DNA of 64,000 nucleotides from an uncultured Acidimicrobiales bacterium. Its GTDB lineage: Bacteria; Actinomycetota; Acidimicrobiia; Acidimicrobiales; VFJN01. Positions 1 to 64,000 of this stretch are shown piece by piece (within the stretch, counting starts at the first letter, position 1; the number at the start of each line of letters is the position of its first letter). Location: contig CAVZUI010000013.1 of NCBI GenBank assembly GCA_963778415.1, positions 67,976 to 131,975 of the forward strand, read 5' to 3'. The notes below the pieces were generated by a model, which had not been told where the DNA came from, did no database searches, and saw only the letters and a list, made by a program, of their open reading frames with translations. The translations under genes and the position numbers were made by a program.

Positions 1-641
1 GCGCCCGCGAACGAGAACGGCTGGCCGCCGGGCCCGTTCTCGCGGTAGCCGTTGGCCAGCAGGATGTTGCCCTCGACGTGGCTGCGGCGCGAGCCGGTCT
101 CGAGGTAGATGCCGCTGCTGCCGGCACCGTTCACCTGGTTGCGGCGCAGGGTGACGCCCTCGACGTAGCCGTCGACGAAGATGCCGACCCCGCGCGAGCC
201 GCGGAAGACCGAGTCCTCGACGACGATGTCGGCCGTGCCGTTCTCGTACTCCTGGCCCTGGGGCAGGGTGCGGAAGCCGTCCCGGGTCACGCGGAGGCTG
301 TTGAGGAAGCCCTCGACGGTGCAGTTCCGCACCGTCACGCCGTGCAGCGGGGTGTCGATCGGGGTGGACACCAGGATGCCGCGGCCCCCGGCTCCGGGGG
401 CGCTGCGGATCGTCGCGCCCTGGCAGTCGAGCGTGACCCCGGACGCGGTGATGTCGACGCCCAGCGTGTAGGTGCACTCCGGGTCGAGGTGAGACGTCTC
501 GGTGAGCTGGATCCGCTCGTCCGCCCGGTCGCACCCGATCAGGACCGAGCCCTCTTCGGGGGGCGGCGGCTCGCACGCCACGACGGCGCACAGCGCCAGC
601 ACGGCCGCGCCGCTCGCCATGACCAGCCGCTGCGTGTCCAT
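1..641 (-). CDS. Right-handed parallel beta-helix repeat lipoprotein, N-terminal part only (gene runs off the left edge)
   Basis: Not in the ORF track because there is no stop in the window. Reverse translation from ATG 639-641 gives MDTQRLVMASGAAVLALCAVVACEPPPPEEGS (signal peptide plus lipobox Cys). This is followed by beta-helix-like turns: VTLDCQGATIRS, VTVRNCTVEGF, IVVEDSVFRGSRGVGIFVDGYVEGVTLRRNQV, GIYLETGSRRSHVEGNILL. The frame has GC-rich third positions. Confidence 0.6.
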   Translation of the reverse strand, partial: MDTQRLVMASGAAVLALCAVVACEPPPPEEGSVLIGCDRADERIQLTETSHLDPECTYTLGVDITASGVTLDCQGATIRSAPGAGGRGILVSTPIDTPLHGVTVRNCTVEGFLNSLRVTRDGFRTLPQGQEYENGTADIVVEDSVFRGSRGVGIFVDGYVEGVTLRRNQVNGAGSSGIYLETGSRRSHVEGNILLANGYRENGPGGQPFSFAG

Positions 642-727
642 CTCGCGTCCCCTCGCCTGCGCCCGTGCGGGCCGAATGTAGGCGCGGGCCGCGGGGTGTG
701 GACGATCCGACGCCCACCGGGCCGCGG

Positions 728-1929
728 GTGGCGCTGTGGCAGCCTGGGCCGGTGCGCACCTTCGACGTGGCCGAACGGCGGTCCCGCCTCGTCCGGCGGC
801 ACCACCTGGCGCCCGGTCACAAGGCTCCCGACGTCGAGGCGGCCAGCGACGGCGTGGTCTGCCTGCACGCCACCGACCCGCCGACGGTGTACCTGTCGGC
901 GTGGGCGCGGGTGGACGGTCTGACCCGGACCGACGTCGACAAGGCCCTGTACGCCGATCGCACCCTGGTCAAGCACCTCTGCATGCGCCGGACGCTGTTC
1001 GTGTTCCGGCGCGACCTGTTCGGCGTGACGGTGGCGGCGGCGAGCACCCGGGTGGCCGACCAGGAGCGGCGGCGGCTCGTGAAGGCGGTCGAGAAGGCGG
1101 GGTTCGTCGCCGACGGCGCGGCCTGGCTGCGGGCCGCCGAGGCGGCCACGCTCGAGGCGCTCGACGAGGTGGGCGAGGCGAGCTCGACCGAGCTGCGCAA
1201 CGCGGTCGAGCTCCTGCAGGGGTCGACCGTGTACGCGCCGCACAAGGCCTACGGCGGCAACGTGCCCGTGGGACCGCGCGTGCTGACCTGCCTGTCCGCC
1301 GCGGGCGAGATCGTGCGGGCGTCGAACCGCGGTGGTTGGTACGTGTCGCGGCCCGCCTGGGCGCGGACGTCCACGTGGCTGGGGGAGCAGCCCCCGGTCG
1401 TGCCCGAGCGCGAGGCGCGCGCCGAGCTGGTGCGCCGGTGGCTGTACGCCTTCGGTCCGGCGACCGAGGCCGACCTCAAGTGGTGGATGGGGTCGACGGT
1501 CACGGCGACCCGCGCCGCGCTGGCCGACGTCGGCGCCGTCGAGGTCGATCTTCACGGCGGGCCCGGGGTCGCTCTGGCCGACGACCTCGATCCCGTCGAT
1601 CCGCCCGAACCGTCGGCCGCGTCTGCTGACCGGCCCTCGACCCGACGACGATGGGGTGGTTCGAGCGCGACTGGTACCTCGGTGGACATCGGCCCGTCAT
1701 CTTCGACAGCACCGGGAATGGCGGCACGACGGCCTGGTGGGACGGTCGCATCGTCGGCGGCTGGTGCCAGGCGCCCGACGGTGAGGTGCTCCTCCAGCTC
1801 CTCGACGACGTGGGGGCCGACGCCACGGCGGCGCTCGAGCGGGAGGCGGCCCGCCTCACGACCTGGGTCGACGGGGTCAGGGTCGCGCCGCGCTTCCCGT
1901 CACCCCTGTCGCGGTCGGTCTCGGGGTGA
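728..1929 (+). CDS. Winged-helix DNA-binding protein, YcaQ/AlkZ-like (DUF1006) family; one apparent frameshift near 1610-1650
   Basis: ORF 665-1969 reads FDVAERRSRLVRRHHL...VCLHATDPPTVYLSAWARV...RTLVKHLCMRRTLFVF...ELVRRWLYAFGPATEADLKWWMG, then degenerates after DPPEP. The C-terminus continues in ORF 1651-1929 (MGWFERDWYLGGHRPVIFDSTGNGGTTAWWDGRIVGGW). The start is uncertain (GTG 728 or 752). Confidence 0.8.
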
Positions 1930-1952
1930 CCGGCGATCGTGGCGGCGGGCGG

Positions 1953-2789
1953 TCAGAGCACCGGGTTGAGGTCGTGGTCGGCGAGGGCGCCGAGCGGGCG
2001 TCCGCCGAGCCACGCCCGCCGGTCGACCTCCTGCGCGTCGGTGACCTCGGGCAGGACCCGGGCGCCGTCGGCGAAGTAGATCACGGTCATCACCGGGCGC
2101 AGGTGGTCGGTCGGGTTCGGCCCGGCGCTGTGGAACGTCCACCCGCCGTGGAAGGTGGCGTCACCGGCCGTCAAGCGCGCCGTGGGTGTCGAGCGGGCAG
2201 CTGCTCGCTCGATCAGGGCGGCGAAGCGCGCGGTCGGACTCGTCCGAGATCGCGTACCCGCCGAGGTCGCCGAGCAGGTGGCTGCCGGAGGCGAACGTCA
2301 TCGATCCGATCTCGTCGGGCAGGTCGATGAGCGGCATCCACATCGTGATCGTGCGGTCGGCGTCGAGCGGCCAGTAGTACTGGTCCTGGTGCCACGGCGT
2401 GCGACCGCCGCCGGCCTCCTTGCACAGCGCCTGATCGTGGTAGAGCCGCACCCGCTCGACACCGAGGAGGGCTGCGGCCACTCCGGCGAACCGCGCGGGC
2501 GAACACGAAGCGGCGCGATCCGCTCGTCGACCCGCCACAGGTTGAACGACTGGAGGAAGAGGCTGGCGTAGCTGCCGACCTCGGCCGGCTGGTCCTTGTT
2601 CCAGGCGTGCTCGATGGCGGCGGCCTCGATGATCGGGCGGTAGGCGGCGGCCTCCTCGGGTGACGCGAGGCCGCGCACGACCACGTGCCCGTGCGCGGCG
2701 AACTCGGTGGCCGCGGCCGGGTCGAGGGGGAACGGGTCGTCGAGCGTGGGCACGTCCTGGCGGCCTGCGGGCCGCACCACATCTGCCAT
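1953..2789 (-). CDS. Phytanoyl-CoA dioxygenase (PhyH) family Fe(II)/2-oxoglutarate oxygenase; two apparent frameshifts (~2170, ~2530)
   Basis: Three collinear minus-strand pieces make up the gene. Frame of ORF 2298-3062: MADVVRPAGRQDVPTLDDPFPLDPAAATEFAAHGHVVVRGL...SFNLWRVDERIA. ORF 2161-2538: RVRLYHDQALCKEAGGGRTPWHQDQYYWPLD...MWMPLIDLPDEIGSMTFASGSH. ORF 1953-2174: GDATFHGGWTFHSAGPN. The HxD...H iron-ligand pattern is present. Confidence 0.8.
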
Positions 2790-2846
2790 GGCTCCCCCTC
2801 GACTCGTGGCGTCACGGTACCGGTGCCGACCGGTACGGTCCGGCAG

Positions 2847-4117
2847 ATGACCGTGCACGAGGCAGAAGGCGACGTCGGCGCGCTGTTCCACCGGGCCGGC
2901 ACGTGGGCCGACATGGACGCCTGGCACGAGCGGGTCGCCGAGCTCCGCCGCACCGACCCGATCCTGCGCGTCGACGACGCCGGGCTTCGCGCCGTTCTGG
3001 GTGCTGACCCGCCACGCCGACGTCTTCGCCGTGACCCGCGACAACGAGCGCTGGCTCAACACGCCCCGCTCGGTGCTCGGGCCCGACGACGGACTGGCAG
3101 CAGATGCTCGACGGCGGGCATGCCGCGTGCCGGCGACGCTCGTGCACCTCGACGGCGACGACGCACCGCGACCACCGGCAGGTCACCAACGACTGGTTCA
3201 AGCCCGCCGCGGTCGGCGCACCGCCAGCCCCGCATCGACGAGCTCGCCGACCTCTTCGTCGAGCGCATGCGCGAGCTCGGCGGCGAGTGCGACTTCGCCA
3301 AGGACATCGCCCAGCCCTACACGCTGCGCGTGATCATGGACATCTACGGCGTGCCCGAGGAGGACGAGCCGCTGATGATGGACCTCACCCAGGGCATCTT
3401 CGGCGCCGCCGACCCCGAGTTCCTCGGCGACGCCGAGCGACCCGGGCGAGCGGATGATCGCGTCGGTCATGAAGTTCATCCAGTACTTCAACGAGCTCAC
3501 CGACGACCGCCGGGCCTGCCCGGCCGACGACCTCGCCAGCGTCATCGCCAACGGCGAGGTCGACGGCTGCCCGATGGGCGACATCGAGCGGCTCTGGTAC
3601 TACATCATCGTCGCCACCGCCGGCCACGACACGACGTCGTTCGCCCTCGCCGGCGGCATGGAGGCAGCTGCCCGCGACCCCGAGCAGCTCTGCGGCGCTG
3701 GCGGGCGACGACGAGGCCGTCGTCAACGCGGCCGACGAGATCATCCGCTGGACCTCGCCGGTGCGCCACTTCCTCCGCTACGCCACCGAGCCGACGGCGA
3801 TCGGCGGCGTCGACATCCCCGAGGGCGGGCGGGTGCTGCTGTCGCTACCCGTCGGCCAACCGCGACGAGGACGTCGTTCGCCGACCCGATGACGCTTCGA
3901 CGTCCGCCGCCCCGACGCCGACAAGCTGCTCGCGCTTCGGCGTCGGCGCCCACTTCTGCCTCGGCGCCCAGTTCGCCCGCCGGGAGCTGCGCACGATGCT
4001 GCGACCGGCTCAGCCGCGAGCTGACCCACGTCGAGCTCGGCGGGCGAGCCCGAGTGGGCGCTGAGCCACTTCGTCAGCGGCGTCAAGCACCTGCCGATCG
4101 CCTACCGCATGCGCTGA
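2847..4117 (+). CDS. Cytochrome P450; about six apparent frameshifts
   Basis: Collinear pieces occur in all three plus frames: MTVHEAEGDVGALFHRAGTWADMDAWHERVAELRRTDPILRV; FWVLTRHADVFAVTRDNERWLNTPRSVLGPDD; HRDHRQVTNDWFKPAAV; IDELADLFVERMRELGGECDFAKDIAQPYTLRVIMDIYGVPEEDEPLMMDLTQGIFG; IASVMKFIQYFNELTDDRRACPADDLASVIANGEVDGCPMGDIERLWYYIIVATAGHDTTS; and the heme-Cys loop FGVGAHFCLGAQFARRELRTML. The stop TGA is at 4115-4117. Confidence 0.85.
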
Positions 4118-4120
4118 GGG

Positions 4121-4966
4121 TCAGAGCGTGTCGCGGTAGGCGTCGACCCACAGCTTCGGGTCGACCGGGACGAGCATCCCGGCGGCCAGGTACATGTCGA
4201 GCTGGAGCAGCAGGGCGTGCCAGGTGGCGGCCAGCTCGGCGTCGGTGCCGATCCCGGCATGGGTCAGGCGGAACACGCTGCCGTGCTCGACGGGCTCGAC
4301 CTCCCAGGTCAGGGGGTCGCCGGCCCGATCGGCGGCCCCCCAGCCCGCCATCGCCGCGGGATCGCTCGTGGCGGCGCGGACGCGGTCGGGGTCGACGTGG
4401 GTCGCCCGCTCCCACCGCAGCGCGCCCCGGCCGTCGGGCCGGCCGAGCTCGGGCCCGATCCGCTCGACGTAGTGGTGGTACAGCGCCAGCCCGTCGTCGC
4501 CCTCGGGCGGGGCGTCGGTCTCGGCCAGCGCCCGCCCGAGCGCGTCGAGGCAGGCGTGCCAGCCCGAGCCGTTCCGGGCCGCCACCGACTGGTGGCTGAG
4601 CAGCTGGGTGAAGACGAGGAGCGTGCCGCCGGCGTCGGCGAGGAGCTCGAAGCGCAGCACCTCGCCGCCCCACGTGAACGAGAAGACCGTGGGCGGGTCG
4701 TAGACCAGGACGTGGCCGCGGAAGGGCGGGCCGTCGTCGCGGGTCGGCTCGCCCGCGGCGCGTGCGGCCGCCCGCTGCGCCTCGTCGTCGAACACGAGCT
4801 CGGCGCCGAGGGTGCGCTCGCCGATCACGGCCGACGGGAACCACGCACCCATCTCCTCGGGGGCGCTGATGGCGCGCCACACGCGCTCGACGGGCTGGTG
4901 GAACCGCCGCTCGAACCGCAGTGCGGGACGGCCGTCGACGGTGACGAGGGTGCCGTCGTTGCTCAT
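4121..4966 (-). CDS. SRPBCC superfamily protein with two AHSA1/START-like domains
   Basis: This is the C-terminal 281 aa of ORF 4121-5275, from MSNDGTLVTVDGRPALRFERRFHQPVERVWRAISAPEEMGAWFP to a second repeat RWERATHVDPDRVRAATSDPAAMAGWG. The ATG at 4964-4966 overlaps the restored ArsR stop by 4 nt (ATGA). Confidence 0.8.
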   Translation of the reverse strand: MSNDGTLVTVDGRPALRFERRFHQPVERVWRAISAPEEMGAWFPSAVIGERTLGAELVFDDEAQRAAARAAGEPTRDDGPPFRGHVLVYDPPTVFSFTWGGEVLRFELLADAGGTLLVFTQLLSHQSVAARNGSGWHACLDALGRALAETDAPPEGDDGLALYHHYVERIGPELGRPDGRGALRWERATHVDPDRVRAATSDPAAMAGWGAADRAGDPLTWEVEPVEHGSVFRLTHAGIGTDAELAATWHALLLQLDMYLAAGMLVPVDPKLWVDAYRDTL

Positions 4967-5275
4967 GGGGTGACCTCCAGGTGGCGCTCGAGGCGGTCGA
5001 ACGACCGGCTCCAGAGCCGTCGGTACGGGGCCGAGCCACTCGTCGATCTCGGCGAGGGGCTCGGGTCGGACGCGGTAGAGGCGCCGCTGCGCGTCGGCCC
5101 GCACGTCGACGAGGCCGGCGTCGCGCAGGACGCGGAGGTGCTTGGACACCGCGGGCTGGCTGATGGAGAGCTGGTCGACGAGGTCGCCGACAGGGCGCTC
5201 GCCCTCGCACAGGAGGTCGAGGATCGCCCTGCGAGTCGGTTCGGCGAGGACGGCGAAGCTCACGTCCCCGAGCAT
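4963..5275 (-). CDS. ArsR/SmtB family transcriptional regulator; one extra base in a G4 run at 5027-5030 fuses it to the downstream gene in the ORF track
   Basis: The N-terminus reads AVLAEPTRRAILDLLCEGERPVGDLVDQLSISQPAVSKHLRVLRDAGLV (wHTH). Removing one base of the homopolymer at 5027-5030 gives EWLGPYRRLWSRSFDRLERHLEVTP-stop, the typical tail of ArsR proteins paired with AHSA1 genes. Confidence 0.85.
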
Positions 5276-5282
5276 GCTCCTC

Positions 5283-5296
5283 CAGCTATATAGCTG
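5283..5296. promoter_or_regulatory. Perfect 14-bp palindrome CAGCTATATAGCTG, candidate ArsR operator/promoter element
   Basis: It lies 8 nt upstream of the ArsR start (5275), in the divergent region shared with the Usp gene. It is an AT-rich core in a GC-rich genome. Confidence 0.45.
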
Positions 5297-5384
5297 TCAA
5301 GGCATGTATGGGCCGCGGTTCGGGATGCCGGCTGAGGACTTCCGTCACTTGCCGGGGTCGTCGAGCGTGTCGCAGGCTGACGCC

Positions 5385-6316
5385 ATGGCAGAGATCGTCG
5401 TCGGAGTGGACGGGTCGGAACACGGGGCGGCGGCGCTGCGCTGGGCGGCCCGCGAGGCGGGGTTGCACGGCCACGACCTGGTGGCCGTGCTGGTGTGGGA
5501 CCTGTTCAACCAGCACCACGCGGACGGCAGTCAGCGCTTCGACCCCGACTACGGCGAGGACGCCGCCGACGCCGCCCTGGCCGCGGCGGTCGAGGCGGCC
5601 CTGGGCGCGGAGGCGGCGTCGCAGGTGGTGCGCCGCGCGGTGTGCGACCTGCCGGCTCCGGGCCTGCTGGCCGCGGCGCACGGCGCGGACCTGCTCGTGG
5701 TGGGTGCTCGCGGGCTGGGCGGGTTCCGCGGCCTGCTCCTGGGATCCGTCAGCCAGCAGTGCCTGCACCACGCCGAGGTTCCGATCGCGATCGTGCGCGG
5801 CGACAGCGATGACGGTCCGCACGAGGGGACCCGCGAGCGGGTCGTGGTCGGCGTCGACGGCTCCGACCAGTCGATGGCGGCCCTGCGGTGGGCGCTCGCC
5901 GAGGGGGCGGCGCGCAAGGCCGTGGTGCAGGTGGTGCACGCCTGGACCGCACCCATGATCTACGGGCCCGTGAGCGGCGCGTCGGGGTCGGACGTCGGCG
6001 TCATCGAGGGCGGGGCCCGCCGCATGGTGGACGACATGGTCGACCGGGCGGTCGAGGGAGCGTCCCCTGTCGACGTCGAGCGGACGGCGGTGCCCGGGCG
6101 GGCCGGCGTCGAGCCTGGTCGACGGCGGCGGACGACGCCGATCTCGTCGTCGTGGGCCGGCGTGGCCTCGGAGGTTTCGGTCGCCTCCTCCTCGGATCGG
6201 TGTCCGAGCACGTGGCCCGGCACGCCGGCTGTCCGGTCGTCGTGATCCCACCGGGGACGAGGGCTGACACACGGTCGGACCGCCCACCGGGGGCTCGCCG
6301 CTCGGCGTGGTCTTGA
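5385..6316 (+). CDS. Universal stress protein, tandem Usp domains; one apparent frameshift near 6110
   Basis: The frame of ORF 5142-6245 from MAEIVVGVDGSEHGAAALRWAAREA...LLVVGARGLGGFRGLLLGSVSQQCLHHAEVPIAIV gives domain 1. Domain 2 follows as VVVGVDGSDQSMAALRWAL. The C-terminus continues in ORF 5888-6316 (ADLVVVGRRGLGGFGRLLLGSVSEHVARHAGCPVVVI). Confidence 0.85.
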
Positions 6317-6614
6317 CCGACGGAAGCGCCTGACCAGGCCCAGCACTACGCGGCCAGCGACTACTTCCCGCAGCGCCGGGTGATGGACCGCATCAGCATC
6401 GTGGGGACGCCCGTTCGGGGTCGCCGGACCACCGCACCCACCGCGTCGACACCGACCTGATCGCCGCGAACGCGTGGCGCGGTCGCCCGCCCGGCACGGT
6501 TGTCGCGCGTGGCCCTCTCCGTGAGGCAGAATGGCGAACGCGTGGGGACGTGGATCGGCGGACGCCGTCGCCCCGCCGTGGCGGAGCCAGACAGGGCATG
6601 CGGGAGCGAGGACG

Positions 6615-7177
6615 ATGCGGGACCTCTGGGCGGAACTGAAGCAAGCCGTGGGCGCGGCCCTCGACCGGGTGCACCCCGGGGTGCTGATCGTCACCGGCCT
6701 GGCGGCCGTCGTGATCGTGTTCGGCGCGCTGGGCCTGGCGATGCTCGCGGACGGCGACCGTGGCGTCGAGGACCTCGGGCTCGGCGCTCCGCCGGCCCGG
6801 TCGGCAGGAGGGCGAGGCCGCGTCCGACGACGGCGGGTCGGCCGGCTCGGGCGGCGGGGGCGACTCGCTGTCCGACGGCCTCACGACGCGTGGCGAGGAC
6901 CGATCGGGCGACCCGGGCGGCAGCGTCACGCCGCCGCGGCGGGCCCGGCTGCCGCGACGGGCGCCGCCGCGCCGTCGTCCGCACGCGGACGGGGCCCCGC
7001 CGACGGCGGCGGTCGCCTCCCGGCACCGGTCCCACGACGACCGGCGCCCCCGCGCCGAGCCCACCGCCCCCGCCACGACGGCCACGACCGCGGCCCCCAC
7101 CACGCCGCACGACCGCACCCGATCAGTCGAGCCCCGGCCTGCTCGGCGGTCTGCTCGACGTGCTCGGCCTCGTCTGA
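6615..7177 (+). CDS. Hypothetical membrane-anchored Gly/Pro-rich protein (frame uncertain after ~6800)
   Basis: ATG 6615 gives MRDLWAELKQAVGAALDRVHPGVLIVTGLAAVVIVFGALGLAMLADG, one clear TM helix. Downstream is low-complexity sequence readable only by switching frames (SDDGGSAGSGGGGDSLSDGL; ...DQSSPGLLGGLLDVLGLV-stop at 7177). No family was recognised. Confidence 0.35.
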
Positions 7178-7203
7178 CGGCGCGGCCCCGGCTCAGGCGG
7201 CGG

Positions 7204-7792
7204 TCAGGCGACCGCCGCCGCCGCGTCGGACGCCTCGGGCTGCTCGTCGGTGCGGGCGGTGCGCACGTCGTCGACCGTGACGTTCACCTCGACCACGCGC
7301 AGGCCGAGCATCCGCTGCGTCTTGCGGGCCACGTTGGCCTGCACCTGGCGGGCCACGTCGAGGACGACGTGGCCGAACTCGACCATGATCGTGACGCTGA
7401 TCGCCACGTCGTGGCCCTTGACCTCGGCCTTGACGCCCTGGTCGCCCACGCTTGTTGCCGAGGCCGATGCGCTCGCGGACGCTCTCGACCGCGCGCTCGA
7501 AGTCGCCGCCGAGGTCGGCCACGCCCTCGACCTCCATGGCGGCCAGCCCGGCCACCTTCTCGACCACCTCGTCGGCGATGTGGATGCGGCCCTTGACCTC
7601 GGGCGAGCCCGCCGGCCCCTGGTCGGGGCGGGGCTGCTCTGGTCGAGGTTGCTCGGGCCGCGGCTGTTCCGCCCGGGGTTGCGGGGCGAAGCGCGGTGCG
7701 GTCGCGGCCGCCGGTCCCGGCGCCGGATCGGGGCGCGGCCCGAACGGTGCCGGGCCGTTCTGGCCGGGGGTGTCGGTCGTGAAGTCGGACAT
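7204..7792 (-). CDS. Asp23/Gls24 family envelope stress response protein; one apparent frameshift near 7450
   Basis: ORF 7193-7831 frame from MSDFTTDTPGQNGP...PEVKGRIHIADEVVEKVAGLAAMEVEGVADLGGDFERAVESVRERIGLG. It continues in the ORF 7204-8232 frame: DQGVKAEVKGHDVAISVTIMVEFGHVVLDVARQVQANVARKTQRMLGLRVVEVNVTVDDV. The N-terminus carries EQPRP x3. Confidence 0.85.
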
Positions 7793-7950
7793 CGTGTGCC
7801 TCCTGGTCGCCGCCCACCCGGTGGCAGGCACGCGCGCGCCGGGCCGCCAGGTCCCCAGGTGTTCGCCAGCCCAGCCGCGGCGCCCGTGACTGTACGTCCC
7901 CCGGGCGGCCCTGTCAGTGCCGTCCGGACGGGCGGCGTTAGGGTGGCGCC

Positions 7951-8319
7951 ATGGCCAAGCCCGACGTGAGCATCCCCGCCTCCGAGCCGCCCGCCGACCT
8001 CGTCGTCGACGACATCGTGGTGGGCGACGGAGACGAGGCCACCGCCGGCAACGACGTCGAGGTGCACTACGTCGGCGTGGCGTGGTCGAACGGCGAGCAG
8101 TTCGACGCCTCGTGGGACCGGGGCGACACGTTCTCGTTCCGACTCGGCGCCGGTCAGGTCATCGAGGGCTGGGACACCGGTGTGCAGGGCATGCGGGTCG
8201 GTGGCCAGCGGCGCCTCACCCTGCCCCCGCACCTCGCCTACGGCCCGCGCGGCGCCGGCGGGGTCATCGGCCCCGACGAGACGCTCGTGTTCGTGGTCGA
8301 CCTCGTGGGCGTGAGCTGA
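7951..8319 (+). CDS. FKBP-type peptidyl-prolyl cis-trans isomerase
   Basis: Intact 122-aa ORF: VEVHYVGVAWSNGEQFDASWDRGDTFSFRLGAGQVIEGWDTGVQGMRVGGQRRLTLPPHLAYGPRGAGGVIGPDETLVFVVDLVGV. Confidence 0.95.
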   Translation: MAKPDVSIPASEPPADLVVDDIVVGDGDEATAGNDVEVHYVGVAWSNGEQFDASWDRGDTFSFRLGAGQVIEGWDTGVQGMRVGGQRRLTLPPHLAYGPRGAGGVIGPDETLVFVVDLVGVS

Positions 8320-8374
8320 GAGAGGCCGAGCAGGATGGGCTCTCGTCGCAGCCCACGCGTGGGGATCTCGGAGC

Positions 8375-9425
8375 GTGAGGACCGGCTCGGCAGCCGGCCG
8401 CCAGGCAGCACGTCAAGCGGCGATCCGCGCGGCCGTACCGAACCGCCCCGCGCCCGAGGGTCGTGTGAACGGGCGGGCCGCGTCCGGGCGGTGGGCGGCG
8501 ATCGTCGCCTGCCTGGTGATCGCCGGCGCGGCCGCGTGCGTGCAGGCCGACGTGCCCGAGTCGCTGCCCGGGCCGACGTCGACCACGACGACGACCGCGG
8601 CGCCGACGCCCGAGCCCGACTGCGGGGTTCCCGAGGCGAGCCTGCGCCCGACCGGCCCGGCCACCACCGCGGTGCCGCCGGGCTCGACGATGGCCGAGAT
8701 CCGGGCCCGCGGGCGGCTGCTCGTCGGGGTCGACACCGCCACGTTGCGCCTCTCGAGCGTCGACCCGCAGACAGGCGCTGTTCGAGGGGTTCGACGTGGA
8801 CATCGCCCGCGAGGTGGCCGCCGCCCTGTTCGGCGACCCCGATCGCATCAGCTTCGTCGGCATCCCCAGCAGCGACCGGGTCCAGGCCCTGGTCGACGGG
8901 CGCGTCGACATGGTCGCGGACGTGTTCACCCCCACGTGCAGCCGCCGCGAGGACATCGACTTCTCGACGAACTACTACGACTCGCAGCAGTTGGTGCTGG
9001 TGCGCGACGACGACCCCGCGCGGACGACCGACGACCTCGCCGGCCACACGATCTGCGGCTCGGCCGGTTCGACCACCCTGGCCCGCGTCGCCGAGCTGCC
9101 CGACGTCGAGCCCGTGCCCGCCGCCGAGCGGGCCGACTGCCTGGTGAAGCTGCAGGAGGGCGAGGTCGACGGCATGTCGACCAACGACACGATCCTCGTC
9201 GGCTTCCGCGCCCAGGACCCCAACCTGCGATTCCTCGAGGGCTCGCTCAACCGGGAGCCCACCGCCATCGGCCTGCCGCGCGACCGGCCCGAGTGGGTGC
9301 GCTACGTCAACGCGGTGCTCGACCAGGTACGGACCTCGGGGCGGTGGGTCGAGCTGTACGACCTCTGGCTGGCTGACCTGCTCGGGCCGACCGCCGGCCC
9401 GCCTCCGCCCGTGTACGTCGATTGA
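8375..9425 (+). CDS. Amino-acid (glutamate/polar) ABC transporter substrate-binding lipoprotein; one apparent frameshift near 8775
   Basis: ORF 8375-9376 N-terminus has a signal peptide with lipobox ([16 protein letters not shown]) and [26 protein letters not shown]. The remainder is in ORF 8796-9425: [23 protein letters not shown]...[32 protein letters not shown]...[11 protein letters not shown]. The start codon is uncertain. Confidence 0.85.
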
Positions 9426-11984
9426 CGCTGCGCACCGTGCCCCGCACCCTGGCGGACCACCTGGCGGAGCTCGGCGCCCGCCCCGACCCCGACGCCGTGC
9501 TCGACGCGTTCACGACGTGGGCCGACGGACGCGGCCTCGCGCTGTACCCGGCGCAGGAGGAGGCGGTCCTCGAGATCCTCGGCGGCGCCAACGTCATCCT
9601 CGGCACGCCCACCGGGTCGGGGAAGTCCCTGGTGGCGCTGGCCGCCCACGCCGCCGCCCTGTCCGCCGGGCGCCGCACCTTCTACACGGCGCCGATCAAG
9701 GCGCTCGTGTCGGAGAAGTTCTTCGACCTCGTGCACGAGCTGGGGTCGGACCACGTCGGCATGCTCACCGGCGACGCCGCCGTCAACGCCGACGCCCCGG
9801 TCATCTGCTGCACGGCCGAGATCCTCGCCAACCTGGCGCTGCGTGCCGGCGAGCGGGCCGACGTCGGCCAGGTGGTGATGGACGAGTTCCACTACTACGC
9901 CGACCCCGACCGCGGCTGGGCGTGGCAGGTGCCGTTGCTCGACGCTGCCCCAGGCCCAGTTCGTGCTGATGTCCGCCACGCTGGGCGACACCCGCCGCTT
10001 CGAGGTCGAGCTCAGCGAGCGGACGGGCCGCACGACGGCCGCCGTCCGCAACGCCACCCGACCGGTGCCGCTCGACTACGAGTACCGCCACACCGCCCTG
10101 CACGAGACCATCGACACGCTGCTGGCGACCGACCGGGTGCCGGTCTACGTCGTGCACTTCACCCAGCGCGAGGCCGTCGAGCGGGCCCAGTCGCTGATGA
10201 GCGTCAACATGTGCTCGCGGGCCGAGAAGGACGCCATCGGGGCGGCCATCGGCGAGTTCCGGTTCGGGCCGGGGTTCGGGCGGGCGCTCAGCCGGTTCGT
10301 GCGCCACGGCATCGGCGTCCACCACGCCGGCATGCTCCCGAAGTACCGCCGGCTGGTCGAGCGGCTGGCGCAGGAGGGGCACCTCAAGGTCATCTGCGGC
10401 ACCGACACCCTCGGCGTGGGGATCAACGTGCCGATCCGCACCGTGCTCTTCACCCAGCTCTGCAAGTACGACGGCACGTCGTCCCGGCTGCTCTCGGCCC
10501 GCGAGTTCCACCAGATCGCCGGCCGGGCCGGCCGCGCCGGGTACGACACGGTCGGCTACGCGTGGGCCCAGGCCCCCGAGCACGTGATCGACAACGAGCG
10601 CGCCGTCGCCAAGGCCGGGGACGACGCCAAGAAGAAGCGCAAGATCGTCAAGCGCAAGCCCCCGACCCGGGGCTACGTGCCGTGGAGCGAGGACACGTTC
10701 ACCAAGCTGGCCGCAGCGCCGCCCGAGCCGCTCACGTCCAGCTTCACCGTGTCGCACGCCATGCTGCTCAACGTGCTCGACCGGCCCGGCGACGGCTGCG
10801 GCGCCATGCGTCGCCTGCTCCTCGACAACCACGACCCGCGGGCCCGCCAGCGCCAGCACATCCGCCGGGCCATCGCCATGTACCGGTCGCTGCTGCGCTC
10901 TGGCGTGGTCGAGCGGCTCGACACGCCCGACGCCGACGACCGCCTCGTGCGCGTGACCATCGACCTGCAGGCCGACTTCGCCCTGAACCAGCCGCTGTCG
11001 CCGTTCGTGCTCGAGGCCATCACCCACCTCGACCCCGAGTCCGACACCTACGCCCTCGACGTGCTCTCGATCGTCGAGTCGGTGCTCGAGAACCCGGGCG
11101 TCGTGATCGCCGCCCAGCTCGATCGCCTGCGCACCGAGACCATCGAGCGGCTCAAGCGGGAAGGGGTCGAGTACGAGGAGCGCATGGCCGAGCTCGACAA
11201 GCTCGAGCACCCCAAGCCGCTGCGCGACTTCACCTACGGCCTGTTCGACGCGTACGCGACCGAGCACCCGTGGGTCGTCGACCACACGATCCGGCCCAAG
11301 TCGGTGGCCCGCGACCTGTACGAGCGGGCCATGACGTTCACCGACTACATCGCGTTCTACGGGCTGGCCCGGTCGGAGGGTCTGGTCCTGCGCTACCTGA
11401 CGGACGCCTACAAGGGCCTCGTCCAGAACGTGCCCGAGGACACCAAGACCGACGACCTGCTCGACCTCACCGAGTGGCTGGGCGAGCTGGTGCGCCAGGT
11501 CGACTCGAGCCTGCTCGACGAGTGGGAGACGTTGCGCCACCCCGACGTCGACGACGAGGTGGCGGCGCCGGCCCGCCCGTCGCTGGCCGACGAGGGCGCG
11601 GCGCGGCGGGGCGTGACCGCCAACGAGCGGGCCTTCCGCGTCATGGTGCGCAACGAGCTGTTCCAGTGGGTCGAGCTGCTGGCACGGCGGGCCTACGCCG
11701 ACCTCACCGAGCGCCTGCCGGGCACCGCCTGGTCGGCCGGCTCGCTGGCGGCGGCGATGGCGCCGTACTGGGAGCGGCACGAGGCGGTCGGCATCGGGCC
11801 CGCGGCGCGCGGCCCCGACCTGTTCCAGGTGGCCGAGGCGGCGGGGGAGTGGACGGTGCGGCAGGCGCTCGACGACCCGGACGCGGAGCGGGACTGGGCG
11901 ATCTCCGCTCGCGTGGACCTCGAGGCCTCCGACGAGGAGGGGCGGGCGGTCGTGGTGCTGGAGGGCGTGTCCGCCGGCGGCTGA
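9422..11984 (+). CDS. DEAD/DEAH-box (Ski2-like) helicase with DUF3516-type C-terminal region; one apparent frameshift near 9955
   Basis: The N-terminus in the ORF 9422 frame has [32 protein letters not shown] (motif I) and VVMDEFHYY (motif II). The gene continues in ORF 9963-11984 with LMSATLGD (motif III), [38 protein letters not shown] and [12 protein letters not shown] (motif VI), then a long helical C-terminal domain. Confidence 0.9.
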
Positions 11985-12028
11985 GGTCCCGCTGGCGCCG
12001 CTCGCGCCCAGCGCCGAGGATCGCGTGC

Positions 12029-12547
12029 ATGGATCCCCGTGCCGCCCTCCAGGACGCCTTCGCCGCCGCCGGTCCCGCCCCCGACATCGCCGAGAAGCTG
12101 GCGCTGTTCGGCCAGTTCGTCGGCTCGTGGGATCTCGACGTCACCGACGTCGCCGCCGACGGCACCGAGACCGTGACGGCCGGGGAGTGGCACTTCGGGT
12201 GGGCGCTCGGCGGCCGGGCCGTGGCCGACGTGTGGATCTGCCCGCGGCGGACGGCCGACGGCGCCTCGCCCGGCGAGCACGGCACGAGCCTGCGGTTCTA
12301 CGACGACGGGCTGGGGGCGTGGCGGTCGACGTGGGTCGGACCGGGACGCCAGGTGGTCCGCCAGTTCGTCGCCCGGGCCGACGGCGACGGGATCGTGCTG
12401 TCGGGCGCCTTCGACGACGGCGCCCTGCGGTGGGCGTTCTCGGACATCGCCCCCACGTCGTTCCGGTGGCGCAACGAGGTGTCACACGACGGCGGCCGCA
12501 CCTGGCGGGTCCAACAGACGTTCGCGGCGTGCCGGGCCCCGGGGTAG
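12029..12547 (+). CDS. Hypothetical protein (about 172 aa)
   Basis: This is the tail of the ORF 9422-12547 frame, from ATG 12029: [72 protein letters not shown]...[23 protein letters not shown]. Composition is realistic and third positions are GC-rich. The family was not recognised with confidence. Confidence 0.65.
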
Positions 12548-12556
12548 GCCGTCGCG

Positions 12557-13376
12557 TCAGGCCGCGGGGAGGAGCTTGCGGCGGAACAGGTCGAGGACCT
12601 GGTCGAGCGCGGCTCGGGTGCGCTGACCCGGCTCGTCGATCAGGTGCTCGGTCAGCACGGAGTGGGCGGGCATCTGCGACGCGGGGTTGGCGTCGGCGTC
12701 GCCGAGCTCGACGGCCACGAAGGCGTCGCCCAGCTCGTCCTGCAGGAACTCGAAGCGCTCGCCGGGCACGAGCCGGTCGCTCGTGAACCGCAGGCCGAGG
12801 ACCTCGAGGCCGTCGGCCGCGCACCGCTGCTTGACGACGCCGAGGTCGGCGTCGGAGATGTCGATCGTCCGCTTCCACCGCACGGTCGGACCGAACGGGA
12901 GCGACGGCTGCGAGAGCACCGGGGCGAGCGAGGGTCGGCGACGTCGCCATGGCCAGGGCGAACCCCCCGGTGAAGCACATGCCGACGGCGCCGACCCCGG
13001 GACCGCCGCAGCGCTCGTGCTCCTCGGCGGCCAACGCCCGCAGCCAGTCGACGACGGGCGACGTTCGCCCCGTGGCGAGCACCGTGAACTCGCGGCTGAC
13101 GCACGTCGGCACCAACGACGACAGCGCGTACCGGACGGAGCCGAGCCGGCCGCCGGCGAACGGGTCGCGGCCGGGCTCGCCGAACAGGTGGGGCAGCACG
13201 GCCGTGCAGCCGATGTCCACGACCCGATCGGCGAACTCCACGACCTTGGGCGTGATGCCCGGGATCTCGGCGATGACCACCACCGCGGGCCCGGTGCCGC
13301 GGCGGAACACCGCGCGCTCCTTGCCGTCGTGGGTGAACGTCGTGCGTTCGTAGCCGTCGAGTGCGTTGCCCGTCAC
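12557..13376 (-). CDS. Dienelactone hydrolase family protein; one apparent frameshift near 12930
   Basis: The ORF 12141-13886 frame from GTG 13376 gives VTGNALDGYERTTFTHDGKERAVFRRGTGPAVVVIAEIPGITPKVVEFADRVVDIGCTAVLPHLFG...GVGAVGMCFTGGFALAMA (nucleophile Cys motif). The C-terminus is ORF 12557-12919: SQPSLPFGPT...VLGLRFTSDRLVPGERF. Confidence 0.8.
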
Positions 13377-13469
13377 GGCGCCGGACGGTAGCGCGCCCCG
13401 TCCGCCTCGGGACGGCCGTGTCGCGCCCGCGTCGGCCCGGGCGCGGCGGCGATCAGTAGGGTCCGCCCC

Positions 13470-14660
13470 GTGGCCGCCACCGCCGTGCGCTTCGTCCCCC
13501 GCAGCGGTGAGGGATGGCGCGACCCGTTCCCGATGTACCGCGCCCTGCAGGACGTCGACCCCGTCCACCGTGTCGACGACGGCGGCTACTGGGTGCTGTC
13601 TCGCTTCGCCGACGTGTTCGCCGCCGCCCGCGACACGGCCACGTTCTCCTCCGCCGAGGGCCTGACCTTCACCTACGACGAGCGCCGCAGGGCCGGGCTC
13701 GACGAGATTCGCCCCCATGGTCATGCTCGACCCGCCCGCCCACACCGCCTTCCGGCGCCTCGTGGCCCGGGGGTTCACGCCCCGGCACGTCGCGACCGTC
13801 GAGCCTGACGTGCGCGCCTTCGTCGTCGAGCGGGTCGAGCGGCTGCGCGCCGCGGGCGCCGGCGACGTCGTGGCAGAGCTGGCCAAGCCGCTCCCGAGCT
13901 TCGTCGTCGCCCACTACCTCGGCGTGCCCGAGGCCGACCGGACCCGGTTCGACGGATGGACCGAGGCCATCGTCGCCGCCAACGCGCAGGGCGACCCGCT
14001 GCGGCGCGGCCACCGCCGTCGCCGACCTGGCCGCGTACTTCACCGAGCTGGCCGACCTCCGGCGGCGGCGCCCGGGCGACGACGCCGTCTCCGAGCTCGT
14101 GCGGGCGGGCGACGCCGCCGGCGTGTCCACGCTGCGACGTCATCGGCTTCGCCTTCACGATGGTCACAGGCGGCAACGACACGACGACCGGCCTGCTCGG
14201 CGGCGCCCTCGAGCTGCTCGCCGCCGCCCCCGACCAGCGGGCCCGCCTGGTGGCGCGACCCGGCGGCATCGCGCGACGCGGTCGAGGAGCTGCTGCGGCT
14301 GACCTCGCCCGTGCAGGGCCTGGCCCGCACCGCGACCCGCGACGTCGAGATCGACGGCACGACGATCCCCGCCGGCGACAAGGTGATGCTGCTGTACGGC
14401 GCGGCCAACCGGGACCCCCGTGAGTTCGGGCCGGACGCGGACCACCTCGACGTCGCCCGGCGTCCCCACCGCATCCTGACCTTCGGCAGCGGGGCGCACT
14501 TCTGCCTGGGCGCGGCCGCGGCTCGCCTGATGGGGCGGGTCGCGCTGGAGGAGCTGCTGGCCCGATGCCCCGACTTCGCGGTCGATGCGGCCGCGGGCGG
14601 TTCGCGCCCGGTCACTTCGTCCGCCGGTACGAGTCGCTGCCCTTCACGGCCGCCGCGTGA
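13470..14660 (+). CDS. Cytochrome P450; four to five apparent frameshifts
   Basis: Collinear pieces: WRDPFPMYRALQDVDPVHRVDDGGYWVLSRFADVFAAARD; MVMLDPPAHTAFRRLVARGFTPRHVATVEPDVRAFVVERVERL; DVIGFAFTMVTGGNDTTTGLLGGALELLA; AVEELLRLTSPVQGLARTATRDVEIDGTTIPAGDKVMLLYGAANRDPREF; and the heme loop FGSGAHFCLGAAAARL. The stop is at 14658-14660. Confidence 0.85.
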
Positions 14661-14662
14661 CG

Positions 14663-14687
14663 GGCAGGCGGGAGCGGCCCGCCTGTC
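14663..14687 (+). terminator. Candidate intrinsic terminator hairpin after the P450 gene
   Basis: A 10-bp GC-rich stem (14663-14672 / 14778-14787 read as GGCAGGCGGG ... CCCGCCTGTC) with a 5-nt loop starts 3 nt after the stop. There is no U-tract. Confidence 0.35.
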
Positions 14688-14755
14688 GCCGAGCGTCCCC
14701 GCCCACCGAGGGCCGCTAGCTTCGAAGCGAGCGGGCCCGACGAGGAGGACGGTCC

Positions 14756-15184
14756 ATGCCAGCACGCACCGCGTCCGCACGGTGGGAGGGCGGCCTGCGC
14801 GGCGGCTCCGGGACGATGCGCCTGGGCAGCGGCGCCTACGAGGGCGCCTACTCGTTCTCGTCCCGCTTCGAGGACGGCACGGGCACCAACCCCGAAGAGC
14901 TGCTCGGCGCGGCCCATGCCGGGTGCTTCTCGATGGCTCTGTCCGCCGGGCTCGAACGGGCCGGGCACCCGCCGACATCGGTCGACACGACGGCCCGGGT
15001 CCACCTCGAACAGGCCGACGGCGGCTTCGGCATCAGCCGCATCGAGCTCGAGTGCACCGCGGTCGTGCCCGGCCTCGACGACGCGGCGTTCCAGCAGGAA
15101 GCGGCCGCCGCCAAGGCGGGCTGCCCGGTGTCCCGGGCGCTGGCCGCGGTCGACATCACCCTCACGGCCACGTTGGCGGCGTGA
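14756..15184 (+). CDS. osmC: OsmC family peroxiredoxin
   Basis: Intact 142-aa ORF: ARWEGGLRGGSGTMRLGSGAYEGAYSFSSRFEDGTGTNPEELLGAAHAGCFSMALS...AKAGCPVSRAL. Both conserved Cys are present. Confidence 0.9.
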   Translation: MPARTASARWEGGLRGGSGTMRLGSGAYEGAYSFSSRFEDGTGTNPEELLGAAHAGCFSMALSAGLERAGHPPTSVDTTARVHLEQADGGFGISRIELECTAVVPGLDDAAFQQEAAAAKAGCPVSRALAAVDITLTATLAA

Positions 15185-15187
15185 CCG

Positions 15188-18100
15188 TCACGAGGACAGG
15201 TCTGCCAGCGCCCTGCGGACCCGCTGGACGCTGACGGGACGGGCCGTCCCCAGGACCTGGGCGAAGAAGCTGACCCGCAGCTCCTCGAGGAGCCAGCGGG
15301 CCTCGACCACGTCGGGGTCGCCCCGGCGGGCCCGAGGGAGCGCGGCCACCGCGTCCGCGTACTGGCCCTCGACCGCCCGGGCGGTCGCCATCAGCTCGCG
15401 GTCGCGGGCCGGCCGGTCTCCGAGCTTGTCGAGGCGGACCCGGACGCCTTCCAGGTAGCGCCCGAGGTCCCGCAGGCGGGCCAGGCCGCTGGCGGTCACG
15501 AACCCGGGCCGGACGAGCGTGCGCACCTGGGCCCGCATGTCCTCGACGGCGGGCTGCAGGGCCGGGGCGCGGGTGGCGTCGAGGCGGGCCTCGAGTGACA
15601 CGGCCGCGGCCACGAGGTCGGCGGCCTGGGCCGCCGCGCCGGCCGCCAGGGGCGCGAGCCGGGACCGGGCGGCGGCGGTCAGCCGGGCGAAGCCCTCGTC
15701 GTCCCACGCCGGGCCCCCCTCGCTGGCGACGATCCGGTCGGCCGCGGCGGCGACGCAGTCGTCGGCCAGGTCGGCCACCGACGGGACGTGCGCGGGGGCG
15801 GCCGCCAGGGCGGGCACGGCTCGCAGCCGCCGCTCGGCCTCGCGCCGCGCCGCCGGCAGCGCCAGCACCAGCAGCCGCCGGGTCCCCGCCCGCATGGCCC
15901 GGGCCTGGTCGTCGGCCGAGGTCATGACCCGCACCGCCACCGAGTCGCCCTCGTCGAGCAGCGCCGGGTAGCCCCGCACGGGCCGGCCGCCGGCCTCGAC
16001 GTCGACGGTCCGGGGCAGCGTCCCGATGTCCCACGTGGTCAGGCCGCGGCGTTCGATGCCCGGCGCGGCGTCGGCGACGGCCCGCCGCACGCGGCCGCCG
16101 AGGCGGCGCCGCAGCTCGCCGAGGTCGCGGCCGCTGGCGACCTCGGCGCCGTCGCCGTCCTCGATGCGGAACCGCACCCGCAGGTGGTCGGGCACCTTGG
16201 TCAGGTCGAACTCGCCGGCAGCCACGGCCTCGCCCGCCAGGGTCGCCAGGCGCCGGGCGAGCACGTCGAGCAGCGGCCCGTCGTCGGGACCGATGCTCCG
16301 GAGCGCCTCGCGGGCCCGGTCGGGTGCGGGCACGAGGTGGCGCCGCACCGCCTTGGGCAGGGAACGGACCAGGGCGGTCACGAGGTCGAGGCGGTGACCG
16401 GGCACCTGCCAGTCGAAGCCGTCGGGGCGCACCTGGTTGAGCACCGCCAGCGGCACGTGAACGGTCACGCCGTCGTCGTCGGCGCCGGGACCGAACGTGT
16501 ACGAGACATCGAACGCCAGGTCGCCCTGCCGCCACGTCGTCGGGAAGGCGTCGAGGTCCACGCCGTCGGCGTCGGGGTCGATCAGGTCGTCGCGGGTGAA
16601 GGTCAGCAGGTCGGGCTCGGTGCGCCGGGCGTCCTTCCACCAGCGGTCGAAGTGACGGGCGGAGACCACGTCGTCGGGCACCCGCGCCGCGAAGAAGTCC
16701 ACCATCCGGTCCCGGGTGACGAGGAGGTCGCGCCGGCGGGTGCGCTCCTCCAGCTCCTCCACCTCGTCGACGAGCGTCCGGTTGGCGGCGACGAAGGCGT
16801 GGTGGGAGCGCCAGTCGCCGTCGACCAGCGCGTGCTCGATGAACAGCGTGCGGGCGAGCGCGGGGTCGACGCGGCCCAGTTGGACCCGCCGACCCTCGAC
16901 GATCGGCAGCCCGTAGAGCGTGACGCGCTCGGTCGTCATCGCCGACCCGCGGCGCCCGTCCCACCAGGGGTCGCCGTACGAGCGGCGCACCAGGTGCTCG
17001 GCTGCGGGCTCGATCCACGACGGGATCGATGCGGGCGGCCATGCGGGCCCACAGGCGGTTGGTCTCGACCAGCTCGCCCGCCATGACCCAGGCCGGCGAC
17101 TTCCGGTTCAGGACCGAGCCGCGAGCGATGGTGAAGTGGGCCTGGCGGGCGCCGACGTGGTCGCGCGTCGTGCGGTCGTACATGCCGACGTGCGACAGCA
17201 GCCCGGCCAGCAGGGCGCGGTGGATCTGATCGGCGGACGCCGGCTCGCGGTTGCGGCGCAGCCCGAGGTCGTTGGCGACCTCCCGCAGCTGGCGCACGAG
17301 GTCCTGCCATTCCCGCACGCGGACGTGGTTGAGGAACTCGGCGCGGCACATCCGTCGGAACGCGCTCGACGACCGCGCCCGCTGCTCGGTCTCGAGGTGG
17401 TGCCAGAGGGCGAGCACCGACAGGAAGTCCGAGTCGGGGTCGGCGAAGCGAGCGTGCATCTCGTTCGCCTCGGCCTCGTGGTCGGTCGGCCGCTCGCGGA
17501 CGTCCTGGATCGACAGGGCGGCGGCCAGGATCACGACCTCCCGCACGCAGGCCTCGTCGCCGGCCTCCAGGATCATGCGGCCGAAGCGGGGATCGACGGG
17601 CAGCCGGGCCAGGCGACGCCCCACCTTGGTCAGCGTGCGGTCGGGGCGCATGGCCCCCAGCTCGACCAGCAGGGCGACGGCGTCGCGGATGGCGTGGGCG
17701 TCGGGCGGGTCGACGAACGGGAACGACTCGACGTCGCCGAGCCGCAGCGCGGCCATCTGCAGGATGACCGACGCCAGGTTGGTGCGCAGGATCTCGGGCT
17801 CGGTGAACTCGGGCCGGCCGGCGAAGTCGTCCTCGTCGTAGAGCCGGATGCAGATGCCGGGCGCCACACGGCCGCACCGACCGGCCCGCTGGTTCGCCGA
17901 CGCCTGGCTGACCGCCTCGATGGGCAGCCGCTGGACCTTGGTGCGGCGGTTGTAGCGCGAGATGCGGGCGGTGCCCGGGTCGACGACGTAGCGCACGCCG
18001 GGCACGGTGATCGACGTCTCGGCCACGTTGGTGGCGAGGACGATGCGCCGCCCGCGGTGGGGGCGGAAGGCGCGCTGCTGCTCGGCCGCCGACAGCCGGG

Positions 18101-18855
18101 CGTAGAGCGGCAGGATCTCGGTGTCGGCGAGCTTCTCGTCGGTGAGGGCGGTGGCGGCGTCGCGGATCTCGCGCTCGCCGCTGAGGAACACGAGGATGTC
18201 GCCCGGGCCCTCACGCCGCAGCTCGTCGACCGCGGCCCGGATGCCGTCGACCTGGTCGCGCTCGAGGGGCCGGTAGCGCATCTCGACGGGGTAGGTGCGG
18301 CCGGACACCTCGACGACGGGGGCGTCGAAGTGGGCGGCGAAGCGCTCGGTGTCGATGGTGGCCGAGGTGACGATCAGCTTGAGGTCGGGCCGCCGGGGGA
18401 GGAGGCCGGTGAGGTAGCCGAGGAGGAAGTCGATGTTCAGGCTGCGCTCGTGGGCCTCGTCGACGATGATCGTGTCGTAGCGGCGCAGCATCCGGTCGCG
18501 TTGCAGCTCGGCGAGCAGGATGCCGTCGGTCATGAGCTTCACCTGGGTGTGCTCGCCGACCTGGTCGGTGAAGCGCACGGTGTAGCCGACCCGGTCGCCC
18601 AGCTCGGTGCCCAGCTCCTCGGCGATGCGGGCCGCCACGGTGCGGGCGGCCAGGCGCCGGGGCTGCGTGTGCCCGATGAGCGCCTCGCGTGCCGCGGCCC
18701 AGCTCGAGGCACATCTTGGGGAGCTGGGTGCTCTTGCCCGAACCGGTCTCGCCCGCGACCACGACGACCTGGTGGTCGCGGATGGCGGCCATCACGTCGT
18801 CGCGCCGCTCGGTGATCGGCAGGTCGGGGTAGGTGATCGGGGGGAGCGTTGCCAT
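15188..18855 (-). CDS. hrpA: ATP-dependent RNA helicase HrpA; two apparent frameshifts (~18680, ~17000)
   Basis: N-terminus in ORF 18211-18855 ([42 protein letters not shown]). The core is in the ORF 15162-18638 frame ([54 protein letters not shown]). The C-terminal 600 aa are in ORF 15188-16990. Confidence 0.95.
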
Positions 18856-18961
18856 GACCGGTCGGTCATCCTACGGAGCAGGCCTTCCGGGAGGACCGGG
18901 AGTTCGAACACCCGCATTAGAACGTCCGACGCGTGACCCAGGTCACGGCTAGGGTGCCGCC

Positions 18962-20207
18962 GTGCACTCCACGCTGGACCTCACCGTCGACCCCACGGGC
19001 GCCGGGTTCGACCCCGCCCGCCTCGGCCGGATCGACGACCACCTGCGCACCCGGTACGTCGAGGCCGGAAAGATCGCCGGCTGCCAGGTGCTGGTGTCCC
19101 GCGGCGGGACGCTGGCGCACGCCGCGACCATCGGGCTGGCCGATCGTGAGCGCGAGGTCCCCGTGCGCCCCGACACGATCTGGCGCATCTTCTCGATGAC
19201 CAAGCCGGTCACCGGCGTGGCGCTCCTCACCCTGTACGAGCAGGGCAAGGTGGCGCTGAAGGACCCGGTCGAGCGGTACCTGCCCGAGTTCCGCGGGGTC
19301 AAGGTGCGCGAGAAGGACGCCGGCGGTGAGGTGCACCTCGTCGACCCGGTGCGGCCGATGACGGTGCGCGACCTGCTGATGCACACGTCCGGCATCGGCT
19401 ACGGCCCGCCGGAGCGCCCGCATGGACCTCGCCACCCTCGGCGACCGCCCGCCGTCGGCCCGGATGTCCGGCGGCGGCGACCTCCAGGTGCTGGTCGAGC
19501 GCCTGGGGCCCGAGCCGCTGCGCTTCCACCCGGGCGCGCACTGGCTGTACTCGTGGTCGACCGACGTGGCCGCCCGGGTCGTCGAGGTGGTGTCGGGGTC
19601 GCGGTTCGACGAGTACCTCCAGGACACGATCTTCGACCCGCTGGGCATGGCCGACACCGGCTTCTCGGTGCCCGACGCCTCGATCGACCGCTTCGCCGCG
19701 CTGTACCGGCGCGACCGGGCCAAGCGGCTGGTGCTCAGCGACGACCCGCTGACCAGCGCCTTCCGCACGCACCCCGAGTTCCTGTCGGGCGGCGGTGGCC
19801 TGGCGTCGACCGCGGCCGACTACCTGCGCTTCTGCCGGATGCTGGCCGGCGGCGGGGCGGTCGACGGCGTGCGGGTGCTGGCGCCTCGCACCGTCGAGCT
19901 GATGCGGACGAACCACCTGCCGGGTGGGGGCGACCTGCGCGGCGTCGCGCTGCCGGGCGGCTACGGCGAGGTCGGCTTCGACGGCATGGGCTTCGGGCTG
20001 ACCGTGGCGGTGTCGTCCGGGCCGGCCGGGACGCAGTCCGCAGGGTCGGCCGGGACGTTCATGTGGGGCGGCCTGGCGTCGACGATCTTCTGGATCGATC
20101 CCACCGACGACGTCGTCGTGGTGTTCATGACCCAGCTCGTGCCGTCGGGGACGTTCGACTTCCGGGGCCAGCTCACCGCCCTCGTCTACGGCGCCCTCGT
20201 GGGCTGA
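18962..20207 (+). CDS. Serine hydrolase, beta-lactamase/esterase (class C-like) family; one apparent frameshift near 19415
   Basis: ORF 18962 frame: GCQVLVSRGGTLAHAATIGLADREREVPVRPDTIWRIFSMTKPVTGVALLTLYEQGK (SxxK motif). It continues in ORF 19422-20207: LRFHPGAHWLYSWSTDVAARVVEVVSG...GGGGLASTAADYLRFCRML...FMWGGLASTIFWIDP. Confidence 0.9.
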
Positions 20208-20230
20208 CGGCGGGCAAGCCGCCCGTGCGG

Positions 20231-20677
20231 CTACTCGTCGGGGTCGCCGATGAGGTAGCGGGGACCGGCGCCGTGCTCGCCGGCGACGTCGCCGGCGTTC
20301 AGCAGGCGGCACGCCTTGAGGGACAGGCAGCCGCACCCGATGCAGCCGTCGAGCCGGTCCTTGAGCCGCTCGATCAGCTCGATCTGCTGGTCGAGGCGGG
20401 GACGCCAGGCCTGGGAGATGCGGGCCCAGTCCTCCTGGGTGGGGGTGCGGGCGTCGGGCAGCGACGCGAGCGCCTCGCGGATCTCCTCGAGGCTGAGGCC
20501 CACCCGCTGCGCGACCCGGATGAACGACACCCGGCGGAGCACGTCGCGGTGGTAGCGCCGCTGGTTGCCGGCACTGCGCTCGGCGCAGATGAGGCCCTCG
20601 TCCTCGTAGTAGCGCAGGGCCGAGGGCGCCACTCCGGTGCGGTCGGCGACGGCGCCGATGCTCAGCTCGGTCTCCAT
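20231..20677 (-). CDS. soxR: Redox-sensitive MerR-family transcriptional activator SoxR
   Basis: ORF 20231-20707: ELSIGAVADRTGVAPSALRYYEDEGLICAERSAGNQRRYHRDVLRRVSFIRVAQRVGLSLEEI, with the [2Fe-2S] motif CIGCGCLSLKAC. The likely start is METELS (20677); the ORF-track start is 20707. Confidence 0.93.
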   Translation of the reverse strand: METELSIGAVADRTGVAPSALRYYEDEGLICAERSAGNQRRYHRDVLRRVSFIRVAQRVGLSLEEIREALASLPDARTPTQEDWARISQAWRPRLDQQIELIERLKDRLDGCIGCGCLSLKACRLLNAGDVAGEHGAGPRYLIGDPDE

Positions 20678-20737
20678 CCGCGGCACGCTACCGCCACAGA
20701 CATCCACTTCAAGCGAGCTTCACCTTCCCTCCGACGG

Positions 20738-20788
20738 GATTTCCCCCGCGAGATCGGTCGCTCCGGCGACCGATCTCGCGGGGAAATC
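20738..20788. promoter_or_regulatory. 51-nt near-perfect inverted repeat (23-bp stem, one bulged C, loop TCCG) in the soxR / DUF35-thiolase divergent region
   Basis: GATTTCCCCCGCGAGATCGGTCGC tccg GCGACCGATCTCGCGGGGAAATC. The only imperfection is one extra C in a C5 run. It sits between the soxR start and the 20854 start. Confidence 0.5.
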
Positions 20789-20853
20789 GTGGAACGGGTG
20801 GTACAGCCGGTAGCTTTCGGCACACCCACCTGACGCTGGACGCGGGAGGACGC

Positions 20854-21264
20854 GTGACCGAGCAGATTCCGCTGGTCGACTACCTGGTGCTGGGGGACGA
20901 CCCGCACCTCGTGGCGCAGGAGTGCGACGCCTGTGGCGCCCGCTTCTTCGATCGCCGCAACGCCTGCGCGGCGTGCGGGGGCACCGGGTTCACGCCCGTC
21001 CCCGTCGCCACCGAGGGGGAGCTGCGGACCTTCACGATCGTCAGCTTCGCCGCCCCCGGCGTCCCCGTGCCCTTCGTCGCGGGCGTGATCGACTGCGACG
21101 GCACCAGCGTCCGGGGCAACGTGGTCAACGTCGAGCCCGACGCCGACCACGTGCGCACGGGCATGAAGGTGAAGCTCACGACCGTGCCGGTGGGCGTCGA
21201 CGCCGCCGGCACCGAGGCGGTGGGGTTCGGGTTCGAGCCGAGGGAGGCCTCACGTGGCCAGTGA
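20854..21264 (+). CDS. Zn-ribbon/OB-fold protein (DUF35 family), partner of SCP2-type thiolase
   Basis: Intact 136-aa ORF with a CxxC...CxxC ribbon (CDACGARFFDRRNACAACGG) and an OB-fold tail (RTFTIVSFAAPGVPVPFVAGVIDCDGTSVRGNVV). It overlaps the thiolase start by 11 nt. Confidence 0.85.
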   Translation: MTEQIPLVDYLVLGDDPHLVAQECDACGARFFDRRNACAACGGTGFTPVPVATEGELRTFTIVSFAAPGVPVPFVAGVIDCDGTSVRGNVVNVEPDADHVRTGMKVKLTTVPVGVDAAGTEAVGFGFEPREASRGQ

Positions 21265-22456
21265 CGACATCTGGATCCTCGGGATCCACATGACGAAGTT
21301 CGGGAAGCACCCCGACGAGGACCTCGTCGACCTGGCGTCCGAGGCGGCGATGGCCGCGCTCGCCGACGGCGGCGTGACCATGCAGGACATGGGCGTCGTG
21401 GCCGCGGGCAGCCTCATGGCGGCCGCCGCCGGTCTCGGGCAGCAGGTCCAGAAGCAGATCGGCCAGACCGGCATCCCCGTCTACAACGTGGCCAACGCCT
21501 GCGCCACGGGCGCCACCGCGCTGCGCACCGCGATCATGGCGGTCAAGGCCGGAGAGTGCGACATGGGCCTGGCGGTCGGCGCCGAGAAGCTGGCGGGTGC
21601 CGGCCTTCTGGCGGGCGGGAGCCGCAAGGACGACGGCGACACGTGGACGCCCCACGGGCGCTACGGGGCCGTGGCTCCCGTCGACGGGCGCATCGGCACC
21701 GAGATCATGCCCGGCGTCTTCGCGCAGATCGGCATGGAGTACGGCCACCGCTACGGCGGGGCCAGCTTCGAGCTGTTCGCCCGCATCAGCGAGAAGAACC
21801 ACGCCCACTCGACGCTCAACCCGCTGGCGGCCTACACGAAGCGCATGTCGCTCGAGGAGATCATGGGCGACGTCATGATCGCCTACCCCAACACCCGGCC
21901 GATGTGCTCGGCCAACTGCGACGGCGCCGCGGCCGCGGTGGTCGTGTCGGGCGAGCGGCTCAAGACGATGGACCCCGACCAGCGCCGCCGGGCGGTGAAG
22001 GTGTCGGCCTCGGTGCTGACGAGCGACCCGTGGGACGAGGCGTGCCAGGTGCTGCCCGACGTCAACACGCTCACCCGCAACGCCGCCCGCCAGGCCTACG
22101 ACGCGTCGGGCGTCGCCCCCGAGGACCTCGACCTGGTCGAGCTGCACGACTGCTTCGCCACCGCCGAGCTGGTCCACTACGACAACCTGATGCTGTGCCC
22201 GCCCGGCGAGGCGGCCGCGTTCTTCGAGTCCGGCGCCACGTGGCGCGACGGCTCGACGCCGGTCAACGTCTCGGGCGGCCTGCAGTCGAAGGGCCATCCG
22301 ATCGGGGCCACCGGCATCGCCAACATCTGGGAGGTGTGCCACCACCTCCGGGGCGAGGCGGGCGACCGGCAGATCGAGGGGGCGACGGTGGGGCTCGCCC
22401 ACGTCATCGGCCTCGGTTCGGCGTGCGGCGTCCACGTCCTCGAGAAGGCCGCCTGA
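21254..22456 (+). CDS. Thiolase family protein (SCP2-type thiolase / lipid-transfer protein)
   Basis: Intact 400-aa ORF: IWILGIHMTKFGKHPDEDLVDLASEAAMAALADGG...VYNVANACATGATALRTAIMAVKAGECDMGLAVGAEKL...ELHDCFATAELVHYDNL...NVSGGLQSKGHPIGATG. Confidence 0.92.
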   Translation: MASDDIWILGIHMTKFGKHPDEDLVDLASEAAMAALADGGVTMQDMGVVAAGSLMAAAAGLGQQVQKQIGQTGIPVYNVANACATGATALRTAIMAVKAGECDMGLAVGAEKLAGAGLLAGGSRKDDGDTWTPHGRYGAVAPVDGRIGTEIMPGVFAQIGMEYGHRYGGASFELFARISEKNHAHSTLNPLAAYTKRMSLEEIMGDVMIAYPNTRPMCSANCDGAAAAVVVSGERLKTMDPDQRRRAVKVSASVLTSDPWDEACQVLPDVNTLTRNAARQAYDASGVAPEDLDLVELHDCFATAELVHYDNLMLCPPGEAAAFFESGATWRDGSTPVNVSGGLQSKGHPIGATGIANIWEVCHHLRGEAGDRQIEGATVGLAHVIGLGSACGVHVLEKAA

Positions 22457-22473
22457 CGGCGCACGTCGGTGAC

Positions 22474-22499
22474 GTGCTGCCGGCCCCGGCCGGCAGCAC
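22474..22499 (+). terminator. Candidate terminator hairpin after the thiolase gene
   Basis: GTGCTGCCGG ccccgg CCGGCAGCAC, a perfect 10-bp stem 18 nt after the stop. There is no U-tract. Confidence 0.3.
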
Positions 22500-22569
22500 G
22501 ATCGGCCCCGCCGTGTCAGACTCGATCGAAGCTTGCGAAAGGTAAGCACCCGAGAACGAGGGGGACACG

Positions 22570-23079
22570 ATGGGGACCGACACCAGCCGCGCCGCCGAGG
22601 CCCGCGAGGCCTACCGCCGCTACGTCGAGGAGCGGGGCCGGGCCGAGCGGGGCGAGATCCCCTGGTCGGCCGTCGCCGAAGGCTTCTTCACCGAGGACGC
22701 CGTCTTCATCGATCCCGCGTGGGGCCGCATCGAGGGCCACGCGGCCATCACGAAGTTCTTCGACGAGAGCATGGCCGGGCTCGAGGGGTGGACCTTCCCC
22801 GAGTCGTTCGCCCTGTCCGACGGCGAGCGCATCGTGGCCCTGTGGTGGAACCGGCTGGAGGGCACCGGGCCCGACGGGCGGCCGCACGAAGCGCCGGGCG
22901 TCTCGATCGTGCACTACGCCGGCGACGGCAAGTTCAGCTACGAGCTGGACATCCTCAACATGTCCGAGGTGATCGAGGTCATCGGGGCCAGCGGCTGGAC
23001 GCCGCCGGCCGACTTCAACCCGCCGCCGCGCCATCCGGTGCGGGACACGACGCCGACCGACGGGATGCCATCGGCCTGA
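22570..23079 (+). CDS. Nuclear transport factor 2 (SnoaL-like) family protein
   Basis: Intact 169-aa ORF with RBS GAGGGGGA upstream: FTEDAVFIDPAWGRIEGHAAITKFFDESMAGLEGWTFPESFALSDGERIVALWWNRL...VSIVHYAGDGKFSYELDILN. Confidence 0.8.
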   Translation: MGTDTSRAAEAREAYRRYVEERGRAERGEIPWSAVAEGFFTEDAVFIDPAWGRIEGHAAITKFFDESMAGLEGWTFPESFALSDGERIVALWWNRLEGTGPDGRPHEAPGVSIVHYAGDGKFSYELDILNMSEVIEVIGASGWTPPADFNPPPRHPVRDTTPTDGMPSA

Positions 23080-23091
23080 CGGCGTCGCCGC

Positions 23092-23607
23092 TCACGTGAC
23101 CGCCTCGTCGGGCCGCCACGGGCGGAGGCGGGGCACCCACCCGGGCACCGCCCGCCGGTAGGCCAGGTACTGCTCGCCGTAGCGGGCCGCGAGCAGCGGC
23201 TCCTCGTGCCAGCGGACGAACGCGGCCATCCCGGCCCCGGCCAGCGCGGCGTACGCCACGAGCACCGGCCGCCAGAGCAGCAGCGCCTGGCCGAGGATCG
23301 CCCCGACCACCGCGACGTACATCGGGTTGCGCACGTAGCGGTACAGGCCACCGACGACGAGGCGCTCGGTGGGTGCGATCGGCGCCGGCGTCCCGCGCCC
23401 CTCGCGGACGAAGCGGACGAACGCCTGCACCAGCACGACCGCGCAGGCGCCGACGTCCACCGCGCCGGCCAGGCGCAGCGGTGGCGCCCAGCCGGGTGCG
23501 TCGCCGGCCTCCCAGCCGGTCAGCGCCCAGGGGACGAGGCCCGCGACGACGCCCGGCGCCACGGCGAAGAACACGGAGCTGCCGACGGCGGCAGCGGAGG
23601 TGCGCAC
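23092..23607 (-). CDS. Isoprenylcysteine carboxyl methyltransferase (ICMT/PEMT-like) family membrane protein
   Basis: Intact 171-aa ORF with several TM segments and LVVGGLYRYVRNPMYVAVVGAILGQALLL...EEPLLAARYGEQYLAYRRAVPGWVPR. Confidence 0.85.
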   Translation of the reverse strand: MRTSAAAVGSSVFFAVAPGVVAGLVPWALTGWEAGDAPGWAPPLRLAGAVDVGACAVVLVQAFVRFVREGRGTPAPIAPTERLVVGGLYRYVRNPMYVAVVGAILGQALLLWRPVLVAYAALAGAGMAAFVRWHEEPLLAARYGEQYLAYRRAVPGWVPRLRPWRPDEAVT

Positions 23608-23685
23608 GCGGTCATCCTGGCCGGGTTCGGCGCCCGCCGCACCGAGGCCGCGGCACGGCGGGCACGCGATCCGGCCGGTCGGCCA

Positions 23686-24079
23686 TCAGGACTCGCGCTC
23701 GGGTGCGGGTCCGAAGAAGGCGGCGATGCGGCTGAGGCGGCCGTCGTCGGCGACGATGCCGACGTCCAGGCCCGCGACGGTCACGGTCCCGTCCTCGGCG
23801 GCGAGCTCCCACTCGAAGCGCACGAGCCCGTGGTGGGCGTCGATGCCGCTGGTGCGGACGAACCGCTGGCCGGGGAACTGCTCGTGGGCGAGCACGGGCA
23901 CGGACACCAGCTCGTCGTGGCCGAGCGCCTGCTGCAGCGGATCGAAGTACCCGCCGTCCTCGGTCCAGGCCTGGCGGGTCAGCTCGCGGCGGGCCGTCGG
24001 CGTCGGTCTCGTTGAGCGCGGCGATGTAGCGGTCGATGACGGGGACGTAGGTTGTCGGGTCGGTGGTGGTGTCGGTCAT
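23686..24079 (-). CDS. NTF2-like (SnoaL/polyketide-cyclase-like) protein; one apparent frameshift near 24000
   Basis: MTDTTTDPTTYVPVIDRYIAALNETDADG (ORF 23612-24088 frame) joins ORF 23686-23907 (VPVLAHEQFPGQRFVRTSGIDAHHGLVRFEWELAAEDGTVTVAGLDVGIVADDGRLSRIAAFF). Confidence 0.7.
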
Positions 24080-24165
24080 GGCCAGCACTGTCGGCCACGT
24101 CGGGCCCGGGAGCGATGACCTGAGAGGTAAGCGTCGCCACGACCGCCGGTCGTTAGGGTCGATGC

Positions 24166-25011
24166 ATGGCCGCGACCCTCACCGCTCCCGGCGGCGCTCC
24201 CACGGTCGGCACGCTGCTGCGCGACTGGCGCCGCCGGCGCCGGCTCAGCCAGCTCGACCTGGCCAACGAGGCCGCGGTCTCGGCGCGGCACCTGAGCTTC
24301 GTCGAGACGGGGCGCTCGCGGCCGAGCCCCGAGCTGGTCATGCACCTCGCCGAGCACCTCGACGTGCCGCTGCGCGAGCGCAACGCGCTGCTGCTGGCGG
24401 CCGGGTACGCCCCGCGCTACGCCCAGACGCCCCTCGACGCGGCGGCGATGGCCCCCGTGCGCGACGCCCTCGAGGTGGTCCTCGCCGGTCACCACCCCTT
24501 CCCGGCCGTCGTGGCCGACCGGCACTGGAACCTGGTCACCGCCAACGACTCGGCCATGACCCTGTTGACCGACGGGATCGCCCCCGACCTGTTGGCGCCC
24601 CCGGCCAACGTCTTGCGGGTCAGCCTCCATCCCGAGGGGATGGCCCCGCGGATCGTGAACTTCGGGTCGTGGGCGGCGCACGTGGTCGACAGGGTGCGGC
24701 GCGAGGTCGAGGCGACCGGCGATCCGGTGCTGGACGAGCTGCACGCCGAGCTGTGCGGCTACCCCGGCGTGGCCGGATCTGCGTCGGCCCACGAGACCGT
24801 GGGCGAGCTGTTCGTCCCCCTCGTGCTGCGGATGCCGGACGGGTCGGAGCTCTCGTTCGTCAACACCGTCGCCACGTTCGGGACCGCACGCGACGTGACG
24901 GTCGACGAGCTGACGATCGAGTCGTTCTTCCCGGCCGACGCGGCCGACCGCGGCTGCCCTGCGCGCCCTGTGGGACTGACGGCCGCGCGCGGTCACAGCA
25001 GGGTGAGCTGA
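24166..25011 (+). CDS. XRE-family HTH transcriptional regulator with MmyB-like ligand-binding domain; probable frameshift near 24945 (likely true stop 24979)
   Basis: ORF 24166-25011: TVGTLLRDWRRRRRLSQLDLANEAAVSARHLSFVETGRSRPSPELVMHLAEHLDVPLRERNALLLAAGYAP...HPFPAVVADRHWNLVTANDSA...TVDELTIESFFPAD. An alternative frame after PADAA gives TAAALRALWD-stop, which looks like the native C-terminus. Confidence 0.88.
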   Translation: MAATLTAPGGAPTVGTLLRDWRRRRRLSQLDLANEAAVSARHLSFVETGRSRPSPELVMHLAEHLDVPLRERNALLLAAGYAPRYAQTPLDAAAMAPVRDALEVVLAGHHPFPAVVADRHWNLVTANDSAMTLLTDGIAPDLLAPPANVLRVSLHPEGMAPRIVNFGSWAAHVVDRVRREVEATGDPVLDELHAELCGYPGVAGSASAHETVGELFVPLVLRMPDGSELSFVNTVATFGTARDVTVDELTIESFFPADAADRGCPARPVGLTAARGHSRVS

Positions 25012-27107
25012 TCGGCCGCGGGGGAGCGCGGCCGATCGACCTGCCCCGGTAGCGCCACGGGTGTGGCCGGCGCGGCCGGCGCGGGGCGCCGGCCGGTCAT
25101 GTGCTCGGGGTCGCCCCGCTCGGCGGAGGTGCCGCCGTGGGCGCGCACCAGCTCGCGCACCTGGGCGGCGAGCGCTTGCTGGTCGGCCTTGGGGGCGTAG
25201 ACGCGGTCGCGATAGCGGCGCTGTATCTCGGGCACCAGGTGGGGGTGCGTCTCGGCGAGCCGGGAGAGGTAGACCTCGCGCACCCCCGGCCGCAGGTGCA
25301 GCAGAACGGTCGAGATCGACGTGGCCCCTGCCTCGACACACGCCTGCACGACGGCGTCGAGCTGGTCGGGGCCGTCGGACAGGCCGGGGAGCACGGGCGC
25401 CACCAGCACTCCGCGTCTCGATGCCCGCGGCGTTGAGCGCCTCGACCGCCCGGACGCGCCGGAGCGGGTGCGGCGTGCCCGGCTCGGTGGCGCGCCACAC
25501 GTCTTCGTCGAGCGTGCCGATGGAGAAGTTCACCCGGACGCTGGTGCGCCGGGCGGCGCGGGCGAGCAGGTCGAGGTCGCGGAGCACGAGGGTCGACTTG
25601 GTGAGGATCGAGAAGGGGTTGGCGAACTCGCTCAGCACCTCGACGATGCCCCGGGTGAGGCGGTACTTGCCCTCGGCCCGCTGGTAGGGGTCGGTGTTGG
25701 TGCCCATGGCGATGAGCTCGCCCCGCCACCGCCGGGGGTCGAGCTCGCTGCGCAGGTGCGACACGGCGTTGACCTTGACCACGATGCGCCGCTCGAAGTC
25801 GCGGTCGGCGTCGAGGTCGAGGTAGGTGTGGGTGGGGCGAGCGAAGCAGTTGTGGCTGACCACCCCGTTGGCGATGAAGTCGCCGGTCCCGGTGGTGATG
25901 TCGAACATCGGGAGGTCGAGCCCCATCGGCTCGATGGCGACCACTCCGAGCCGGGCATCGCTCTTGATGGCCACGTCGTCGATCGTGCGCTTGCGGGTGA
26001 TCGCCGGATCCACCGTGTGGAAGAAGGCGAGGTGCCGGCGGAGGCCCGCCGACCAGGCGTACGTACCGCACGCTGTTCGGACGCCCGCCGTCGTCGAGGA
26101 CGTGGTCGAAGCCGAGCCGATCGAGGCAGAGCTGCGTCCACTGGATCATCTCGTCGTCGGCGTTGCAGATGCGCAGGATCCCGCGGCTGTACGAGCCCTC
26201 GGCGTCGAAGATGCCGGCGAGGAACCCGCGGCACCAGTCGATCGATGGATCGTTCGGCCACACGACGAGACGCCGGACGGACGCGACGCCGACGGCCGAC
26301 TGCGTGCGGATCGCCGTGATGGCGCGACGCGTCGCCGACGCGGGCGCGAAGGCGAACTCCGTCGTCGCGACGCCTGCGTGCGCCAGGTACTCGCGCGCTC
26401 GATGCAGGGCCTCGGTGTCGGCCAGGGCGAGGCGGAACCGATGGACCGTGCCACCTCCGGGCCACGAGCGCCGGTCGTACGTGTACGTACCCAGCGTCCC
26501 GTCGCCACGGATGAGGCCGCCGAGGTAGCCGCGCTCGTACTCGGGCTCCACCTTGGGCGTCTCGGGGAGCGCGCCGATCCCGAGCAGCGAGTTGTTCAGC
26601 GTGAGGTGGGGTCGCCGTGCGGCACCTTGGCCAGCGCCGGTGACGTGCTTCCAACCGCGGTCGGTGAGGAAGCGGTGGTCGCCGCTCGCCATCAGGGTCG
26701 TGCCGTCTTCGAGCGTGACCCGGTACCCGGGCTTCACCGTCGACCAGTGGTCGAGCACGGGAGTCGGGACGTAGCGGCGGTAGGCGCCCTTGTCGCACGG
26801 TGCCGTACACCAGGTCGCCGGGTCGCACGTCGGCGAGCGCCTTCGACCGACCGTCCGCCATGAGGACCGGCGTGTCGCCACTGAGGCAGTAGCTGCATGC
26901 ATGAGTGCAGCCCCGGTAGGGGTTGATCGTGTACCGGAAGCCGAACGGGGCGCCCTTGACCTCGTTGATGACCCGTTGGGCCCGCACGTGCAGGAACTCG
27001 ATGCCCCGGTACTCGCCCCGACCGGGCTGGCGCTCGAAGATCGGCTCGTCGAACAACGTCTGCTGGGGCCGCGGCTCTTCGGCTCGGTCCCACCGCAAAG
27101 CTGCCAT
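24993..27107 (-). CDS. Radical SAM protein (Rv2578c-like family) interrupted by an intein; about three apparent frameshifts (~25410, ~26040, ~26790)
   Basis: N-extein in ORF 25632-27107: FRYTINPYRGCTHACSY then CLSGDTPVLMADG. C-extein in the ORF 24076-26013 frame: VVSHN then CFARPTHTYLDLDADRDFERRIVVKVN...IAMGTNTDPYQRAEGKYRLTRGIVEVL...FSILTKS...VNFSIGTLDEDVWRATEPGTPHP. The tail is in ORF 24993-25409. Confidence 0.9.
25849..26888 (-). mobile_element. Intein with LAGLIDADG homing-endonuclease domain, inserted at the third Cys of the radical SAM CX3CX2C motif
   Basis: Block A is CLSGDTPVLMADGR (Cys1 codon 26886-26888). Block B is TLMASGDHRFLTDRGW. The LAGLIDADG motifs are YLGGLIRGDGTL and FLAGIFDAEGSY (ORF 25097-27127 frame). 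Blocks F/G are FDITTGTGDFIANGVVSHN followed by +1 Cys (Asn codon 25849-25851). Confidence 0.88.
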
Positions 27108-27148
27108 GGGCCCACCCTAGCGAACATGTGTACGGGTCGGCGTCTCCG

Positions 27149-27726
27149 TCAGCGCGCCAGGAGCGTGCGCAGGACGTCGCGTGTCGTCGCGATGGGCTCG
27201 GTCGACTGCTCGCCCCGGGCCATGACGATCGTGCCCTCGATGCCCGCGATCACGAGGGTGGCCAGGCCGTGGGCCTCGTCGGCCGTCCGGCCCTCGGCCT
27301 GCAGCGCGGCGTCGCAGCACGTCGGTCCACTCGCGCAGGGCCTTCCCGGTGGCGTCGGCCAGCAAGGGGTGCGTGGACGCCGCGTCGAGGGCGACCGTGG
27401 CCACCGCGCAGCCCTCGGCGTAGGCGGTGCGGTCGAGGTGCTCGACGTAGCCGTCGAAGATGGCGGCCACGGCGTCGGCCACCGTGTCGTGTTCGGCCAG
27501 GATCTCGTGCATGCGGCTGGTGGCCCGCTCCGGCGAAGCGGTCGACCGCGGCCGCGGCGAGCTCGACCTTGCCCCCGGGGAAGTGGAAGTACATCGAGCC
27601 ACGCGGGGCCTCGGCCTCGGCCATGACCTGGTTGAGACCGGTCGCCGCATAGCCCTGCGTGCGCAGGAGCCGGCTGGTCGAACGGACGAGTCGATCACGC
27701 GTGTCGGATGCCACAGCGGACAGCAT
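27149..27726 (-). CDS. TetR/AcrR family transcriptional regulator; two apparent frameshifts
   Basis: ORF 27250-27726: DTRDRLVRSTSRLLRTQGYAATGLNQVMAEAEAPRGSMYFHFPGGKVELAAAAV. The middle is in the ORF 27117-29081 frame (ILAEHDTVADAVAAIFDGYVEHLDRTAYAEGCAVATVALDAAS). A third frame gives EAHGLATLVIAGIEGTIVMARGEQSTEPIATTRDVLRTLLAR-stop (27149). Confidence 0.85.
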
Positions 27727-27731
27727 AGCAA

Positions 27732-27768
27732 TATGACGACTGGTCTATTGACTATGACGACTGGTCTA
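27732..27768. promoter_or_regulatory. Two perfect 16-bp direct repeats TATGACGACTGGTCTA (period 21 bp), candidate TetR operators in the divergent promoter
   Basis: Copies lie at 27732-27747 and 27753-27768, separated by TTGAC. Each contains the imperfect palindrome GACgAcTgGTC. This is the most AT-rich stretch of the region, between the TetR start (27726) and the GNAT start (27783). Confidence 0.55.
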
Positions 27769-27782
27769 GTTACGTTCGACCC

Positions 27783-28338
27783 ATGACCGTGATCCCCTCC
27801 ACGGCGATGCCCCGCAGCGACACGGCCGGGCCGGCACTGGCCCTCGTGGTCGTGCGACCAGCGGGAGCGGACGACCGTGCCGCACTGGCGGCGATGGTCG
27901 AGCGGGCCAGCGACGACACCCTCTGGCGGCGCTTCCACGGCGCCGGCCGCCGGGTCGTCGAGCGCGAGCTCGACCGCATCGCCCACCCCACCGACACCCA
28001 CCGCTCCTGGGTCGCGCTGTCGCCCGGCGGCGCCGTCCACGGCACGGCGACGCTCGCCTTCGGTCGTGACGGCACGGCCGAGGCCGCGTTCCTGGTCGAG
28101 GACGCCTGGCTCCGGCGGGGGATCGGACGCACCCTGTTCGCGGCGATCGCCATCGAGGCTCGGCAGGCCGGCGTGGGCGAGGTCGTGGCCCGGGTGCAGG
28201 CCGACAACGAGCGCGCCATCCGCTTCCTGCGGCGCCCTGCGCCCCGCCTCCCGCGCCACCTTCATCGGCGACGGCGAGGTCGAGGTCGTGGTCCCGGTCC
28301 CGCCCGCGATGCGGGCCGCCGACCGGAGCGCGGCATGA
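27783..28338 (+). CDS. GNAT family N-acetyltransferase (Pat-like subgroup); one apparent frameshift near 28230
   Basis: ORF 27783 frame: VVVRPAGADDRAALAAMVERASDDTLWRRFHG...AAFLVEDAWLRRGIGRTLFAAIAIEARQAGVGEVVARVQADNERAIRFLRR. The C-terminus is in ORF 27877-28338 (ASRATFIGDGEVEVVVPVPP...stop TGA 28336-28338). Confidence 0.8.
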
Positions 28339-28751
28339 TGCGCCGTTCCCGCCCCGATCTCTCGGCGTTCGCCGGGGCCGGCCCGTTCGCCGGGTACTCC
28401 CCGCACGAGCTGGCGCCGCTGGCGCCGCACGCCGACCGGCTCGTCGTGCTGCCCGGCGCGTCGCTCGCCGAGGCCGGCCGCCGGCCGAACGAGGTGCTGA
28501 TCCTGCTGTCGGGCGAGGCGCACGTGTCCGGTGGGCCCGACGACGGTGCGGTGCTCGGCGCCGGTGCCGTGGTCGGCGCGCGCGAGGAGCTGGCCGGCGA
28601 ACCTCACCCGGTGACCGTGGTCGCCGGCGGCGGGGTGTCGGCCCTGGTCCTCACGGGCGTGGCGTTCCGGTGGGCCGTGCAGTCGCTGCCGGGGCTGCGC
28701 GACCGCCTCGGGCTCGATCAGCCGGCCGGCGCCGACGCCGCCGTGGCGTAG
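28335..28751 (+). CDS. Stand-alone cyclic-nucleotide-binding (CAP effector) domain-like protein
   Basis: ATG 28335 overlaps the GNAT stop (ATGA). Sequence: FAGYSPHELAPLAPHADRLVVLPGASLAEAGRRPNEVLILLSGEAHVSGGPDDGAVLGAGAVVGAREELAGEPHPVTVVAGGGVSALVLTGVAFRWAV. The beta-roll pattern is present, but the phosphate-binding-cassette Arg position reads His-Pro-Val. Confidence 0.7.
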   Translation: MMRRSRPDLSAFAGAGPFAGYSPHELAPLAPHADRLVVLPGASLAEAGRRPNEVLILLSGEAHVSGGPDDGAVLGAGAVVGAREELAGEPHPVTVVAGGGVSALVLTGVAFRWAVQSLPGLRDRLGLDQPAGADAAVA

Positions 28752-29464
28752 GCGTCCAACACCGCGGGCCACCCGTTGCGGAACCCCTCGACCTCGGCGG
28801 CGCCGTCGGGTCCGAGGTCGTCCCACCCGCGGTGCTCGACCTCGACGCGGGTGAGCCGGTCGTCTCCCGCGAACGTCACCTCGACCTCGGTGGCGCCCGA
28901 CCAGCCCGGTGCCTGCCACGTGAACACGATGCGCGACGGAGGCTCGCAGGCGATGACCTCGCCCACCTGCAGCTCGTCGCCGTCGGTGAAGCGCTCGAAG
29001 AAGCGCCCGCCCAGCCGCGGCTCGAGCGCGATCGTCTCGGCTCTGTCGCCCCCGTAGCTGAAGCCGTGGTGGAGGGGCCACCAGCGGGCGATCCCGGTCG
29101 TGAACAGCTCGAACGCAGCCGCGGGCGGGATCGCCACGTCCACCGAGCGCCGGACGGTCACGGCTCCTCGCCCGTCGGCCGCGGCGTCGGCGAAGCCCTG
29201 CAGGGCCGACGACCAGAGGTCGGACGTGTAGCGCTGCAACGCCTCGACGCCGGCGGGATCGAGCTCGTAGAGGCGGCGCGTGCCGTCGGCCCGGTCGACG
29301 ACGAGCCCGGCCTCCTTCAGCACCTTGAGGTGCTGCGACACCGCCGGCCTGGTCACCGGCAGGGCCTCGGCCAGGCGGGCGACGGGAAGCGGCCCGTCGC
29401 GCAGCACGTCGAGGATCTGGCGCCGGGTGCGGTCTCCGACTGCGTCCAGGGCGGCGTCGATCAC
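28718..29464 (-). CDS. ArsR/SmtB HTH regulator fused to an SRPBCC/AHSA1 domain
   Basis: Intact 248-aa ORF: GDRTRRQILDVLRDGPLPVARLAEALPVTRPAVSQHLKVLKEAGLV...YTSDLWSSALQGF, then VRRSVDVAIPPAAAFELFTTGIARWWP...RIVFTWQAPGWSGATEVEVTF. Confidence 0.88.
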   Translation of the reverse strand: MIDAALDAVGDRTRRQILDVLRDGPLPVARLAEALPVTRPAVSQHLKVLKEAGLVVDRADGTRRLYELDPAGVEALQRYTSDLWSSALQGFADAAADGRGAVTVRRSVDVAIPPAAAFELFTTGIARWWPLHHGFSYGGDRAETIALEPRLGGRFFERFTDGDELQVGEVIACEPPSRIVFTWQAPGWSGATEVEVTFAGDDRLTRVEVEHRGWDDLGPDGAAEVEGFRNGWPAVLDAYATAASAPAG

Positions 29465-29483
29465 CTGGGCGTCCGCGGTCGAA

Positions 29484-29526
29484 GGTTCGTGTTGACTAAC
29501 GGTTCGTGCTAGACTTACGGTTCGTC
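29484..29526. promoter_or_regulatory. Three direct repeats of GGTTCGT(G/C) at 17-18 bp spacing, candidate operator in the ArsR-SRPBCC / VOC divergent region
   Basis: Copies lie at 29484-29491, 29501-29508 and 29519-29526, interleaved with TTGACT and TAGACT hexamers in a locally AT-richer stretch. Confidence 0.4.
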
Positions 29527-29573
29527 ACCACTGACCAAGTGTCCCACGTGGACCCGACGAGAGGAAACCCCCC

Positions 29574-29912
29574 ATGACCACCCCCGTGACCTGGTTCGAG
29601 CTCACCGGCACCGACACGGCCGCCCTCCGCACGTTCTACGCCGACCTGTTCGGGTGGGACATCGCGCCCGTCGAGGGCATGGACTACGGCATCGTCGCGG
29701 CCGGCGACGGCGGCATCGGCGGCGGCATCACCGCGGCCGACGGCGCCGGAACGGTCGTCTACCTCCAGGTCGACGACATCCAAGCCACGCTCGACCGCAT
29801 CGAGCGAGCCGGCGGCAAGACCGTGGTTCCCGTGACCGTGATCCCCGACATGGTCACGTTCGCCCAGTTCGCCGACCCCGAGGGCAACGTCGTCGGCCTC
29901 ACCGGGAGCTGA
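29574..29912 (+). CDS. VOC (glyoxalase/bleomycin-resistance) family protein
   Basis: Intact 112-aa ORF: VTWFELTGTDTAALRTFYADLFGWDIAPVEGMDYGIV...VYLQVDDIQATLDRIERAGGKTVVPVTVIPDMVTFAQFADPEGNVVGL. Confidence 0.9.
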   Translation: MTTPVTWFELTGTDTAALRTFYADLFGWDIAPVEGMDYGIVAAGDGGIGGGITAADGAGTVVYLQVDDIQATLDRIERAGGKTVVPVTVIPDMVTFAQFADPEGNVVGLTGS

Positions 29913-29916
29913 CCGG

Positions 29917-30896
29917 TCACAACCAGCCGCGGCGCCGGAACAGCACGTACAGCCCCAGCGAGATCGCGAGGATGATGATGGCCGATGCGATCACGCCCGA
30001 CGTCTCGCCGGAGCCGGGAAACGGGACGTTCATGCCGTAGTAGCCCGTCACGAGCGTCGGGGCGGCCACGATGGCCGCCCAGCTCGACACCGTCTTCATC
30101 ACCTGGTTCTGCCGGTAGTCCCGCAGCGCGAGGTTGGCGTCGACGAGCGAGCTGGCGATGTCCCGCAGCCCCGCGGTGGTCTCGCTCACCACGACGACGT
30201 GGTCGTAGAGGTCCTGCCAGTACGGCAGGACGGCGGCGTTGACGAGCGCGTGCTCGTGGCGCACCAGGCCGCTCAGCGCCTCGCGCAACGGCAGGACGAG
30301 GCGGTTGAACTGCGACAGCGCCCGGCGCATGTCGAACCACTCGCGCTGCTGATCCGGGCGCAGAGGGCGGTCCGCGAAGACGGAGTCGCTGATGTTCTCG
30401 TAGTAGGTGTCGAACTGGTCGGTCACCGCGAAGTAGCCGTCGACGATGTCGTCGAGCAGGGCGTACACGAGCACGCCGACGCCTTCGGCCGTCAGCGTCG
30501 GTGTCGCTGTCCCAGCGCTTCACGACATCGTCCATGGCGAACTTGTCGTCGGCCCGCACCGTCACGAGCCAGCGATCGCCGACGAACGCGTCGATCTCGG
30601 TCTTGTCCAGTCGGCGCTCGTCGACGTCGAAGCGCACCGCGTGGCGAGGACAGGAACAGGTGGCTCGGGTAGTGGTCGATCTTCGACCGCTGGTGCGGCT
30701 CGAGCGCGTCCTCGATGGCCAGCGCGTGCAGCCCCAGCTCGTCGGTCAGCCCGGCGAAGTCGGCGGCGTCGGGCGCGAGGAAGTCGACCCACACGATCGT
30801 GTGCTCGTCCGCGAGCCGTTCGGAGACGTCGGCGACCGGGAAGTCCTCGTCGGCCAGCACGCCGTCGCGGTAGGCGCGGGTTCGCACGTGACCCAT
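29917..30896 (-). CDS. corA: Magnesium/cobalt transporter CorA; two apparent frameshifts (~30660, ~30490)
   Basis: N-terminus in ORF 30492-30896 (TIVWVDFLAPDAADFAGLTDELGLHALAIEDALEPHQRSKIDHYPSHLFL). The middle is in the ORF 29759-30637 frame (VRFDVDERRLDKTEIDAFVGDRWLVTVR). The C-terminus is in ORF 29917-30474, with the YGMNV (GMN) motif and two TM helices. Confidence 0.9.
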
Positions 30897-30959
30897 GCGG
30901 ACAAGTGAACCACCCGGACCGCTCGACGTGGTCTACCCGACGCCGCGACGGCTGCCTGC

Positions 30960-31839
30960 TCAGATCCCCACCGGGTGCCAGACGGTCTTGGTCTCGAGGA
31001 AGGCCGTCATGCGGTCGAGGCCGGGGTCGGCGGCCCAGTCGATCGCCCCGGCGGGCGGGCGCACCACCCGCTTGAGGTTCTCGGCCGCGGCGCGTTCGAG
31101 ATCGGCCGCCACCTCGGCGTCGGTGATGCCGGTGAGGTCGAGGGCGTTCACGTCCATGTGGGAGGCGAGCCACGGGGCGATCTCGGTGGCGTCGCCGGTC
31201 AGCAGGTTCACGACCCCGCCGGGGACGTCGGACGTGGCCAGCACCTCGGACAGGGTGACCGCGGGCAGCGGCGCGGCGCGGTCGGCGACGACGACGCACG
31301 TGTTGCCGGTGACGATGACGGGGGCGAGCACCGAGACCAGGCCGAGCAGCGACGACGCCGGGGCCACCACCGCCACCACGCCGGTGGGCTCGGGCACCGA
31401 GAAGTCGAAGTAGGGGCCGGCCACGGGGTTCGACGAGCCGCGCACCTGGTGCACCTTGTCGCTCCACCCGGCGTACCAGACCCAGCGGTCGACGGCGGCG
31501 TCGACGAGGCCGGCGGCGTCGCCGGGGGAGAGTCCCTCGCCGTCGGCCACCTCGGCCACGAACTGGTCGCGACGGCCCTCGAGCAGCTCGGCGACCCGGT
31601 AGAGGACCTGGCCGCGGTTGTACGCGGTGGCCGTCGACCAGCCCGAGAACGCCTTGCGAGCCGCGACCACCGCGTCGCGGGCGTCCTTGCGCGAGGCCGA
31701 GCGCGGCGTTGGCGAGGAAGCGGCCGTCCTCGGCCCTGACCTCGTAGGTGCGGCCCGACTCGGAGCGCGGGAACGCCCCGCCCACGTACAGCTTGTACGT
31801 CTTGCGCACGGCGAGACGCTCGGGGGTCGCCTCAGACAT
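30960..31839 (-). CDS. Aldehyde dehydrogenase-like protein lacking the catalytic domain (about 293 aa); one apparent frameshift near 31690
   Basis: The start MSEATPERLAVRKTYKLYVGGAFPRSESGRTYEVRAEDGRFLANAA (ORF 30562-32391 frame) joins ORF 30960-31670 (ARKAFSGWSTATAYNRGQVLYRVAELLEGRRDQF...VVAVVAPASSLLGLVSVLAPVIVTGNTCVVV...GGVVNLLTG...ENLKRVV...FLETKTVWHPVGI). Its start overlaps the stop of the upstream ALDH by 8 nt. Confidence 0.75.
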
Positions 31840-33334
31840 CCAGGTAGCCCTCCAGCCCGTGGCGGCCGCCCTCACGGCCGTAGCCCGACTCCTTGTACCC
31901 GCCGAACGGGCTGGTCGGGTCGAAGCGGTTGAACGTGTTGGCCCACACGACCCCGGCCCGCAGGCGCTGGGCCATCCACAGGATGCGGCTGCCCTTGTCG
32001 GTCCAGACGCCGGCCGACAGTCCGAACGGGGTGTTGTTGGCCTTCTCGATGGCCTCGGCCGGCGTGCGGAACGTGAGGACCGAGAGCACCGGGCCGAAGA
32101 TCTCCTCCCGCGCGATGCGGTGGGCCTGGGTGACCCCGGTGAACAGGGTGGGCGGGAACCACCAGCCCCGGTCGGGCAGGTCGCACGGCGGGGACCACCG
32201 CTCGGCGCCCTCCTGCTCGCCGACCTCGGACAGCTCGCGGATCTTGTCGAGCTGGACCTCGCTGTTGATCGCGCCGATGTCGGTGTTCTTGTCGAGGGGG
32301 TCGCCGAGGCGCAGCGTGGCGAGCCGCCGCTTGAGCCGGTCCAGCAGCTCGTCGGCGACCGATTCCTGCACGAGCAGGCGGCTGCCCGCACAGCACACGT
32401 GGCCCTGGTTGAAGAAGATGCCGTTGACGATCCCCTCGACGGCCTGGTCGAGCGGGGCGTCGTCGAAGACGATGTTGGCGGCCTTGCCGCCGAGCTCGAG
32501 CGTCACCTTCTTGCGGGTGCCGGCGACCGACCGGGCGATCTGGCGGCCCACGTCGGTCGAGCCGGTGAAGGCCACCTTGTCGACGCCGGGGTGCTCGACG
32601 AGCGCCCTTCCGGTGTCGCCGGCGCCGGTGATGATGTTGACGACACCGGGCGGCAGCTCGGCCTGCCGGCAGATGTCGGCGAAGGCGAGCGCGGTGAGCG
32701 GCGTGGTCTCGGCCGGCTTGAGGACCACCGTGTTGCCGGTGGCGAGGGCCGGCGCGATCTTCCACGCCAGCATGAGCAGCGGGAAGTTCCACGGGATGAC
32801 CTGGGCCGCCACGCCGAGCGGACGGGGGTCGGGGCCGAGCCCGGCGTAGCCCAGCTTGTCGGCCCAACCTGCGTGGTAGAAGAAGTGCGCGGCCACGAGG
32901 GGCAGGTCGACGTCACGGCTCTCGCGGATGGGCTTGCCGTTGTCGATCGACTCGAGCACCGCCAGCTCGCGGGAGCGCTCCTGCACGAGGCGGGCCAGGC
33001 GGAACAGGTACTTCCCGCGTTCGCGCCCGGGCAGGCCCGACCACACGCCGTCGTACGCGGCGCGGGCGGCCGCGACGGCGCGGTCGACGTCCTGCGGGCC
33101 GGCGGCGGCGACCTCGGACAGCACCTCCTCGGTGGCGGGGTTCACGGTCTTGAACCGGCCGCCGTCGATCGGGTCGACCATCTCGCCGTCGATGAACAGC
33201 CCGTAGCTGGGGGCGATGTCGACGATCGAGGCGGACTCGGGAGCGGGGGCGTAGTCGAAGGTGGGCATCAGTCGAGGGTGAAGTCGTCGATAGAGTGTGA
33301 GACTGGGGGCGGGGGCGTATTCGAACGCAGCCAT
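31832..33334 (-). CDS. NAD(P)-dependent aldehyde dehydrogenase (likely true start at 33268, MPTFDYAPAPES)
   Basis: Intact 500-aa ORF: VIPWNFPLLMLAWKIAPALATGNTVVLKPAETTPLTAL, FTGSTDVGRQI, LELGGKAANIV, FFNQGHVCCAGSRLLV (catalytic Cys), EEIFGPVL. Confidence 0.93.
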   Translation of the reverse strand: MAAFEYAPAPSLTLYRRLHPRLMPTFDYAPAPESASIVDIAPSYGLFIDGEMVDPIDGGRFKTVNPATEEVLSEVAAAGPQDVDRAVAAARAAYDGVWSGLPGRERGKYLFRLARLVQERSRELAVLESIDNGKPIRESRDVDLPLVAAHFFYHAGWADKLGYAGLGPDPRPLGVAAQVIPWNFPLLMLAWKIAPALATGNTVVLKPAETTPLTALAFADICRQAELPPGVVNIITGAGDTGRALVEHPGVDKVAFTGSTDVGRQIARSVAGTRKKVTLELGGKAANIVFDDAPLDQAVEGIVNGIFFNQGHVCCAGSRLLVQESVADELLDRLKRRLATLRLGDPLDKNTDIGAINSEVQLDKIRELSEVGEQEGAERWSPPCDLPDRGWWFPPTLFTGVTQAHRIAREEIFGPVLSVLTFRTPAEAIEKANNTPFGLSAGVWTDKGSRILWMAQRLRAGVVWANTFNRFDPTSPFGGYKESGYGREGGRHGLEGYLDV

Positions 33335-34302
33335 CAGTCAAGGGTCACGTAGTCGGGGCCGGCATAGCGGCCGGTGGCGAGCTTCTGGCGTTGCATGAGG
33401 AGGTCGTTGAGCAGCGACGAGGCACCGAACCGGAACCAGTCGGGGCTGAGCCAGTCGTCGCCGCACGTCTCGTTGACGACCACCAGATAGCGGATGGCGT
33501 CCTTGGCGCTGCGGATGCCGCCCGCCGCCTTGACCCCCACCTGCCGGCCCGCCTGCTGCCGGAAGTCGCGCACGGCCTCGAGCATCACGAGCGTGACCGG
33601 CAGCGTGGCGGCGGGGGACACCTTGCCCGTCGACGTCTTGATGAAATCGGCCCCGGCCAGCATCGCCAGCCACGAGGCGCGGCGCACGTTGTCGTACGTG
33701 GCCAGCTCGCCGGTCTCGAGGATGACCTTGAGGTGCGCGTCCTCGCACGCTTCCTTCGTGGCGACGATCTCGTCGTAGACGTCGAGGTAGCGGCCGGCGA
33801 GGAAGGCCCCGCGGTCGATGACCATGTCGATCTCGTGGGCCCCGGCGTCGACCGCGGCCCGCACGTCCTCGAGCTTGATGTCGAGGGGCGCCCGGCCCGA
33901 GGGGAACGCGGTGGCGACGGCGGCCACCTTCACGTCGGACCCGGCCAGCGCGTCGACCGCGGTCTCGACCAGGTCGCCGTACACGCAGATGGCCGCCACC
34001 GGCGGGCAGGACGGGTCGGTGGGGTCGGGTCGCCGGCCCTTGGCGCACAGGGCCCGCACCTTGCCCGGCGTGTCCTGACCTTCGAGGGTGGTGAGGTCGA
34101 CCATGCTGACGGCGAGGTCGAGGGCGAACGCCTTGGCGGTGGTCTTGATCGAGCGGGTGGCGAGGCCGGCGGCCCGGGCCTCGACGCCCACCTGGTCGAC
34201 GCCGGGCAGGCCGTGGAGGAACCGCCGCAGCGTGGCGGTGGAGGCGACGGCGTCGGCCAGCTCCTCGGCGGCACTCGACGGCGGCAGCGCGGTCGTGGTC
34301 AC
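33334..34302 (-). CDS. deoC: Deoxyribose-phosphate aldolase (long actinobacterial form)
   Basis: Intact 322-aa ORF: MVDLTTLEGQDTPGKVRALCAKG...VAAICVYGDLV...VAAVATAFPSGRAPLDIKLEDVRAAVDAGAHEIDMVIDRG...HLKVILETGEL...GADFIKTSTGKV (Schiff-base Lys)...GVKAAGGIRSAKDA. Confidence 0.95.
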   Translation of the reverse strand: MTTTALPPSSAAEELADAVASTATLRRFLHGLPGVDQVGVEARAAGLATRSIKTTAKAFALDLAVSMVDLTTLEGQDTPGKVRALCAKGRRPDPTDPSCPPVAAICVYGDLVETAVDALAGSDVKVAAVATAFPSGRAPLDIKLEDVRAAVDAGAHEIDMVIDRGAFLAGRYLDVYDEIVATKEACEDAHLKVILETGELATYDNVRRASWLAMLAGADFIKTSTGKVSPAATLPVTLVMLEAVRDFRQQAGRQVGVKAAGGIRSAKDAIRYLVVVNETCGDDWLSPDWFRFGASSLLNDLLMQRQKLATGRYAGPDYVTLD

Positions 34303-34400
34303 GGGCTCAGGGTACTGCTGTCACGTTTGTGCCGTGCCGTAACTGGTAAGACTGGTTACATGCAGCTGAGGGCGGTCGTGCCGATCGACGCGGCGGGCTG

Positions 34401-35572
34401 ATGGCGGCGGACGCCTCGCTCACGTGGGACCAGGTGCTCGCCTGGCGGCTGGCCCAGCAGGGTCTGGGCGAATCGTCGAGCGTGCCGTCCGATCCTGTCG
34501 CCCTGATCGGCCACCTGGCCGGCGTGCAGACGCAGGTCGAGTCGTCGGCGCTCCAGGTGCTCGCCGTGCGCGGGGCGGGTCGTGTCGACCTCGACGCCCT
34601 GCTGTGGAGGGACAGGGCGCTGCTGAAGACGTGGGCGATGCGGGGCACGCTGCACCTGCTCCCGGCGGCCGAGTGGCGGACCTGGATCGCGGTGATGCGC
34701 ACCCGCGAGTGGCGCATCACCCCGGGGTGGGAGAAGTACCACGGCATCACCAAGGCCGAGCTCGAGGCCGTGACCGCGGCGATCCCCGAGGCGCTGGCGG
34801 GTGAGCCGCTCACCCGGGACGAGCTGGCCGACCGCATCGCCGCCCTCACGAAGCACGACCACCTGGGCGAGGTGCTGCGGTCGGGATGGGCCCAGGTGTT
34901 CAAGCCCGCGGCCAACCAGGGCCTGCTGTGCCAGGGCCCGCCGCGGGGCAAGGCCACCACGTTCACGTCACCCGAGCGGTGGCTGGCCGGCGGTCCGGCC
35001 GGCGAGCGCGCCCGATCCCGACCCCCACGCCGCGGCGGCGACCGTCCTGGCCCGGTTCCTCGACACCAACGGCCCGGCCACCCGCGAGGATCTCGCCCGT
35101 TGGCTCGGCGAGTCGCCCCAAGCAGGCGCGGCTGCTGCTCGCCGCCCACGCCGACGAGCTCGTGGAGGTGGACGTCGAGGGCAGCAGAGGATGGATGACC
35201 CCGGCCGGCGCGGCCGCCGCGTCGCGGGCCGGCGCTCCCGAGGGTGTGGCACTGCTGCCCGGCTTCGACCCCTGGGTCCTGGCGCCGATCAGCCACCGGG
35301 CGCACACCATCCCCGCGGGCCACGTCGACGACGTGTCCCGGACGGCAGGCTGGATCTCGCCGGTGCTGCTCGTCGACGGGCGAGTGGCCGGCACGTGGGA
35401 GTCGTCGGTGGCGGGCGAGCTGGCCACGATCACGGTCTCCCCGTTCGCTCGCCTGCCGCGTCCGGTGTTGTCGGCCGCCCAGGAGCACGCCCGGGCCACG
35501 CTCCAGGGGGTCCTCGCCGACGACGTGGCCGTCGTGGTGGGTCGGCACCCGCCGCGTTCTGGCACTACGTAA
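34401..35572 (+). CDS. Winged-helix DNA-binding protein, YcaQ/AlkZ-like (DUF1006) family, second paralog; two apparent frameshifts (~35000, ~35120)
   Basis: ORF 34401-35198 (LTWDQVLAWRLAQQGL...LAGVQTQVESSALQVLAVR...RALLKTWAMRGTLHLLPAAEW) joins the ORF 34801 frame (AAATVLARFLDTNGPATREDLARWLG) and then ORF 34886-35572 (LLPGFDPWVLAPISHR...SRTAGWISPVLLVDGRVAGTWE). Confidence 0.8.
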
Positions 35573-35708
35573 CGTGGTGTCAGCGCCACGGAAGGGAGCG
35601 ACTCGCTAGGGTGCGCTGGTCCGCAGACGGGGCACGACGGGGGGATCGCGATGCTGACTCGATCGACAGCACCGGACGTCGGGGGACGTCGATGGCCACG
35701 AGGACGCC

Positions 35709-36992
35709 GTGTTCGGCGTCTGGCGTCGGCCCCCGCGCCCGGCGCGCCGTCGGCTCGCGGTGGCCGGCGTGTGCTGTGGGGTCATGGTTGCGGCCGGGTG
35801 CGATCTCGGCGCGCCCCCGGTGACCGTCGCGGCACCAGGACTCGTCGTCGGCAGCGGCGACGTGGACGGCGACGGCGACCTGGACCTCGTCACCGCCGCA
35901 TCCGACGCCGAGTTCGGGATCATGGTCAACGACGGGTCGGGCGGGCTGTCGGCGTCGCTCCTCGGCCACGAACCCGCGTGCGATCCCGAGCCGCCCGACC
36001 CGGCGCCGGTGTGTACCCAGGATGTGGTCGACGTCGTGGACGTGGACGGCGACGACATCGCAGACCTGGTGACCCGTCTCCACCTGTTCCAGGAGCATGG
36101 CGATCCGCCGTTCGGCTGGACCCTGACCCAGGTGTGGCTCGGTGACGGCGCCGGCGGGTTCGAGCTCCCGTTCGAGGTCTCGCGGGTCACCTACCCCGAG
36201 CCGGCCTTCTCGACCCTCCTGCGGGACGCCACCGGGGATGGCATCGTCGACGTCGTCGAGTACGAGAACCCCTTCGACTTCCCGCAGCCCGAGGTGCGCG
36301 TGCGCGTCGGCGACGGCACGGGCGGCTTCGGGCTTCCCGTCTCGTCGGCCCTCCCCGGGTCGCGCCTCGACATGACTGCGCCCCGGTTCGCCGACCTCGA
36401 CGGCGACGGCGACCACGAGATGGTCCTCGACGGCACGTGCGTCGGTGGGACGGGCGAGGGGTTCCTGCAGGGGTGCATCGAGGTCCTGCCCGGTGACGGG
36501 GCCGGCGGGTTCGGTCCTGCGGTCCGCCACCTGGTCGGCGATCCCCTGGTCGACGGCGTGGCCGTCGACCTCGGAGACGTGGACGGCGACGGGGACCTCG
36601 ACGTGGTCGGCGGCGCAAGGGGCGCGGACCTCGACGGCGGTGGGCCCGTCGGGCAGATCGTCGTCTTCCTGGGCGATGGCGTCGGCGGGTTCGAGGGGCC
36701 GAGCCTGCTTCCCGCCGCCACCGAGACCGTCGCCGTCGAGCTCGCCGACTTCGACGTAGACGGCCACCTCGACGCCATGACCCGATCGGAGGCACCGCCG
36801 GGCAGCAATACGGCACCCTCCTTCGGGCGCGTCCTGTTCGGCGACGGCGCCGGACACTTCGGTGACGAGCACGTGCTCGGCTCCAACGGAGGGCTCGTCC
36901 TCGACCTCGATGGTGACGGCCGACCCGATCAGGTGGTCAGCCGAGCCACCAGCGTGAGCGTCTACCTGAACCGCTGGGACGGGCGCCCGTGA
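35709..36992 (+). CDS. FG-GAP/VCBS repeat (integrin-alpha-like beta-propeller) lipoprotein
   Basis: Intact 427-aa ORF with a lipobox (GVMVAAGC) and seven or so repeats of the DxDGDGDxD / GDGxGGF pattern ([132 protein letters not shown]). Confidence 0.88.
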
Positions 36993-37015
36993 CCCGTGAC
37001 CCGTGACCGACGGGC

Positions 37016-38096
37016 CTACAGGTCCTCGGCGCGCAGGGCCGAGAAGCCCGGCTTGATCTGGCCCTCGATGATGCGCAGGCGCTGGTCGAACGGCCAGAAC
37101 GCCGACTTCATCGCGTTGATCGTCAGCCACTCGATCTCGTCCCAGCCGAAGCCGAACGCCTCGACGAGGTTGTGGAACTCGTGGGTCATGTCGATGTCGG
37201 ACATCAGCCGGTTGTCGGTGTTGACCGTGACCCGGTAGCGGAGCCGGGTCAGCAACCCGATCGGGTGCTCGGTCGATCGACGCCGCCGCCCCGGTGTGCA
37301 CGTTGGACGTCGGGCACATCTCGAGCGCCACCCGGCGGTCGCGGACGAAGGCGGCCAGCCGTCCGAGCTGCGCCCGGCCCTCGTCGTCGAACGTGATGTC
37401 GTCGACGATGCGCACGCCGTGGCCCAGCCGCTCGGCGCCGCACAGCTGCAGGGCCTCCCAGATCGACGGCAGGCCGAACGCCTCGCCGGCGTGGATCGTG
37501 ATGTGGCTGTTGGCCTTGGCGATCTCCTGGAACGCGGCCAGGTGTCGGGTCGGCGGGTTGCCGGCCTCGCTGCCGGCGATGTCGAACCCGACGACGCCCG
37601 AGTCGCGGTGGCGCAGCGCCAGCTCGGCGATCTCGTTCGAGTTGGCGGCGTGGCGCATCGCCGTCGCCAGCGTCCCGATCGTGATGGGACGGCCGGCGCT
37701 GCCCAGGCGGAACCCCTCGAGCACCGCCTCGACGACCTCGTCGAGGGTCAGCCCGCCGTCGATGTGCAGCTCGGGGGCGAAGCGCACCTCGGCGTAGACG
37801 ACGCCGTCGTCGGCCAGGTCCTCGGCGCACTCGGCGGCGACCCGCACGAGGGCGTCCTTGGTCTGCATGACGCCGACGGTGTGCTCGAACGTCTCGAGGT
37901 AGAGGTCGAGGTCGTGGCGGTAGGCGCCCTGCGTGAACCACGCGGGCCAGCTCGTCGACGTCGGTGGTGGGGAGGCGTGTGCCCGGCGTCGCGTGCCAGC
38001 TCGACGACCGTGGACGGGCGGAGGCCGCCGTCGAGGTGGTCGTGCAGCAGCACCTTCGGGAGCCCGCCGGATCTGGTCGAGGGTGGGTGCAGCCAT
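37016..38096 (-). CDS. add: Adenosine deaminase; about three apparent frameshifts (~38060, ~37960, ~37265)
   Basis: [13 protein letters not shown], then [19 protein letters not shown] (ORF 37748-38053). The core is in the ORF 35580-38195 frame ([25 protein letters not shown]...[13 protein letters not shown]...[12 protein letters not shown]...[18 protein letters not shown]...RLGHGVRI...[13 protein letters not shown]). The tail is ORF 37016-37255 ([21 protein letters not shown]). Confidence 0.92.
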
Positions 38097-38170
38097 GCCC
38101 CAGGCTACCGGGGGCGGGCGGGCGATGTTCCGCCAGCCCGGTCGGGGCATACAGCGTATGGTGGCCGGCG

Positions 38171-39787
38171 ATGGGGGAGCAGGGGACACGCGCACGCCCG
38201 CGCCGTCGGGCGTGGGGAGAACGATTGGCTGCAGCAGCGCTGGCCGTGGCCGTCGGGGCCGGGGCCGCGACGGGCGGCCCGGCGGCGTCGCCCGCGGGCG
38301 CGCAGGCCCCCGGCCCCGTGGCCGGGTGGTCGACCACCGAGGGCACCGACGGCCGGGTGTACATCGCCGACGAGCAGGGTCGAGCCCTGCAGTTCCACGG
38401 GTTCAACGTGAAGACGGGCGACCCCGCCACCGACGCCAGCGACCAGCTCCTGGCCGACGCCGCCGCCCGGGGCATGGACCACATGCGCCTCGTCGTGTTC
38501 TGGGACCACCTCGAGCCCGCCCAGGGCGAGTTCGACGAGGCGTACCTCGACGAGATCGTGGCGGCCATGGACCGTGCCGAGCGCCACGGCATCCTCGTGA
38601 TCCTGGACATGCACCAGGACGTCTTCGGAGAGGCCTTCGGATCGCGGGGCGTCCCGGCCTGGGCCACCCGCACCGACGGCCTGCCCTACGTCCCGCAGGA
38701 CGTCTGGTTCCTCAACTACCTGCAGCCCGCGGTGCAGGCCGCGTTCGAGCACCTCTACGAGGACCCCGACCTGCGGCAGGCGCAGATCGATGCGTGGCTG
38801 CACGTCGTCGAGCGGGTGCAGGACCACCCCGCGCTGTTCGGGTACGACCTCATGAACGAGCCGTTCGGCAAGATCCGACCGGGCGAGGACCTGTTCACCG
38901 CGGCCGAGCGGGTGGAGCGCGAGCAGCTCACCGCCATGTTCCAGCGCCTCACCGACGCCATCTCTGCCGTCGACCCGGACCACTGGGTCTTCTTCGAGCC
39001 GCCGAACCTGGCGTCGCTCGGCATCCCGACGTCGCTCGGCGAGGTGCGCGGACCGAAGGTGGCGCTGTACCCGCACATGTACGACCCCAACATCGAGTCG
39101 GCGACCTACACGCCTGGCGGGGTGGTGGAGTACGACCCCGAGTTCTTCGCCACGTGGGCCGAGGCGACCGTGGTCTACACCGAGGAGCACCCGATCCCCC
39201 TGCTGGTCGGCGAGTGGGGCATCGCCCAGCCCGACCGGCCCGGCATGGACGCGTTCGTGCGCGACTCGCTCGCCACGCTCGAGCAGGTCGGCTCGGGGTG
39301 GTCGGTGTTCAACTGGTGCCGCGGGAGCGGCTACTGCCCGCTCGACGCGTCCGGCGCCGACCGCCCGGCCATCGGCCAGATCTTCCAGCCCTACGCCCGG
39401 GCCATCGCCGGCGCCCCCACGGCCTCGCGGTGGGACCCGCAGGCGCGGACGCTGCGGGTCACGTTCACCGACAACGCGGCCACGGGGCCGACCGAGATCT
39501 ACGTGCACGGGCCGTCGTACCCCGACGGCTGGGTCGTCGAGGTCGGCGACGCGACCGGGACGTGGTCGCAGTCGTTCGACGCGGCCACGAGCGTCCTGTC
39601 GGTCACCACCCCCGACACGGGCGGGGCGCACACGATCTGCGTGCGGCCCGCAGGTTCGGCGGCGGGCTGCGCAGGCTCTCCCGCGTCGCCGGCCGACCCA
39701 GCGGGCCCGGGCGCACCGGGCACCGGCCCCGTGCCGGTGGCCACGCCCGCGGTCCCGGTCCCGGGCGGCCCGACCTACACCGGCTGA
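38171..39787 (+). CDS. Secreted glycoside hydrolase family 5 protein (cellulase / endoglycoceramidase-like)
   Basis: This is the frame of ORF 37964-39787 from ATG 38171. The signal peptide is Arg-rich ([26 protein letters not shown]). GH5 hallmarks follow: [42 protein letters not shown] (acid/base NEP), LLVGEWG (nucleophile Glu). The tail is Pro-rich. No frame disruption. Confidence 0.88.
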
Positions 39788-39790
39788 CCC

Positions 39791-40111
39791 GAGGCGATGG
39801 GTTCCGTCGGGCCGGGGTTGAGGCGGTGGTTCCGGATGTGGAACCGATTGCCTCGGGCGCCGGTGGGCGGAACCTGTTGCCTCACGTCACCCCGAGGCGA
39901 TGGGTTCCGTCGGGCCGGGGATGAGGCGGTGGTTCCGGATGTGGAACCGATTGCCTCAGCCTCGGGTGGGCGGAACCATTGCCTCGGGCGGGCGTGAGGC
40001 AATGGGTTCCGGTTCGGCGAGGCGATGGGTTCCGTTGGGGCGAGGTTGAGGTGGTGGTTCCGGATGTGGAACCGATTGCCTCAGGCTCGGGCGGGCGGAA
40101 CCTATTGCCTC
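39791..40111. repeat. Three tandem ~100-125 bp nested-palindrome units built from 13 copies of a 14-15 bp motif (GGAACCnnTTGCCTC and its complement)
   Basis: Unit starts are 39791, 39894 and 40019. The central hairpins GAGGCGGTGGTTCC ggatgt GGAACCGATTGCCTC lie at 39820-39854, 39923-39957 and 40048-40082. Outer arms lie at 39791-39805/39869-39883, 39894-39908/39972-39985 and 40019-40033/40097-40111, with an extra arm at 39996-40010. The array sits between convergent stops (39787 and 40192). Confidence 0.9.
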
Positions 40112-40191
40112 GGAACTCCGGATCGGGCGCACGGGCGAGTCCAACGGGCACCGACGGGCTCGGGCGCCCGGCGAGGCCGGGCCAGGCCCGG

Positions 40192-41482
40192 TCAGGTGAT
40201 GCGCTCGTGGATCAGGGGGCGCGGGGCGGGGGGCTCGGGGCCGACCTCGATCGCCGTCTCGAGCGCGGCCAGCGCGCCCGGCAGGCGGGCCTCGTCGTCG
40301 GCGTGCAGCAGCAGCACGGGTTCGCCCGCCTCGACCGGGTCGCCGGGCTTGCGCAGGCAGATCGCCCCGGCCGACGGCGACACGGGGTCCTCCTTGCGGG
40401 ACCGGCCGGCGCCGAGGCGCCACACCGCCACGCCGACGGCGCGGGCGTCGAGGCGGCGCAGGTAGCCCCCGGCCGGGGCCCGCACCTCGTGGTGGACCGT
40501 GGCCGCCGGCAGGTCGGCGTCGGGATCGCCGCCCTGGGCCCGGATCATGGCGTCCCACACGGCGAGCGCCCGCCCGTCGGCCAGCGCGGCGCGGGGACCG
40601 CCGTCGTCGCCGGGAACGATCCCGGCGAGCGCCAGCATCTCGGCGGCCAGCGCCACCGTGACCTCGACGAGGTCGGCCGGCCCGCCGCCCCGGAGCACCT
40701 CGACGAGCCTCGAGCACCTCGAGGCCGTTGCCGCACGCCCGGCCCAGCGGGGCCTCCATGTCGGTGATGAGCGCCACCGTCCGCACGCCGTGCGGCCTGC
40801 CCGAGGCCCGACCATGGTCTCGGCCAGGCGGCGGGCCGTGTCGATCTCGGGCAGGAACGCCCCGGACCCCACCTTCACGTCGAGCACCAGCGCCTCGGTG
40901 CCCTCGGCGATCTTCTTCGACATGATCGAGCTGGCGATCAGCGGCACGGCCTCGACCGTGGCCGTCACGTCGCGGAGGGCGTAGAGCTTCCGGTCGGCCG
41001 GGCACAGCGTCTCGCTGGCCGCGCAGATCACGGCGCCGACGTCGCGCAGCTGCGCCACGACGCGGTCGGTGGGCAGCGTGGCCTGCCAGCCCGGGATGGC
41101 CTCGAGCTTGTCGAGCGTGCCGCCGGTGTGGCCGAGCCCGCGGCCCGAGAGCTGGGGGACCGCCGCCCCGCACGCCGCCACCAGCGGCGCCAGCGGCAGC
41201 GACACCTTGTCGCCCACGCCGCCGGTCGAGTGCTTGTCGACCGTCGGGCGGCCGACCCCCGACAGGTCGAGGCGCTCGCCGCTGTCGATCATCGCCTGCG
41301 GTCCAGGTGGCCAGCTCGCCGGGAGCCATGTCTCGCAACAGGATCGCCATGCACAGCGCCGCGGCCTGCTCGTCGGCGATCGTGCCGGCGGTGTAGCCCT
41401 CGATGAAGAAGCGCACCTGCTCGTCGCTGAGCGTGCCGCCGTCGCGCTTGGTGCGGATCACGTCGAGGATGTCGGTCGCCAC
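40192..41482 (-). CDS. deoA: Thymidine phosphorylase; about three apparent frameshifts
   Basis: N-terminus in the ORF 39956-41482 frame (ILDVIRTKRDGGTLSDEQVRFFIEGYTAGTIADEQAAALCMAILLRDM). The core is in ORF 40192-41292 (VDKHSTGGVGDKVSLPLAPLVAACG...SGRGLGHTGGTLDKLEAIPG...IASSIMSKKIAEG...VLDVKVGSGAF), with a short internal excursion to another frame (GVRTVALITDMEAPLGRACGNGLEV). Confidence 0.92.
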
Positions 41483-41525
41483 GGTCGCTCCGTCGTGTTC
41501 GGCCCGCCTGGGCGGATCAGTCGCT

Positions 41526-41572
41526 AGGAGTCCAGATCGTCAGGAGTCAGATCGTCAGGAGTCCAGATCGTC
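41526..41572. repeat. Triple tandem 16/15/16-nt repeat (AGGAGTC(C)AGATCGTC) covering the cdd stop codon and the cdd-deoA spacer
   Basis: Copies lie at 41526-41541, 41542-41556 and 41557-41572. On the coding strand the first copy encodes DDLDS-stop of cdd, and the next two repeat that segment including TGA/TAG. Confidence 0.85.
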
Positions 41573-41956
41573 GGGCCCGAACGCCCCGGGCAGCCACTCG
41601 GCCATCGGGCGCTCGTTGACGATGCAGCCCCGGACCGCCGGCCTCGAACAGCAGCTGGCGGCACCGACCGCAGCAGCGCGAGGTCGTGGCCGTCGGGGTC
41701 GGTCACCGCCACCGCCACGAGGCGGCCCCCGCCGGTGGCGTGCAGCGACGACACCAGCCCGCACTCGGCGCACAGCGTCAGCCCGTACGAGGCGTTCTCG
41801 ACGTTGCAGCCCGACCACGACGCGCCCGTCGTCGACGAGGCCCGCGGCGCCCACGGGGAAGTGCGAGTAGGGCATGTAGGCCCGGCGGGCGATGTCGGCG
41901 GCGGCGGCCCGCAGCGCGGCCCAGTCGATCGGCGGGTCGGGCGGTGCCTCGCTCAT
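41555..41956 (-). CDS. cdd: Cytidine deaminase; two apparent frameshifts
   Basis: MSEAPPDPPIDWAALRAAAADIARRAYMPYSHFPVGAAGLVDDGRVVVG (ORF 41555-42166 frame). Then CNVENASYGLTLCAECGLVSSLHATGGGRLVAVAV (ORF 41524-41754 frame), CGRCRQLLFEAGG, and IVNERPMAEWLPGAFGPDDLDS-stop. Both zinc motifs CAEC and CGRC are present. The ATG overlaps the upstream permease stop (ATGA). Confidence 0.9.
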   Translation of the reverse strand: MSEAPPDPPIDWAALRAAAADIARRAYMPYSHFPVGAAGLVDDGRVVVGLQRRERLVRADAVRRVRAGVVAARHRRGPPRGGGGDRPRRPRPRAAAVGAASCCSRPAVRGCIVNERPMAEWLPGAFGPDDLDS

Positions 41957-43265
41957 CGGGGCCGTTCGTAGGGCTGGCCGACGGCGGCCGGCGCCACCGA
42001 CCGGCCGACGGCCCCGGCCACCACGATGATCGTCACGACGTAGGGCAGCGCCTGCCAGAACTCGCTGGGGATCGAGAAGTCGCCGATCGTGACGTCGAGG
42101 ATCTGCAGGCGGGTGCCGAGCGCCCGCGTGAAGCCGAACAGCATGGCCCCGGCGAACGCGCTCCACGGCCGCCAGCGGCCGAAGATCAGCGCGGCCAGGG
42201 CGATGAAGCCGGCGCCGTTGGTCATGTTGTCCTGGAAGCCGCCCTGGCCCTCCATCGAGAACCAGGCGCCGGCCGAGGCCCGGCGATCAGCCCGCCGAGG
42301 ATCACGGCCTGGTAGCGGATCTTGATCACGTCGATGCCCAGCGTCTCGGCCGCGTGCGGGTTCTCGCCGCACGACCGGACCCGCAGACCCCACGGCGTGC
42401 GGAACAGCACGAACCAGGTGGCGGCGACGATCACGAACATCGCGAAGAAGATCGGCTTGTTCGTGAAGAGCTGATCGCCGACGACCGGGATGTCGGACAG
42501 CAGCGGGATCGAGATCTCGGACGTGGCGACACCGGTCGAGATGTCCCGCGGCACGATCACCTGCGACCGCAGGAAGCTGGTGAGCCCGAGCGCCAGCAGG
42601 TTGATGACGACGCCCGAGATGATCTGGTCGACCCGGAACGTGACCGAGACGAGCGAGTGCAGCGCGCCGATCAGCCCGCCGGTGAGCACGGCGGCGAGGA
42701 TGCCGATCCACAGCCACGTCGGGTCCTGCGCGTCGCCGAGCACCGCGTAGACGGTGAAGCCCGACACCGGCGGCGCCCAGCATCATGCCCTCGATGGCGA
42801 TGTTGACGACGCCCGAACGCTCGGACCACAGCCCGGCCATGGCCCCGAGGGCGATCGGCGTGCCGAGGCGCAGCGACTCGACGATCAGCTGGACGACGTT
42901 GGTCGACGGCGCCTCGGACCACGCCAGCGAGAGGATGACGACGAGCGGCGCCAGCAGCACCGCCGACACGATCAGGCCGGCCCGGGCGTAGCGGCCCCAC
43001 TGGGGCGAGCGCCCGATCACGAAGGTGGCGACGGCGGCGATGACGAAGAAGATCGCCGATGGCGACGACCACCGTGCGCGGCGAGAACGAGATCTCGGCC
43101 GGCTCGGGCGGTTGCTCGAGCGTGAACGACTTGGTGGCGTCGTCGAGGTTGGGCGCCACGTAGCCGACGAGCATCACGCCGAGGATCCCGAAGATGCACC
43201 CCGATGGTCTGGAAGCGGTCGAGCCCGCGGGACGGCGCGCCGCCACCGTCGTCGCCGTCAGTCAT
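41953..43265 (-). CDS. Nucleoside (BMP-type) ABC transporter permease, second subunit; about four apparent frameshifts
   Basis: Pieces: MTDGDDGGGAPSRGLDRFQ; CIFGILGVMLVGYVAPNLDD...; ORF 41953-43020 (GRYARAGLIVSAVLLAPLVVILSLAW...ESLRLGTPIALGAMAGLWSERSGVVNIAIEGMML); ORF 42222-42767 (FTVYAVLGDAQDPTWLWIGILAAVLTGGLIGALHSLVSVTFRVDQIISGVVINLLALGLT...FRTPWGLRVRSCGENPHAAETLGI); tail FQDNMTNGAGFIALAALIFGRWRPW. Confidence 0.88.
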
Positions 43266-44445
43266 GCCGTTCCGCCCCACTCGGTGCCGAACTGGGGTTC
43301 CTCGAACCCGCCCTCGGTCTTCGTGCGCGATGCGGAACACCGTGCGCACGATCACGTCGGCGGCGACGAACAGCAGCACCAGCGCCTGCACGATGCGCAC
43401 GATGTCGATCGACAGGCCCGTCTCCTGCTGCATCAGGGGCGCCCCGGCCAGCATCGAGCCCCACAGGATGGCGGCGGGGACGACCGCGAACGGGTTGGCC
43501 CGGGCCAGCAGGGCGATGGCGATCGAGTCGAAGCCGACCGCGACGAACACCCCGGGGCTGAGGTAGCCCGACGTGCCCGGCGATCTCGCCGGCGCCGGCC
43601 AGCCCGGCGAAGCTGCCGGCCATCGACCATCACCATCACGATGACGGTCGAGACGCCCACGCCGGCGTAGCAGCGACGCGTGCGGGTTGGCGCCGACCAT
43701 GCGGATCTCGAAGCCCTTGGTGGTGCGCTGCAGCACGAACCACACGAACACGCACAGGCCGAGCATGATCAGGAAGCCGACGTGGAGCGGCGGGGAGCTG
43801 TCGACGAGGCTCGGGCAGCCGGGCTCCGTCGGAGATCGAGGCGCTGCGGGCCACCGAGGCGCCGGGGTCGCGCAGGATCAGCGGGTCGGTCGAGTTCACG
43901 AGCCACCGCACGATCACCAGGGCGATGTTGTTGAGCATGATCGTCGTGATCACCTCGTGGGCCCCGGTGCGCACCTTGAGGACGCCGGGGATCGAAGCCG
44001 TAGAGCGCGCCGCCGATGGCGCCGGCGACGAGCACCGTCACGACGGCGAGCGGGCCGGGGATGTCGTTCGACCACGTCCCAGGTCCCGACCCAGGCGGCC
44101 GCGGTCGCCCCGACGAGGAGCTGGCCCTCGACGCCGATGTTGAACAGGCCGGCACGGAAGGCGAACGCCACGGCGAGCGCGGCGCCGATGAACGGCGTGG
44201 ACCGCCCGAGCGAGGCGGCCACCCGGTCCCAGCTGCCGAACATGCCGCGCAGCAGCGACCAGTAGGCCGTGAACGGGTTCTCGCCGACCAGCAGGATGAC
44301 GATCCCGCCGACGAAGACGGCGAGCAGGATGGCGCAGATCGGCACGAGGATCGGCTGGAGGTCGAAGTAGTCGCGCAGGAAGCGCACCGCCGCCGACCCG
44401 CCCTGGCCCTTCGCCGTTGCCGTTGCGGGGCTCGCTCGCGCTCAC
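43262..44445 (-). CDS. Nucleoside (BMP-type) ABC transporter permease, first subunit; about four to five apparent frameshifts
   Basis: Pieces: VSASEPRNGNG...; ORF 43950-44387 (RFLRDYFDLQPILVPICAILLAVFVGGIVILLVGENPFTAYWSLLRGMFGSWDRVAASLGRSTPFIGAALAVAFAFRAGLFNIGVEGQLL); ORF 43636-43974 (RTGAHEVITTIMLNNIALVIVRWLVN); ORF 43017-43766 (MLGLCVFVWFVLQRTTKGFEIRMVGANPHA...AVGFDSIAIALLARANPFAVVPAAILWGSMLAGAPLMQQETGLS). The stop overlaps the next start (ATGA). Confidence 0.85.
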
Positions 44446-46030
44446 GGCTCGACCCCCACGGTCTCGTCGTCGGTGGCGCCGTCCTCGGGGGCATCGTCGC
44501 GACCGCTGGCCATCAGGTATCCCACGGTGTCGCGCGACGCCTCGGCGCGCGGGAACTCGCCGACCAGGCGGCCGCGGATACAGCACGCCGATGCGGTCGG
44601 AGAGGGAGAAGATCTCGTCGAGCTCGGCCGACACGAGCAGCACCGCGGCCCCCGCGTCGCGCATCTCGACGATGCGATGGTGGATGAACTCGATCGACCC
44701 GACGTCGAGGCCCCGCGTCGGCTGGGCGACGATGAGCACCCGGGGGTCGCCCGACAGCTCGCGAGCGATGATCACCTTCTGCTGGTTGCCGCCCGACAGG
44801 GTCGCCACCGGGGCGTGGATGCTCGGCGTGCGCACGTCGTAGCGCTTGACCAGCTCGGTGGCCTGCTCGTCGACCTCGCGGGTCTGGCGGATGAAGCGCC
44901 GGGCGAACGGACGGTGCCGCGTAGGTGTTGAGCACCAGGTTGTCGGCGATCGTGAACGACTCGACGACCCCGTGCTTGTTGCGGTCCTCGGGCACGTGCC
45001 CGACGCCCATCTCGTCGACCCGGCGGGGGTTGGCGTTCGTGAGGTCGATGCCGTCGAGCTCGACCCGGCCGCCGCGCTTGGGGCGCATGCCGGTGATGGC
45101 CTCGACCAGCTCGCGCTGGCCGTTGCCCTCGACCCCGGCCACGCCGAAGATCTCGCCGGCGCGCACATCGAAGCTCAGCGCCGTGACGGCAGGGATGCCG
45201 CGGTCGTCGTCGACCTCGAGGTCGCGGACCCGCAGCGTCACGTCCTTCGGCTGCGCCGGCTCCTTCTCGATCGACAGCAGGACCTCGCGCCCCACCATCA
45301 GCGACGCCAACGAGGCCGGCGTGGCCTCGCCCGGATCGGCGGACCCGACCACCTTGCCCTGCCGCAGCACGGTGATGCGATCGGCCACCGCCAGCACCTC
45401 GCGCAGCTTGTGCGTGATGAAGATGATCGACTTGCCCTCGGCGGTGAGGCTCCGGACGACGCCGAAGAACTCGTCGACCTCGCCGGGCGTGAGCACGGCC
45501 GTCGGCTCGTCGAGGATGAGGATCGACGCGTCGCGGAACAGCGCCTTGAGCAGCTCGACGCGCTGCTGCTGGCCGACCGACAGGTCCTCGACCTTGGCGT
45601 CGGGGTCGACCGGGACGCCCCAGTCGGCGCTGAGGGTGGCGATGCGCTCGCGTGCCGCGTCGAGGTCGAGCAGGGGACCGCGGCGCAGCTCGTCGCCCAG
45701 CACGACGTTCTCGGCCACCGAGAACACCTGGACGAGCTGGAAGTGCTGGTGGACCATGCCGATGCCGCGCGCGATGGCGTCGGCCGAGCTGCGGAACCGG
45801 ACGGGCTCACCCTCGACGGCCAGCTCGCCGGCGTCGGGCTGGTAGAGCCCGAAGATCACGTTCATCAGCGTGGACTTGCCGGCGCCGTTCTCGCCGAGGA
45901 GGCAGTGCACCTCGCCGCGGCGCAGCTCGAGGTCGACCGCGTCGTTGGCGAGCACACCGGGGAAGCGCTTGGTGATCCCGTGGGCGGCGAGGACGACGTC
46001 GGACGGCGAGTGGGTGGCGGGGCTCGTCAT
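44442..46030 (-). CDS. ABC transporter ATP-binding protein with duplicated ATPase domains (nucleoside/sugar type); two apparent frameshifts (~44930, ~44580)
   Basis: ORF 44513-46030: GENGAGKSTLMNVIFG (Walker A), LSVGQQQRVELLKAL, ILILDEPTAVL (Walker B), second P-loop GVEGNGQRELV. It continues in the ORF 44038-45168 frame (LSGGNQQKVIIAREL...LIVAQPTRGLDVGSIEFIHHRIVEMRD). The tail LMASGRDDAPEDGATDDETVGVEP-stop overlaps the permease GTG (GTGA). Confidence 0.92.
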
Positions 46031-46044
46031 GGGGCGGTGGGGAC

Positions 46045-46090
46045 GACGGTGCGGGCCCGCATCGAGGGTTCGTCGCAGGCCCGCACCGTC
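46045..46090 (-). terminator. Intercistronic hairpin (perfect 13-bp stem, 20-nt loop) between the binding-protein gene and the ATPase gene
   Basis: GACGGTGCGGGCC (46045-46057) pairs with GGCCCGCACCGTC (46078-46090). It lies in the 73-nt spacer after the BMP lipoprotein stop (46105). This is the classic position for a partial terminator or mRNA stabiliser in ABC operons. Confidence 0.45.
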
Positions 46091-46104
46091 ACGTCACGTC
46101 AGGG

Positions 46105-47255
46105 TCAGTTCGGCAGCCCGGTCACGGGGTCGACGCCCGGTGTCGATCGAGCCGTCCGCCAGGCCCGGCGCGGGCCTCCTCGAACGCCTCGGTCGCCTCG
46201 TCGGGCAGCTCGGCGTCGTGGAAGGGGGCGTACGTGATGCCGTCGTTGGCGGCCTCGAGGGTGTAGAGGCCGCCCTCGAAGCTGTCCTGGAGGGCAGCGA
46301 CGATGTTGCGGAACACGGCGAGGTCGACCCGCTTCACGGCCGAGGTGGCGAGGAACTCGGACCCGGGGGCGTCGCCACCGTTGAAGGTCGTGAAGTACTC
46401 GTCCTGGTCGACGCCGATGGCCCACACGCCCTGCTCGGCGGCGGCGGCGACGCCGCCCGAGCCGGTCTGGCCGCCGGCACCGAAGATGACGTCGGCGCCC
46501 TCGCCGATGAACTGGGCGGCGTCGGAGGCACCCTTGTCGGGGGCGGTGAACGACTCGTTGTAGACCGACAGCACCCGGATGTCGGGGTTCACCGACTGGG
46601 CCCCGGTCTCGTAGGCGTTGACGAACCGCACGACCGGCGGGACGTCCTCGCGGCCGCCGACGACGCCGATCACGCCGCTCTCGCTGAGCGAGGCGGCGAG
46701 CACGCCGGCCAGGTAGCCGCCCTGGTCCTCGCGGAACAGCACGCCGATGTAGTTCTCGGGGAACTCTTCCTGGAACTGGTCGATCCCGATGAAGTTCACG
46801 TCGGGGTTGGCCGTGGCGGCCGCCAGGGTGGCGTCGGCGAGGAGGAACCCGGTGGTGATCAGCACGTCGGGCGTCGACTCGAGCGAGGTGGCGATGTTGG
46901 TCTCGTAGTCGGCCTCGGACACCGTCTCGATGTAGCTCGTCTCGAAGCCGAAGCACTCGCCGGCGGCTTCCATCGCCTCGAAGGCGAACTGGTTGAAGGT
47001 GCCGTCGTCGACGCGGCCGATGTCGGTGACGAGGTTGACGCGGAAGTCCTCGGGGGCCTCGACGCCGTCGTCCTGGGCCGCCTCGCACTCCTCGTCGAGG
47101 GTGACCGCGGGCGGGCCCTCGACCTCTGCCGCAGTCGTGTCGCTGCTGCCGTCGTCACTCGCGGCGTCGTCGTCATCGTCACCACCGCACCCGGCGGCGA
47201 CGACGGTCAACGCCAGCAGAGCGGCGAGGACCTTGTACCTGCGTCGTTGCATCAT
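46105..47255 (-). CDS. BMP family (PnrA/TmpC-like) nucleoside-binding lipoprotein; one apparent frameshift near 46165
   Basis: ORF 46122-47255: MMQRRRYKVLAALLALTVVAAGC (lipobox), FRVNLVTDIGRVDDGTFNQFAFEAM, VLITTGFLLADA, NFIGIDQ, FREDQGGYLAGVLAA...GVIGVVGGREDVPPVVRFVNAYETGA...DVIFGAGGQTGSG...WAIGVDQDEY. The tail ADGSIDTGVDPVTGLPN-stop is in a second frame. RBS AGGAGA is present. Confidence 0.92.
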
Positions 47256-47494
47256 CCGTTCGTTCTCCTGTCGTGGAACGCATGACCTGAGAGGGCCACT
47301 CGCGCACCCTAGTCAGAATTCCCACTCGATCGAGCGGATGGGCGCGCAGCCGGTCAGAGCTGTGACATCGTCGTAACCGATCTGTCACCGGGCGAGGTCG
47401 AGACATGACAGAACGGCAGGTCGGGCACCGGTCGCGCCGTGTCCGCCGCGCCTGGCGCGGCCGCGCCCGGCGGCCCCCGGGTAGCGTCGGCGCG

Positions 47495-48351
47495 GTGACC
47501 GCTCCGCCGCCCACCTCTCCGCGCCCGCCGACCGATCCGTTCGCGCTGGCCGCCGAGGCCGGCGCGGGCCCTGGCCACGGCCACGGGCGTCGACCGGCCA
47601 CGACGTGGCCGTCGTGCTGGGGTCGGGGTGGAAGCCGGCCGTCGACCTCATGGGCGACGTGGTGGCCGAGGTGGCCAGCACCGACCTGCCGGGGTTCCCG
47701 CCGTCGACCGTCCCCGGCCACGCCGGCAGCATCCGGTCGATCGTGGCGCCCGGCGGCCGTCGGGTGCTCGCCTTCGTCGGGCGGGTCCACGGCTACGAGG
47801 GCCACCAGCCGAGCGCCGTCGCCCACGCGGTGCGGACCGCCCACGCCGCCGGCTGCACCGCCGTCGTGCTGACCAACGCCGCCGGGGGCATCACCGAGGG
47901 CCTGGCGGTCGGCCAGCCGGTCCTCATCGCCGACCACATCAACCTGACCGGTGGGTCGCCCGTGGCCGGCCCGATGCCGGCCGAGGGGGTGCCCATCCGC
48001 TTCGTCGACCTGACCGACGCCTACTCGCCCCGGCTCCGGGCCCTCGCCCGCGAGGTCGATCCGACGCTCGTCGAGGGCGTGTACGCGGGGCTGCCGGGGC
48101 CGCACTTCGAGACCCCGGCCGAGATCCGCATGCTGCGCTCGCTCGGCGCCGACCTCGTGGGCATGTCGACGGTGTGGGAGACGATCGCCGCCCGCCACCT
48201 CGGGCTCGAGGTGCTGGCCCTGTCGCTGGTCACCAACCTGGCCGCCGGCCTGTCGGGCGAGCCGCTGAACCACGACGAGGTGCTCGAGGCCGGCCGGGTG
48301 GCCGCCGAGCGCATGGGCGCCCTGCTGGCCGACGTCGTCGGCCGGATGTGA
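47495..48351 (+). CDS. punA: Purine nucleoside phosphorylase (PNP family 2/PunA type); one apparent frameshift near 47570
   Basis: DPFALAAEA... (ORF 47405 frame) joins ORF 47605-48351: VAVVLGSGW...[17 protein letters not shown]...[14 protein letters not shown]...[11 protein letters not shown]...[14 protein letters not shown]...[11 protein letters not shown]...[58 protein letters not shown]. Confidence 0.92.
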
Positions 48352-50057
48352 CGGTGGACCGCCGCCGACCTCGTCGCCGCGGCGCGCGCCTGGCGCGACG
48401 AGGACCCCGACCCCGAGACCCGGGCCGAGGTCGACAGCCTGCTGGCGAGCGCCGGCGGCGGCCCCGACCTCGACGCCCTGGCCGAGCGCTTCGGCGCCCG
48501 CCTGCAGTTCGGCACCGCCGGGCTGCGGGGCGAGATGGCGGCCGGGCCGAACCGCATGAACCGCGCCGTGGTGATCCGGGCCACCGCCGGGCTCGCGGCC
48601 CACCTGGTCGCCACCGGGCACGCGGGCGAGCCGGTGATCGTGGGCTACGACGCCCGCCACCGGTCCGATCGCTTCGCCCGCGACGCGGCGGCGGTGCTGG
48701 CCGCCGCCGGGTTCCCGGTCCACCTCGGCGACCGGCCGCTGCCCACCCCGGTGGTGGCGTTCGGGGTCACCCACCTCGGGTGCTGCGCCGGCGTGCAGGT
48801 CACGGCCAGCCACAACCCGCCACGCGACAACGGGTACAAGGTGTACCTCGGCGACGGCGCCCAGATCGTGCCGCCGTCCGACGCCGAGATCTCCGCGCAG
48901 ATCGACGCGGTGGGCCCGCTCGCCACCGTGCCGAGGGCGGCCGACGACGACCCGCGCATGGCGGCCGCCGGGCGACGCGCTCGTCGACGCCTACGTCGCC
49001 GGGGCGCTGGCCCAGGCCGTCGAGCCCGACGGCACGCGAGCTGGGGATCGTCTACACGCCGCTGCACGGCGTCGGCCGCGACGTGCTCGTCGAGGTGCTC
49101 ACCGGCGCCGGGCTTCGCCCCGCCCGTGGTCGTGGCCGAGCAGGGCGCGCCCGACCCCGACTTCCCGACCGTCGCCTTCCCCAACCCCGAGGAGCCGGGA
49201 GCGCTCGACCTGGCGCTCGCCGCCGCGGGCCGTTCCGGGGCCGACGTCGTGATCGCCAACGATCCCGACGCCGACCGGCTCGCCGTCGCCCTGCCCGGAG
49301 CGTCCGGCCGAGCGGCGTCCGACGGGTGGGGACCGCTCTCCGGCGACGAGATCGGCGTGGTGCTGGCCGACTGGCTGCTGGCCCACGGCCGCGGGCGCCG
49401 ACCGGCTGGTGGCGACCTCGGTCGTGTCGTCGTCGATGCTCGGCCGCCTGGCGGCCGCCCGGGGCGTCGCCTACGCCGAGACGCTGACCGGGTTCAAGTG
49501 GCTCGCCCGGGCCGCGCTCGACCGGCCCGACCTGCGCTTCGTGTACGGCTACGAGGAGGCGCTCGGCTCGTGCGTCGGCACCCTCGTGCGCGACAAGGAC
49601 GGCATCACGGCCGCCCTCGCCTTCGCCGAGCTGGCGGCCGCGGAGCGCCGCGCCGGGCCGCACCGTGCGCGACCGCCTCGACGACCTCGCTCGCGAGCTG
49701 GGCGTGCACGCCACCGGGCAGCGGTCGGTGCGGGTCGAGGGCGTCGACGGCCTGGCCCGCATGGCGGCGGCTGTCGACGCTCTGGCCGCGTCCCCGCCCG
49801 CCTCGGTGGCCGGGACGGCGGTCGACGAGGTCGAGGACCTGCGACTCGGTGAGCGGCTGCCCCCGACCGAGGGCATCGTGCTGCGGGGCGAGGGCGTCCG
49901 GCTGATCGTGCGCCCGTCGGGCACCGAACCGAAGCTCAAGTGCTACGCGGAGGCGGTCGTGCCGGTGGGCGAGGGCGTCGACCTCGCCGCCGCCCGCGCC
50001 CGAGGCCGCGCCACCGTGGACGCGCTCCTCGACGACGCGGTCGCCCTCGTCACCTGA
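48348..50057 (+). CDS. Phospho-sugar mutase (alpha-D-phosphohexomutase superfamily; phosphopentomutase role likely from context); about five apparent frameshifts
   Basis: Pieces: [28 protein letters not shown]...[32 protein letters not shown]...[13 protein letters not shown]...[19 protein letters not shown] (active-site TASHNP); [14 protein letters not shown]; [19 protein letters not shown]...[13 protein letters not shown]; [26 protein letters not shown]...YGYEEALG; [16 protein letters not shown] (ORF 49665-50057). Confidence 0.88.
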
Positions 50058-50068
50058 CCACGAGACGA

Positions 50069-50116
50069 TTTCCACAGCAGTTTCGGGGGTCAGGACCCCC
50101 GAAACTGCTGTGGAAA
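50069..50116. terminator. Perfect 22-bp-stem hairpin (loop CAGG) between convergent genes; candidate bidirectional terminator
   Basis: TTTCCACAGCAGTTTCGGGGGT cagg ACCCCCGAAACTGCTGTGGAAA. It lies 12 nt after the mutase stop (50057) and 6 nt after the upp stop (50122). It is less GC-rich than its surroundings and has no U-tract. Confidence 0.65.
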
Positions 50117-50121
50117 AGTCG

Positions 50122-50751
50122 TCAGGCGGTGCCGAACAGGCGGTCGCCCGCGTCGCCGAGGCCCGGGACGATGAACGCCCGTTCGTCGAGCCGCTCGTCG
50201 ACGGCCGCGGTGACCACCCGCTCGACCAGGCCCGACTGCTCGATGTGGGCGAGGCCCTCGGGGGCGGCGAGCACGCACACGCCGGTCAGGGGGCCGGCCC
50301 CCCGGTCGTGGAGGATCTGGCAGGCGTGGGCCAGCGAGCCGCCGGTGGCCAGCATCGGGTCGAGCACCAGCACCGGCCGCCCCGCGAGGTCGGCGGGCAC
50401 CGAGTTCATGTAGGGCTCGGGGACGAGCGTCTCCTCGTTGCGGGACACGCCGATGAACGCGGTGTCGGTGTCGGGCAGCAGGCGGATCACCGCGCCGTGG
50501 AGGCCGAGCCCGGCGCGCAGCACGGGCACGACGAGCGGCGGCCGGGAGATGCGCACGCCCTCTGCCGGGCCCATGGGGGAGGTGACGTCCACCCGCTCGG
50601 TCGGCAACGTGCGGCACGCCTCGTAGACGAGCATGCCGGCCAGCTCGTCCATGGCGAGGCGGAAGGCGGCGCGGTCGGTGGTCTCGTCGCGCAGGCGGGT
50701 CAGCGACCGGGCGGCGAGGGGGTGGTCGACGACGGTGAGTTCCATGCTCAC
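50122..50751 (-). CDS. upp: Uracil phosphoribosyltransferase
   Basis: Intact 209-aa ORF: VVDHPLAARSLTRLRDETTDRAAFRLAMDELAGMLVYEA...PVLRAGLGL...VLVLDPMLATGGSL (PRPP loop)...DERAFIVPGLGDAGDRLFGT. Confidence 0.95.
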   Translation of the reverse strand: MSMELTVVDHPLAARSLTRLRDETTDRAAFRLAMDELAGMLVYEACRTLPTERVDVTSPMGPAEGVRISRPPLVVPVLRAGLGLHGAVIRLLPDTDTAFIGVSRNEETLVPEPYMNSVPADLAGRPVLVLDPMLATGGSLAHACQILHDRGAGPLTGVCVLAAPEGLAHIEQSGLVERVVTAAVDERLDERAFIVPGLGDAGDRLFGTA

Positions 50752-50881
50752 GGCAGTCTCGCATGAGAGGTTCAGCGGAAGGTCACGTTTGCAGGGCTTC
50801 GGCGGCTCCGCCGCCAGCGCAACGAGGCTGTTTCCCGCTCATGGCGCCTTCGGCGCCGGGCCGCTTGGGCCACGGCCTCGC

Positions 50882-51899
50882 CTAGCGGCTCGGCCTCGGT
50901 GCCACGGCGTCGGCGAACGACCGCAGCTCGCGTTCGATGTCGGTGCCGCCGGGCTGGAACGCGACCTCGGTCACGCCGGCCTCGGCCAGCGCCGCGACGC
51001 GGCCTCCGACGTCGGCGGCGGCGCCGGTGAGGGTGAAGGCCGGGATCATGGCCGCCGCGCCGGCGTCCAGCGCGGTGCGGTCGCGGTGCGCTCAGCTCGA
51101 CGAGGTGGCCCTCGTGGGTGGCGAGGTGCCGTCGGTCGTGGGGGAGCGCCTCGAGCGCGGCCCGCCACTCGGGCCCGCCGGGGAGGTTGTCGACCGCGGC
51201 GGCGCCGCCCCGCTCGTACAGCCCGTGCAGGGCGACCGCCATCGCCGGGCCGGCCGCCTCGATGACCCGGGGCGCGTCGGCGGCCTCGCCCTCGTCGAGC
51301 ACCGTGCCGAAGGTCAGGAGCGCGTGCCATCCCCCGGCTGCGGCGGGGTTGGGCAGGCCGGCCGAGAACATGCCGTCGGCCAGCTCGCGGGCGACCGCGG
51401 TGCCACGCGGGCCGTCGGCGCCGAGCAGGATCGGCACGTCGATCGGCCGCGGCGCTCCGAACCCGTCGGGGTGGATCATCCGGACGGGCCGCCCCTCCCA
51501 CGTCGTCTCGTCGCCGCGCAGCAGGGCGCGCAGCGCGATCACGTAGGCGCGCACGTCGTCCCAGCGCATGGCCCGCTGGCCGAGCACGTGGCGGCCGGTG
51601 AACCCGGCGCCGAGCGTGACCGCCACGCGTCCGGGCGCGAGGTCGGCGAGCGTGGCGATGGCGGCCGCGGTGACCATCGGGTGGCGGAGGCTCGGCACGA
51701 TGACCGCCGGGCCGAGCCCGATCGTGCTGGTGCGCTCGGCGCAGCGGGCCAGGCTCATCCACACGTCGTGGTAGAGGGCGGGCGAGTCGTAGAGCCAGGC
51801 CCGGCCGTAGCCGAGCTCCTCGGCCAGGGCGACGTGATCGGGGGTGTCCTTTCCCGGCGGGAAGGCGGCGGAGAGGGTGAGCGAGCGAGCCATCAGCAC
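50882..51899 (-). CDS. LLM-class (luciferase-like) F420-dependent oxidoreductase; one apparent frameshift near 51095
   Basis: ORF 50772-51899: PDHVALAEELGYGRAWLYDSPALYHDVWMSLARCAERTSTIGLGPAVIVPSLRHPMVTAAAIATLADLAPGRVAVTLGAGFTG. The C-terminus is recovered in another frame: RDRTALDAGAAAMIPAFTLTGAAADVGGRVAALAEAGVTEVAFQPGG...stop at 50882. Confidence 0.85.
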
Positions 51900-52113
51900 A
51901 GTGTGTTAGTCGGTCCGGGGGGCCGATCGCTCACGGCGCGCATCGCGAAGCGTGCGGCGGTGAGGGCCATCGGGCCGGCACCGTACCGGCCGGGCCGTCG
52001 GGCCGGCCGGGCGCACGGCGGGGCCCTTCACCCGCGGCGGGTGACGACCGCGGGACCACAGGGCGACGACACTGCGAACACCGATCCACCGAGAGGCGAG
52101 GCGCACAGGTGAG

Positions 52114-52347
52114 ATGAGCTTCCTGTACGAGGTCCGTGTGCGTGGCCGGTTGAGCCGCACCCTGGCGACGGAGTTCGAAGAGCTCGCGCTCGCGGCCAAC
52201 GTCGAGCCGGTCGAGACGGTCCTGAGCGGTCCCATCGAGGACCAGGCCGCGCTCCACGGGCTCCTGCGTCGCATCGAGTCGCTGGGGCTCGAGCTGGTCG
52301 AGGTCCGCCGCTTCCCTCCGGTGACCGAGCCGTCGGACGGCGCCTGA
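52114..52347 (+). CDS. Small conserved hypothetical protein (77 aa)
   Basis: Intact ORF: MSFLYEVRVRGRLSRTLATEFEELALAANVEPVETVLSGPIEDQAALHGLLRRIESLGLELVEVRRFP. Composition is protein-like. It resembles a small family common in actinobacteria (recalled from memory, not verified). Confidence 0.7.
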   Translation: MSFLYEVRVRGRLSRTLATEFEELALAANVEPVETVLSGPIEDQAALHGLLRRIESLGLELVEVRRFPPVTEPSDGA

Positions 52348-52353
52348 CGGGGG

Positions 52354-52836
52354 TCAGACGACGGGCGAAGCCGGGACCGCGGCGGCGGCCGCCGGGTTCA
52401 CGTGGTCGCGGACCTTGTGGAGCAGGGCGAGCAGCAGCACCCGCTCGTCGGCGGCGAGCGCGCTGGTGAACACCTCCTCGACGTGGCCGAGGTGCGGGGT
52501 CACCGCGTGGGTGATGCGCTGGTAGCCCTCGGGGGTGAGCGCGGCGAAGGCCCCGCGACCGTCGTCGGGGCAGGGCACCCGCTCGACGAGAGCTGCGGCC
52601 GTGAGGCGGTCGATCGCCCGGGTGAGGCCGCTCGGCGTCAGCCCCGTCTGGGCCGCGAGGTCGCTCATGCGGAGGTGGCGGCCCGGCGAGCGAGCCAGCC
52701 GGATCAGGAGCTCGAACCACTGGAGCGGCAGGTCGACGTCCTCGGTCAGCCGGTGGTCGAGCTGCGTGCGCAGCGCCGACGAGCTCTCGAACAGCAGCCC
52801 GACCAGCGTGAGGCGGTCGTCCTTCAGCTCGTCCAT
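52354..52836 (-). CDS. MarR family transcriptional regulator
   Basis: ORF 52354-53115 frame from MDELKDD (ATG 52834-52836): LTLVGLLFESSSALRTQLDHRLTEDVDLPLQWFELLIRLARSPGRHLRMSDLAAQTGLTPSGLTRAIDRLTAAALVERVPCPDDGRGAFAALTPEG. Confidence 0.9.
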   Translation of the reverse strand: MDELKDDRLTLVGLLFESSSALRTQLDHRLTEDVDLPLQWFELLIRLARSPGRHLRMSDLAAQTGLTPSGLTRAIDRLTAAALVERVPCPDDGRGAFAALTPEGYQRITHAVTPHLGHVEEVFTSALAADERVLLLALLHKVRDHVNPAAAAAVPASPVV

Positions 52837-52994
52837 GACGGGGATACTACGAACGATGCTTGCGCGGTCAAGTAAGACCCGCGCGATCCCGCGACGATCA
52901 TGCACGAGGGGTGCAAGAAACTGCCGGGCCGTGTCATCATGTGTCCGCCGTCGTTCGTACGACGATCGAGCTGGCTGGATCGAGGGGGAACCAG

Positions 52995-54544
52995 ATGGCC
53001 GAGCAGCCAACGTCCGGGTCGCCGGACGCGACCGCAGGTCCGGCAGCGGACGAGGCGGCCGACGCCGCCGCGGCGTCCGCCGTCCCGCCCGCGCCGCCGT
53101 CCCGCCCCGCGCCACGGTCGGCGACGCCCTGCGCTGGCTGGCCGTCGCCGCCTGCGCCGGCGCCGCGGTGATCCACTTCGCCTACGCACCGACCCACCTC
53201 GAGGAGGACGCCACCCACGGCACGTTCTTCCTGGTCACGGGCTGGCTGCAGCTCGGGTTGGCCTTCGCGCTGGCACGGTGGCGCACCGATCGGTGGCCCT
53301 GGTTGGCGGCGGGCGCGGTCAACGCGGCCGTCGCCGCGGTGTGGGTCCTCACCCGCACCGCGGGGCTGCCGGGCGAGGATCCCGAGTCGGTCGGGTTCCC
53401 GGACACGCTGGCCACGGTGCTCGAGATCGTGGTCGTCGTGGCCGCGGTCGCCGCCCTGCGGCCGGCGCTGGCCAGGCGCCCGTCGTTCCGCCCCCACCCC
53501 GCGATCGCAGGGGCGGCGGCCGTGGCGCTGGCGGTGCTGGTGTCCGTGTCCGTCACGCCCTCGATCGCGGGTGAGCACGACCACGGCGGGGACGGAGGCC
53601 ACGACCACGGGGTCGAGGGCGAGTCGGCCGGCGCGGCCGGGCACGACCACGGCGCCGGGGCGGCCACCGCCGAGGTGGATCCCGAGGACCGCTGCGACCT
53701 CGGCTTCAACACCGCGGCCTACAACGAGGTCAGCGTGCCCGGTCTGCCGCACGCCCACGACGACGGCACCCAGGTCGACTTCACCATCGCCGAGTGGGCG
53801 GACGTGTTCGTCGACCCGGCCGACGGCATCCCGCCCGGCGTGGTCGCCGCCTTCGTCGAGGACCGGCCGCTCCTGCGCGACGGCATCCTGTCCGGTGGCA
53901 TCACCCACACGCTCGAGCCCGATCCCTGGAACCCGCTCACCGACCCCGACGAGTGCGATGCGCTCGCCGACGAGCTGACCCGGGCCAAGGAGGTGGCGGC
54001 GACGTACCCGACGATCGCCGAGGCCGAGGCCGCCGGGTACCGCAAGGTCACGACCTACTACCCGGGCATCGCCGCCCACTACATGAACTACAGCTACGTC
54101 GACGGTGACTTCGAGCTCGAGAAGCCCGAGATGCTGCTGTACGACGGCGACGGCCCGACCGCCGGCATCGTCGGGCTCAGCTACTACATCATGAAGGACG
54201 GCGACGAGGAGCCGACCGAGGGCTTCACCGGCGACAACGACCACTACCACCGCCACGTCGGCCTGTGCTTCCGCGAGGGGGTGGTGGCCGCGGGCTCGAG
54301 CACGAGCGAGGAGGACTGCGGGGCCATCGGCGGAAGCAAGTCCGACGGCACCGCGGGGTGGATGAGCCACGTGTGGATCACGCCGGGGTGCGAGAGCGAC
54401 TGGGGCGTGTTCTCGGGCGCCAACCCGGCCATCACGGTGCGGGGCCTCGACACGAGCGCACCGACCGAGACCGGGTGCGGTACCGGCGAGACGATGGCCG
54501 GCGCCCTCGCCTTCGACGAGAGCGGCGACGGTCCGTCGATCTGA
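52995..54544 (+). CDS. Hypothetical membrane protein with four N-terminal TM helices, a His-rich linker and a Cys/His-containing extracytoplasmic domain; one apparent frameshift near 53100
   Basis: ATG 52995 with RBS GAGGGGGA (MAEQPTSGSPDATAG..., ORF 52860 frame) joins the ORF 52535-54544 frame: LRWLAVAACAGAAVIHFAYAPTHLEEDATHGTFFLVTGWLQLGLAFALA..., EHDHGGDGGHDHGVEGESAGAAGHDHG, ...YYPGIAAHYMNYSYVDGDFELEKPEMLLYDG...GDNDHYHRHVGLCF...WMSHVWITPGCESDWG. Confidence 0.7.
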
Positions 54545-54554
54545 CGCCGCCGCC

Positions 54555-55472
<918 letters not shown>

Positions 55473-55482
55473 CGACCCCGGT

Positions 55483-56178
55483 CTACTCGGCCGCGGCGGC
55501 CGTCCCGTAACGCTCGAGGTGGACGACCTCGTCGACGGGCCGGCGGGGCTTCGGCCCGTACCGGCCCGTCGGCCAGCCGAGCGGCACGATGCAGCACGGT
55601 TCGACGCTGAGCGGCAGGCCGAGGATGCGCCGGGCGACGGTCGTCGACCACAGGGGCAGCGTGATGAGCGAGGCGCCGAGCCCGACCGCCCGCGCCGCCA
55701 GCAGCAGGTTCTGCACGCTCGGGTAGATCGACCCGTAGTGCGAGCTGTTGGCCAGGGCCGGCATCGGCACGTACGGGACCTTCCCGCCGCCACGCAGGCA
55801 GGCGACGACGAGCACCGGGACGTCGGGCAGGTGATCGACCTGCCACTGCACCGAGCGCAGGATCTTGGCGGTCTGCGGGTCGTCGCCCCGCACCCGTTCG
55901 CCGGCTCGGCCGTAGAGCGACCAGGCCCGGCGGTACTGCACCTGGAACCGCTCCTTGGTGGCCCGCTCGGTCACGACCACGAACTCCCAGTTCTGGCCGT
56001 TCGACCCGGTCGGCGCCTCGAGGGCGAGCTCGATGCACCGGCGGACGATGCGCACGTCGACCGGGTCGGGCCGCACCCGGCGCACGGCGCGCTGCGTCGT
56101 CATGGCGTCGACGAGGGGCATGGCCAGGCGCCGCTCGACCTCGGCGAGGTCGTCGGTGGGGCCGAGGTCGGTGTCCAT
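55483..56178 (-). CDS. Nitroreductase family protein
   Basis: Intact 231-aa ORF: AMTTQRAVRRVRPDPVDVRIVRRCIELALEAPTGSNGQNWEFVVVTE...YGSIYPSVQNLLLAARAVGLGASLITLPLW...CCIVPLGWPTG. Confidence 0.9.
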   Translation of the reverse strand: MDTDLGPTDDLAEVERRLAMPLVDAMTTQRAVRRVRPDPVDVRIVRRCIELALEAPTGSNGQNWEFVVVTERATKERFQVQYRRAWSLYGRAGERVRGDDPQTAKILRSVQWQVDHLPDVPVLVVACLRGGGKVPYVPMPALANSSHYGSIYPSVQNLLLAARAVGLGASLITLPLWSTTVARRILGLPLSVEPCCIVPLGWPTGRYGPKPRRPVDEVVHLERYGTAAAAE

Positions 56179-56238
56179 GCGGTCAGCCTCGCGGATCCGC
56201 TCGGCCCGCGTCGGGCTGGTGGCCGGGGCGATCCGCGG

Positions 56239-57628
56239 TCAGCCCGGGGCCGCGGTCAGCCGGGGCCCGGTCAGGTCGACGTGCGAGCCGAGCACCTCCA
56301 TCACCTGCGCCGCCAGGCGGTCGGCTCCGTCCTCGGTGAGGTGGATGCCGTCGTCGAGGCGGACGTCGACGGGGGTCGCCCGCCGGGTCGGGGAGGGTGT
56401 CCGCGAACGCCCCCGAGGCGTCGGCCAGGCTGGCGCCGGCGTCCACGGTGACGATCCACGGCCGGGAGGCGGCCTCGGCCTCGACGGCCTGGGTCACGAC
56501 CGCCATGCGGGCGGCGTAGTCGGGGTCCCGCATCGGCGGGAGCAGGACCCACAGCACGAGGCGGTCGTCGGCCCGGAGGTCGTCCATCACCTCGGCCGAC
56601 CCGCCGCCGGTACTCCTCGGACCAGCGCGGGTCGGCCACCTCGGGGATCGGCGTCCCGTCGTCGAGGACGATGCCCTGGGCGTCGTTGACGCCGAAGACC
56701 ACGACGAGCACCTCGGGGTCGTCGGCCGCGAGGTCGGCCTGCAGGGCGCCGGGCCAGTCGAAGTAGTCGGGACGGGTCAGGCCGGAGGCCATCTCGTAGT
56801 GGACGGACGGGGCGACCAGCCCGGTGGACCCCGCGGCGTCGGCCAGGGCGGGCCCGAACACCTGGGCCATCGAATCGCCCCCGACCCACAGCCGCAGGGG
56901 ATCGTCGGCCGTGGGCGCCCGCAGCTCGACGGCCGCGGGTGCCGCCTCGGCTCCCGCCTCGTCGGGCGCGGTCGAGGCGGTGGTCTCGCGGGCGCCGTCG
57001 GAGGCGGGCCCACGCCGGCTGTCGCGGGTGGTCGGGGCGGGATCCTGGGCGTCGTCGTCGGCATCGTCGTCGCCCACGACCCGATCGGCGACCTGGCGGA
57101 TGCGGTGGAGCTGGAGCGCGTGGCTCACGTCCTGCACGGGGTGCCACACGGCGAGGGCGCGGTCGCGGGCCCGGCCGGGGGCCTGGCGCTCGGCCCGGGC
57201 CACGAGCGCGTCGGCGTTCACGAGCATCGCCAGCACGAGCGACGCCACGATGAGGACCAGGACCCGCCCCGCCGGTTGCCGCCCCACGACCAGGTCGTCA
57301 CCGCCGTCCGCGGCATCGCCGCCCGGCTGGACGTCCGTCCTGATCTGGGCCTCGAGTCGGGCGTGGTCATCGGCTTCGGGGTCGCCGTCGACGTCGCGGC
57401 CGGCCCCGCGGCGGCCGCCACCGCGCCGCCGGTCCGGCCGGCGTCGTCCTCGGCGTCGCCCGGTCGGTCGGGCGACTGGTCGCGGGCGGTGCGCGCCCGG
57501 CTGCGTGCGTGCCGAGCCCGCCGCCGGCTGCCCAGCACGGCCAGGTCCTCGGACTCGGTCGGGTCGTCACCGGGCCAGCCGGGAGGGACGGGAGCGCGGG
57601 GCGGGCCGGTCCCGGTGGGAGGCGTCAT
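56239..57628 (-). CDS. SGNH/GDSL-like hydrolase (DUF459-type) with N-terminal disordered region and one TM helix; about three apparent frameshifts
   Basis: ORF 56301-57287: [22 protein letters not shown]...[20 protein letters not shown] (GDS block)...[33 protein letters not shown]. Then ORF 56183-56590 ([23 protein letters not shown]), then [22 protein letters not shown] (DxxH block) with stop 56239. The N-terminal extension to ATG 57628 (ORF 57218-57628) is tentative. Confidence 0.7.
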
Positions 57629-57653
57629 CGGGTGGGCGCGATCGTCGTGTCCA

Positions 57654-59128
57654 TCAGAACGGGAGGTAGGCGTAGGGGAGCGTGCCGTCGGGGCCCATGG
57701 CGGACACGAGCGTCAGGACCAGCGCCAGGACCGCCACCTGCGCGACGGGCGCCAGCGTGGTGAAGCGGGCCCGCAGCCCGAGGGTGAGATCGGGGGGCAC
57801 GAACTGGACCGCGATCGCCGCCACCACCACGACGACGGCGAGGGCGGGGACGAGGGCGACGTCGCCAGGGGCCACGGTCACGATCCGGCCCAGCACCTCG
57901 AGGGCGCTGCCCACCGAGTCGGCGCGGTAGAAGACCCAGGCGACGACGACGAGGTTGAACGTGAGCGCCCATCGCAGCACGGCGCCCACCCGCGTCGCCG
58001 GGGCGACCTCGGCCGCGTCGCGGCCGTCGCCGCCCCGGGCCCGGGCCGACACGGCCCGCTCGCCCGACGAGGTAGGCCCCGTGCAGGGCGCCCCAGACCA
58101 CGAACGGCCAGCCGGCGCCGTACCAGAGGGCCCCGGTGACCATGGTGAGGACGAGGTTCCGGTACGTCGTCCTCCCGCCGCGCCGGTTGCCGCCGAGCGG
58201 GACGTAGACGTAGTCGCGGAGCCAGTGGGACACCGGCGTGTTCCACCGGTCCCAGAACTCGCGCACCGACAGGGCGGAGTAGGGCGCGTCGAACGGGCGC
58301 GGGTACTCGATCCCGAGCAGCAGCGCGCAGCCCACGGCGATGTCGGTCAGCCCCGAGAACCCGGCGTAGATCTGCACCGCGAAGGCGTACAGGGCGGCGG
58401 CGAGAGCCCACCCGCTGGCGGCGCCGGGGTCGGCGAAGGCGGGGTCGACCAGCTCGGACCCCAGGTAGCCGGCGATCGACGACGGCCTTGAACAGGCCGA
58501 CGCCGACCAGCACGAACGCCTCGGTGGCGGGCACCCGCCGGGGGTCGGGCCGCTCGTGGAACTGCGGCACGAGCTCGTCGACCCGCACGGGTGGGCCGGC
58601 GACGAGGTGCGGGAAGAAGCTGAGGTACAGCAGCAGGTCGCCCCACGCGACCGGCTCGACGTCACCCCGCCCGACGTCGACGACGTAGCTGATGGCCTGC
58701 AGGGTGACGATCGACAGTCCCACCGGGACCAGCAGGCCCAGGGTCGGGGCGGTGGCCGACAGGCCGAGGGCGTCGAACACGTCGGTGACCGACTCGAGGA
58801 AGAACCCGTTGTAGGCGAACAGCCCGAGGACGGCGACGTCGACCGCCACGGCCGCGGCCACCCACCGGCGGCTGGCGGGCGTCGGATCGCCGAAGTCGAG
58901 GGCCCGGGCCGCCGCGGTCGCCAGCAGCCCGTTCACCACCGCCGACGCCACGATCAGCAGCGCGAAGCGGACGTCGACCCAGGCGCAGAAGTAGAGGCTG
59001 ACCGCCACCATCGTCGCCCGCCACAGCAGGTCGTGGGGACGCAGCAGCCAGTTCAGCGTGAAGGCGGCGACGAAGAAGACCGCGAAGGCTGCGGTGGGGA
59101 ACGGCATCGAGATCCCCAGGGGAGACAA
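57654..59128 (-). CDS. MBOAT family O-acyltransferase (AlgI/DltB-like); two apparent frameshifts (~58490, ~58070)
   Basis: ORF 57878-59128 ([21 protein letters not shown]...[14 protein letters not shown]...[26 protein letters not shown]), ORF 57625-58665 frame ([31 protein letters not shown]...[19 protein letters not shown], conserved His) and ORF 57654-58052 (tail TM helices). The start is 59128 or, more likely, 59107 (MPFPT). Confidence 0.88.
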
Positions 59129-59229
59129 TTGGCTGCTTCGCCGCCGATCGTACAGAGGTCGGTCAACCCCAGCGGCGATGGTGCCGGCCGGTTCCCGCCG
59201 TCCGCGCCGCCTCTGCCAGAATCACCCCC

Positions 59230-59652
59230 ATGCGTGCGGTGGTCATCTACGAGAGCCTCACGGGCAACACGGCGAGAGCGGCCAGGCTCGTCGCGGACGA
59301 GGTGGCGGCGCAGGGCGTCGAGGTGTCCGTCTACGCGATCACCGACATCGGGCTCAAGGACCTGGCCGAGGCCGACATCGTGTTCATCGGCACGTGGGTC
59401 GACGGGCTCGTGCTCTTCGGACAGCGCCCGGGCCGGGCGGGGCGCATCAAGGCCATGCCGGTCATCGACGGCAAGCGCGTCGCAGCCTTCATGACCTATG
59501 CCATCAACGCCGGCAAGGCCCTCGAGCGCTTCGTCCGGGTGCTCGACGAGCGGGGGGCCACCGTCGTCAGCGCCACCCTCCTGCGGCGTGACCGTCTCGA
59601 GGCCGGGGTCGCCGGCTTCGTGACCACGTCGCTCGACAGCGTGCCCGCGTAA
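59230..59652 (+). CDS. Flavodoxin family protein
   Basis: Intact 140-aa ORF: MRAVVIYESLTGNTARAARLVADEVAAQGVEVSVYAITD...ADIVFIGTWVDG. Confidence 0.85.
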   Translation: MRAVVIYESLTGNTARAARLVADEVAAQGVEVSVYAITDIGLKDLAEADIVFIGTWVDGLVLFGQRPGRAGRIKAMPVIDGKRVAAFMTYAINAGKALERFVRVLDERGATVVSATLLRRDRLEAGVAGFVTTSLDSVPA

Positions 59653-59705
59653 GGTCTCCGACCTGGGGCCACCGTGGCCCCCGCCGCACGACTGGGGGAG
59701 TCTCC

Positions 59706-60892
59706 GTGCGTTCCTCGACCCGCCGAACCATCCTCTGGGCGTTGGCCCTCGTCCTCGGGCTGGTGCTCGTCGGCGTGGCCTACGTCCGGGGCGGCGACGG
59801 CAGCGGGTCGGCCGACACCGCACCCGACTCACCCAGCCCACAGGTGCCCGACGATCCCGGTGAGGGCTGCGGCGAGGCGGCCACCACCGACCCCGAGGAC
59901 CTGGCGGTCGACCGGACCCTGGCGCGGTGCGAGGCGGGTGCGCCCGCGGCACAGCCGCTGGCCCGGGCCGCGACCGTGCGGGTGGCGATCACCGAGCGCA
60001 CCGAGACGGTGTCCCCGGTCCTGGTCGCCGACGCCCTCGACGAGTTCACGGCCGAGAACCTCGCCGTCGAGATCATCGACCTACCCGGCGGCGAGGCCTA
60101 CGCGCGCCTCCAGCGCGGCGAGGTCGACGTGGTCGTCGGTGGCATGGACGGCCCGTTCTTCGACGCGGTCGACGGCGGGTTCGGGGCGCGGATCGTGCTC
60201 GGCGGTCAGGTCGCTCGCCGGCCGAGCGACCTCGACACCGCCCAGGCCGGCTTCTGGATCCGCCGGGGGCTGATCAACGAGGCAGGTGAGTGGGACAACG
60301 TCGAGGGCCAGACCGTCCTGGTCCCCGGCGGGCTGACGGCGGCGGCCACGCTGCCCATCGACACGCTGCTGTCCCAACACGCGCTGGGCGCCAACTCGAT
60401 CGACATCGTTCCGGCGACGTCGCACCAGGCGGCCGAGACGTTGCACGCCGCCGCCTCCGGGGGCGCCTGGCTGGCCGAGCCCGACGCCGTCGAGGCCGCG
60501 GCCGACGACGCGCTGATGCTGGTGGCCACCACGCCCGGCAGCGAGTCGATCGACGGGACCGTCTTCGGCCCCCGGTTGCTCGGGCCCGAGCGGGCCGTCG
60601 GGCTGGCGTACGTCCGGGCCGTGATCCGCACGATCAACACGCACATGCCCGACGGGTACGAAGAGGATGCGCTGGAGGCCGTGTCCCAGGCGCTGGACGT
60701 GGACGAAGAGGTGGTGGCCGACGGGCCCGGCGCCGCTGTTCGACTGGGAGGTCCGCGTCGGGCACGACCACCCGGGTGCAGGACACGCTGACCGCGCTCG
60801 GCGGCGTCGGCTACGAGCGCGTGATCGGCGAGGACCTCCTCGTCGACCGCTCACTGGCGGCCGACGTCGTGAGCGCCGCCGACCCGGGCTGA
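59706..60892 (+). CDS. ABC transporter substrate-binding protein (NMT1/SsuA-like fold); one apparent frameshift near 60735
   Basis: ORF 59706-60791: signal/TM (RRTILWALALVLGLVLVGVAYV), VRVAITERTETVSPVLVADALDEFTAENLAVEIIDLPGGEAYARLQRGEVDVVVGG...GQTVLVPGGLTAAATLPIDTLL. The tail is in ORF 60290-60892 (VQDTLTALGGVGYERVIGEDLLVDRSL). The family assignment is moderate. Confidence 0.65.
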
Positions 60893-60946
60893 CGCCGGCT
60901 CCGTCCGGCCGGCGTTCCGGCATTCCGGCGTTCGCCCGTCGGGCGT

Positions 60947-62194
60947 TCACCCGTCGGCGTCACCCGACAACCGACCAGCGACGAGCGACGCCCGTTCGGG
61001 CGCTGCGCTCAGCCGCTGGCAGCCCAGGTCCAGGCGTACGTCCGGGTCCTCGCACGCCCGGGCCGCGCCCCCGAGGGCCAGCGGAGCGAACGTGTCGACC
61101 ATCACCGCCAGCTCGTCGGTGGACTCGGCGCCGAGCGACGCCTCGACGCTGCCCGGCTGCGGCCCGTGGGTGAACCCTCCGGGGTGCAGGCTGATCGACC
61201 CGGCCCCGATGCCGGCGCCCTTGCGGCTGGTGAAGTCGCCGGCGCAGTAGAACAGCACCTCGTCGCTGTCGACGTTGGCGTGGTTGTACGGCGTGGGCAC
61301 GGCGTCGGGGTGGTAGTCGAGCTTGCGCGGCACGAAGCTGCACACGACGAAGCGGGGCCCGGCGAAGGTCTGGTGGACCGGCGGGGGCTGGTGGACGCGC
61401 CCGGTGATCGGCTCGAAGTCGTGGATCGACAGGCGGTACGGGTAGAGGCACCCGTCCCACCCGACGACGTCGAACGGGTGGTGCGCGTACCGGTACCGGG
61501 TGAGGCCCGACCGCTGGCGCACGAGCACCTCGACGCCGTCCGCTCCGGGGTCGTCGTCGACGAGGTGGAGCTGTTCGGGTCCGTGGAGGTCGCGCTCGCA
61601 GTACGGGCTGTGCTCGAGGAACTGCCCCGTGGCGGACAGGTAGCGCTCCGGCGGGCCGACGTGGCCGCGCGCCTCGACCACGAGCGCGGCCACCGGCTCG
61701 TCGCCGGCCGCGCCGGTCGGGACCCAGCGGTGGGTCGTCCCGGTGGGCACGACGACGTAGTCGCCGGCGCGGCAGTCGAGGGTCCCGAACGACGACTCCA
61801 GCCGGGCCGTGCCGGTGCGCAGGTAGACGATCTCGTCGCCGGTCGCGTTCCGGTAGAGGCCACTGGGCGTCGTGGGGTGCGCGACCGCCAGGCGCACGTC
61901 GTCGTTGGCCAGCAGGACGCGGCGACCGGTGACCAGGTCGCCGCCGGCCTCCAGCTCGGCGGTGCGCAGGTGGCGAGGCAGCAGCGGCTCGTTGGCCTGC
62001 AGGTCGTCGTCGGGCGCGGCGATCGGGTCGGCGCCGAGCAGTGCGGTGGGCGGCCGGCGGTGGTAGAGCAGCGCCGACGACGCCGAGAAGCCCTCGGTCC
62101 CCATGAGCTCCTCGGCGTACAGGTGCCCGTCGGGGGCACGGAACTGGGTGTGCCGCTTGGGCGGCACCTCACCGACGCGGCGGTAGTACGGCAC
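60947..62194 (-). CDS. hmgA: Homogentisate 1,2-dioxygenase; probable frameshift near 61040 (likely true stop 61009)
   Basis: ORF 60947-62404 frame from GTG 62194 (RBS GAGGAGG): VPYYRRVGEVPPKRHTQFRAPDGHLYAEELMGTEGFSASSALLYHRRPPT...YRNATGDEIVYLRTG...DYVVVPTGTTHRW...HHPFDVVGWDGCLYPY...HQPPPVHQTF...YNHANVDSDEVLFY...SISLHPGGFTHGPQPG. An alternative frame at the end gives DPDYAWTWAASG-stop. Confidence 0.92.
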   Translation of the reverse strand: MPYYRRVGEVPPKRHTQFRAPDGHLYAEELMGTEGFSASSALLYHRRPPTALLGADPIAAPDDDLQANEPLLPRHLRTAELEAGGDLVTGRRVLLANDDVRLAVAHPTTPSGLYRNATGDEIVYLRTGTARLESSFGTLDCRAGDYVVVPTGTTHRWVPTGAAGDEPVAALVVEARGHVGPPERYLSATGQFLEHSPYCERDLHGPEQLHLVDDDPGADGVEVLVRQRSGLTRYRYAHHPFDVVGWDGCLYPYRLSIHDFEPITGRVHQPPPVHQTFAGPRFVVCSFVPRKLDYHPDAVPTPYNHANVDSDEVLFYCAGDFTSRKGAGIGAGSISLHPGGFTHGPQPGSVEASLGAESTDELAVMVDTFAPLALGGAARACEDPDVRLDLGCQRLSAAPERASLVAGRLSGDADG

Positions 62195-62858
62195 GGCGTC
62201 CTCCTCTCGTCGTGGCGGGACTGGTGGCTCGATCGCCGGCCAGGCCGGCGGCGATCCGCCCGGCCGCGGCCCGCACCGCCGACGCCACGTCGGGGTCGGG
62301 CGGGAAGCGGTGGGCCGGGGCGACCACGGCCAGGCTGGCGATCGGCTCGCCGTCGGGCCCCAGCACGGGCGCGGCCACGCCGCGGACCCCGGGCTCGAGC
62401 TCACCTTCGGACACGGTGGCCCCCGCGCCGGGATCGAGCAGGGCGCGGCCGCTGGCCGCCAACGTGAGGGGGTGGCGGGTCCCCGTGCGGTAGTTGACCT
62501 GCAGGACGCCGGCCCGCCCGATCACCTGGTCGACGGCCACGGCGTCGTCGCCGTCGCGGACGCTGAGCACCGCGGTCTCGCCGAAGTGCCCGGCGAGGCC
62601 TTCGAGCTCGGCCCGGGCCAGCACCCGGAGCTCGGGCTCGACCCCGGCGGCCAGGGCCAGCAGGCCCAGCCCGGCCACCCACCCGTGCGGGGTGCGGCGG
62701 GTCAGCCCGTGCGACTCGAGGGTGACCAGCATGCGCCCGACAGCGGAGCGCGACTGCCCGAGGCCGCGGGCGAGCGACGCGGTCGTGTCCCCCTGGCGGT
62801 CGGCGACGAGGCGGAGGAGGCTCAGGGCGGTGTCGACGGTCTTCGACTGTTCGGCCAT
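62169..62858 (-). CDS. IclR family transcriptional regulator
   Basis: ORF 62169-62858: KTVDTALSLLRLVADRQGDTTASLARGLGQSRSAVGRMLVTLESHGLTRR...ELEGLAGHFGETAVLSVRDGDDAVAVDQV...NYRTGTRHPLTLAASGRALL...GVRGVAAPVLGPDGEPIASLAVVAP. The last ~30 aa look off-composition, and the 3' end overlaps the hmgA start by 26 nt. Confidence 0.88.
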   Translation of the reverse strand: MAEQSKTVDTALSLLRLVADRQGDTTASLARGLGQSRSAVGRMLVTLESHGLTRRTPHGWVAGLGLLALAAGVEPELRVLARAELEGLAGHFGETAVLSVRDGDDAVAVDQVIGRAGVLQVNYRTGTRHPLTLAASGRALLDPGAGATVSEGELEPGVRGVAAPVLGPDGEPIASLAVVAPAHRFPPDPDVASAVRAAAGRIAAGLAGDRATSPATTRGGRRAVLPPRR

Positions 62859-63016
62859 CGTGCGGCTCCGAACGTCGGCACGCCTCGGGGCGGGATTCTC
62901 GCCACACGACCGGGCGTGTCGCCGGTACTCTCTGTGTCAGTTCGGTGAACAACGGCACACATTGCCGACGTCTCCCGATACCCGGACACTAACCTCCGCT
63001 CCCCGGAGGTGCCCGT

Positions 63017-63784
63017 TTGCCCACAGCCCTCAGGGCGGTCCTCCCGCATTTGTTCGACGATGCAGGACTGTTCCCGCCCGCCAAGCTCCCCATGGCCGAG
63101 GCCCTGGCCGCGCACCAGCGCGCGCTCGCCGGTCCGCATCGCGAGGTCGTCGGCCCGTTCCTGTGCCCGGCGACGCGCCTCGACGAGCTCGACGCGTGCG
63201 TCGCCTCCGGCGCGGTCCGCCCGACGGCGCTCGGGATCATCGGCTACGCCGGGCAGCTCGACTGGCGGCGGCCGATGGCCGTGCGCGGGGTGGTGCAGGC
63301 CGAGGCCCCCATCGGCGCAGGCATGCCCGTGCCACCCGGTCGGATCGTCCGCTACCTCGAGCTGCCCCACCGTGGCGCCATCGGCCCGGCCCTCGACGAG
63401 GTGGTGCGGGCGAGCGCCCGTGCCAAGGTGCGGTGCGGCGGCCTGACCGACGATGCGATCCCGACCGTCGAGTGGCTCGCCGAGGTGCTCGTCGGCTGCG
63501 TCGAGCGAGGCCTGCAGCTCAAGGCGACCGCCGGCCTGCACCACGCGTTCCGCGCCGGGCGGCGTGAGCCGCCGCGCCACGGCTTCGTCAACCTGCTGGC
63601 CGCGGCGGCCGTGGCCCGGTCCCGTGCGTCGGTCGGCGAGGTGGCCGCGGTCCTGGCCGCCGAGGAGGCCGACGCGAGCGACCTCCCGGGCCGCGTGGCC
63701 GGTGCCCGCGAGCTGCTCACCTCGATCGGGACGTGCTCGATCGACGAGCCCCTCGGCGAGCTGGCCGTGCGGGGCCTGTTGTGA
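63017..63784 (+). CDS. Conserved hypothetical protein (255 aa) immediately upstream of fahA
   Basis: Intact ORF with a TTG start: LRAVLPHLFDDAGLFPPAKLPMAEALAAHQRALAGPHREVVGPFLCPATRLDELDA...RAKVRCGGLTDDAIPTVEWLAEVLVGCVERGLQLKATAGLHHAF...HGFVNLLAAAA...SIGTCSIDEPLGEL. Composition is protein-like and third positions are GC-rich. No family was recognised. Confidence 0.75.
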   Translation: MPTALRAVLPHLFDDAGLFPPAKLPMAEALAAHQRALAGPHREVVGPFLCPATRLDELDACVASGAVRPTALGIIGYAGQLDWRRPMAVRGVVQAEAPIGAGMPVPPGRIVRYLELPHRGAIGPALDEVVRASARAKVRCGGLTDDAIPTVEWLAEVLVGCVERGLQLKATAGLHHAFRAGRREPPRHGFVNLLAAAAVARSRASVGEVAAVLAAEEADASDLPGRVAGARELLTSIGTCSIDEPLGELAVRGLL

Positions 63785-63809
63785 GCGGACGCGAGGTGCG
63801 GGGCCCGCG

Positions 63810-64000
63810 GTGACCGCGCTCCGGTCGTGGGTGGCCGGTGCCGACGGCTCGGGGTTCCCCGCCGAGCACCTGCCGTACGGCGTCGTGTCGACCGCGGGCG
63901 GACCACCGCGGGTCGGCGTGCGGATCGGCGATCACGTGCTCGACCTCGCCCGGCTGGCCGACGACGGCGTGGCCGGCCTGGGCGGCCTGCTGGAGGGCAC
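63810..64000 (+). CDS. fahA: Fumarylacetoacetase, N-terminal part (gene runs off the right edge)
   Basis: GTG 63810: VTALRSWVAGADGSGFPAEHLPYGVVSTAGGPPRVGVRIGDHVLDLARLADDGVAGLGGLLEG. This matches the FAH N-terminal domain pattern (FP..NLPYGVFS...PR.GVAIGD.ILDL). Confidence 0.85.
   Translation, partial: MTALRSWVAGADGSGFPAEHLPYGVVSTAGGPPRVGVRIGDHVLDLARLADDGVAGLGGLLEG

Follow-up and report, generated by a model that had tools for sequence, protein, structure and literature searches.

The contigs related to the window come, with one exception, from MAGs of the Microflora Danica (MFD) catalogue, which rest on Nanopore reads only, Flye assembly and one round of Medaka 1.8.0, with no short-read polishing (PMC12313526). 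Nanopore errors have been linked there to low-GC, homopolymer-rich and low-coverage MAGs, homopolymer trouble being tied to genomes of low GC whose runs exceed 6 (PMC12313526), and the classic consensus error of Nanopore data is the homopolymer indel (PMC9262707). The window, i.e., the whole 64,000-nucleotide stretch of DNA that was analysed, has a GC content of 74%, unlike the low-GC MAGs in which such errors were described, and this difference counts against reading its frame disruptions as artefacts. We nevertheless consider it very probable that these disruptions are consensus errors of a long-read metagenome assembly, likely Nanopore-only with Flye and Medaka, and not mutations of the organism. 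A sequence-only reading had already attributed the pervasive disruptions to assembly indels, and the private indels, the +1 bias, the purifying selection and the provenance of the relatives all agree with it.

Single extra bases interrupt about half of the genes on this GC-rich Acidimicrobiales contig. The indels exist, belong to this assembly alone, are biased to +1 and mainly non-homopolymer, occur preferentially where relatives are polymorphic, and lie in genes under purifying selection. Every read-free test run agrees, supporting an artefact over genuine pseudogenes, and the phenomenon is biologically ordinary. The sequencing platform of the window itself we infer from the provenance of its relatives and from the error signature. 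Because the extra bases would be assembly errors, pseudogene and fused-gene calls within the window are untrustworthy, and the earlier suspicion of such calls stands. At 74% GC, out-of-frame stops are rare, so that shifted genes show as long chimeric or fused ORFs and not as short truncations; since they stay long, gene-calling and coding-density checks miss the errors.

Frame switches and private indels

A codon-usage Viterbi model with 6 coding frames and a non-coding state, in which switches were counted on the same strand if their junctions were free of stop codons, placed 73 frame switches in coding sequence across the whole window (65 were +1 and 8 were +2/−1). The switches at 28323 and 41965 are probably gene boundaries, leaving about 71, and about 35 of about 65 genes are affected. 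We also projected 8 related contigs, with 83–97% DNA identity, onto positions 12–50 kb of the window. Here, 71 indels are private to the window, and 66 of them are not multiples of 3 (53 being +1 and 7 being −1); the Viterbi states assign 51 of these 66 to coding sequence and the other 15 to positions beyond it. Within 12.1–50.1 kb, 40 of the 46 Viterbi switches match a private event within a few nucleotides, and the other six comprise 2 gene boundaries and 4 insertions of +1 relative to at least 2 relatives; every non-boundary switch in 12–50 kb is matched by the comparison with relatives. Outside 12–50 kb, most covered Viterbi sites were confirmed by L009/L010 and L004. The sequence-only estimate of 60–70 events, about one per kb in about 35 of 65 genes, is thus right for frame switches and too low for extra or missing bases, which are truly nearer 100 because close compensating insertions and intergenic events give no switch.

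Disrupted genes

All genes that had been named as examples of disruption were confirmed as such, and their frame-stitched proteins match Pfam. The stitched proteins contain zero stop codons, with Pfam matches of near-full length, the p450 matches of both P450 proteins being only partial. Genes are given here with their coordinates and strand.

At the left end, an AlkZ-like gene (750–1878, +; Pfam AlkZ-like match on the stitched protein) has two +1 insertions, near 1622 and 1629, relative to L009 and L010. The following PhyH-like dioxygenase gene (1954–2765, −; stitched Pfam PhyH 3–212/213) lies outside the coverage of the relatives and has 2 switches by Viterbi only, with junctions at 2162–2231 and 2490–2515. 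Cytochrome P450 #1 (2833–4111, +) is the densest hot spot, with Viterbi +1 switches at 2980, 3088, 3217, 3436, 3690, 3929, 4000 and 4041 and, compared to L009, 16 insertions and 2 deletions (net +14); a range of one to six switches per gene, as earlier proposed, understates this gene, which has at least 8. Its stitched protein has a Pfam p450 match and intact ExxR and FGVGAHFCLG motifs. Cytochrome P450 #2 (13459–14598, +), with a Pfam p450 match and an intact FGSGAHFCLG motif after stitching, has +1 insertions at 13706, 14001, 14134 and 14271, where Viterbi switches also occur, and a −1 at 14597.

Between the two P450 genes, an ArsR-family regulator (4967–5275, −; Viterbi switch at 5029/5030; stitched matches to HTH_5/HTH_20 in Pfam) continues into the gene that follows, giving a fused 384-aa ORF (4121–5275). 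Relative to L009 and L010, +1 insertions were found near 6096 and 6123 in the shifted C-terminus of a tandem universal stress protein gene (5377–6247, +; Viterbi switch 6111), near 6806–6808 in a small hypothetical gene (6610–6930, +; Viterbi switch 6774), at 7448 in an Asp23-family gene (7205–7639, −; Viterbi switch 7449; stitched Pfam Asp23 2–108/108) and near 8777 in a solute-binding protein gene (8499–9422, +; Viterbi switch 8770; Pfam SBP_bac_3 match). A DEAD/DUF3516 helicase gene (9423–11981, +) is shifted by +1 at 9941 relative to L009, and a dienelactone hydrolase gene (12567–13382, −) by +1 at 12929 relative to 3 of 3 relatives, each with a Viterbi switch at the same position.

From 15 to 36 kb, the HrpA helicase gene (15216–18858, −) carries +1 insertions at 17021–17025 and 18688 relative to 3 of 3 relatives, its orthologue being intact at 1221 aa in L002 and L003, and a beta-lactamase-family gene (18954–20204, +; orthologue 414 aa in L002 and L003) carries one at 19409–19415. 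Single +1 insertions also occur in a hypothetical 134-aa gene (23711–24088, −; 23991–23996, Viterbi switch 23992), close to the C-terminus of an HTH_31 regulator (24200–24954, +; 24946, versus 3 of 3 relatives), in a GNAT acetyltransferase gene (27781–28323, +; 28231–28233, versus 7 of 7) and in an aldehyde-dehydrogenase-like 292-aa gene (30961–31833, −; 31698–31699, versus 6 of 6). The radical SAM gene with its intein (25090–27053, −; orthologue 700 aa in L001 and L002) has +1 insertions at 25413, 26047 and 26782–26792 and Viterbi switches at 25408, 26062 and 26794. Two +1 insertions each were seen in a TetR regulator (27156–27690, −; 27314 and 27533, with Viterbi switches at the same sites), CorA (29936–30902, −; 30496–30498 and 30645–30646, stitched Pfam CorA 3–290/292) and AlkZ-like gene #2 (34396–35539, +; near 35005–35011 and 35115–35123, Viterbi switches 35011 and 35118).

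Further right, adenosine deaminase (add; 37017–38062, −) has four +1 insertions (37273, 37942–37946, about 37976 and 38057) and a stitched Pfam A_deaminase match of 1–326/330; pyrimidine-nucleoside phosphorylase (deoA; 40193–41485, −) also has four (40706, 40791, 40805 and 41297), with all three Pfam domains complete on stitching. Cytidine deaminase (cdd; 41660–41965, −; Pfam dCMP_cyt_deam_1) has +1 insertions at 41673–41677 and 41812–41816. ABC permease 1 (41966–43314, −) has 6 events, i.e., +2 at 42267–42283, +1 at 42759, 43053, 43195 and 43261, and −1 at 43231, and ABC permease 2 (43315–44417, −) has seven +1 insertions (43323, 43571, 43624, 43670, 43810, 43993 and 44060); the stitched proteins match BPD_transp_2 at 2–269/269 and 4–268/269, respectively. 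In the ABC ATPase (44446–46030, −), +1 insertions at 44578 and 44914–44920 were seen relative to 4 of 4 relatives. The Bmp lipoprotein gene (46105–47237, −) has two at its 3′ end (46138–46140 and 46162–46170), purine nucleoside phosphorylase (47540–48348, +) two at its 5′ end (47559–47564 and 47594–47598), and the phospho-sugar mutase (48356–50054, +; PGM_PMM I–IV all present when stitched) five (48968, 49023–49036, about 49108, 49386–49396 and 49650–49663).

Relative to L004, a luciferase-like monooxygenase gene (50901–51899, −; stitched Pfam Bac_luciferase 21–314/314) has a +1 at 51088 (Viterbi switch 51091), and the MBOAT gene (57655–59119, −; Pfam MBOAT) has +1 insertions at 58066 and 58476 (Viterbi 58065 and 58477). 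Three shifts affect a DUF459/GDSL lipase-like gene (56246–57568, −; Viterbi 56374, 56609 and 57404), with +1 insertions at 56376 and 56596 relative to L004. A hypothetical secreted protein gene (59725–60883, +), outside the coverage of the relatives, has Viterbi switches at 60733 and 60766 near its 3′ end.

Origin of the extra bases

The relatives are recorded as "uncultured Acidimicrobiales bacterium isolate MFD..." MAGs (Microflora Danica) with Flye-style contig names, and they carry private indels of their own. The proteins of the window itself lie on a 175,142-nt contig present at NCBI and ENA, which matches the source pattern of these relatives. A 4-way alignment spanning 16.4 kb shows 25 private indels that are not multiples of 3 in the window, 28 in L003, 7 in L001 and 2 in L002. 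Private frameshifting indels per kb are 0.15 in L005, 0.27 in L002, 0.52 in L001, 0.95 in L003, 1.66 in L006, 3.13 in L008 and 5.0 in L007, an approximately 30-fold variation among related contigs of one project; a 6-fold difference separates L003 from L005 even though both belong to a single contig. L004, an unrelated NCBI MAG and the only non-MFD relative, had 0 over about 3 kb. Private rates track the assembly, not divergence. The +1 bias is a technical signature common to the window and its relatives, the ratio of +1 to −1 being 53:7 in the window and 74:15, 51:6, 28:3 and 10:0 in relatives.

We tabulated the context of 48 resolved +1 insertions against 238 simulated random insertions passed through the same pipeline and placed at most 500 bp from real ones. 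A column polymorphic among the relatives adjoins 33 of the 48 (simulated, 29%; Fisher p = 4e-7), and 28 of the 48 (58%) juxtapose two alleles known in relatives (simulated, 13%; Fisher p = 1.4e-10). The same excess over simulation was seen in other MFD contigs (L008, 64% versus 15%, p = 1e-10; L007, 34% versus 11%, p = 4e-5; L006, 30% versus 13%, p = 0.05). This two-allele excess suggests a consensus artefact that arose from mixed strains: reads of two or more co-occurring strains may have been collapsed into one contig that emits both alleles, such as TG at a site that reads T or G in relatives. A consensus model that prices a missing base below a substitution would prefer the string "XY" at a strain-variable site, and each read would then be explained as "XY" with one base deleted; Flye or Medaka may behave in this way. 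The dominant error is a single additional base, in most cases G or C, with a frequency of about 1.7 per kb, and it is mostly not a homopolymer miscount.

The two-allele signature is missing from about 40% of the +1 insertions that were resolved, and therefore a second error process must contribute; these remaining events may be ordinary low-coverage consensus noise. Such noise from an insertion-biased polisher, with no link to strain mixture and a secondary association with variable sites, could also be proposed for the whole set, since about two thirds of the insertions in L007 lack the signature too, the 30-fold spread in error rate between contigs is what coverage would give, and errors have been linked to lower coverage (PMC12313526). 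We regard this as unlikely, because the two-allele signature is 4–5 times commoner than simulated in both the window and L008, and pure noise should be blind to the alleles of other samples.

Classic miscounting of G/C homopolymer length, which the sequence-only reading had implied with its ArsR example, is a distinctly improbable account. Although G and C account for 40 of the 48 inserted bases, this excess only mirrors the 74% GC of the sequence, and the proposed tabulation of indels in G/C homopolymers showed mostly none: 37 of the 48 insertions have differing bases on both sides and extend no run, 5 lie in runs of 2, and only 6 in longer runs (5 in runs of three bases and 1 in a run of five). 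Miscounted homopolymers mostly lose bases; in the window, by contrast, insertions prevail. In ArsR there is indeed one extra base, but it is not in the G4 run at 5027–5030, since GGGG is also present in L009 and L010; it lies 2–3 nt off, at about 5032–5033 (within 5031–5033), a variable site where the window has CG, L009 C and L010 G. The window also lacks the low-GC, runs-longer-than-6 condition under which homopolymer trouble was described (PMC12313526).

Genuine, recent, large-scale pseudogenisation of the population is very hard to credit, even though the lineage of the window has roughly one indel per 10 substitutions, a ratio that is not absurd for neutral sequence. Window-private substitutions in frame-broken genes fall at codon positions 3, 1 and 2 in numbers of 214, 34 and 27 (78% third-position), with 202 synonymous and 73 non-synonymous, compared to 209, 52 and 42 in intact genes, with 199 synonymous and 104 non-synonymous. 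On the branch leading to the window, purifying selection on the broken genes is strong and equals or exceeds that on intact genes (73% versus 66% synonymous). The stitched genes show no nonsense codons or large deletions, as had been observed by eye. Real bacterial gene decay is biased to deletions, opposite to the +1 bias seen here. Pseudogenisation would moreover need independent decay at all 7 related loci (6 long-read contigs), with rates spanning 0.15 to 5 per kb and with sites that differ, and no mutational process predicts two-allele enrichment at sites polymorphic in other populations. Biological recoding by programmed +1 ribosomal frameshifting, transcriptional slippage or RNA editing would fit events of nearly one sign and intact stitched proteins, but its probability is negligible, as it is effectively refuted by missing positional conservation (relatives at 93–97% identity lack the sites and are shifted at other positions), the local alignments show no slippery or stimulatory motif common to the events, and 15 of the 66 events lie outside coding sequence.

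Distribution along the window

Events are over-dispersed, with an index of 1.7 in 1-kb bins (p = 0.005) and 2.4 in 2-kb bins (p = 2e-5), in line with the uneven distribution noticed earlier. Event density per kb was uncorrelated with polymorphism among the relatives (rho −0.01) and only weakly related to how far the window diverges from its closest relative (rho 0.26, p = 0.13), which counts against the explanation favoured here; contigs taken from other samples represent the diversity inside the source sample poorly. The 4 stretches previously singled out as event-free (20.2–23.6, 31.8–34.3, 35.7–37.0 and 38.2–39.8 kb) have zero coding events. In the stretch at 31834–34308 (−), the aldehyde dehydrogenase (500 aa) and DeoC genes are intact, and neither Viterbi nor the private indels placed an event from 31699 to 34387. 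In the stretch at 20205–23622, the MerR, ChsH2-like, thiolase, SnoaL and PEMT genes are intact with no coding switch by Viterbi, and the sole private indels, at 20779, 21250, 22477–22560 and 23083, are intergenic or at gene junctions.

Frame switches and window-private indels

Reading frames were decoded with a seven-state Viterbi model (six coding frames plus a non-coding state) whose codon usage was taken from intact genes and then retrained on its own path; a simple three-phase GC plot had been too noisy for strand calls, and the codon-usage model was used instead. The window, which has a GC content of 70-78% throughout (74% overall), was divided into 194 segments with 73 same-strand frame switches that had no stop codon at the junction, 65 classed as +1 and 8 as +2/-1. 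Two of these, at 28323 and 41965, are probably gene boundaries, leaving about 71.

For comparison, ten related loci (L001-L010) were gathered from protein look-ups and one genome scan. L001, L002 and L003 align with window 10-32 kb at 87-94% DNA identity, L005 to L008 with 27.5-50 kb at 78-97%, L004 with 47-59 kb at 83-91%, and L009 and L010 with 0-17 kb. In the protein search, the top named homologues of the window thiolase (21254-22456) were 'MAG: Acidimicrobiales bacterium' records. A protein with 100% identity to this thiolase and the GH5 glycosidase of the window both lie on a 175,142-nt contig present in NCBI and ENA. The genome scan placed L003, L005 and L009 on one contig (uncultured Acidimicrobiales bacterium isolate MFD04850.bin.1.220, contig_64469) and L010 in MFD05454.bin.1.266. 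The other long-read loci have the same contig_N naming and sample accessions in the series ERZ250394xx-ERZ250395xx, and were therefore treated as belonging to the same project, the Microflora Danica (MFD) long-read catalogue, which was built from Nanopore-only reads with Flye and one Medaka 1.8.0 round, without short-read polishing (PMC12313526). L004 belongs to an NCBI MAG unrelated to this project, and every gene called on it is intact. The close relatives are all MFD MAGs made with Flye and Medaka from Nanopore reads alone, and the window probably comes from a long-read MAG of this catalogue too.

All relatives were projected onto window coordinates, and an indel was called private when at least two relatives covered the site and no more than one of these failed to show the difference. 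Over 12-50 kb this gave 71 window-private indels, 66 of them not multiples of three (53 +1 and 7 -1); 51 of the frame-changing events lay in coding sequence and 15 outside it, and insertions outnumbered deletions by about 8:1 among window-private events. Within 12.1-50.1 kb, a private indel was found within a few bases of 40 of the 46 Viterbi switches. The other six comprised two gene boundaries and four +1 insertions relative to at least two relatives, which are true events that the strict rule lost through the interference of nearby errors in the relatives, and which were recovered by inspection. Beyond 12-50 kb, most of the Viterbi sites covered by L009, L010 or L004 were borne out by them. 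About 35 genes are affected. The pervasive frame disruption that a sequence-only reading of the window had proposed is thus seen by two independent methods, which agree to within a few bases.

The events are unevenly distributed (index of dispersion 1.7, p = 0.005 in 1-kb bins; 2.4, p = 2e-5 in 2-kb bins). The stretches at 20.2-23.6, 31.8-34.3, 35.7-37.0 and 38.2-39.8 kb, previously described as clean, indeed contain no coding event. At the other extreme, the first P450 gene (2833-4111, + strand) has at least 8 switches, more than the one to six per gene given by the manual reconstruction, and differs from L009 by 16 insertions and 2 deletions (net +14). This gene and the two ABC permease genes (41966-43314 and 43315-44417, both - strand) are real hot spots. 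Binned event density showed no correlation with polymorphism among relatives (rho = -0.01) and at most a weak one with divergence from the closest relative (rho = 0.26, p = 0.13), but relatives sampled elsewhere stand in poorly for the diversity inside the source sample.

The restored genes and biological explanations

Joining the Viterbi segments of each broken gene gave stitched proteins without stop codons, and these matched Pfam families over nearly the whole profile, the two P450s being matched in part only. The A_deaminase match covers 1-326 of 330 positions across four frame pieces, the stitched permeases match BPD_transp_2 at 2-269 and 4-268 of 269, CorA is matched at 3-290 of 292 and Asp23 at 2-108 of 108, all four PGM_PMM domains are present, and the pyrimidine-nucleoside phosphorylase has its three domains. 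The earlier impression that the pieces are intact, with neither in-frame stops nor large deletions, therefore stands, apart from the partial P450 matches. On the window branch, the frame-broken genes have 214, 34 and 27 private substitutions at codon positions 3, 1 and 2 (78% at third positions), 202 being synonymous and 73 non-synonymous. Intact genes on the same branch show 209, 52 and 42 substitutions at these positions and a ratio of 199 synonymous to 104 non-synonymous. This pattern indicates that purifying selection has acted on the broken genes through practically all of the lineage's history, and they are almost certainly intact in the organism itself. Premature stops and relaxed selection, two of the signs named beforehand as pointing to genuine pseudogenisation, were sought and neither was found.

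Reductive evolution, exemplified by genome decay of the Mycobacterium leprae type, likewise leaves a large share of genes frame-disrupted. Real bacterial gene decay is generally deletion-biased. Unlike such decay, the window has no nonsense codons, no deletion bias, no relaxed constraint and no lesions common to close relatives; large deletions are absent too, and the indels lean to insertions. The relatives carry their own private indels at other sites, with +1 to -1 counts in their long-read contigs of 74:15, 51:6, 28:3 and 10:0, so that under real pseudogenisation all seven related loci (six contigs) would each need to have gained their own insertions very recently, at widely differing rates and with no relaxation of constraint. 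The density of private frameshifting indels is 0.15 per kb in L005, 0.27 in L002, 0.52 in L001, 0.95 in L003, 1.66 in L006, 3.13 in L008, 5.0 in L007 and 0 in L004; L003 and L005 differ 6-fold despite being two parts of one contig. The rate tracks the assembly and not phylogeny, as contigs of similar divergence range from 0.15 to 5.0 per kb. Programmed frameshifting is excluded: relatives at 93-97% identity share none of the sites, and 15 of the events are non-coding. Together, the private lesions, the +1 spectrum, the purifying selection and the lack of nonsense codons support the original interpretation of the frame disruptions as assembly indel errors, that is, an artefact of the assembly consensus and not a biological feature.

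Context of the inserted bases and a candidate origin

Frameshift errors in ONT assemblies are well known, are usually ascribed to homopolymers and are the reason for polishing with short reads or a reference (PMC9262707); soil assemblies reportedly contain them more often when made from ONT than from HiFi reads (PMC13087279). The source catalogue was screened for them via coding density, and they were tied to low-coverage, low-GC, homopolymer-rich genomes (PMC12313526). The window resembles Nanopore-only MAGs with indel errors in that single-base indels break conserved ORFs and the rate depends on assembly and coverage. It differs from such errors as published, which are those of homopolymers and low GC, in its 74% GC and in the context of its insertions. 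We resolved 48 +1 insertions in local multiple alignments with the relatives. A tabulation against G/C homopolymers had been proposed as a check, and homopolymers turned out to be a minor context: 37 of the 48 inserted bases are unlike both neighbours, so that 77% extend no run, and only 6 lie in runs of at least 3. Typical insertions change GG to GCG or CC to CGC. Slippage in homopolymers thus fails as a general cause, since most insertions fall outside runs and +1 events outnumber -1 events by 53 to 7, where deletions would be expected to predominate.

The inserted bases were instead associated with variable positions. Thirty-three of the 48 lie next to an alignment column in which the relatives are polymorphic, and in 28 the inserted base and the base beside it correspond to two alleles of the relatives. 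The window reads TG at 43195, where relatives have T, G or A; GC at 27716 (relatives G, T or C); CCCGG at 46138 (CCCG or CCGG); and GA at 17025 (G or A). As a control, random bases with matched base frequencies were inserted at 255 sites within 500 bp of real events and passed through the same pipeline. Among the 238 that were resolved, 29% adjoined a polymorphic column and 13% showed the two-allele pattern (Fisher p = 4e-7 and p = 1.4e-10, respectively, compared to real events). A two-allele excess was also seen with three of the relatives as focal sequence, namely L008 (64% versus 15% simulated; p = 1e-10), L007 (34% versus 11%; p = 4e-5) and L006 (30% versus 13%; p = 0.05).

The ArsR gene (4967-5275, - strand) shows the two-allele pattern as well. 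Its extra base had been assigned to a G4 run at 5027-5030, but L009 and L010 both have GGGG there, and the true site lies at about 5032-5033: the window reads CG there, against C in L009 and G in L010. Removal of any one nearby base restores the frame, which is why the earlier reconstruction of the gene also worked.

The best explanation we can offer is that one contig was built from the reads of several co-occurring strains and that the consensus step emitted both alleles at single-base strain differences. If the error model penalises a missing base less than a substitution, the string XY would fit X-reads and Y-reads together better than either X or Y. Merging of two alleles would account for the insertion bias, the non-homopolymer context and the enrichment at variable sites, which the homopolymer model does not. 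The approximately 40% of events that lack the two-allele signature would probably be ordinary low-coverage noise. Consensus artefacts of haplotype or strain collapse similarly concentrate events at positions that vary between populations, with a consensus carrying both alleles; for Flye/Medaka metagenomes, the literature searched contained no description of the specific +1 outcome with both alleles emitted, only general statements on ONT frameshifts. This silence is weak evidence of novelty, and the point is one of method rather than biology. We infer a strain mixture in the source sample, and we give about an even chance to the dominant error being an under-described systematic artefact in which Flye/Medaka assemblies of Nanopore-only strain mixtures place both alleles side by side and so create a +1 frameshift.

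Consequences and further observations

Approximately half of the proteins predicted from the window contig are chimeric, truncated or fused, and pseudogene counts, domain-fusion calls, dN/dS estimates and protein-family seeds taken from it would be wrong. Because out-of-frame stops are rare at 74% GC, shifts give long chimeric ORFs and not truncations, and the coding-density screen of the catalogue would miss them. An example is the 384-aa ArsR-SRPBCC read-through, whose fusion into one ORF is due solely to the extra base at about 5032, and the warning that pseudogene and fused-ORF calls here are suspect was well placed. Six further contigs in this public catalogue share the +1, non-homopolymer spectrum at strain-variable sites. 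With such a spectrum, homopolymer-aware polishing and coding-density quality control would miss the errors, and strain-aware or short-read polishing is needed. If the allele-merging artefact is real, many public long-read MAGs could hold hundreds to thousands of non-homopolymer frameshifts each, species representatives of reference taxonomies would be among those affected, and in high-GC genomes the long chimeric ORFs would slip past checks of coding density and completeness. The methodological point, a modest one, concerns the +1 consensus errors that strain mixtures would cause in public long-read MAGs.

Several further features of these loci were observed. L006, L007 and L008, MFD contigs of which one is 1.44 Mb long, have +1-biased private indels at 1.7-5 per kb, and the deposited gene calls split many of their genes. 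Identity to L005 is 96.5-97% over 28.2-38.1 kb and then about 93% over 38.1-50.1 kb; this drop could reflect recombination mosaicism or a chimeric strain consensus. Insertions are about 3 times more numerous in the more divergent half (38.1-50.1 kb). The homogentisate dioxygenase ORF extends about 60 nt past the end of coding potential (60947-61008), and its C-terminal tail appears to be read in the wrong frame; an additional, undetected shift may lie here.

Two separate pairs of an ArsR-family regulator and an SRPBCC/AHSA1 gene are present (4122-5275 and 28745-29482, both - strand). The segment with a PhyH-like dioxygenase (1933-2793) is absent from L009, and L002 has about 880 extra bases (its positions 13758-14641) that separate its HTH_31 and radical SAM genes. 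Just 3' of the thiolase stop, at about 22474-22499, a GC-rich perfect inverted repeat (GTGCTGCCGGCC-CC-GGCCGGCAGCAC) includes 8 bases that are not in the relatives; it looks like a terminator. An intein that carries a LAGLIDADG_3 homing-endonuclease domain interrupts the radical SAM gene (25090-27053, - strand) precisely at its CxxxCxxC iron-sulfur motif; once stitched, the protein reads GCTHACSY then CLSGDTPV at one junction and GVVSHN then CFARPTH at the other. This position would make the +1 extein cysteine the third of the cluster. The same Pfam pair occurs in the 700-aa orthologues of L001 and L002.

Follow-up and report, generated by a model that had tools for sequence, protein, structure and literature searches.

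A probable class-1 LAGLIDADG intein at the third cluster cysteine of an Rv2578c-like radical SAM gene from an Acidimicrobiales bacterium

Results

The locus described here lies in a 64,000-nucleotide stretch of DNA from an uncultured Acidimicrobiales bacterium, referred to below as the window, and consists of a minus-strand gene for a predicted radical SAM protein that is interrupted by an intein. The coding region opens with an ATG at 27107, and its N-extein of 73 amino acids (26889..27107, minus strand) ends with ...RGC(67)THAC(71)SY, a segment holding the first two cysteines of a CX3CX2C motif (26909-26889, minus strand). The intein comprises 346 amino acids (25849..26888, minus strand), with a LAGLIDADG homing endonuclease nested within a HINT splicing domain, and extends from the Cys1 codon (26888-26886) to the terminal Asn codon (25851-25849), both on the minus strand. 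The C-extein of 284 amino acids (24996..25848, minus strand) supplies the remainder of the radical SAM core; it begins at Cys+1 (25848-25846), and the host gene is closed by a TGA stop codon (24995-24993, minus strand). At the junctions, PYRGCTHACSY ends at 26889, CLSGDTPVLMADG runs from 26888, FIANGVVSHN ends at 25849 and CFARPTHTY runs from 25848. These peptides and the boundaries 25849-26888 had been named in the original prediction, made from the letters of the DNA alone, and every one of them is present and exact to the base on the minus strand; the peptides had however been stitched silently from three different reading frames, and three frameshifts had been missed. Reading 25849-26888 on the plus strand gave a meaningless translation.

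As assembled, the frame order of the gene is 0 -> 1 -> 2 -> 0, and a single ORF could be ruled out since three frames are needed. The frame switches because of three one-nucleotide insertions near 26786, 26047 and 25413. The first extra base (26786..26789, minus strand; ...CAAGGGCGCC... against ...CGA-GGCGCC...) moves the gene from frame 0 to 1, the second (26047..26048, minus strand; GTCGGCGGGCC against GTCGG-GGGCC) from frame 1 to 2, and the third (25413, minus strand), which is placed outside any homopolymer between the ACG (Thr) and GGA (Gly) codons of ...IETGVLV..., from frame 2 back to 0. Two of them fall within the intein, whose interval of 1040 nt corresponds to 346 codons plus 2 bases (1038 nt plus the 2 inserted), and one within the C-extein. 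The translation from the ATG as assembled departs from the native sequence past approximately residue 107. When one base was dropped near each of the three positions, a stitched ORF of 703 codons was obtained, which is 91% identical to an intact homolog of 700 amino acids (P0001); the N-extein of the window and residues 1-73 of this homolog are 94.5% identical with a dN/dS of 0.09. The homolog search returned hundreds of intact proteins, each of about 700 amino acids, and the in-frame insertion of the intein that is lacking in the assembled window is found in these intact homologs.

The top profile match of the stitched protein, well past anything that chance would give, was NF038136 with 677 bits (E = 2e-203; curated cutoff 700), together with NF038135, for which 376 bits were obtained and 382 with the spliced product (cutoff 430). 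Despite these scores below the cutoffs, the two models were the top matches by a wide margin. The intact P0001 likewise stays under the NF038136 cutoff (669 against 700), and the sub-cutoff score, being common to both proteins, indicates a divergent Acidimicrobiales branch and not a different family. The radical SAM model PF04055 matched with 45 bits, and upon in silico splicing C67-x3-C71-x2-C(+1) becomes contiguous and identical to the motif of the empty alleles. The remark in the original prediction that intein-containing Rv2578c-like proteins were already named by NCBI was right: NF038136 is the model in question, and its family name is borne by an Acidimicrobiales homolog 62% identical to the protein of the window (P0062, score 700.8). 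A sequence search of solved structures returned no match for the host enzyme and weak mini-intein matches for the intein.

In 21 intein-free alleles the corresponding region reads RGC.HAC.Y-CFARPTHTY, which equals the predicted ligated exteins (C...C..|CFARP). Since the empty alleles match the predicted spliced product, the insertion could be placed immediately before the third cysteine of CX3CX2C, exactly where the original prediction had put it, and the intein-free alleles that it had proposed to look for do occur in close relatives with the same motif uninterrupted.

Residue conservation was analysed in 147 intein alleles (135 full-length and 12 mini-inteins), while junctions and Cys1 were counted in 150. 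All the positions expected to act in splicing (Cys1, the block B Ser and His, the block F Asp, the His-Asn pair and Cys+1) were invariant or at least 99% conserved across the analysed alleles. Block A, CLSGDTPVLMADG (26850..26888, minus strand), opens with the Cys1 nucleophile, which is present in 147/147 analysed alleles and 150/150 intein alleles. Block B, SGDHRFLT (26663..26686, minus strand), is an S-x-x-H variant of TxxH; its SGDH occupies intein residues 68-71, aligns with block B of the solved DnaB and gp41-1 mini-inteins, and shows 100% conservation of the Ser and 99% of the His. Blocks F and G, MFDITTGTGDF-IANGVVSHN (25849..25908, minus strand), contribute the block F Asp (D329), the penultimate His (H345) and the terminal Asn (N346), invariant across alleles, and the junction [VI]SHN|CFARP was found in 146 of the 150 alleles.

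It had been proposed that the translation be compared with Hint and LAGLIDADG models, and the outcome was divided. PF14528 (LAGLIDADG_3) matched residues 291-352 of the stitched protein with 31.5 bits (cutoff 22.5), and the generic Hint profiles gave borderline scores below their thresholds (PF14890, 17.9 against 35.8; TIGR01445, 24.2 against 24.5); several homologs carry a precomputed PF14890 match. The DnaB-type intein model NF005852 gave a weak match of 35 bits. For P0001, which shares about 90% identity with the window in the intein, an AF2 model with a mean pLDDT of 84 was examined, and the best PDB matches of this model were the TliVMA, PI-PfuI and PI-SceI inteins (7qsu, 1dq3, 1ef0; E 1e-13 to 1e-9), hence a HINT fold is predicted by way of this homolog. 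The sequence blocks and the modelled fold together support a class-1 assignment for the intein and the presence of a LAGLIDADG endonuclease nested in it.

Both LAGLIDADG motifs that had been reported could be located. The first, YLGGLIRGDGTL (26492..26527, minus strand), ends in the catalytic Asp (...IRGDG) and the second, FLAGIFDAEGSY (26189..26224, minus strand), in the catalytic Glu (...FDAEG); these residues are kept in 130/135 and 128/135 full-length inteins, respectively (about 95%), and motif 1 is missing from the mini-inteins. The endonuclease domain of the P0001 model could be superimposed on I-DmoI with a TM score of 0.76 and an rmsd of about 3 A, and this homolog model displays the alpha-beta-beta-alpha-beta-beta-alpha pseudo-dimer fold of LAGLIDADG enzymes. 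Among host genes that are 86-95% identical, alleles with a full intein (about 346 aa), with a mini-intein (140-180 aa) and with none occur intermingled: the empty alleles share 86-92% extein identity with the window, and one mini-intein allele (P0033, 159 aa) shares 94.5%. Of the cultured relatives, Prauserella and Longispora, for instance, possess the intein allele. Host genes which are 93-95% identical can hold inteins that are just 52-60% identical, and between the window and P0001 the dS is 0.13 for the intein and about 0.3 for the exteins. A candidate 48-bp endonuclease target is conserved in the empty alleles, with the empty site reading GGCTGCACCCACGCCTGCACCTAC|TGCTTCGCCCGGCCCACCCACACC. 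The presence/absence polymorphism at one site, the mini derivatives and the conserved catalytic residues support a mobile, homing intein, in agreement with the proposal that it is, or formerly was, a homing element.

A LexA/SOS-box-like palindrome, GTACACATGTTC (27122..27133, minus strand), precedes the start codon by approximately 26 nt. The box of the window, GTAC-ACAT-GTTC, has one core mismatch relative to the actinobacterial TCGAAC-N4-GTTCGA type, and of 79 related loci 59 have G[A/T]AC-N4-GTTC at a similar offset, intein-bearing and intein-free ones alike. A LexA-box scan of the window alone gave 87 matches against about 28 expected, and is informative only through the conservation across loci. 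In M. tuberculosis the Rv2578c region has a LexA ChIP peak (PMC3381160). The conserved box suggests that the host gene could be SOS-inducible. It is directly followed by GCTAnAGT / TAGGGT, conserved in relatives, of which the window copy, TAGGGT (27114..27119, minus strand), stands 6 nt before the ATG. This is a putative -10-like hexamer, with which the host mRNA would probably be leaderless or have a very short leader; a simple sigma-70/terminator consensus scan around the gene returned no match. Searching the window against Rfam and for tRNA genes gave no matches either.

Discussion

Taken at face value, the assembled gene is broken in three places. The three insertions most likely arose as consensus errors during assembly and are probably not features of the organism, judging from sequence comparison; it is to assembly indels that the loss of the in-frame insertion in the window is attributed, on the basis of the split neighbours and of the comparison with two related assemblies (L081 and L082). 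Relative to the syntenic L081 at least seven neighbouring genes are split across frames, including those for CorA, TetR, a beta-lactamase, an aldehyde dehydrogenase and a DEAD helicase, and 53 indels of a length other than 3n were counted over about 18 kb; for the window and related long-read MAG contigs the rate of frameshifting indels was given as roughly 1-2 per kb. Split copies of the gene were confined to contigs with long-read-style names (L036, L042, L054, L061, L063), and none of the short-read k141, k127 and NODE contigs was split. Were the frameshifts real, the radical SAM gene would be a recently inactivated pseudogene and the intein a dead passenger in it. The early loss of the native frame would agree with such a history, and so would the privacy of the three insertions to the window sequence (those near 26789 and 25413 are absent from both L081 and L082) and the finding that at least two of the three inserted bases are outside homopolymer runs, unlike the classic long-read error signature. 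We consider it improbable nevertheless: the same kind of single-base indel hits most of the neighbours, which would demand a simultaneous genome-wide decay, and the sister assembly L082 carries about 30 private indels at other positions of the same gene (L081 none), as random consensus error would. The fragments moreover retain 87-97% amino acid identity and contain no in-frame stops, and their dN/dS of 0.09-0.49 is well below 1 (0.09-0.20 for the exteins with the shifted downstream parts included, the frame segments of the C-extein having 0.11 and 0.20). A gene-specific pseudogene was dropped as the leading explanation because the neighbours are equally frameshifted and the indels of the sister assembly differ. 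Programmed ribosomal frameshifting as the source of the frame changes, or their separating independently expressed pieces of a split intein or split gene, is hardly credible, and can be regarded as effectively refuted by the sequences compared. All three shifts have the same direction (+1 base), but their positions are common to no relative, a single frame covers the same residues in intact homologs, the junctions have neither start codons nor split-intein boundaries, two of the three shifts would fall inside folded domains, and identical indels are spread throughout unrelated neighbouring genes.

We therefore retain consensus error as the source of the frame changes, and consider it very probable that the locus is an Rv2578c/COG1533 ('SplB-like') radical SAM gene with a class-1 LAGLIDADG intein inserted before the third cysteine of the cluster motif, its frameshifts being errors of the assembly.

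Following canonical intein chemistry, a precursor of 77.6 kDa would be translated first, in which the intein Cys1 would perform an N-S acyl shift; the resulting thioester would be attacked by Cys+1, the future third cluster ligand, and Asn346 would then cyclise with the help of His345. The products would be an intein of 37.8 kDa and an enzyme of 39.8 kDa with the contiguous motif CTHACSYCFARP, which could then bind its cluster and SAM. That the cluster would not be bound before splicing, as the original prediction had stated, is a reasonable inference from the position of the insertion. The precursor keeps a linear CX3CX2C (CTHACSY-C) in which the third position is the intein's own Cys1, so that some metal or disulfide chemistry might take place there. 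In intein-free alleles the endonuclease would cut the conserved empty site, and repair would copy the intein in. The host gene would have its own promoter, overlapped by the LexA-type box, and on account of this overlap would probably be induced by DNA damage.

MoaA is a radical SAM enzyme, and its intein in P. abyssi presumably occupies the same motif position, a judgement made from the Cys-3/Cys1 spacing. Like the intein of the window, it combines an N-extein Cys at -3 with the catalytic Cys1, and the C-x-x-C spacing corresponds to the interval between the second and the third cluster cysteine; unlike it, the MoaA intein resides in an archaeal host and in a different radical SAM family. In the MoaA intein a native Cys-3/Cys1 disulfide blocks splicing when oxidised and renders it redox-conditional, as recounted in two reviews (Callahan et al. 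2011, via PMC3922620 and PMC10663303). By analogy, the intein of the window might be a conditional switch, a disulfide (Cys-3/Cys1 or Cys1/Cys+1) or a metal blocking its splicing, which we regard as a rather unlikely reading. It is just as doubtful that an oxygen-labile enzyme would in this way mature only in reducing, Fe-S-permissive conditions after SOS induction. That the intein has been kept because extein Cys(-7) and Cys(-3), Cys1 and Cys+1 trap the precursor until Fe-S-permissive conditions return is likewise a tentative proposal with the odds against it. In favour of it, the cysteines have the Cys(-3)-x-x-Cys1 geometry, the intein is widely retained across Actinomycetota with intact splicing residues, the host gene appears to be LexA-controlled as judged from its box and from the M. 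tuberculosis ChIP peak, and the cluster loop is the low-confidence part of the precursor model. The flanking cysteines are however not independent evidence, because they would be conserved anyway as cluster ligands, and the many close relatives without any intein argue against an essential regulatory role. If this reading were true, the element would parallel, in an actinobacterial host, the redox trap described for P. abyssi MoaA, with the difference that the future [4Fe-4S] ligand itself would be the splicing nucleophile.

Among characterised systems, the mycobacterial RecA (PI-MtuI), DnaB and SufB inteins resemble the present one in being actinobacterial class-1 elements inserted at conserved functional motifs; their hosts are DNA-repair, replication or Fe-S proteins, they contain LAGLIDADG domains or remnants of these, and RecA is an SOS gene, as the host gene of the window putatively is. 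Their host proteins and insertion sites are different. Stress-conditional splicing of several mycobacterial inteins is described in PMC6195587, PMC11377839 and PMC8891592. PI-SceI, PI-PfuI, TliVMA and I-DmoI, compared with the P0001 model by Foldseek, have the fold in common (HINT and pseudo-dimeric LAGLIDADG), although the sequence identity is 14-19% and the hosts are unrelated. The closest correspondence is with the NF038136 / SplB (COG1533) inteins, which share host family, phylum and architecture with that of the window, whose 346 amino acids compare with about 257 intein match positions implied by NF038136 (574 minus 317).

This intein family is already catalogued, in NF038136 and by Novikova et al. 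2016 (PMC4760082), where Table 1 lists 48 inteins in SplB/COG1533, in Actinobacteria only, and SplB/Rv2578c radical SAM proteins figured among the foremost bacterial hosts of inteins. A literature search on inteins in radical SAM proteins and on Rv2578c found no dedicated paper, and among the open-access texts none was found that states the insertion at the third CX3CX2C cysteine explicitly; a Campylobacter phage paper was rejected as a precedent, the inteins and radical SAM proteins being mentioned there separately.

The discovery value of the locus is accordingly little, the family having been curated by NCBI and counted in 2016. It nevertheless provides a clean textbook case of an intein seated on a catalytic residue, and its close relatives display every stage of the homing cycle; it also shows that reading the window and related long-read MAG contigs at the level of ORFs needs frame-aware comparison. 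Through the conserved LexA box the Rv2578c radical SAM proteins may be connected with the response to DNA damage throughout Actinomycetota, and this putative link makes the idea of redox- or Fe-S-conditional splicing experimentally approachable.

Gene structure and insertion site

Six-frame translation of 24900-27200, together with the ORF list, placed the gene on the minus strand and recovered every peptide quoted in the original prediction: ...PYRGCTHACSY followed by CLSGDTPVLMADG in a first frame, the two LAGLIDADG motifs YLGGLIRGDGTL and FLAGIFDAEGSY in a second, ...FIANGVVSHN followed by CFARPTHTY in a third, and the final 139 residues of the host protein in the first frame again. The intein boundaries proposed there (26888-25849) were exact, with Cys1, the first intein residue, encoded by 26888-26886 and Asn346, the last one, by 25851-25849, but three frame changes had gone unreported. 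P0001, the closest intact homolog (700 aa, 91% identity, encoded on contig L081), matched the window in four collinear tblastn segments: residues 1-107 in frame -3, 96-354 in frame -1, 354-564 in frame -2 and 565-700 in frame -3. The 1040-nt intein interval holds 346 codons and two surplus bases, and one more surplus base lies within the C-extein; when one base was dropped near each of 26786, 26047 and 25413, a 703-codon ORF was obtained (27107-24996, minus strand, TGA 24995-24993).

The intein had been placed at the third cysteine of the radical SAM CX3CX2C motif, and the search for intein-free alleles in relatives clearly bore this out. In related Acidimicrobiales 21 such alleles were found, reading ...RGC.HAC.Y-CFARPTHTYLDLDAD..., and the window protein without residues 74-419 gives CTHACSY-CFARPTHTY, precisely their sequence. 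Since the empty alleles equal the predicted ligated exteins, the intein separates the Tyr from the third Cys of the motif, and Cys+1, the first residue of the C-extein, would become this third cysteine after splicing. To our knowledge, inteins typically sit in conserved motifs, at residues that serve in catalysis or as ligands. That cluster binding is impossible before splicing, as also proposed, is a sensible expectation and stays at that level, since the unspliced precursor retains a linear C-x3-C-x2-C with the intein Cys1 in the third position.

Identity of the element and its host protein

The stitched protein was recognized by NF038136, the curated NCBI model 'intein-containing Rv2578c family radical SAM protein' (677 bits, E = 2e-203), by NF038135, 'Rv2578c family radical SAM protein' (376 bits), and by PF04055 Radical_SAM (45 bits). 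The statement that this family is already named at NCBI was thus right (the Acidimicrobiales homolog P0062 bears the name, with 700.8 bits), and an intein-containing Rv2578c-family radical SAM protein is already known. The window protein itself is slightly below the NCBIfam cutoffs (677 vs 700; 382 vs 430 for its spliced form); since the intact P0001 does not reach them either (669 and 376), these scores point to an Acidimicrobiales branch that has diverged somewhat, rather than to damage. The expected profile matches were obtained in part: PF14528 LAGLIDADG_3 scored above its cutoff (31.5 vs 22.5 bits), but the generic Hint models were only borderline (PF14890 17.9 vs 35.8; TIGR01445 24.2 vs 24.5).

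To examine the splicing residues, 150 intein alleles, drawn from proteins and loci in the databases, were aligned, and conservation was scored in 135 full-length and 12 mini alleles. Cys1, the block F Asp, the terminal His-Asn and Cys+1 were invariant, and in the block B S-x-x-H the Ser was kept in 100% and the His in 99%; this conservation marks the element as a canonical class-1 intein. Among the full-length inteins the catalytic Asp of LAGLIDADG motif 1 was retained in 130 of 135 and the catalytic Glu of motif 2 in 128 of 135, which speaks for continuing selection on the endonuclease. The AlphaFold2 model built for the P0001 precursor (67-sequence alignment) had a mean pLDDT of 84, mostly above 90 in the intein, and its lowest-confidence internal regions (residues 66-72 and 421-423) each correspond to one half of the cluster-binding loop. 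Its top PDB matches in Foldseek were the endonuclease-bearing inteins TliVMA (7qsu), PI-PfuI (1dq3) and PI-SceI (1ef0/1vde), with E values of 1e-13 to 1e-9, and I-DmoI superposes on its endonuclease domain (TM 0.76 at ~3 Å).

Origin of the frameshifts

The three frame changes may be real and the gene a very recent pseudogene, or they may be consensus errors. In-frame stops were absent from every fragment of the radical SAM gene, and dN/dS against L081 was 0.25-0.49 in the intein and 0.09-0.20 in the exteins, where it stayed in this range beyond the shifts as well. The surroundings of the gene are similarly affected. In the window (G+C 73.7%) codon-position GC segmentation detected numerous short same-strand frame switches throughout the 64 kb. 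L081 is collinear with 15928-37210 at 83-94% nucleotide identity, and when each gene called on it was searched against the window, several orthologs appeared in two or three frames: those of CorA (30896-29920), TetR (27714-27152), a second aldehyde dehydrogenase (Aldedh, 31839-30963) and a DEAD helicase (18855-16948) on the minus strand, ChsH2 (20854-21334) and a beta-lactamase (18962-20201) on the plus strand, and a 163-aa ORF. Each fragment of these split neighbours is 84-97% identical in protein to its L081 ortholog, and nucleotide alignment with L081 revealed 53 non-3n indels in ~18 kb, mostly single bases and many outside homopolymers.

A second relative, the long-read contig L082 (93% identical; a different sample, apparently of the same ENA project), carries ~30 private single-base indels in its radical SAM gene (L082:1416-3570, ERZ25039456 contig_76808) at positions differing from those of the window, and L081 has none of that kind in this gene. 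The window insertions near 26789 and 25413 are absent from both relatives; the one near 26048 is absent from L081, the L082 alignment being ambiguous at that point. Among 80 reference-genome loci, multi-frame copies occurred only in L036, L042, L054, L061 and L063, which we infer from contig names and sizes to be long-read assemblies, and none of the short-read k141/k127/NODE contigs had a split copy. Since the neighbours are equally split, the frameshifts are not peculiar to the radical SAM gene, and their simplest reading is consensus error, very probably a technical artefact common to the rest of the window; a very recent pseudogene is less likely. ORF-based reading of this stretch consequently requires frame-aware comparison. 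The gene calls deposited for L082 at this gene are spurious 288-aa ORFs without Pfam hit, and illustrate how the intein gene drops out of annotation in such assemblies.

Mobility and allele diversity

The suggestion of a mobile element agrees well with the allele diversity at this single site and with the largely retained LAGLIDADG catalytic residues. The inteins were 340-359 aa long in 129 alleles, 300-339 aa in 6, 260-279 aa in 2 and 200-219 aa in one, 12 were mini-inteins of 140-179 aa with neither LAGLIDADG motif, and 21 alleles had no intein. When alleles are ordered by how closely their exteins match those of the window, the full, mini and empty states are interleaved: P0001 (full) and P0033 (mini-intein of 159 aa) both at 94.5%, the empty allele L047 at 91.6%, and further empty alleles at 86-88%. 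Inteins just 52-60% identical can sit in host genes 93-95% identical. The empty-site DNA, GGCTGCAnCCACGCCTGCACCTAC and TGCTTCGCCCGnCCCACCCACACC on the two sides of the insertion point, is highly conserved and would offer a stable candidate homing target; taken with the size and absence polymorphism and the interleaving, the pattern has the expected signatures of a cycle of invasion, fixation, endonuclease decay and loss. Between the window and L081 dS was 0.12-0.13 over ~280 intein codons and 0.25 in the last 66, and 0.24-0.32 in the exteins, about twice that of most of the intein. The lower intein dS hints, suggestively only, that the two inteins share a more recent ancestor than their host genes do, through exchange between lineages after host divergence.

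Mini-intein alleles (~140-180 aa; L043-L046, L048-L051, L053, L078-L080 and P0033) occupy the same site and keep all splicing blocks; the P0033 intein, 81% identical to that of the window over the common splicing domain, is a recent endonuclease-deletion derivative. At L042:10001-12120 the exteins are 96-99% identical to P0001 and the intein just ~62%, in different frames from both its exteins, so that either an intein of another lineage has replaced the original one in an almost unchanged host gene, or the stretch is heavily loaded with errors. L054 (CAVTEC010000106.1), binned as 'uncultured Alphaproteobacteria', has a frameshifted intein-containing Rv2578c gene of actinobacterial type (52-56% identity), which may reflect misbinning or a rare occurrence outside the phylum.

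Related systems and regulation

MoaA is a radical SAM enzyme, and its intein in Pyrococcus abyssi is the closest mechanistic precedent: Cys-3 and Cys1 are as far apart there as the second and third cysteines of the motif, from which the same relative insertion point may be inferred. Under oxidising conditions that intein is kept from splicing by a native disulfide between Cys-3 and Cys1 (PMC3922620, PMC10663303). 'SplB, COG1533, DNA repair photolyase' accounted for 48 inteins, in Actinobacteria only, in the survey of Novikova et al. (2016), and was one of the commonest bacterial hosts of inteins (PMC4760082). A Streptomyces member of the Rv2578c family has 17.6% identity to B. subtilis SplB, and the family is just distantly SplB-like; a solved homolog of the host enzyme was not detectable by sequence search.

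Across Actinomycetota, 59 of 79 loci have a LexA-box-type palindrome matching the strict pattern G[A/T]AC-N4-GTTC about 26 nt before the start codon, at intein-bearing and intein-free alleles alike, and most of the remaining loci come close to this pattern. The palindrome is directly followed by a -10-like GCTAnAGT/TAGGGT; from base composition less than one chance match is estimated in 79 upstream regions of 150 nt. In the window the palindrome is GTACACATGTTC (27133-27122), followed by TAGGGT (27119-27114) and the ATG at 27107, all on the minus strand. The TetR gene is 45 nt upstream and is probably not co-transcribed with the radical SAM gene; neither tRNA genes nor Rfam families at gathering threshold were present in the whole 64-kb window. 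The LexA ChIP-seq peak at Rv2578c/Rv2579 in M. tuberculosis is classed as RecA-dependent (PMC3381160). The palindrome, the -10-like element and this peak make it probable that the host gene is under its own SOS-controlled (DNA-damage-inducible), near-leaderless promoter. The radical SAM enzyme, if SOS-induced, might even be spliced conditionally, depending on redox or Fe-S, a reading that we consider rather unlikely.

What the first reader, a model, noticed from the sequence alone, without database searches (positions are those of the whole stretch)
39791..40111. Array of three tandem nested-palindrome units built from 13 copies of one 15-bp motif
The whole spacer between the convergent stops of the GH5 gene (39787) and deoA (40192) is built from a single 14-15 bp motif in both orientations.

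- **Motif copies:** GAGGCnnTGGGTTCC-type copies start at 39791, 39820, 39894, 39923, 39996, 40019 and 40048. Copies of the complement GGAACCnnTTGCCTC start at 39840, 39869, 39943, 39972, 40068 and 40097.
- **Tandem units:** the copies form three tandem units with periods of 103 and 125 bp. Units 1 and 2 differ by 1 nt over their first ~65 nt, and unit 3 is more diverged.
- **Unit structure:** each unit is outer arm, 14 nt, central hairpin GAGGCGGTGGTTCC-ggatgt-GGAACCGATTGCCTC (14 pairs, one bulge), 14 nt, outer arm. That is a ~93-nt imperfect long hairpin on either strand.
- **Composition:** the region is visibly less GC-rich than the flanks.

A single terminator does not explain this. It looks like a REP/BIME- or MIRU-like extragenic repeat, a tiny MITE that inserted in tandem, or a structured RNA or protein-binding array.
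Basis: seen in the sequence. Interest (0 to 1): 0.7.

Follow-up and report, generated by a model that had tools for sequence, protein, structure and literature searches.

The report
Dispersed four-box palindromic repeat, locally triplicated
The odd spacer is three local copies of a roughly 100-bp palindromic repeat that is scattered through the genomes of Acidimicrobiales bacteria and always brackets one particular DNA-binding nuclease gene, so it resembles the REP/REPIN repeats of other bacteria but has a different, undescribed partner enzyme.

Summary
There are 13 copies of a 14-15-nt box, forming three ~94-nt nested-palindrome units plus one orphan box. They start directly after the GH5 stop codon.

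It is not a private terminator. The same unit occurs in more than 100 loci from at least 18 Acidimicrobiales MAGs, with tens of copies per genome, mostly singly and mostly at gene 3' ends.

- **Origin of the array:** the window's three units are each other's closest relatives, so the array is a local triplication of one ancestral insertion. A 94%-identical relative has one unit and two other relatives have none.
- **What is conserved:** the boxes and their spacing (29-nt period) are conserved. The linkers are not, and they show no real compensatory covariation. Orientation relative to transcription is random. This argues for protein-recognition boxes, not an RNA.
- **Partner protein:** a 315-aa protein, usually found in the same chromosomal neighbourhood, combines an AbiEi-like wHTH half with a DUF559/Vsr-like nuclease domain. 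It is bracketed by these elements in all 13 loci examined, 11 of them retrieved by protein homology alone. Box variants change with protein lineage.

This is a REPIN-RAYT-like architecture with a non-RAYT enzyme, and I found no description of it. Binding, cleavage and mobilisation are inferred, not shown.

The parts
37964..39787 (+). GH5 (cellulase-family) gene. This is the longest ORF, and the true start is probably further downstream because homologues are 518-550 aa. The stop codon TGA is at 39785-39787, 2 nt before unit 1.
   Evidence: Pfam Cellulase 2.4e-24 and Glyco_hydro_5_C 3.1e-11. Homologues in Acidimicrobiales MAGs reach 94% identity.
39790..39883 (+). Unit 1. Outer-left box 39791-39805, inner-left box 39820-39833 (14 nt), loop GGATGT 39834-39839, inner-right box 39840-39854, outer-right box 39869-39883.
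   Evidence: family D1. The nhmmer family profile scores 73.3 bits. The + strand RNA folds at -71.3 kcal/mol, z -8.3.
39893..39986 (+). Unit 2. Boxes at 39894-39908, 39923-39936 (14 nt), 39943-39957 and 39972-39985 (14 nt).
   Evidence: nhmmer scores 72.7 bits. Folds at -78.9 kcal/mol, z -9.5. Identity to unit 1 in the variable columns is 0.85.
39996..40010 (+). Orphan forward box GAGGCAATGGGTTCC, 23 nt upstream of the first box of unit 3. It is a partial module.
   Evidence: (23-nt period). Extra single boxes beside full units also occur in L014, L015, L064, L079, L104 and L127.
40018..40111 (+). Unit 3. Boxes at 40019-40033, 40048-40061 (14 nt), 40068-40082 and 40097-40111.
   Evidence: nhmmer scores 80.6 bits. 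Folds at -70.2 kcal/mol, z -9.5.
40115..40191 (.). GC-rich remainder of the spacer. It is not built from the box and is not alignable with the spacers of relatives.
40192..41482 (-). deoA-like pyrimidine-nucleoside phosphorylase, convergent with GH5. Its stop codon is at 40192-40194. It is split over two reading frames in this window.
   Evidence: Pfam domains fall in two frames. There are four 1-nt insertions relative to the intact L001 orthologue.

Best explanation
**What it is.** The segment 39788-40114 is a local triplication, plus one orphan box, of a ~95-100-bp extragenic 'four-box' palindromic element. The unit has this layout: outer box, 14-nt linker, inner box, about 6-nt centre, inner box (reverse complement), 14-nt linker, outer box (reverse complement). 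The consensus box is GAGGCAATGGGTTCC.

**Where it belongs.** It is one member of a dispersed, lineage-specific repeat family of Acidimicrobiales. Genomes carry tens of copies, mostly single units close to gene 3' ends.

**How I propose it works.** It works like a REPIN-RAYT pair but with a different enzyme.
- The boxes are recognition sites for a cognate protein that usually sits in the same chromosomal neighbourhood.
- That protein has an AbiEi-like winged-helix DNA-binding half and a DUF559/Vsr-like PD-(D/E)xK nuclease domain. Its own gene is bracketed by two elements.
- The protein binds the four boxes, as the AbiEi homologue Rv2827c binds four repeats upstream of its gene. It nicks or cuts at or near the element. 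This maintains or copies the non-autonomous units to new intergenic sites in trans.
- Slippage or unequal exchange between the 29-nt and ~100-nt repeats produces local arrays such as this one.
- Between the convergent GH5 and deoA genes the array is tolerated. It may also act as a hairpin barrier for read-through transcripts, as a by-product.

**Shown.** The architecture, dispersal, lineage-specific subfamilies, replicative copies with unrelated flanks, local origin of the array, the gene-element linkage, box/protein co-variation and the predicted fold.

**Inferred.** DNA binding, cleavage, mobilisation, and any effect on transcription.
For: **Dispersal.**
Almost all hits are in Acidimicrobiales or Microthrixaceae MAGs.
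- A profile search finds about 104 full units in 872 kb, and only the three in the 64-kb window.

**Anatomy.** 99 aligned copies share the boxes and spacing, with variable linkers.

**Location.** 71 gene 3' ends lie within 150 nt, at a median of 31 nt. Neighbours are convergent in 34 cases, co-directional in 28 and divergent in 4.

**Gain and loss at this locus.** The window has 3 units, L001 (94% GH5 identity) has 1, and L002 and L003 have none.

**Local duplication.** In the variable columns, the window units are 0.79-0.85 identical to each other and 0.76-0.79 to the L001 unit. The family mean is 0.46 and the 99th percentile is 0.71.

**Replicative spread.** Near-identical copies within one genome have unrelated flanks. 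An example is L004 versus the unit beside the nuclease gene in L046 (0.94). Similarity starts at CGAGG and ends at CCTCG.

**Lineage signatures.** All 34 copies of the two closest MAGs and all 3 window units share a 14-nt inner-left box. No other genome has it.

**Partner gene.**
- The AbiEi_4 + DUF559 protein is flanked by two units in L046 and L094.
- 11 further homologue loci were fetched by protein alone. All 11 have such an element upstream. Nine also have one downstream, one lacks it and one is cut by the contig end.
- Box variants track the protein: GGTTCC, GGTCCC, GAGTGAAT.., GAGGAACCTGGGCTCA..GGTGCGG..TCGACCG.
- The gene lies in the same neighbourhood in 7 gene-annotated loci (L117, L118, L120, L123, L124, L125, L127): an acyl-CoA dehydrogenase gene immediately downstream, followed by a thiamine pyrophosphokinase gene where the locus extends that far. 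In L046 and L108 the upstream ORF ends in the same C-terminal motif as the acyl-CoA dehydrogenase upstream in L118.
- Many homologues sit on 1.1-1.4-kb contigs, as expected if assemblies break at flanking repeats.

**Protein fold.** The AF2 model has pLDDT 87.9. The N-terminal half resembles AbiEi (6y8q, 1zel). The C-terminal domain resembles I-Bth0305I, Vsr and 3hrl. PADLOC AbiEi models hit at 1e-27. D240, E251, D253 and H258 are invariant in 52 sequences.

**Binding precedent.** Rv2827c binds four repeats within -1 to -131 of its own start codon (PMC7319586).

**Recognition helix.** One residue of the predicted helix that spans residues 33-41 of the AF2 model, which I take to be the wHTH recognition helix, is Ala in all five GGTTCC loci with an intact gene (the sixth, L113, is frameshifted) and Ser in 4 of 4 GGTCCC loci. 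This is weak evidence because the loci are not phylogenetically independent.
Against: - No biochemical or transcript data exist, so binding, cleavage and mobilisation are all inferred.
- A nuclease alone cannot explain insertion at new sites. No strand-transfer activity is identified.
- The window itself contains no copy of the partner gene, and the rest of its genome could not be examined.
A 1:1 relation between gene and repeat population is therefore not demonstrated, and a RAYT or other transposase elsewhere in these genomes is not excluded.
- A separate conserved TGTCACA motif lies between the upstream element and the gene start. It could be the real AbiEi-type operator, which would leave the boxes to another reader.
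- Many copies are conserved at orthologous sites between species of about 88% identity, so turnover is slow and a host function is possible.
Confidence: 0.6

Rival explanations
1. Dispersed operator or architectural sites. The elements would be host-useful binding arrays for the AbiEi-like protein, acting as a regulator, insulator or nucleoid organiser. They would not be mobilised by it, and the nuclease domain would be incidental or used for something else.
For: - AbiEi-type proteins bind two to four repeats upstream of their own genes (PMC7319586), and an element lies 40-100 bp upstream of the gene in every locus.
- Boxes are conserved while linkers drift without compensation.
- Copies are retained at orthologous sites between species.
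Against: - Copies sit at gene 3' ends and in convergent spacers, not at promoters (34 convergent against 4 divergent).
- Close relatives differ in presence and copy number at the same site.
- Near-identical copies, variable linkers included, sit at unrelated sites within one genome.
- Every copy in a lineage shares derived characters.
- The nuclease core residues are invariant.
Confidence: 0.2
2. RNA-level element. The long hairpins would be selected as factor-independent terminators, 3'-UTR stabilisers against exonucleases, or a structured sRNA. The + strand of the window, which is the GH5 sense strand, would be the functional one.
For: - Predicted folds are very stable (z -8 to -9.5), and the + strand is about 22 kcal/mol better than the - strand because of G.U pairs.
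- The array has a strong GC skew.
- The position is immediately 3' of a stop codon, and the family sits at 3' ends.
Against: - There is no Rfam match, even at E<=10, other than noise.
- 79.2% of cells are paired against 78.7% in shuffles. Linker columns are about 50% unpaired, and box variants (GAGGTCAT or GAGGCAAT) are not compensated in the partner arm.
- The favoured strand is '+' in 39 copies, '-' in 36 and neutral in 29.
- In the window's own subfamily, orientation is sense for 8 copies and antisense for 10.
- There is no U-tract and no terminator-like site.
- The central 6-mer is often itself palindromic, which a loop does not require.
Confidence: 0.1
3. Classical MITE. The unit would be a deletion derivative of a DDE-type insertion sequence, mobilised through its terminal inverted repeats, with three independent insertions at this site.
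For: The unit is short, non-coding, dispersed, has inverted termini, and shows presence/absence polymorphism.
Against: - There is no target-site duplication of 3 bp or more. A 2-bp signal is only weak (28 against 18.6 expected).
- The whole unit is palindromic with internal box repeats, not only its ends.
- No transposase family recurs among ORFs within 2.5 kb of about 100 copies.
- The three window units derive from one another.
Confidence: 0.05
4. A locally duplicated terminator that is private to this spacer.
For: The spacer lies between convergent genes and contains hairpins.
Against: More than 100 copies exist elsewhere in at least 18 MAGs. There is no U-tract.
Confidence: 0.01

Closest known systems
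REPIN-RAYT systems (REP doublets forming hairpins, with REP-associated tyrosine transposases), as described in bioRxiv 10.1101/2021.07.10.451892 and PMC5581495
   Same: - Extragenic palindromic non-coding units of about 100 bp, present in many copies per genome.
- A partner gene that is flanked by units of its own population.
- The partner gene recurs in the same chromosomal neighbourhood across genomes and was not found in the plasmid or phage collections.
- Repeat sequence co-varies with the partner lineage, and populations are lineage-specific.
- No target-site duplication.
   Different: - The partner is not an HUH/Y1 (IS200-like) transposase. It is an AbiEi-like wHTH fused to a DUF559/Vsr-like PD-(D/E)xK nuclease.
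- The unit is built from four copies of a non-palindromic 15-nt box at a 29-nt period, not from two REPs that each contain a short palindrome.
- Stems show no compensatory evolution.
- The host is Actinomycetota (Acidimicrobiales).
- Tens of copies were seen rather than hundreds, though this is a lower bound.
E. coli-type REP/BIME elements
   Same: Extragenic, palindromic, located at gene 3' ends, sometimes clustered in arrays, and a candidate protein-binding site.
   Different: There is no sequence relation. The box architecture is different, and no RAYT, IHF or gyrase link has been tested.
AbiEi antitoxin operators (S. agalactiae abiE; M. tuberculosis Rv2827c with four 23-bp repeats; PMC7319586)
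   Same: The partner protein's N-terminal half has the AbiEi fold. Four repeated boxes lie within about 170 bp upstream of its own gene.
   Different: - There is no AbiEii nucleotidyltransferase toxin next to the gene.
- The C-terminus is a nuclease domain.
- The box array is also present downstream of the gene and in tens of solo copies genome-wide.
- The boxes are arranged as two direct plus two inverted copies.
Vsr-like (EDxHD) homing endonucleases such as I-Bth0305I (PMC3239194)
   Same: The predicted C-terminal domain superposes on the I-Bth0305I catalytic domain (TM 0.77-0.79 normalised to the target), and on Vsr and NGO0050.
   Different: The gene is not inside an intron or intein. It is bracketed by complete palindromic units rather than interrupting a target.
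MITEs, Correia elements and MIRU
   Same: Small, non-coding, dispersed or tandem intergenic repeats.
   Different: There is no TSD and no parent IS. Unlike MIRU, the unit is palindromic and is mostly not tandem.

Membership tests
REPIN-RAYT system | Extragenic palindromic unit of about 100 bp, repeated many times per genome | tested here: met
66 of the copies with both neighbours called are intergenic.
REPIN-RAYT system | Unit made of two inverted REP sequences, each defined by a short (about 14 bp) palindrome | tested here: not met
   The unit is made of four copies of a 15-nt box that is not itself palindromic, arranged as two direct and two inverted copies.
REPIN-RAYT system | Cognate RAYT (HUH motif plus catalytic Tyr, IS200-like) flanked by REP/REPIN of its population | tested here: not met
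   The gene flanked by the units is AbiEi_4 + DUF559 (Pfam; fold). No Y1 transposase was seen among ORFs near about 100 copies. Whole genomes could not be searched.
REPIN-RAYT system | Partner gene is single-copy, sits in the same extragenic space across genomes, and is absent from plasmids | tested here: met
   This holds for the analogous gene. Seven gene-annotated loci share the downstream acyl-CoA dehydrogenase neighbourhood. Only one gene copy was seen among the hit stretches of MFD05454. There is no plasmid homologue. Copy number in complete genomes was not counted.
E. coli-type REP/BIME | Binding by IHF, DNA gyrase or Pol I, and mRNA stabilisation | not testable with these tools
   Requires biochemistry or transcriptomics.
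MITE | Target-site duplication flanking the terminal inverted repeats | tested here: not met
   Direct repeats of 3-6 bp occur at control level. Only a weak 2-bp excess was seen (28 against 18.6).
MITE | Parent autonomous IS with the same termini | tested here: inconclusive
   None was found in 872 kb around the copies. Whole genomes were not searchable.
Intrinsic (Rho-independent) terminator | GC-rich hairpin followed by a U-tract | tested here: not met
   There are 0 terminator-like sites in 39500-40400 and no T-run after any unit.
Any Rfam family | Score at or above the family's gathering threshold | tested here: not met
   There are 0 hits at gathering thresholds in the whole window. Only noise appears at E<=10: miRNA models scoring 14-22 bits against thresholds of 65-100.
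MIRU-type VNTR | Non-palindromic 40-100-bp direct tandem repeats within operons | tested here: not met
   The units are palindromic, lie between convergent genes, and are single at most loci.
AbiE type IV toxin-antitoxin system (tested on the partner protein) | AbiEi antitoxin encoded next to an AbiEii (DUF1814) nucleotidyltransferase toxin | tested here: not met
   The AbiEi-like fold and HMM hits are present. The neighbours are acyl-CoA dehydrogenases, TPK, NusB and a GNAT. No DUF1814 gene is present.
Integron attC site | R''-L''...L'-R' boxes with the two boxes of each half inverted relative to each other, at cassette boundaries near an IntI gene | tested here: not met
   The two boxes of each half are direct repeats. 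There are no cassettes or integrase in the window neighbourhood.

The most novel reading that the evidence does not exclude
Acidimicrobiales carry a bipartite, vertically inherited 'replicator' analogous to REPIN-RAYT, but built on a different enzyme. This is an AbiEi-type winged-helix domain fused to a Vsr/DUF559 nuclease. It recognises a four-box palindromic unit, co-evolves with it, and maintains or duplicates it in trans. If true, this would be an independent, convergent origin of the domesticated nuclease plus palindromic repeat lifestyle. It would also be the first functional assignment for this clade of AbiEi_4-DUF559 proteins of Actinomycetota.
Probability: 0.45. Interest if true: 0.85.

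Novelty: new variant of a known kind. Interest (0 to 1): 0.72.

Why it matters
REP/REPIN-type repeats are understood almost entirely through their RAYT (HUH tyrosine transposase) partners, and mostly in Proteobacteria. Here the same genomic logic appears in Actinomycetota with an unrelated enzyme:
- 100-bp extragenic palindromes
- lineage-specific populations
- a partner gene that is bracketed by its own repeats, recurs in the same chromosomal neighbourhood, and co-varies with them

If the link is functional, three things follow.
- This lifestyle evolved more than once.
- This clade of AbiEi_4-DUF559 proteins, currently without an assigned function, gains a testable one.
- Clean reagents become available, namely a 315-aa protein and a 15-bp box with natural specificity variants. 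These could be used to ask how such repeats are recognised and copied.

There is also a practical point. These repeats break short-read assemblies of Acidimicrobiales, and they are candidate VNTR markers. This locus has 0, 1 or 3 units in close relatives.

Tried and rejected
- **Rfam.** Searches at gathering thresholds and at E<=10 found nothing real.
- **Source contig.** An exact look-up of the window's GH5 protein failed. The look-up of P0125 also failed.
- **Empty-site comparison.** The L002 and L003 spacers cannot be aligned with the filled sites. A second candidate pair, L053 against window ~55.4 kb, loses synteny exactly at the element. No insertion point or TSD could therefore be read.
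- **TSD statistics.** Nothing at 3 bp or more.
- **RNA reading.** Custom full-hairpin pair counts showed pairing no better than column shuffles. Orientation tests were null.
- **Neighbour clustering.** The largest cluster near the elements was an artefact of short-chain dehydrogenases joined by single linkage. Only two of its members were the AbiEi-DUF559 protein.
- **Distant homologues.** L111, L112 and L114 (29-36% identity) have no four-box element. L111 and L112 have a different inverted repeat, TTTCGTCACA...TGTGACGAAA, upstream. The association is therefore specific to the tight clade of 50% identity or more.
- **Plasmid and phage collections.** No DNA match and no plasmid protein match.
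- **NCBIfam.** No informative model.
- **attC, MIRU, CRISPR-like and terminator readings.** Considered and rejected on architecture.
- **Literature.** Searches for DUF559, AbiEi, MTES_1575 and Acidimicrobiia repeats found no description.
Full report
**1. The observation**

- The boxes form three 94-nt units at 39790-39883, 39893-39986 and 40018-40111. Spacing is 103 and 125 nt, and identity is 87-90%. An orphan forward box lies at 39996-40010.
- The box pattern occurs nowhere else in the 64-kb window. There are 9 ungapped matches against 0.98 expected, and 0 of 100 shuffles reach 9.
- Each unit folds into a long imperfect hairpin. The + strand gives -70 to -79 kcal/mol (z -8.3 to -9.5) and the - strand gives -45 to -57 kcal/mol.
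- GC falls to 0.66-0.72, against 0.75-0.85 in the flanks. G>C skew is strong.
- One correction: the last ~77 nt of the spacer are not box-derived.

**2. It is not a known RNA or a canonical terminator**

Rfam gives nothing at gathering thresholds for the whole window. At E<=10 it gives only miRNA-model noise. No hairpin with a U-tract is present.

**3. Source and orthologous loci**

GH5 homologues place the window in Acidimicrobiales MAGs. Three syntenic loci were fetched.

| Locus | GH5 identity to window | Content at this site |
|---|---|---|
| L001 | 94% | exactly one unit, at the same position after the stop codon |
| L002 | 86% | 16-bp spacer, no unit |
| L003 | 93% | a cupredoxin-like gene, no unit |

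The site is therefore polymorphic for presence and copy number.

In the variable columns of the family alignment, the three window units are each other's nearest relatives (0.79-0.85). The L001 unit comes next (0.76-0.79). The family mean is 0.46 and the 99th percentile is 0.71. The array is therefore a local triplication of one ancestral insertion, not three separate insertions.

**4. The unit is dispersed**

- Apart from four chance hits that lack the architecture (L007, L037, L052, L101), all hits are Acidimicrobiales, Microthrixaceae or Acidimicrobiia MAGs. There are at least 18 MAGs.
- Hit stretches per genome reach 22 (MFD05454.bin.1.266), 11 (MFD04850.bin.1.220, the window's closest relative), and 12-13 in two others.
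- A family profile finds about 104 full units in 872 kb of fetched sequence. Most loci hold one unit. Arrays or extra boxes occur in L015, L064, L079 and L085 (two tandem units). L104 has five reverse boxes at a 29-nt period, and L127 has three.

The consensus is: cCGAGGCaATgGGTTCC-G-(8 variable nt)-GAGnnn-GAGGcnATgGGTTCC-GnATnC-GGAACCcATTGCCTC-nnnCTC-(8 variable nt)-C-GGAACCcATTGCCTC-Gg.

**5. Context**

Genes were called with a crude GC-frame method.

- 71 gene 3' ends lie within 150 nt of a unit, at a median of 31 nt. Some units overlap the stop codon region.
- Among copies with both neighbours called, 34 are convergent, 28 co-directional and 4 divergent.

**6. DNA boxes rather than an RNA structure**

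- On 99 copies, a full-length hairpin has 79.2% of cells paired, against 78.7% after shuffling partners. Covariation is barely above control.
- The 8-nt linkers are about 50% unpaired. The box variants GAGGCAAT and GAGGTCAT are not compensated in the opposite arm.
- The strand with the better RNA fold is '+' in 39 copies, '-' in 36 and neutral in 29.
- In the window's own subfamily, which has an orientation mark, the unit is sense to the adjacent gene 8 times and antisense 10 times.
- The large + strand advantage in the window is shared by three units that are copies of one another. It is therefore not a family trait.
- The central 6-mer is often itself palindromic (GGATCC, GCATGC, ACATGT). 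This is expected for dyad-symmetric duplex DNA or templated palindrome formation, not for a loop.

**7. Evidence of replication and lineage-specific populations**

- All 34 copies from the two closest MAGs, plus the 3 window units, carry a 14-nt inner-left box (GAGGC-GTGG type). No other genome has it.
- Other genomes have their own dominant forms. For example, GAGGTCAT dominates in SMAG_U9475, and fully symmetric GAGGCAAT dominates in CAYUXB and JBKJIL.
- Within a genome, some copies are 0.85-0.94 identical even in the linkers while their flanks are unrelated. Examples are L004 versus L046-upstream, the group L065/L077/L098/L099, and the group L015/L020/L085/L104. Similarity begins at CGAGG and ends at CCTCG.
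- No target-site duplication of 3 bp or more is detectable.
- Some copies are also conserved at orthologous sites between species with about 88% flank identity. Turnover is therefore slow.

**8. The partner gene**

Among the few loci with two separate units, L046 and L094 have the units bracketing a homologous 315-aa ORF (60% identity). It carries AbiEi_4 and DUF559 domains.

Homologues were then retrieved by protein alone. Four came from metagenome contigs and seven from assemblies. All 11 have a four-box nested palindrome 40-100 bp upstream. Nine also have one just downstream. In L108 the downstream side is cut by the contig end. L113 lacks a downstream unit, and its gene is frameshifted.

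The box sequence changes with the protein:

| Box variant | Loci |
|---|---|
| GAGGCAATGGGTTCC or GAGGTCATGGGTTCC | L046, L094, L110, L113, L119 |
| GAGGCAATAGGTCCC | L108, L117, L120, L123 |
| GAGTGAATGGGTTCC | L118 |
| GAGGAACCTGGGCTCA | L109 |
| GAGGCAATAGGTGCGG | L125 |
| GAGGCGATTCGACCG | L127 |

The architecture and the 29-nt period are always the same.

- The gene lies in one conserved neighbourhood in the seven gene-annotated loci L117, L118, L120, L123, L124, L125 and L127. There the next gene downstream is an acyl-CoA dehydrogenase on the opposite strand. A thiamine pyrophosphokinase gene follows where the locus extends that far, directly or after one acetyltransferase gene. In L046 and L108 the upstream ORF ends in the same C-terminal motif as the acyl-CoA dehydrogenase upstream in L118. 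L119 has a different context, and the sequence downstream of the gene in L094 also differs.
- The family has more than 240 members at E<=1e-20, tightly around 315 aa. Many sit on 1.1-1.4-kb contigs, as expected if assemblies break in flanking repeats.
- No homologue or element was found in the plasmid or phage collections.

**9. What the protein looks like**

- The AF2 model has pLDDT 87.9.
- Residues ~1-200 match AbiEi (6y8q) and Rv2827c (1zel). The C-terminal domain matches I-Bth0305I (TM 0.77-0.79 on the target), Vsr and the DUF559 protein NGO0050.
- PADLOC AbiEi models hit at 1e-27.
- D240, D245, E251, D253, H258 and several Arg residues are invariant in 52 sequences. This is consistent with an active Vsr-type nuclease, but that is an inference.
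- AbiEi-type proteins are known to bind repeats upstream of their own genes. Rv2827c occupies four 23-bp repeats within -1 to -131 (PMC7319586). This is a close precedent for a four-box array.
- One residue of the predicted recognition helix is Ala in the five GGTTCC loci with an intact gene (L113 is frameshifted) and Ser in all four GGTCCC loci. It differs again in the loci with divergent 3' half-boxes. This is suggestive only, because the loci are phylogenetically non-independent.
- A separate conserved TGTCACA lies between the upstream unit and the start codon. It may be a promoter or operator element.

**10. Interpretation**

The best-supported reading is a REPIN-RAYT-like bipartite system. 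Non-autonomous four-box palindromic units form lineage-specific populations. A partner gene that recurs in the same chromosomal neighbourhood is bracketed by its own repeats and co-varies with them. These are the REPIN-RAYT criteria listed in bioRxiv 10.1101/2021.07.10.451892. The difference is that the partner is an AbiEi-wHTH/Vsr-like nuclease instead of an HUH tyrosine transposase, and the unit is built from non-palindromic boxes.

It therefore works like a REPIN but fails two membership criteria, so I do not file it as one.

How copies reach new sites is unknown, because a nuclease alone does not explain insertion. The window's array is a locally amplified copy in a permissive convergent spacer. 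Any terminator or RNA-stabiliser effect would be secondary and is untested.

**11. Novelty**

Searches of the open literature for DUF559, AbiEi, MTES_1575 or Acidimicrobiia together with repeats found no description. The searchable library is incomplete, so prior description cannot be excluded.

Noticed in passing
window 40192-41482 (- strand): The deoA-like gene carries four single-base insertions relative to the intact L001 orthologue, near 41299, 40809, 40790 and 40706. These split it over two frames. The cause is either long-read assembly indel errors or a pseudogene. L002 and L003 also show many fragmented gene calls.
   Followed up: partly
L003 11636-11872: In one close relative the GH5-deoA spacer holds a small cupredoxin-like gene instead of the repeat, so this spacer is a hotspot for change.
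   Followed up: no
L046 ~1470-1476; also L094, L108, L109, L110, L113, L117, L118, L120, L123, L125 and L127, 25-40 nt upstream of the gene start: A conserved TGTCACA motif lies between the upstream element and the start codon of the AbiEi-DUF559 gene. Distant homologues (L111, L112) instead have the inverted repeat TTTCGTCACA...TGTGACGAAA there. It may be the promoter or the true autoregulatory operator.
   Followed up: partly
L104 1687-1817; L127 3519-3591: The box plus 14-nt linker (29-nt module) can amplify on its own. L104 has five consecutive reverse boxes and L127 has three. The orphan box at window 39996-40010 is the same phenomenon.
   Followed up: partly
Protein list: Dozens of family members come from contigs of only 1.1-1.4 kb, just the gene plus stubs. 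This suggests that short-read assemblies of these organisms routinely break at the flanking repeats.
   Followed up: no
L113 3001-3924: This copy of the partner gene is frameshifted or degenerate through its middle. It is the only locus that lacks a downstream element, so it may be a decaying system.
   Followed up: no
L045 5547-5611, L054 3706-3770, L107 3554-3618: Truncated units lacking one outer box abut coding sequence. In L107 the start of a HAD-like ORF (MRLDAVVFDFDG) begins where the outer-right box should be.
   Followed up: no
Alignment, residue ~33-34 of the partner protein: One residue of the predicted helix at residues 33-41 of the AF2 model, taken here to be the wHTH recognition helix, tracks the 3' half of the box. 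It is Ala in the five GGTTCC loci with an intact gene (L113 is frameshifted) and Ser in the four GGTCCC loci. An Arg-to-Asp change six residues downstream occurs in the two most divergent box types.
   Followed up: partly

Follow-up and report, generated by a model that had tools for sequence, protein, structure and literature searches.

A predicted TIM-barrel protein family encoded beside fumarylacetoacetase as a candidate maleylacetoacetate isomerase

Results

Gene organisation of the locus

The window, a 64,000-nucleotide stretch of DNA from an uncultured Acidimicrobiales bacterium, contains near its end an intact open reading frame, here called gene X, at 63017..63784 on the forward strand. 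It encodes 255 amino acids between a TTG start and a TGA stop. The TTG codon is a credible start because homologues align with X over the full length, from residue 1 to the end, and a Shine-Dalgarno sequence, GGAGG (63005..63009, forward strand), can be read 7 nt before it. The codon-position GC content of X is 0.81/0.55/0.93, similar to that of the neighbouring genes. Gene X is followed on the same strand by fahA, encoding fumarylacetoacetase (FAH), which starts with GTG at 63810, 25 nt past the stop codon of X, and is truncated by the end of the window (63810..64000, 5' part). Its translated portion matches Pfam FAA_hydrolase_N (2e-10) and TIGR01266, and in relatives X is followed by a full-length FAH.

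Divergently from X and fahA, an IclR-family regulator (62169..62858, reverse strand; Pfam HTH_IclR and IclR_C) and hmgA (60947..62194, reverse strand) are encoded, the two genes sharing 26 nt at the start of hmgA. The hmgA product is a short-type homogentisate 1,2-dioxygenase of 415 amino acids, matching Pfam HgmA_N and weakly TIGR01015, with 52% identity to the PGAP-annotated homogentisate 1,2-dioxygenase of Priestia. The reading frame remains open to 62404, and the alignment with homologues begins at the GTG codon at 62194. An IclR gene is present in about 18 of 80 X loci. The preliminary description, which had reported an intact reading frame of native composition, divergent from iclR and hmgA and 25 nt upstream of fumarylacetoacetase, was thus accurate on the coordinates, codons, and length of X as well as on its neighbours, whose identities are supported by the open reading frames and the Pfam and NCBIfam matches.

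An unannotated protein family with a predicted TIM-barrel fold

The product of X had been described as an unknown protein, and so it remains: no match was found in Pfam or NCBIfam at E ≤ 1, nor in the PDB by sequence or profile. Searching Pfam with 84 family members at E ≤ 10 returned nothing relevant. A profile search identified 5,590 representative clusters (50% identity) of the family at E ≤ 1e-3, 2,723 of them at E ≤ 1e-30, nearly all named "hypothetical"; two members carry the UniRef name "HpcH/HpaI aldolase/citrate lyase domain-containing". Full-text literature searches retrieved no description of the family or of any non-GST maleylacetoacetate isomerase, nor any biochemical or genetic data on a member of the family. 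A confident homology to an unrelated function would have refuted the role first suggested for X, and none emerged from the sequence, profile, or Foldseek searches.

Two independent AlphaFold models of the family were obtained with high confidence (pLDDT 94.2 and 95.5, pTM 0.92 in both). Both models have eight strands alternating with helices, which satisfies the test for a TIM (beta/alpha)8 barrel. Nearly all matches listed in two Foldseek runs were TIM barrels, with probabilities up to 1.0 and all E-values above 1e-3. These matches are weak, generic, and scattered over many barrel superfamilies, giving no clue to the enzyme class. The top match of the second model was the CitE-like lyase 3qqw (E 2.8e-3, TM 0.45), and unrelated barrel families score no worse; other best matches were the DERA-derived design 3nq2, DERA itself (1n7k, TM 0.50), and homocitrate synthase (2zyf).

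Membership of the HpcH/HpaI/CitE or DeoC aldolase classes by sequence profile was considered and rejected, as both the Pfam and hhalign comparisons were negative. None of the 84 members matched the HpcH/HpaI aldolase family (PF03328) in Pfam, and hhalign gave probabilities of only 0.2–0.3% against E. coli CitE and E. coli GarL, a weak test because the templates were single sequences. Against the DeoC-like aldolase encoded in the window itself, the hhalign probability was 0.3%, and the only local match spans 16 columns (LKATAGLHH against VKAAGGIRS). The X family has its predicted fold in common with the PEP/pyruvate-binding barrels (HpcH/HpaI, CitE-like, isocitrate lyase/PEP mutase, and PanB), the DRE-TIM metallolyases, and DERA, but shows no significant sequence or profile match to the HpcH/HpaI, CitE-like, or DERA barrels and only weak structural ones.

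Conserved residues of the X family

Residues conserved family-wide are D14, D15, E96, E115, K137, R139, G141, G142, K169, T171, H175, N192, R231, G238, and C240. In the predicted barrel, the polar residues among them (Asp14/15, Glu96, Glu115, Lys137, Arg139, Lys169, His175, Asn192, and Arg231), together with Cys240, are located at or just after the C-terminal ends of strands, which is the usual catalytic face; their clustering in space is inferred from the secondary structure only. Strands 6 and 7 each carry a near-invariant lysine, recalling the Schiff-base lysine on strand 6 of class I aldolases, a resemblance that is no more than suggestive. Several conserved-looking cysteine and histidine positions had been pointed out before. 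Cys240, in a GTCS motif, is retained in 82 of the 84 diverse representatives and replaced in 2, and His175 is likewise conserved family-wide, but most of the cysteines singled out are sub-clade-specific, with conservation across 80 loci of 45% for Cys50, under 20% for Cys61, and at most 49% for Cys140. Cys161 is 78% conserved, and His176 reaches 97% in the 80 genome loci, against 54 of the 84 representatives.

Linkage to the homogentisate pathway

In a sample of genome contigs with one genome per species, FAH is encoded directly downstream of X on the same strand in 72 of the 78 assessable loci. These loci are distributed over eight phyla (Actinomycetota, Acidobacteriota, Gemmatimonadota, Planctomycetota, Cyanobacteriota, Vulcanimicrobiota, Armatimonadota, and Bacteroidota), and with plasmid operons of Bacillota and Actinomycetota the X-FAH pair occurs in at least nine phyla overall. 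The spacing in relatives is often under 30 nt or a 4-nt overlap. Frequently hmgA lies directly upstream of X, the linkage being tighter to FAH than to HmgA, and both canonical and short HmgA types are partners of X. A second sample of metagenomic FAH loci was chosen without reference to X; among the 57 with enough upstream DNA, X lies just upstream of FAH in 25 (~44%), 3 have the isomerase gene maiA, and no locus has the two together. Co-occurrence with fahA and hmgA, one of the checks proposed in the preliminary description, thus gave the opposite of what would have refuted its suggestion.

Several operons are compact. A Priestia plasmid carries hppD-X-fahA-aminotransferase-hmgA-permease (X-family membership probability 99.9), and Tsukamurella tyrosinosolvens has hppD-hmgA-X-fahA with 4-nt overlaps. 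Both encode all enzymes of the tyrosine pathway except the isomerase, plus X, without any other isomerase candidate, so that X stands in the one position that the known enzymes of the pathway leave vacant. The order hmgA-X-fahA is also found in Rhodococcus and Pseudonocardia and in S. peucetius, where it lies beside 3-oxoacid CoA-transferase genes and an IclR gene.

The fumarylacetoacetases encoded beside X are canonical. They match Pfam and TIGR01266 and align at E = 2.6e-117 with the solved fumarylacetoacetase chain 9sqs, which we take to be human FAH, with about 50% identity to the human enzyme. The active-site residues D126, Y128, H133, R142, Y159, E199, E201, D233, R237, Q240, K253, T350, and E364 are all kept in 71 of 71 X-linked FAHs. 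The roles of these 13 residues are taken from structure papers on mouse FAH; Y128, R142, and Y159 hold the fumaryl carboxylate. Because these residues are retained, the X-linked enzymes most likely act on the same trans substrate, and being canonical they should not depend on a special subunit or on a different substrate. The human enzyme is active on its own.

Absence of known isomerases from X loci

The preliminary description had seen no GST-like or MDMPI-like gene in the window. We reached the same result by tblastn with MaiA and Pfam analysis of 20 mid-size open reading frames, a search that was not exhaustive and covered these 64 kb only. At the locus level, no MaiA homologue was detected in the window or in 84 other X loci; only the Sphingobium control, with the order phhA-hppD-hmgA-fahA-maiA, gave a match. 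Among PLSDB plasmid records, 60 sampled from the 239 bearing MaiA were all from Pseudomonadota, and the 23 bearing X were from Streptomyces, Priestia, Rhodococcus, Pseudonocardia, Nonomuraea, and a cyanobacterium. The counts beside FAH in the FAH-centred sample point in the direction expected if X and MaiA exclude each other, but we judge its three MaiA loci too few for significance and ran no test. X itself is not a divergent member of the known families, as far as profile searches can tell: it has no match to GST_N or GST_C in Pfam/NCBIfam at E ≤ 1 (none of 84 members at E ≤ 10) and none to DinB or MDMPI_N, the single DinB_2 match among 84 members (E = 1.7) being noise. The lack of glutathione in actinobacteria, to which the preliminary description pointed, can be only part of the explanation, as Cyanobacteriota, Acidobacteriota, Gemmatimonadota, and Planctomycetota commonly have the X family too.

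Discussion

Under aerobic conditions, tyrosine and phenylalanine are broken down mainly by the homogentisate route. To our knowledge, the only isomerase described for this route is a glutathione-dependent GST, and Actinomycetota and Bacillota are not known to make glutathione; in these phyla, annotation pipelines consequently leave the isomerase step blank or guess. The preliminary description had proposed X as a non-orthologous isomerase or an accessory factor. The comparative evidence raises this proposal to a strong hypothesis and favours the isomerase over the accessory factor, with the function still unproven. We consider X to be a non-homologous, stand-alone TIM-barrel maleylacetoacetate cis-trans isomerase, probably independent of a thiol cofactor, with a probability of roughly 0.6, bearing in mind that there are no biochemical data and that the absence of MaiA and MDMPI was checked at the level of loci and replicons only.

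Other explanations have to be weighed against this. It appears very improbable that X serves a function outside the catabolism of tyrosine or homogentisate and is conserved beside fahA only as a neighbour. Six of the 78 loci do place X without an adjacent FAH, beside unrelated genes such as an acetyl-xylan-esterase-like gene, a glycosyltransferase, or a PLP enzyme, but the same-strand adjacency across nine phyla, often with minimal spacing, holds for both HmgA types and in the FAH-centred sample chosen independently of X. X might instead be a pathway helper, such as a keto-enol tautomerase acting on the diketo-acid intermediates, a protein that removes toxic side products, or a partner of FAH, with the isomerisation left to an unlinked MDMPI/DinB-type or crotonase-type enzyme or proceeding spontaneously. 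We regard this as unlikely, though less so than the other alternatives. Actinomycetota have many MDMPI-family paralogues, and the linkage of X to FAH is closer than that to HmgA. On one Streptomyces plasmid, a gene with an MDMPI_N domain lies 4 kb from X, and in a paper on a Rhodococcus genome the label "mai" is given to an adjacent enoyl-CoA hydratase/isomerase (PMC4591350). However, neither MDMPI-like nor crotonase genes recur across X loci, and the Priestia and Tsukamurella operons do without either. The partner FAHs, with their full catalytic set and their closeness to the partner-free human enzyme, give no reason to expect a helper, and about a dozen near-invariant polar residues on the barrel suit an enzyme rather than a scaffold.

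The genomic context places X at the step between HmgA and FAH and leaves the reaction itself unspecified. X might accordingly bypass isomerisation by other chemistry on maleylacetoacetate, for instance as an ene-reductase or hydratase yielding succinylacetoacetate or a hydrated intermediate that FAH would cleave, or it might act on what is formed when the cis isomer is hydrolysed directly. The weak Foldseek matches include FMN or F420 barrels with a catalytic Cys or Lys, for example dihydroorotate dehydrogenase, nitronate monooxygenase, and IMPDH. Set against this are the absence of any match to a flavin-barrel Pfam family among the 84 members at E ≤ 10, the small size of the X-family proteins (250–300 amino acids), the lack of a recurrent partner gene that could supply reductant, and the invariance of Y128, R142, and Y159 in the X-linked FAHs, which argues for the usual trans substrate. 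A bypass of this kind thus seems improbable, more so than a helper role.

If X is the isomerase, it would be inferred to take maleylacetoacetate from HmgA and to hand fumarylacetoacetate to FAH, and X and fahA are presumably co-transcribed and, where they overlap, translationally coupled. A mechanism can only be sketched speculatively. Arg139 and Arg231 with the two lysines might hold both carboxylates, and the acidic cluster of Asp14/15, Glu96, and Glu115 with His175, perhaps with a divalent metal, could polarise the 4-oxo group. The thiolate of Cys240 might add to the C2=C3 double bond, permit rotation, and depart. In this scheme, a cysteine of the enzyme itself would replace the glutathione thiol used by MaiA, in parallel with the active-site cysteine of maleate isomerase. 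Such chemistry would explain the presence of the family in organisms with mycothiol, bacillithiol, or glutathione alike.

The proposed isomerase would share its reaction and operon logic with MaiA/HmgC (GST-zeta), the order hmgA-fahA-maiA of Sphingobium corresponding to hmgA-X-fahA or to hmgA divergent from X-fahA. There is, however, no sequence similarity between MaiA, with its thioredoxin-like GST fold, and X, with its predicted TIM barrel. Unlike MaiA, X is found mainly outside Pseudomonadota, in hosts with three different low-molecular-weight thiols, and by inference probably needs no cofactor thiol. Maleyl-to-fumaryl isomerisation in Gram-positive bacteria is known from the gentisate pathway, where it is carried out by the mycothiol-dependent maleylpyruvate isomerase MDMPI and the L-cysteine-dependent BagL, which differ from X in being DinB four-helix bundles acting on maleylpyruvate. 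Maleate cis-trans isomerase, of the Asp/Glu racemase superfamily, is cofactor-free and works by covalent addition of an active-site cysteine, the mechanism proposed here for Cys240, but it has an unrelated fold, two catalytic cysteines, and free maleate as substrate. A broader possibility, which we advance tentatively and hold at somewhat less than even odds, is that X is the founding member of a new family of TIM-barrel cis-trans isomerases that rely on their own cysteine and need no thiol cofactor. Outside Pseudomonadota and eukaryotes, the usual maleylacetoacetate isomerase would then be of this family and not of the GST-zeta type.

If the isomerase assignment is true, X closes a pathway hole in thousands of genomes and gives a name to 5,590 clusters of hypothetical proteins. 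It would also be a TIM barrel that catalyses cis-trans isomerisation in a new way, and would affect metabolic models and the engineering of Streptomyces and Rhodococcus where the tyrosine drain and pyomelanin matter.

Gene fusions and the X leader

Apparent X-FAH fusions were considered as Rosetta-stone evidence and discarded. The long open reading frames in four loci (L017, L023, L002, and L019) are upstream extensions of the FAH frame, and X ends at its own stop codon in each of them. The only true in-frame fusion, in locus L072 from a Sphaerisporangium MAG, is a single case and too few to use.

Upstream of X, alignment revealed a conserved leader or operator (62975..63016, forward strand) for which no function has been established. 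It contains a palindrome formed by CCTCCG (62993–62998) and CGGAGG (63004–63009). Its identification as a known RNA element was rejected, with no Rfam match, a z-score of only -1.6, and no covariation. As RNA, the palindrome would pair the Shine-Dalgarno site in the predicted minimum-free-energy hairpin, and this site is invariant in the alignment of five Acidimicrobiia loci.

Genomic context of gene X

The unnamed gene X (63017–63784, + strand), directly upstream of the fumarylacetoacetase (FAH) gene fahA, is best read as encoding the maleylacetoacetate isomerase where the glutathione-dependent GST-zeta enzyme (MaiA) is absent, by non-orthologous displacement. The preliminary description had proposed a candidate non-orthologous isomerase or accessory factor from the sequence alone, and this interpretation now stands as a strong, directly testable hypothesis for which the genomic context is the main evidence. 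Using a pattern scan with one genome per GTDB species, we analysed the best 80 of at least 592 loci. ORF analysis placed FAH immediately downstream of X on the same strand in 69 loci, and tblastn added three more, one frameshifted and two cut by contig ends. Two loci could not be assessed, and X thus adjoins FAH in 72/78; the co-occurrence with hmgA/fahA suggested earlier as a check was found. Homogentisate 1,2-dioxygenase (HmgA) is encoded within about 3 kb upstream of X in roughly 40 of the best 80 loci, mostly abutting X and in the usual case co-directional with it. The resulting order is HmgA-X-FAH, from which a few loci deviate (e.g. L045, with HmgA downstream). The HmgA partner is more commonly of a short type (about 35 loci) than of the canonical type (seven loci; 53–61% identical to the Sphingobium enzyme). 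HPPD and an IclR gene occur in about 14 and about 18 of the 80 loci, respectively.

The loci with X belong to Actinomycetota (Acidimicrobiia, Streptomyces, Nonomuraea, Rhodococcus, Actinosynnema, Gaiellales, and others), Acidobacteriota, Gemmatimonadota, Planctomycetota, Cyanobacteriota, Vulcanimicrobiota, Armatimonadota, and Bacteroidota, to which PLSDB added Bacillota. A Priestia megaterium plasmid carries hppD, X, fahA, a hisC-type aminotransferase, homogentisate 1,2-dioxygenase, and an amino-acid permease; its X (338 aa) is annotated as hypothetical and belongs to the family with a probability of 99.9. Tsukamurella tyrosinosolvens has hppD, hmgA, X, and fahA with 4-nt overlaps. The order hmgA-X-fahA recurs in Rhodococcus rhodochrous, in Pseudonocardia, and, again with 4-nt overlaps, in S. 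peucetius, beside an IclR gene and a two-subunit 3-oxoacid CoA-transferase; the transferase would activate the acetoacetate produced by the pathway. The control, Sphingobium, has phhA-hppD-hmgA-fahA-maiA. In the Priestia and Tsukamurella operons, isomerisation is the sole pathway reaction that lacks an assigned gene, and X the sole gene that lacks an assigned reaction. In L072, a locus from a Sphaerisporangium MAG, X and FAH share one frame without an intervening stop (7137–9176), which points to a genuine fusion or else to a fault of the assembly; the four further fusion candidates were rejected as frame artefacts.

Gene X in relation to MaiA and FAH

A tblastn search with Sphingobium MaiA detected no homologue in the window, in line with the initial impression that no GST-like gene is present, or in 84 other X-containing loci. 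In PLSDB, an even 60-row sample of the 239 MaiA-bearing records was entirely from Pseudomonadota, and the 23 records with X were from Streptomyces, Priestia, Rhodococcus, Pseudonocardia, Nonomuraea, and a cyanobacterium. Because loci should not be chosen by X, we also sampled 80 metagenomic loci centred on FAH and ranked on similarity to human FAH, and counted the 57 with at least 900 nt upstream. X lies just upstream of FAH in 25/57, a striking rate of 44%, and MaiA just downstream in 3/57; no locus combines the two, and in 29 neither gene is adjacent. This exclusivity points in the right direction, but the MaiA loci are too few for significance. About half of the 29 loci with neither gene adjacent (about 15, among L094–L154) have canonical HmgA abutting FAH, with no X or MaiA in the fetched flanks except for MaiA in L127; where both genes are missing, the isomerase must be unlinked or yet another solution must exist.

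The partner enzyme is an ordinary FAH. The S. peucetius FAH matches the solved chain 9sqs, which we take to be human FAH, over its full length (E = 2.6e-117, about 50% identity). We aligned 71 FAHs, comprising 66 X-linked sequences, those of Priestia, S. peucetius, and R. rhodochrous, the MaiA-linked Sphingobium enzyme, and human FAH. With the numbering checked against the alignment, D126, Y128, H133, R142, Y159, E199, E201, D233, R237, Q240, K253, T350, and E364 are invariant in 71/71. The roles of these 13 residues are those described in structural work on mouse FAH; their invariance argues, at the sequence level, that X-linked FAHs would act on the customary trans substrate without the help of a special subunit.

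Three other explanations have to be weighed against an isomerase role. X might be no more than a neighbour of fahA, and the six exceptions among the 78 assessable loci, where unrelated genes surround X, favour this idea; we regard it as very improbable, given that same-strand adjacency extends over nine phyla, to both HmgA types, and to the FAH-centred sample. A reductive or hydrating bypass of the isomerisation would also account for a gene at this position, and is unlikely beside FAHs that seem to retain the usual substrate. It is doubtful, although somewhat more conceivable, that X is a helper and that an unlinked enzyme resembling either crotonases or mycothiol-dependent maleylpyruvate isomerase performs the reaction.

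An unannotated family with a predicted TIM-barrel fold

Both the reaction and its pathway are established; what annotation has lacked so far is the protein family. X had been called an unknown protein, rightly so: searches against Pfam and NCBIfam gave nothing at E <= 1, and neither phmmer nor a 60-sequence profile found a match in the PDB. The family is nevertheless very large and undescribed. Word-indexed searches with three different family queries retrieved at least 1,583, 3,725, and 929 relatives, and a 38-sequence profile run against 1.84 billion representatives clustered at 50% identity matched 5,590 of them at E <= 1e-3, of which 2,723 reached E <= 1e-30. Nearly all relatives listed are stand-alone proteins of 250–335 aa named hypothetical or uncharacterized, apart from two UniRef entries labelled "HpcH/HpaI aldolase/citrate lyase domain-containing" and one stray JGI label. 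A Pfam scan of 84 diverse members at E <= 10 revealed no relevant family.

AlphaFold2 models of X (pLDDT 94.2, pTM 0.92) and of its S. peucetius homologue (36% identical; pLDDT 95.5, pTM 0.92) both consist of eight beta-alpha units forming a TIM barrel. Foldseek searches of the PDB with both returned almost exclusively TIM barrels, none at E <= 1e-3, scattered over a CitE-like lyase (3qqw), DERA, a DERA-based design, ADH synthase, dihydroorotate dehydrogenase, F420 enzymes, isocitrate-lyase/PEP-mutase members, DRE-TIM lyases, and triosephosphate isomerase. Comparisons by hhalign with the DeoC-like aldolase of the window, E. coli CitE, and E. coli GarL were negative. Since the models are barrels while the Foldseek matches scatter and hhalign and Pfam are negative, the fold class can be considered settled on the predicted models, but not the superfamily.

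Measured over 80 homologues from genomes and 84 diverse representatives, the following residues (numbered as in the window protein) are invariant or nearly so: D14 and D15 at the end of strand 1, E96 in strand 4, E115 at the end of strand 5, K137-x-R139-x-G-G in strand 6, K169-A-T171-A-G-L-H175 in strand 7 and the following loop, G189 and N192 at the start of helix 7, and R231 and G238-x-C240-S241 at the end of strand 8. Judging from the DSSP strings of both models, without coordinates, all of them lie at or just past the C-terminal ends of strands, where TIM barrels normally have their active site. The conserved-looking cysteines and histidines listed in the preliminary description held only in part: C240 (82/84 representatives) and H175 are kept family-wide, H176 (97% of the 80 genome loci, 54/84 representatives) and C161 (78%) partially, and C50, C61, and C140 are clade-specific.

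The occurrence of X in mycothiol, bacillithiol, and glutathione lineages suggests independence from any particular thiol cofactor. By inference only, the thiol of Cys240 itself might act as the covalent catalyst, because it is near-invariant and has conserved histidine, lysine, arginine, and acidic residues beside it; the arginines and lysines could hold both carboxylates, while polarisation of the 4-oxo group could fall to the acidic cluster, possibly assisted by a metal. A Schiff-base route via K137 or K169 cannot be excluded.

The isomerase step appears to be an unrecognised gap in knowledge of the homogentisate pathway. We found no account of such an enzyme in the full-text literature searched, which excludes most subscription journals. 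In a paper on a Rhodococcus genome, the listing goes straight from hmgA (AII08874) to fahA (AII08876) and omits the gene between them, and a neighbouring enoyl-CoA hydratase/isomerase is designated "mai" in the published cluster (PMC4591350). The accessions skipped in its hmg cluster tables, which include BCP1, are AII08875 and KDE10816 (PMC4591350), probably X homologues.

The gene, its leader and its surroundings

The 255-aa reading frame of X and its neighbours proved to be as first described, from the sequence and from Pfam/TIGR matches, respectively. X runs over 255 codons from a TTG start to a TGA stop, with GGAGG (63005–63009, +) 7 nt ahead of the TTG. Its codon-position GC (0.81/0.55/0.93) is similar to that of neighbouring genes (window GC, 73.7%), and 60 homologues align over residues 1–255. 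fahA (FAA_hydrolase_N, TIGR01266) starts with GTG at 63810 (+), 25 nt downstream, and continues past the window end. The IclR regulator (62169–62858, −) and a short-type HmgA (60947–62194, −) lie on the opposite strand. The hmgA ORF is open to 62404, but homology begins at the GTG at 62194 (415 aa). This HmgA is 52% identical to the PGAP-annotated Priestia homogentisate 1,2-dioxygenase, and its 43.6 bits on TIGR01015 (cut-off 510) mark it as divergent. PGAP labels for the short type vary among "homogentisate 1,2-dioxygenase", "HGD domain-containing protein", and "cupin domain-containing protein".

The leader at 62975–63016, just ahead of X, hardly varies among five Acidimicrobiia loci with X proteins that share only about 51–91% identity. 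It carries the perfect palindrome CCTCCG-N5-CGGAGG, which as RNA would form a 7-bp hairpin that pairs the Shine-Dalgarno site of X; alternatively, the divergent IclR could use it as an operator in the DNA. The leader has no match in Rfam, the fold z-score is only −1.6, and the invariance of both arms leaves no room for covariation.

Between a flavodoxin-like ORF (59230–59652) and hmgA lies an ORF of 361 aa (59706–60791, +) that has good coding statistics but no Pfam match; the related locus L081 has a 396-aa ORF, also without a Pfam match, at the equivalent position. Five window ORFs (19422–20207, 29917–30474, 30960–31670, 42222–42767, and 43950–44387) match only parts of beta-lactamase, CorA, aldehyde dehydrogenase, and branched-chain permease (two pieces) domains, and FAH is likewise broken across frames in the relative L001 (91% identical). 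This suggests frameshift errors of long-read MAG assembly or pseudogenes; unlike these window ORFs, the reading frame of X is intact.
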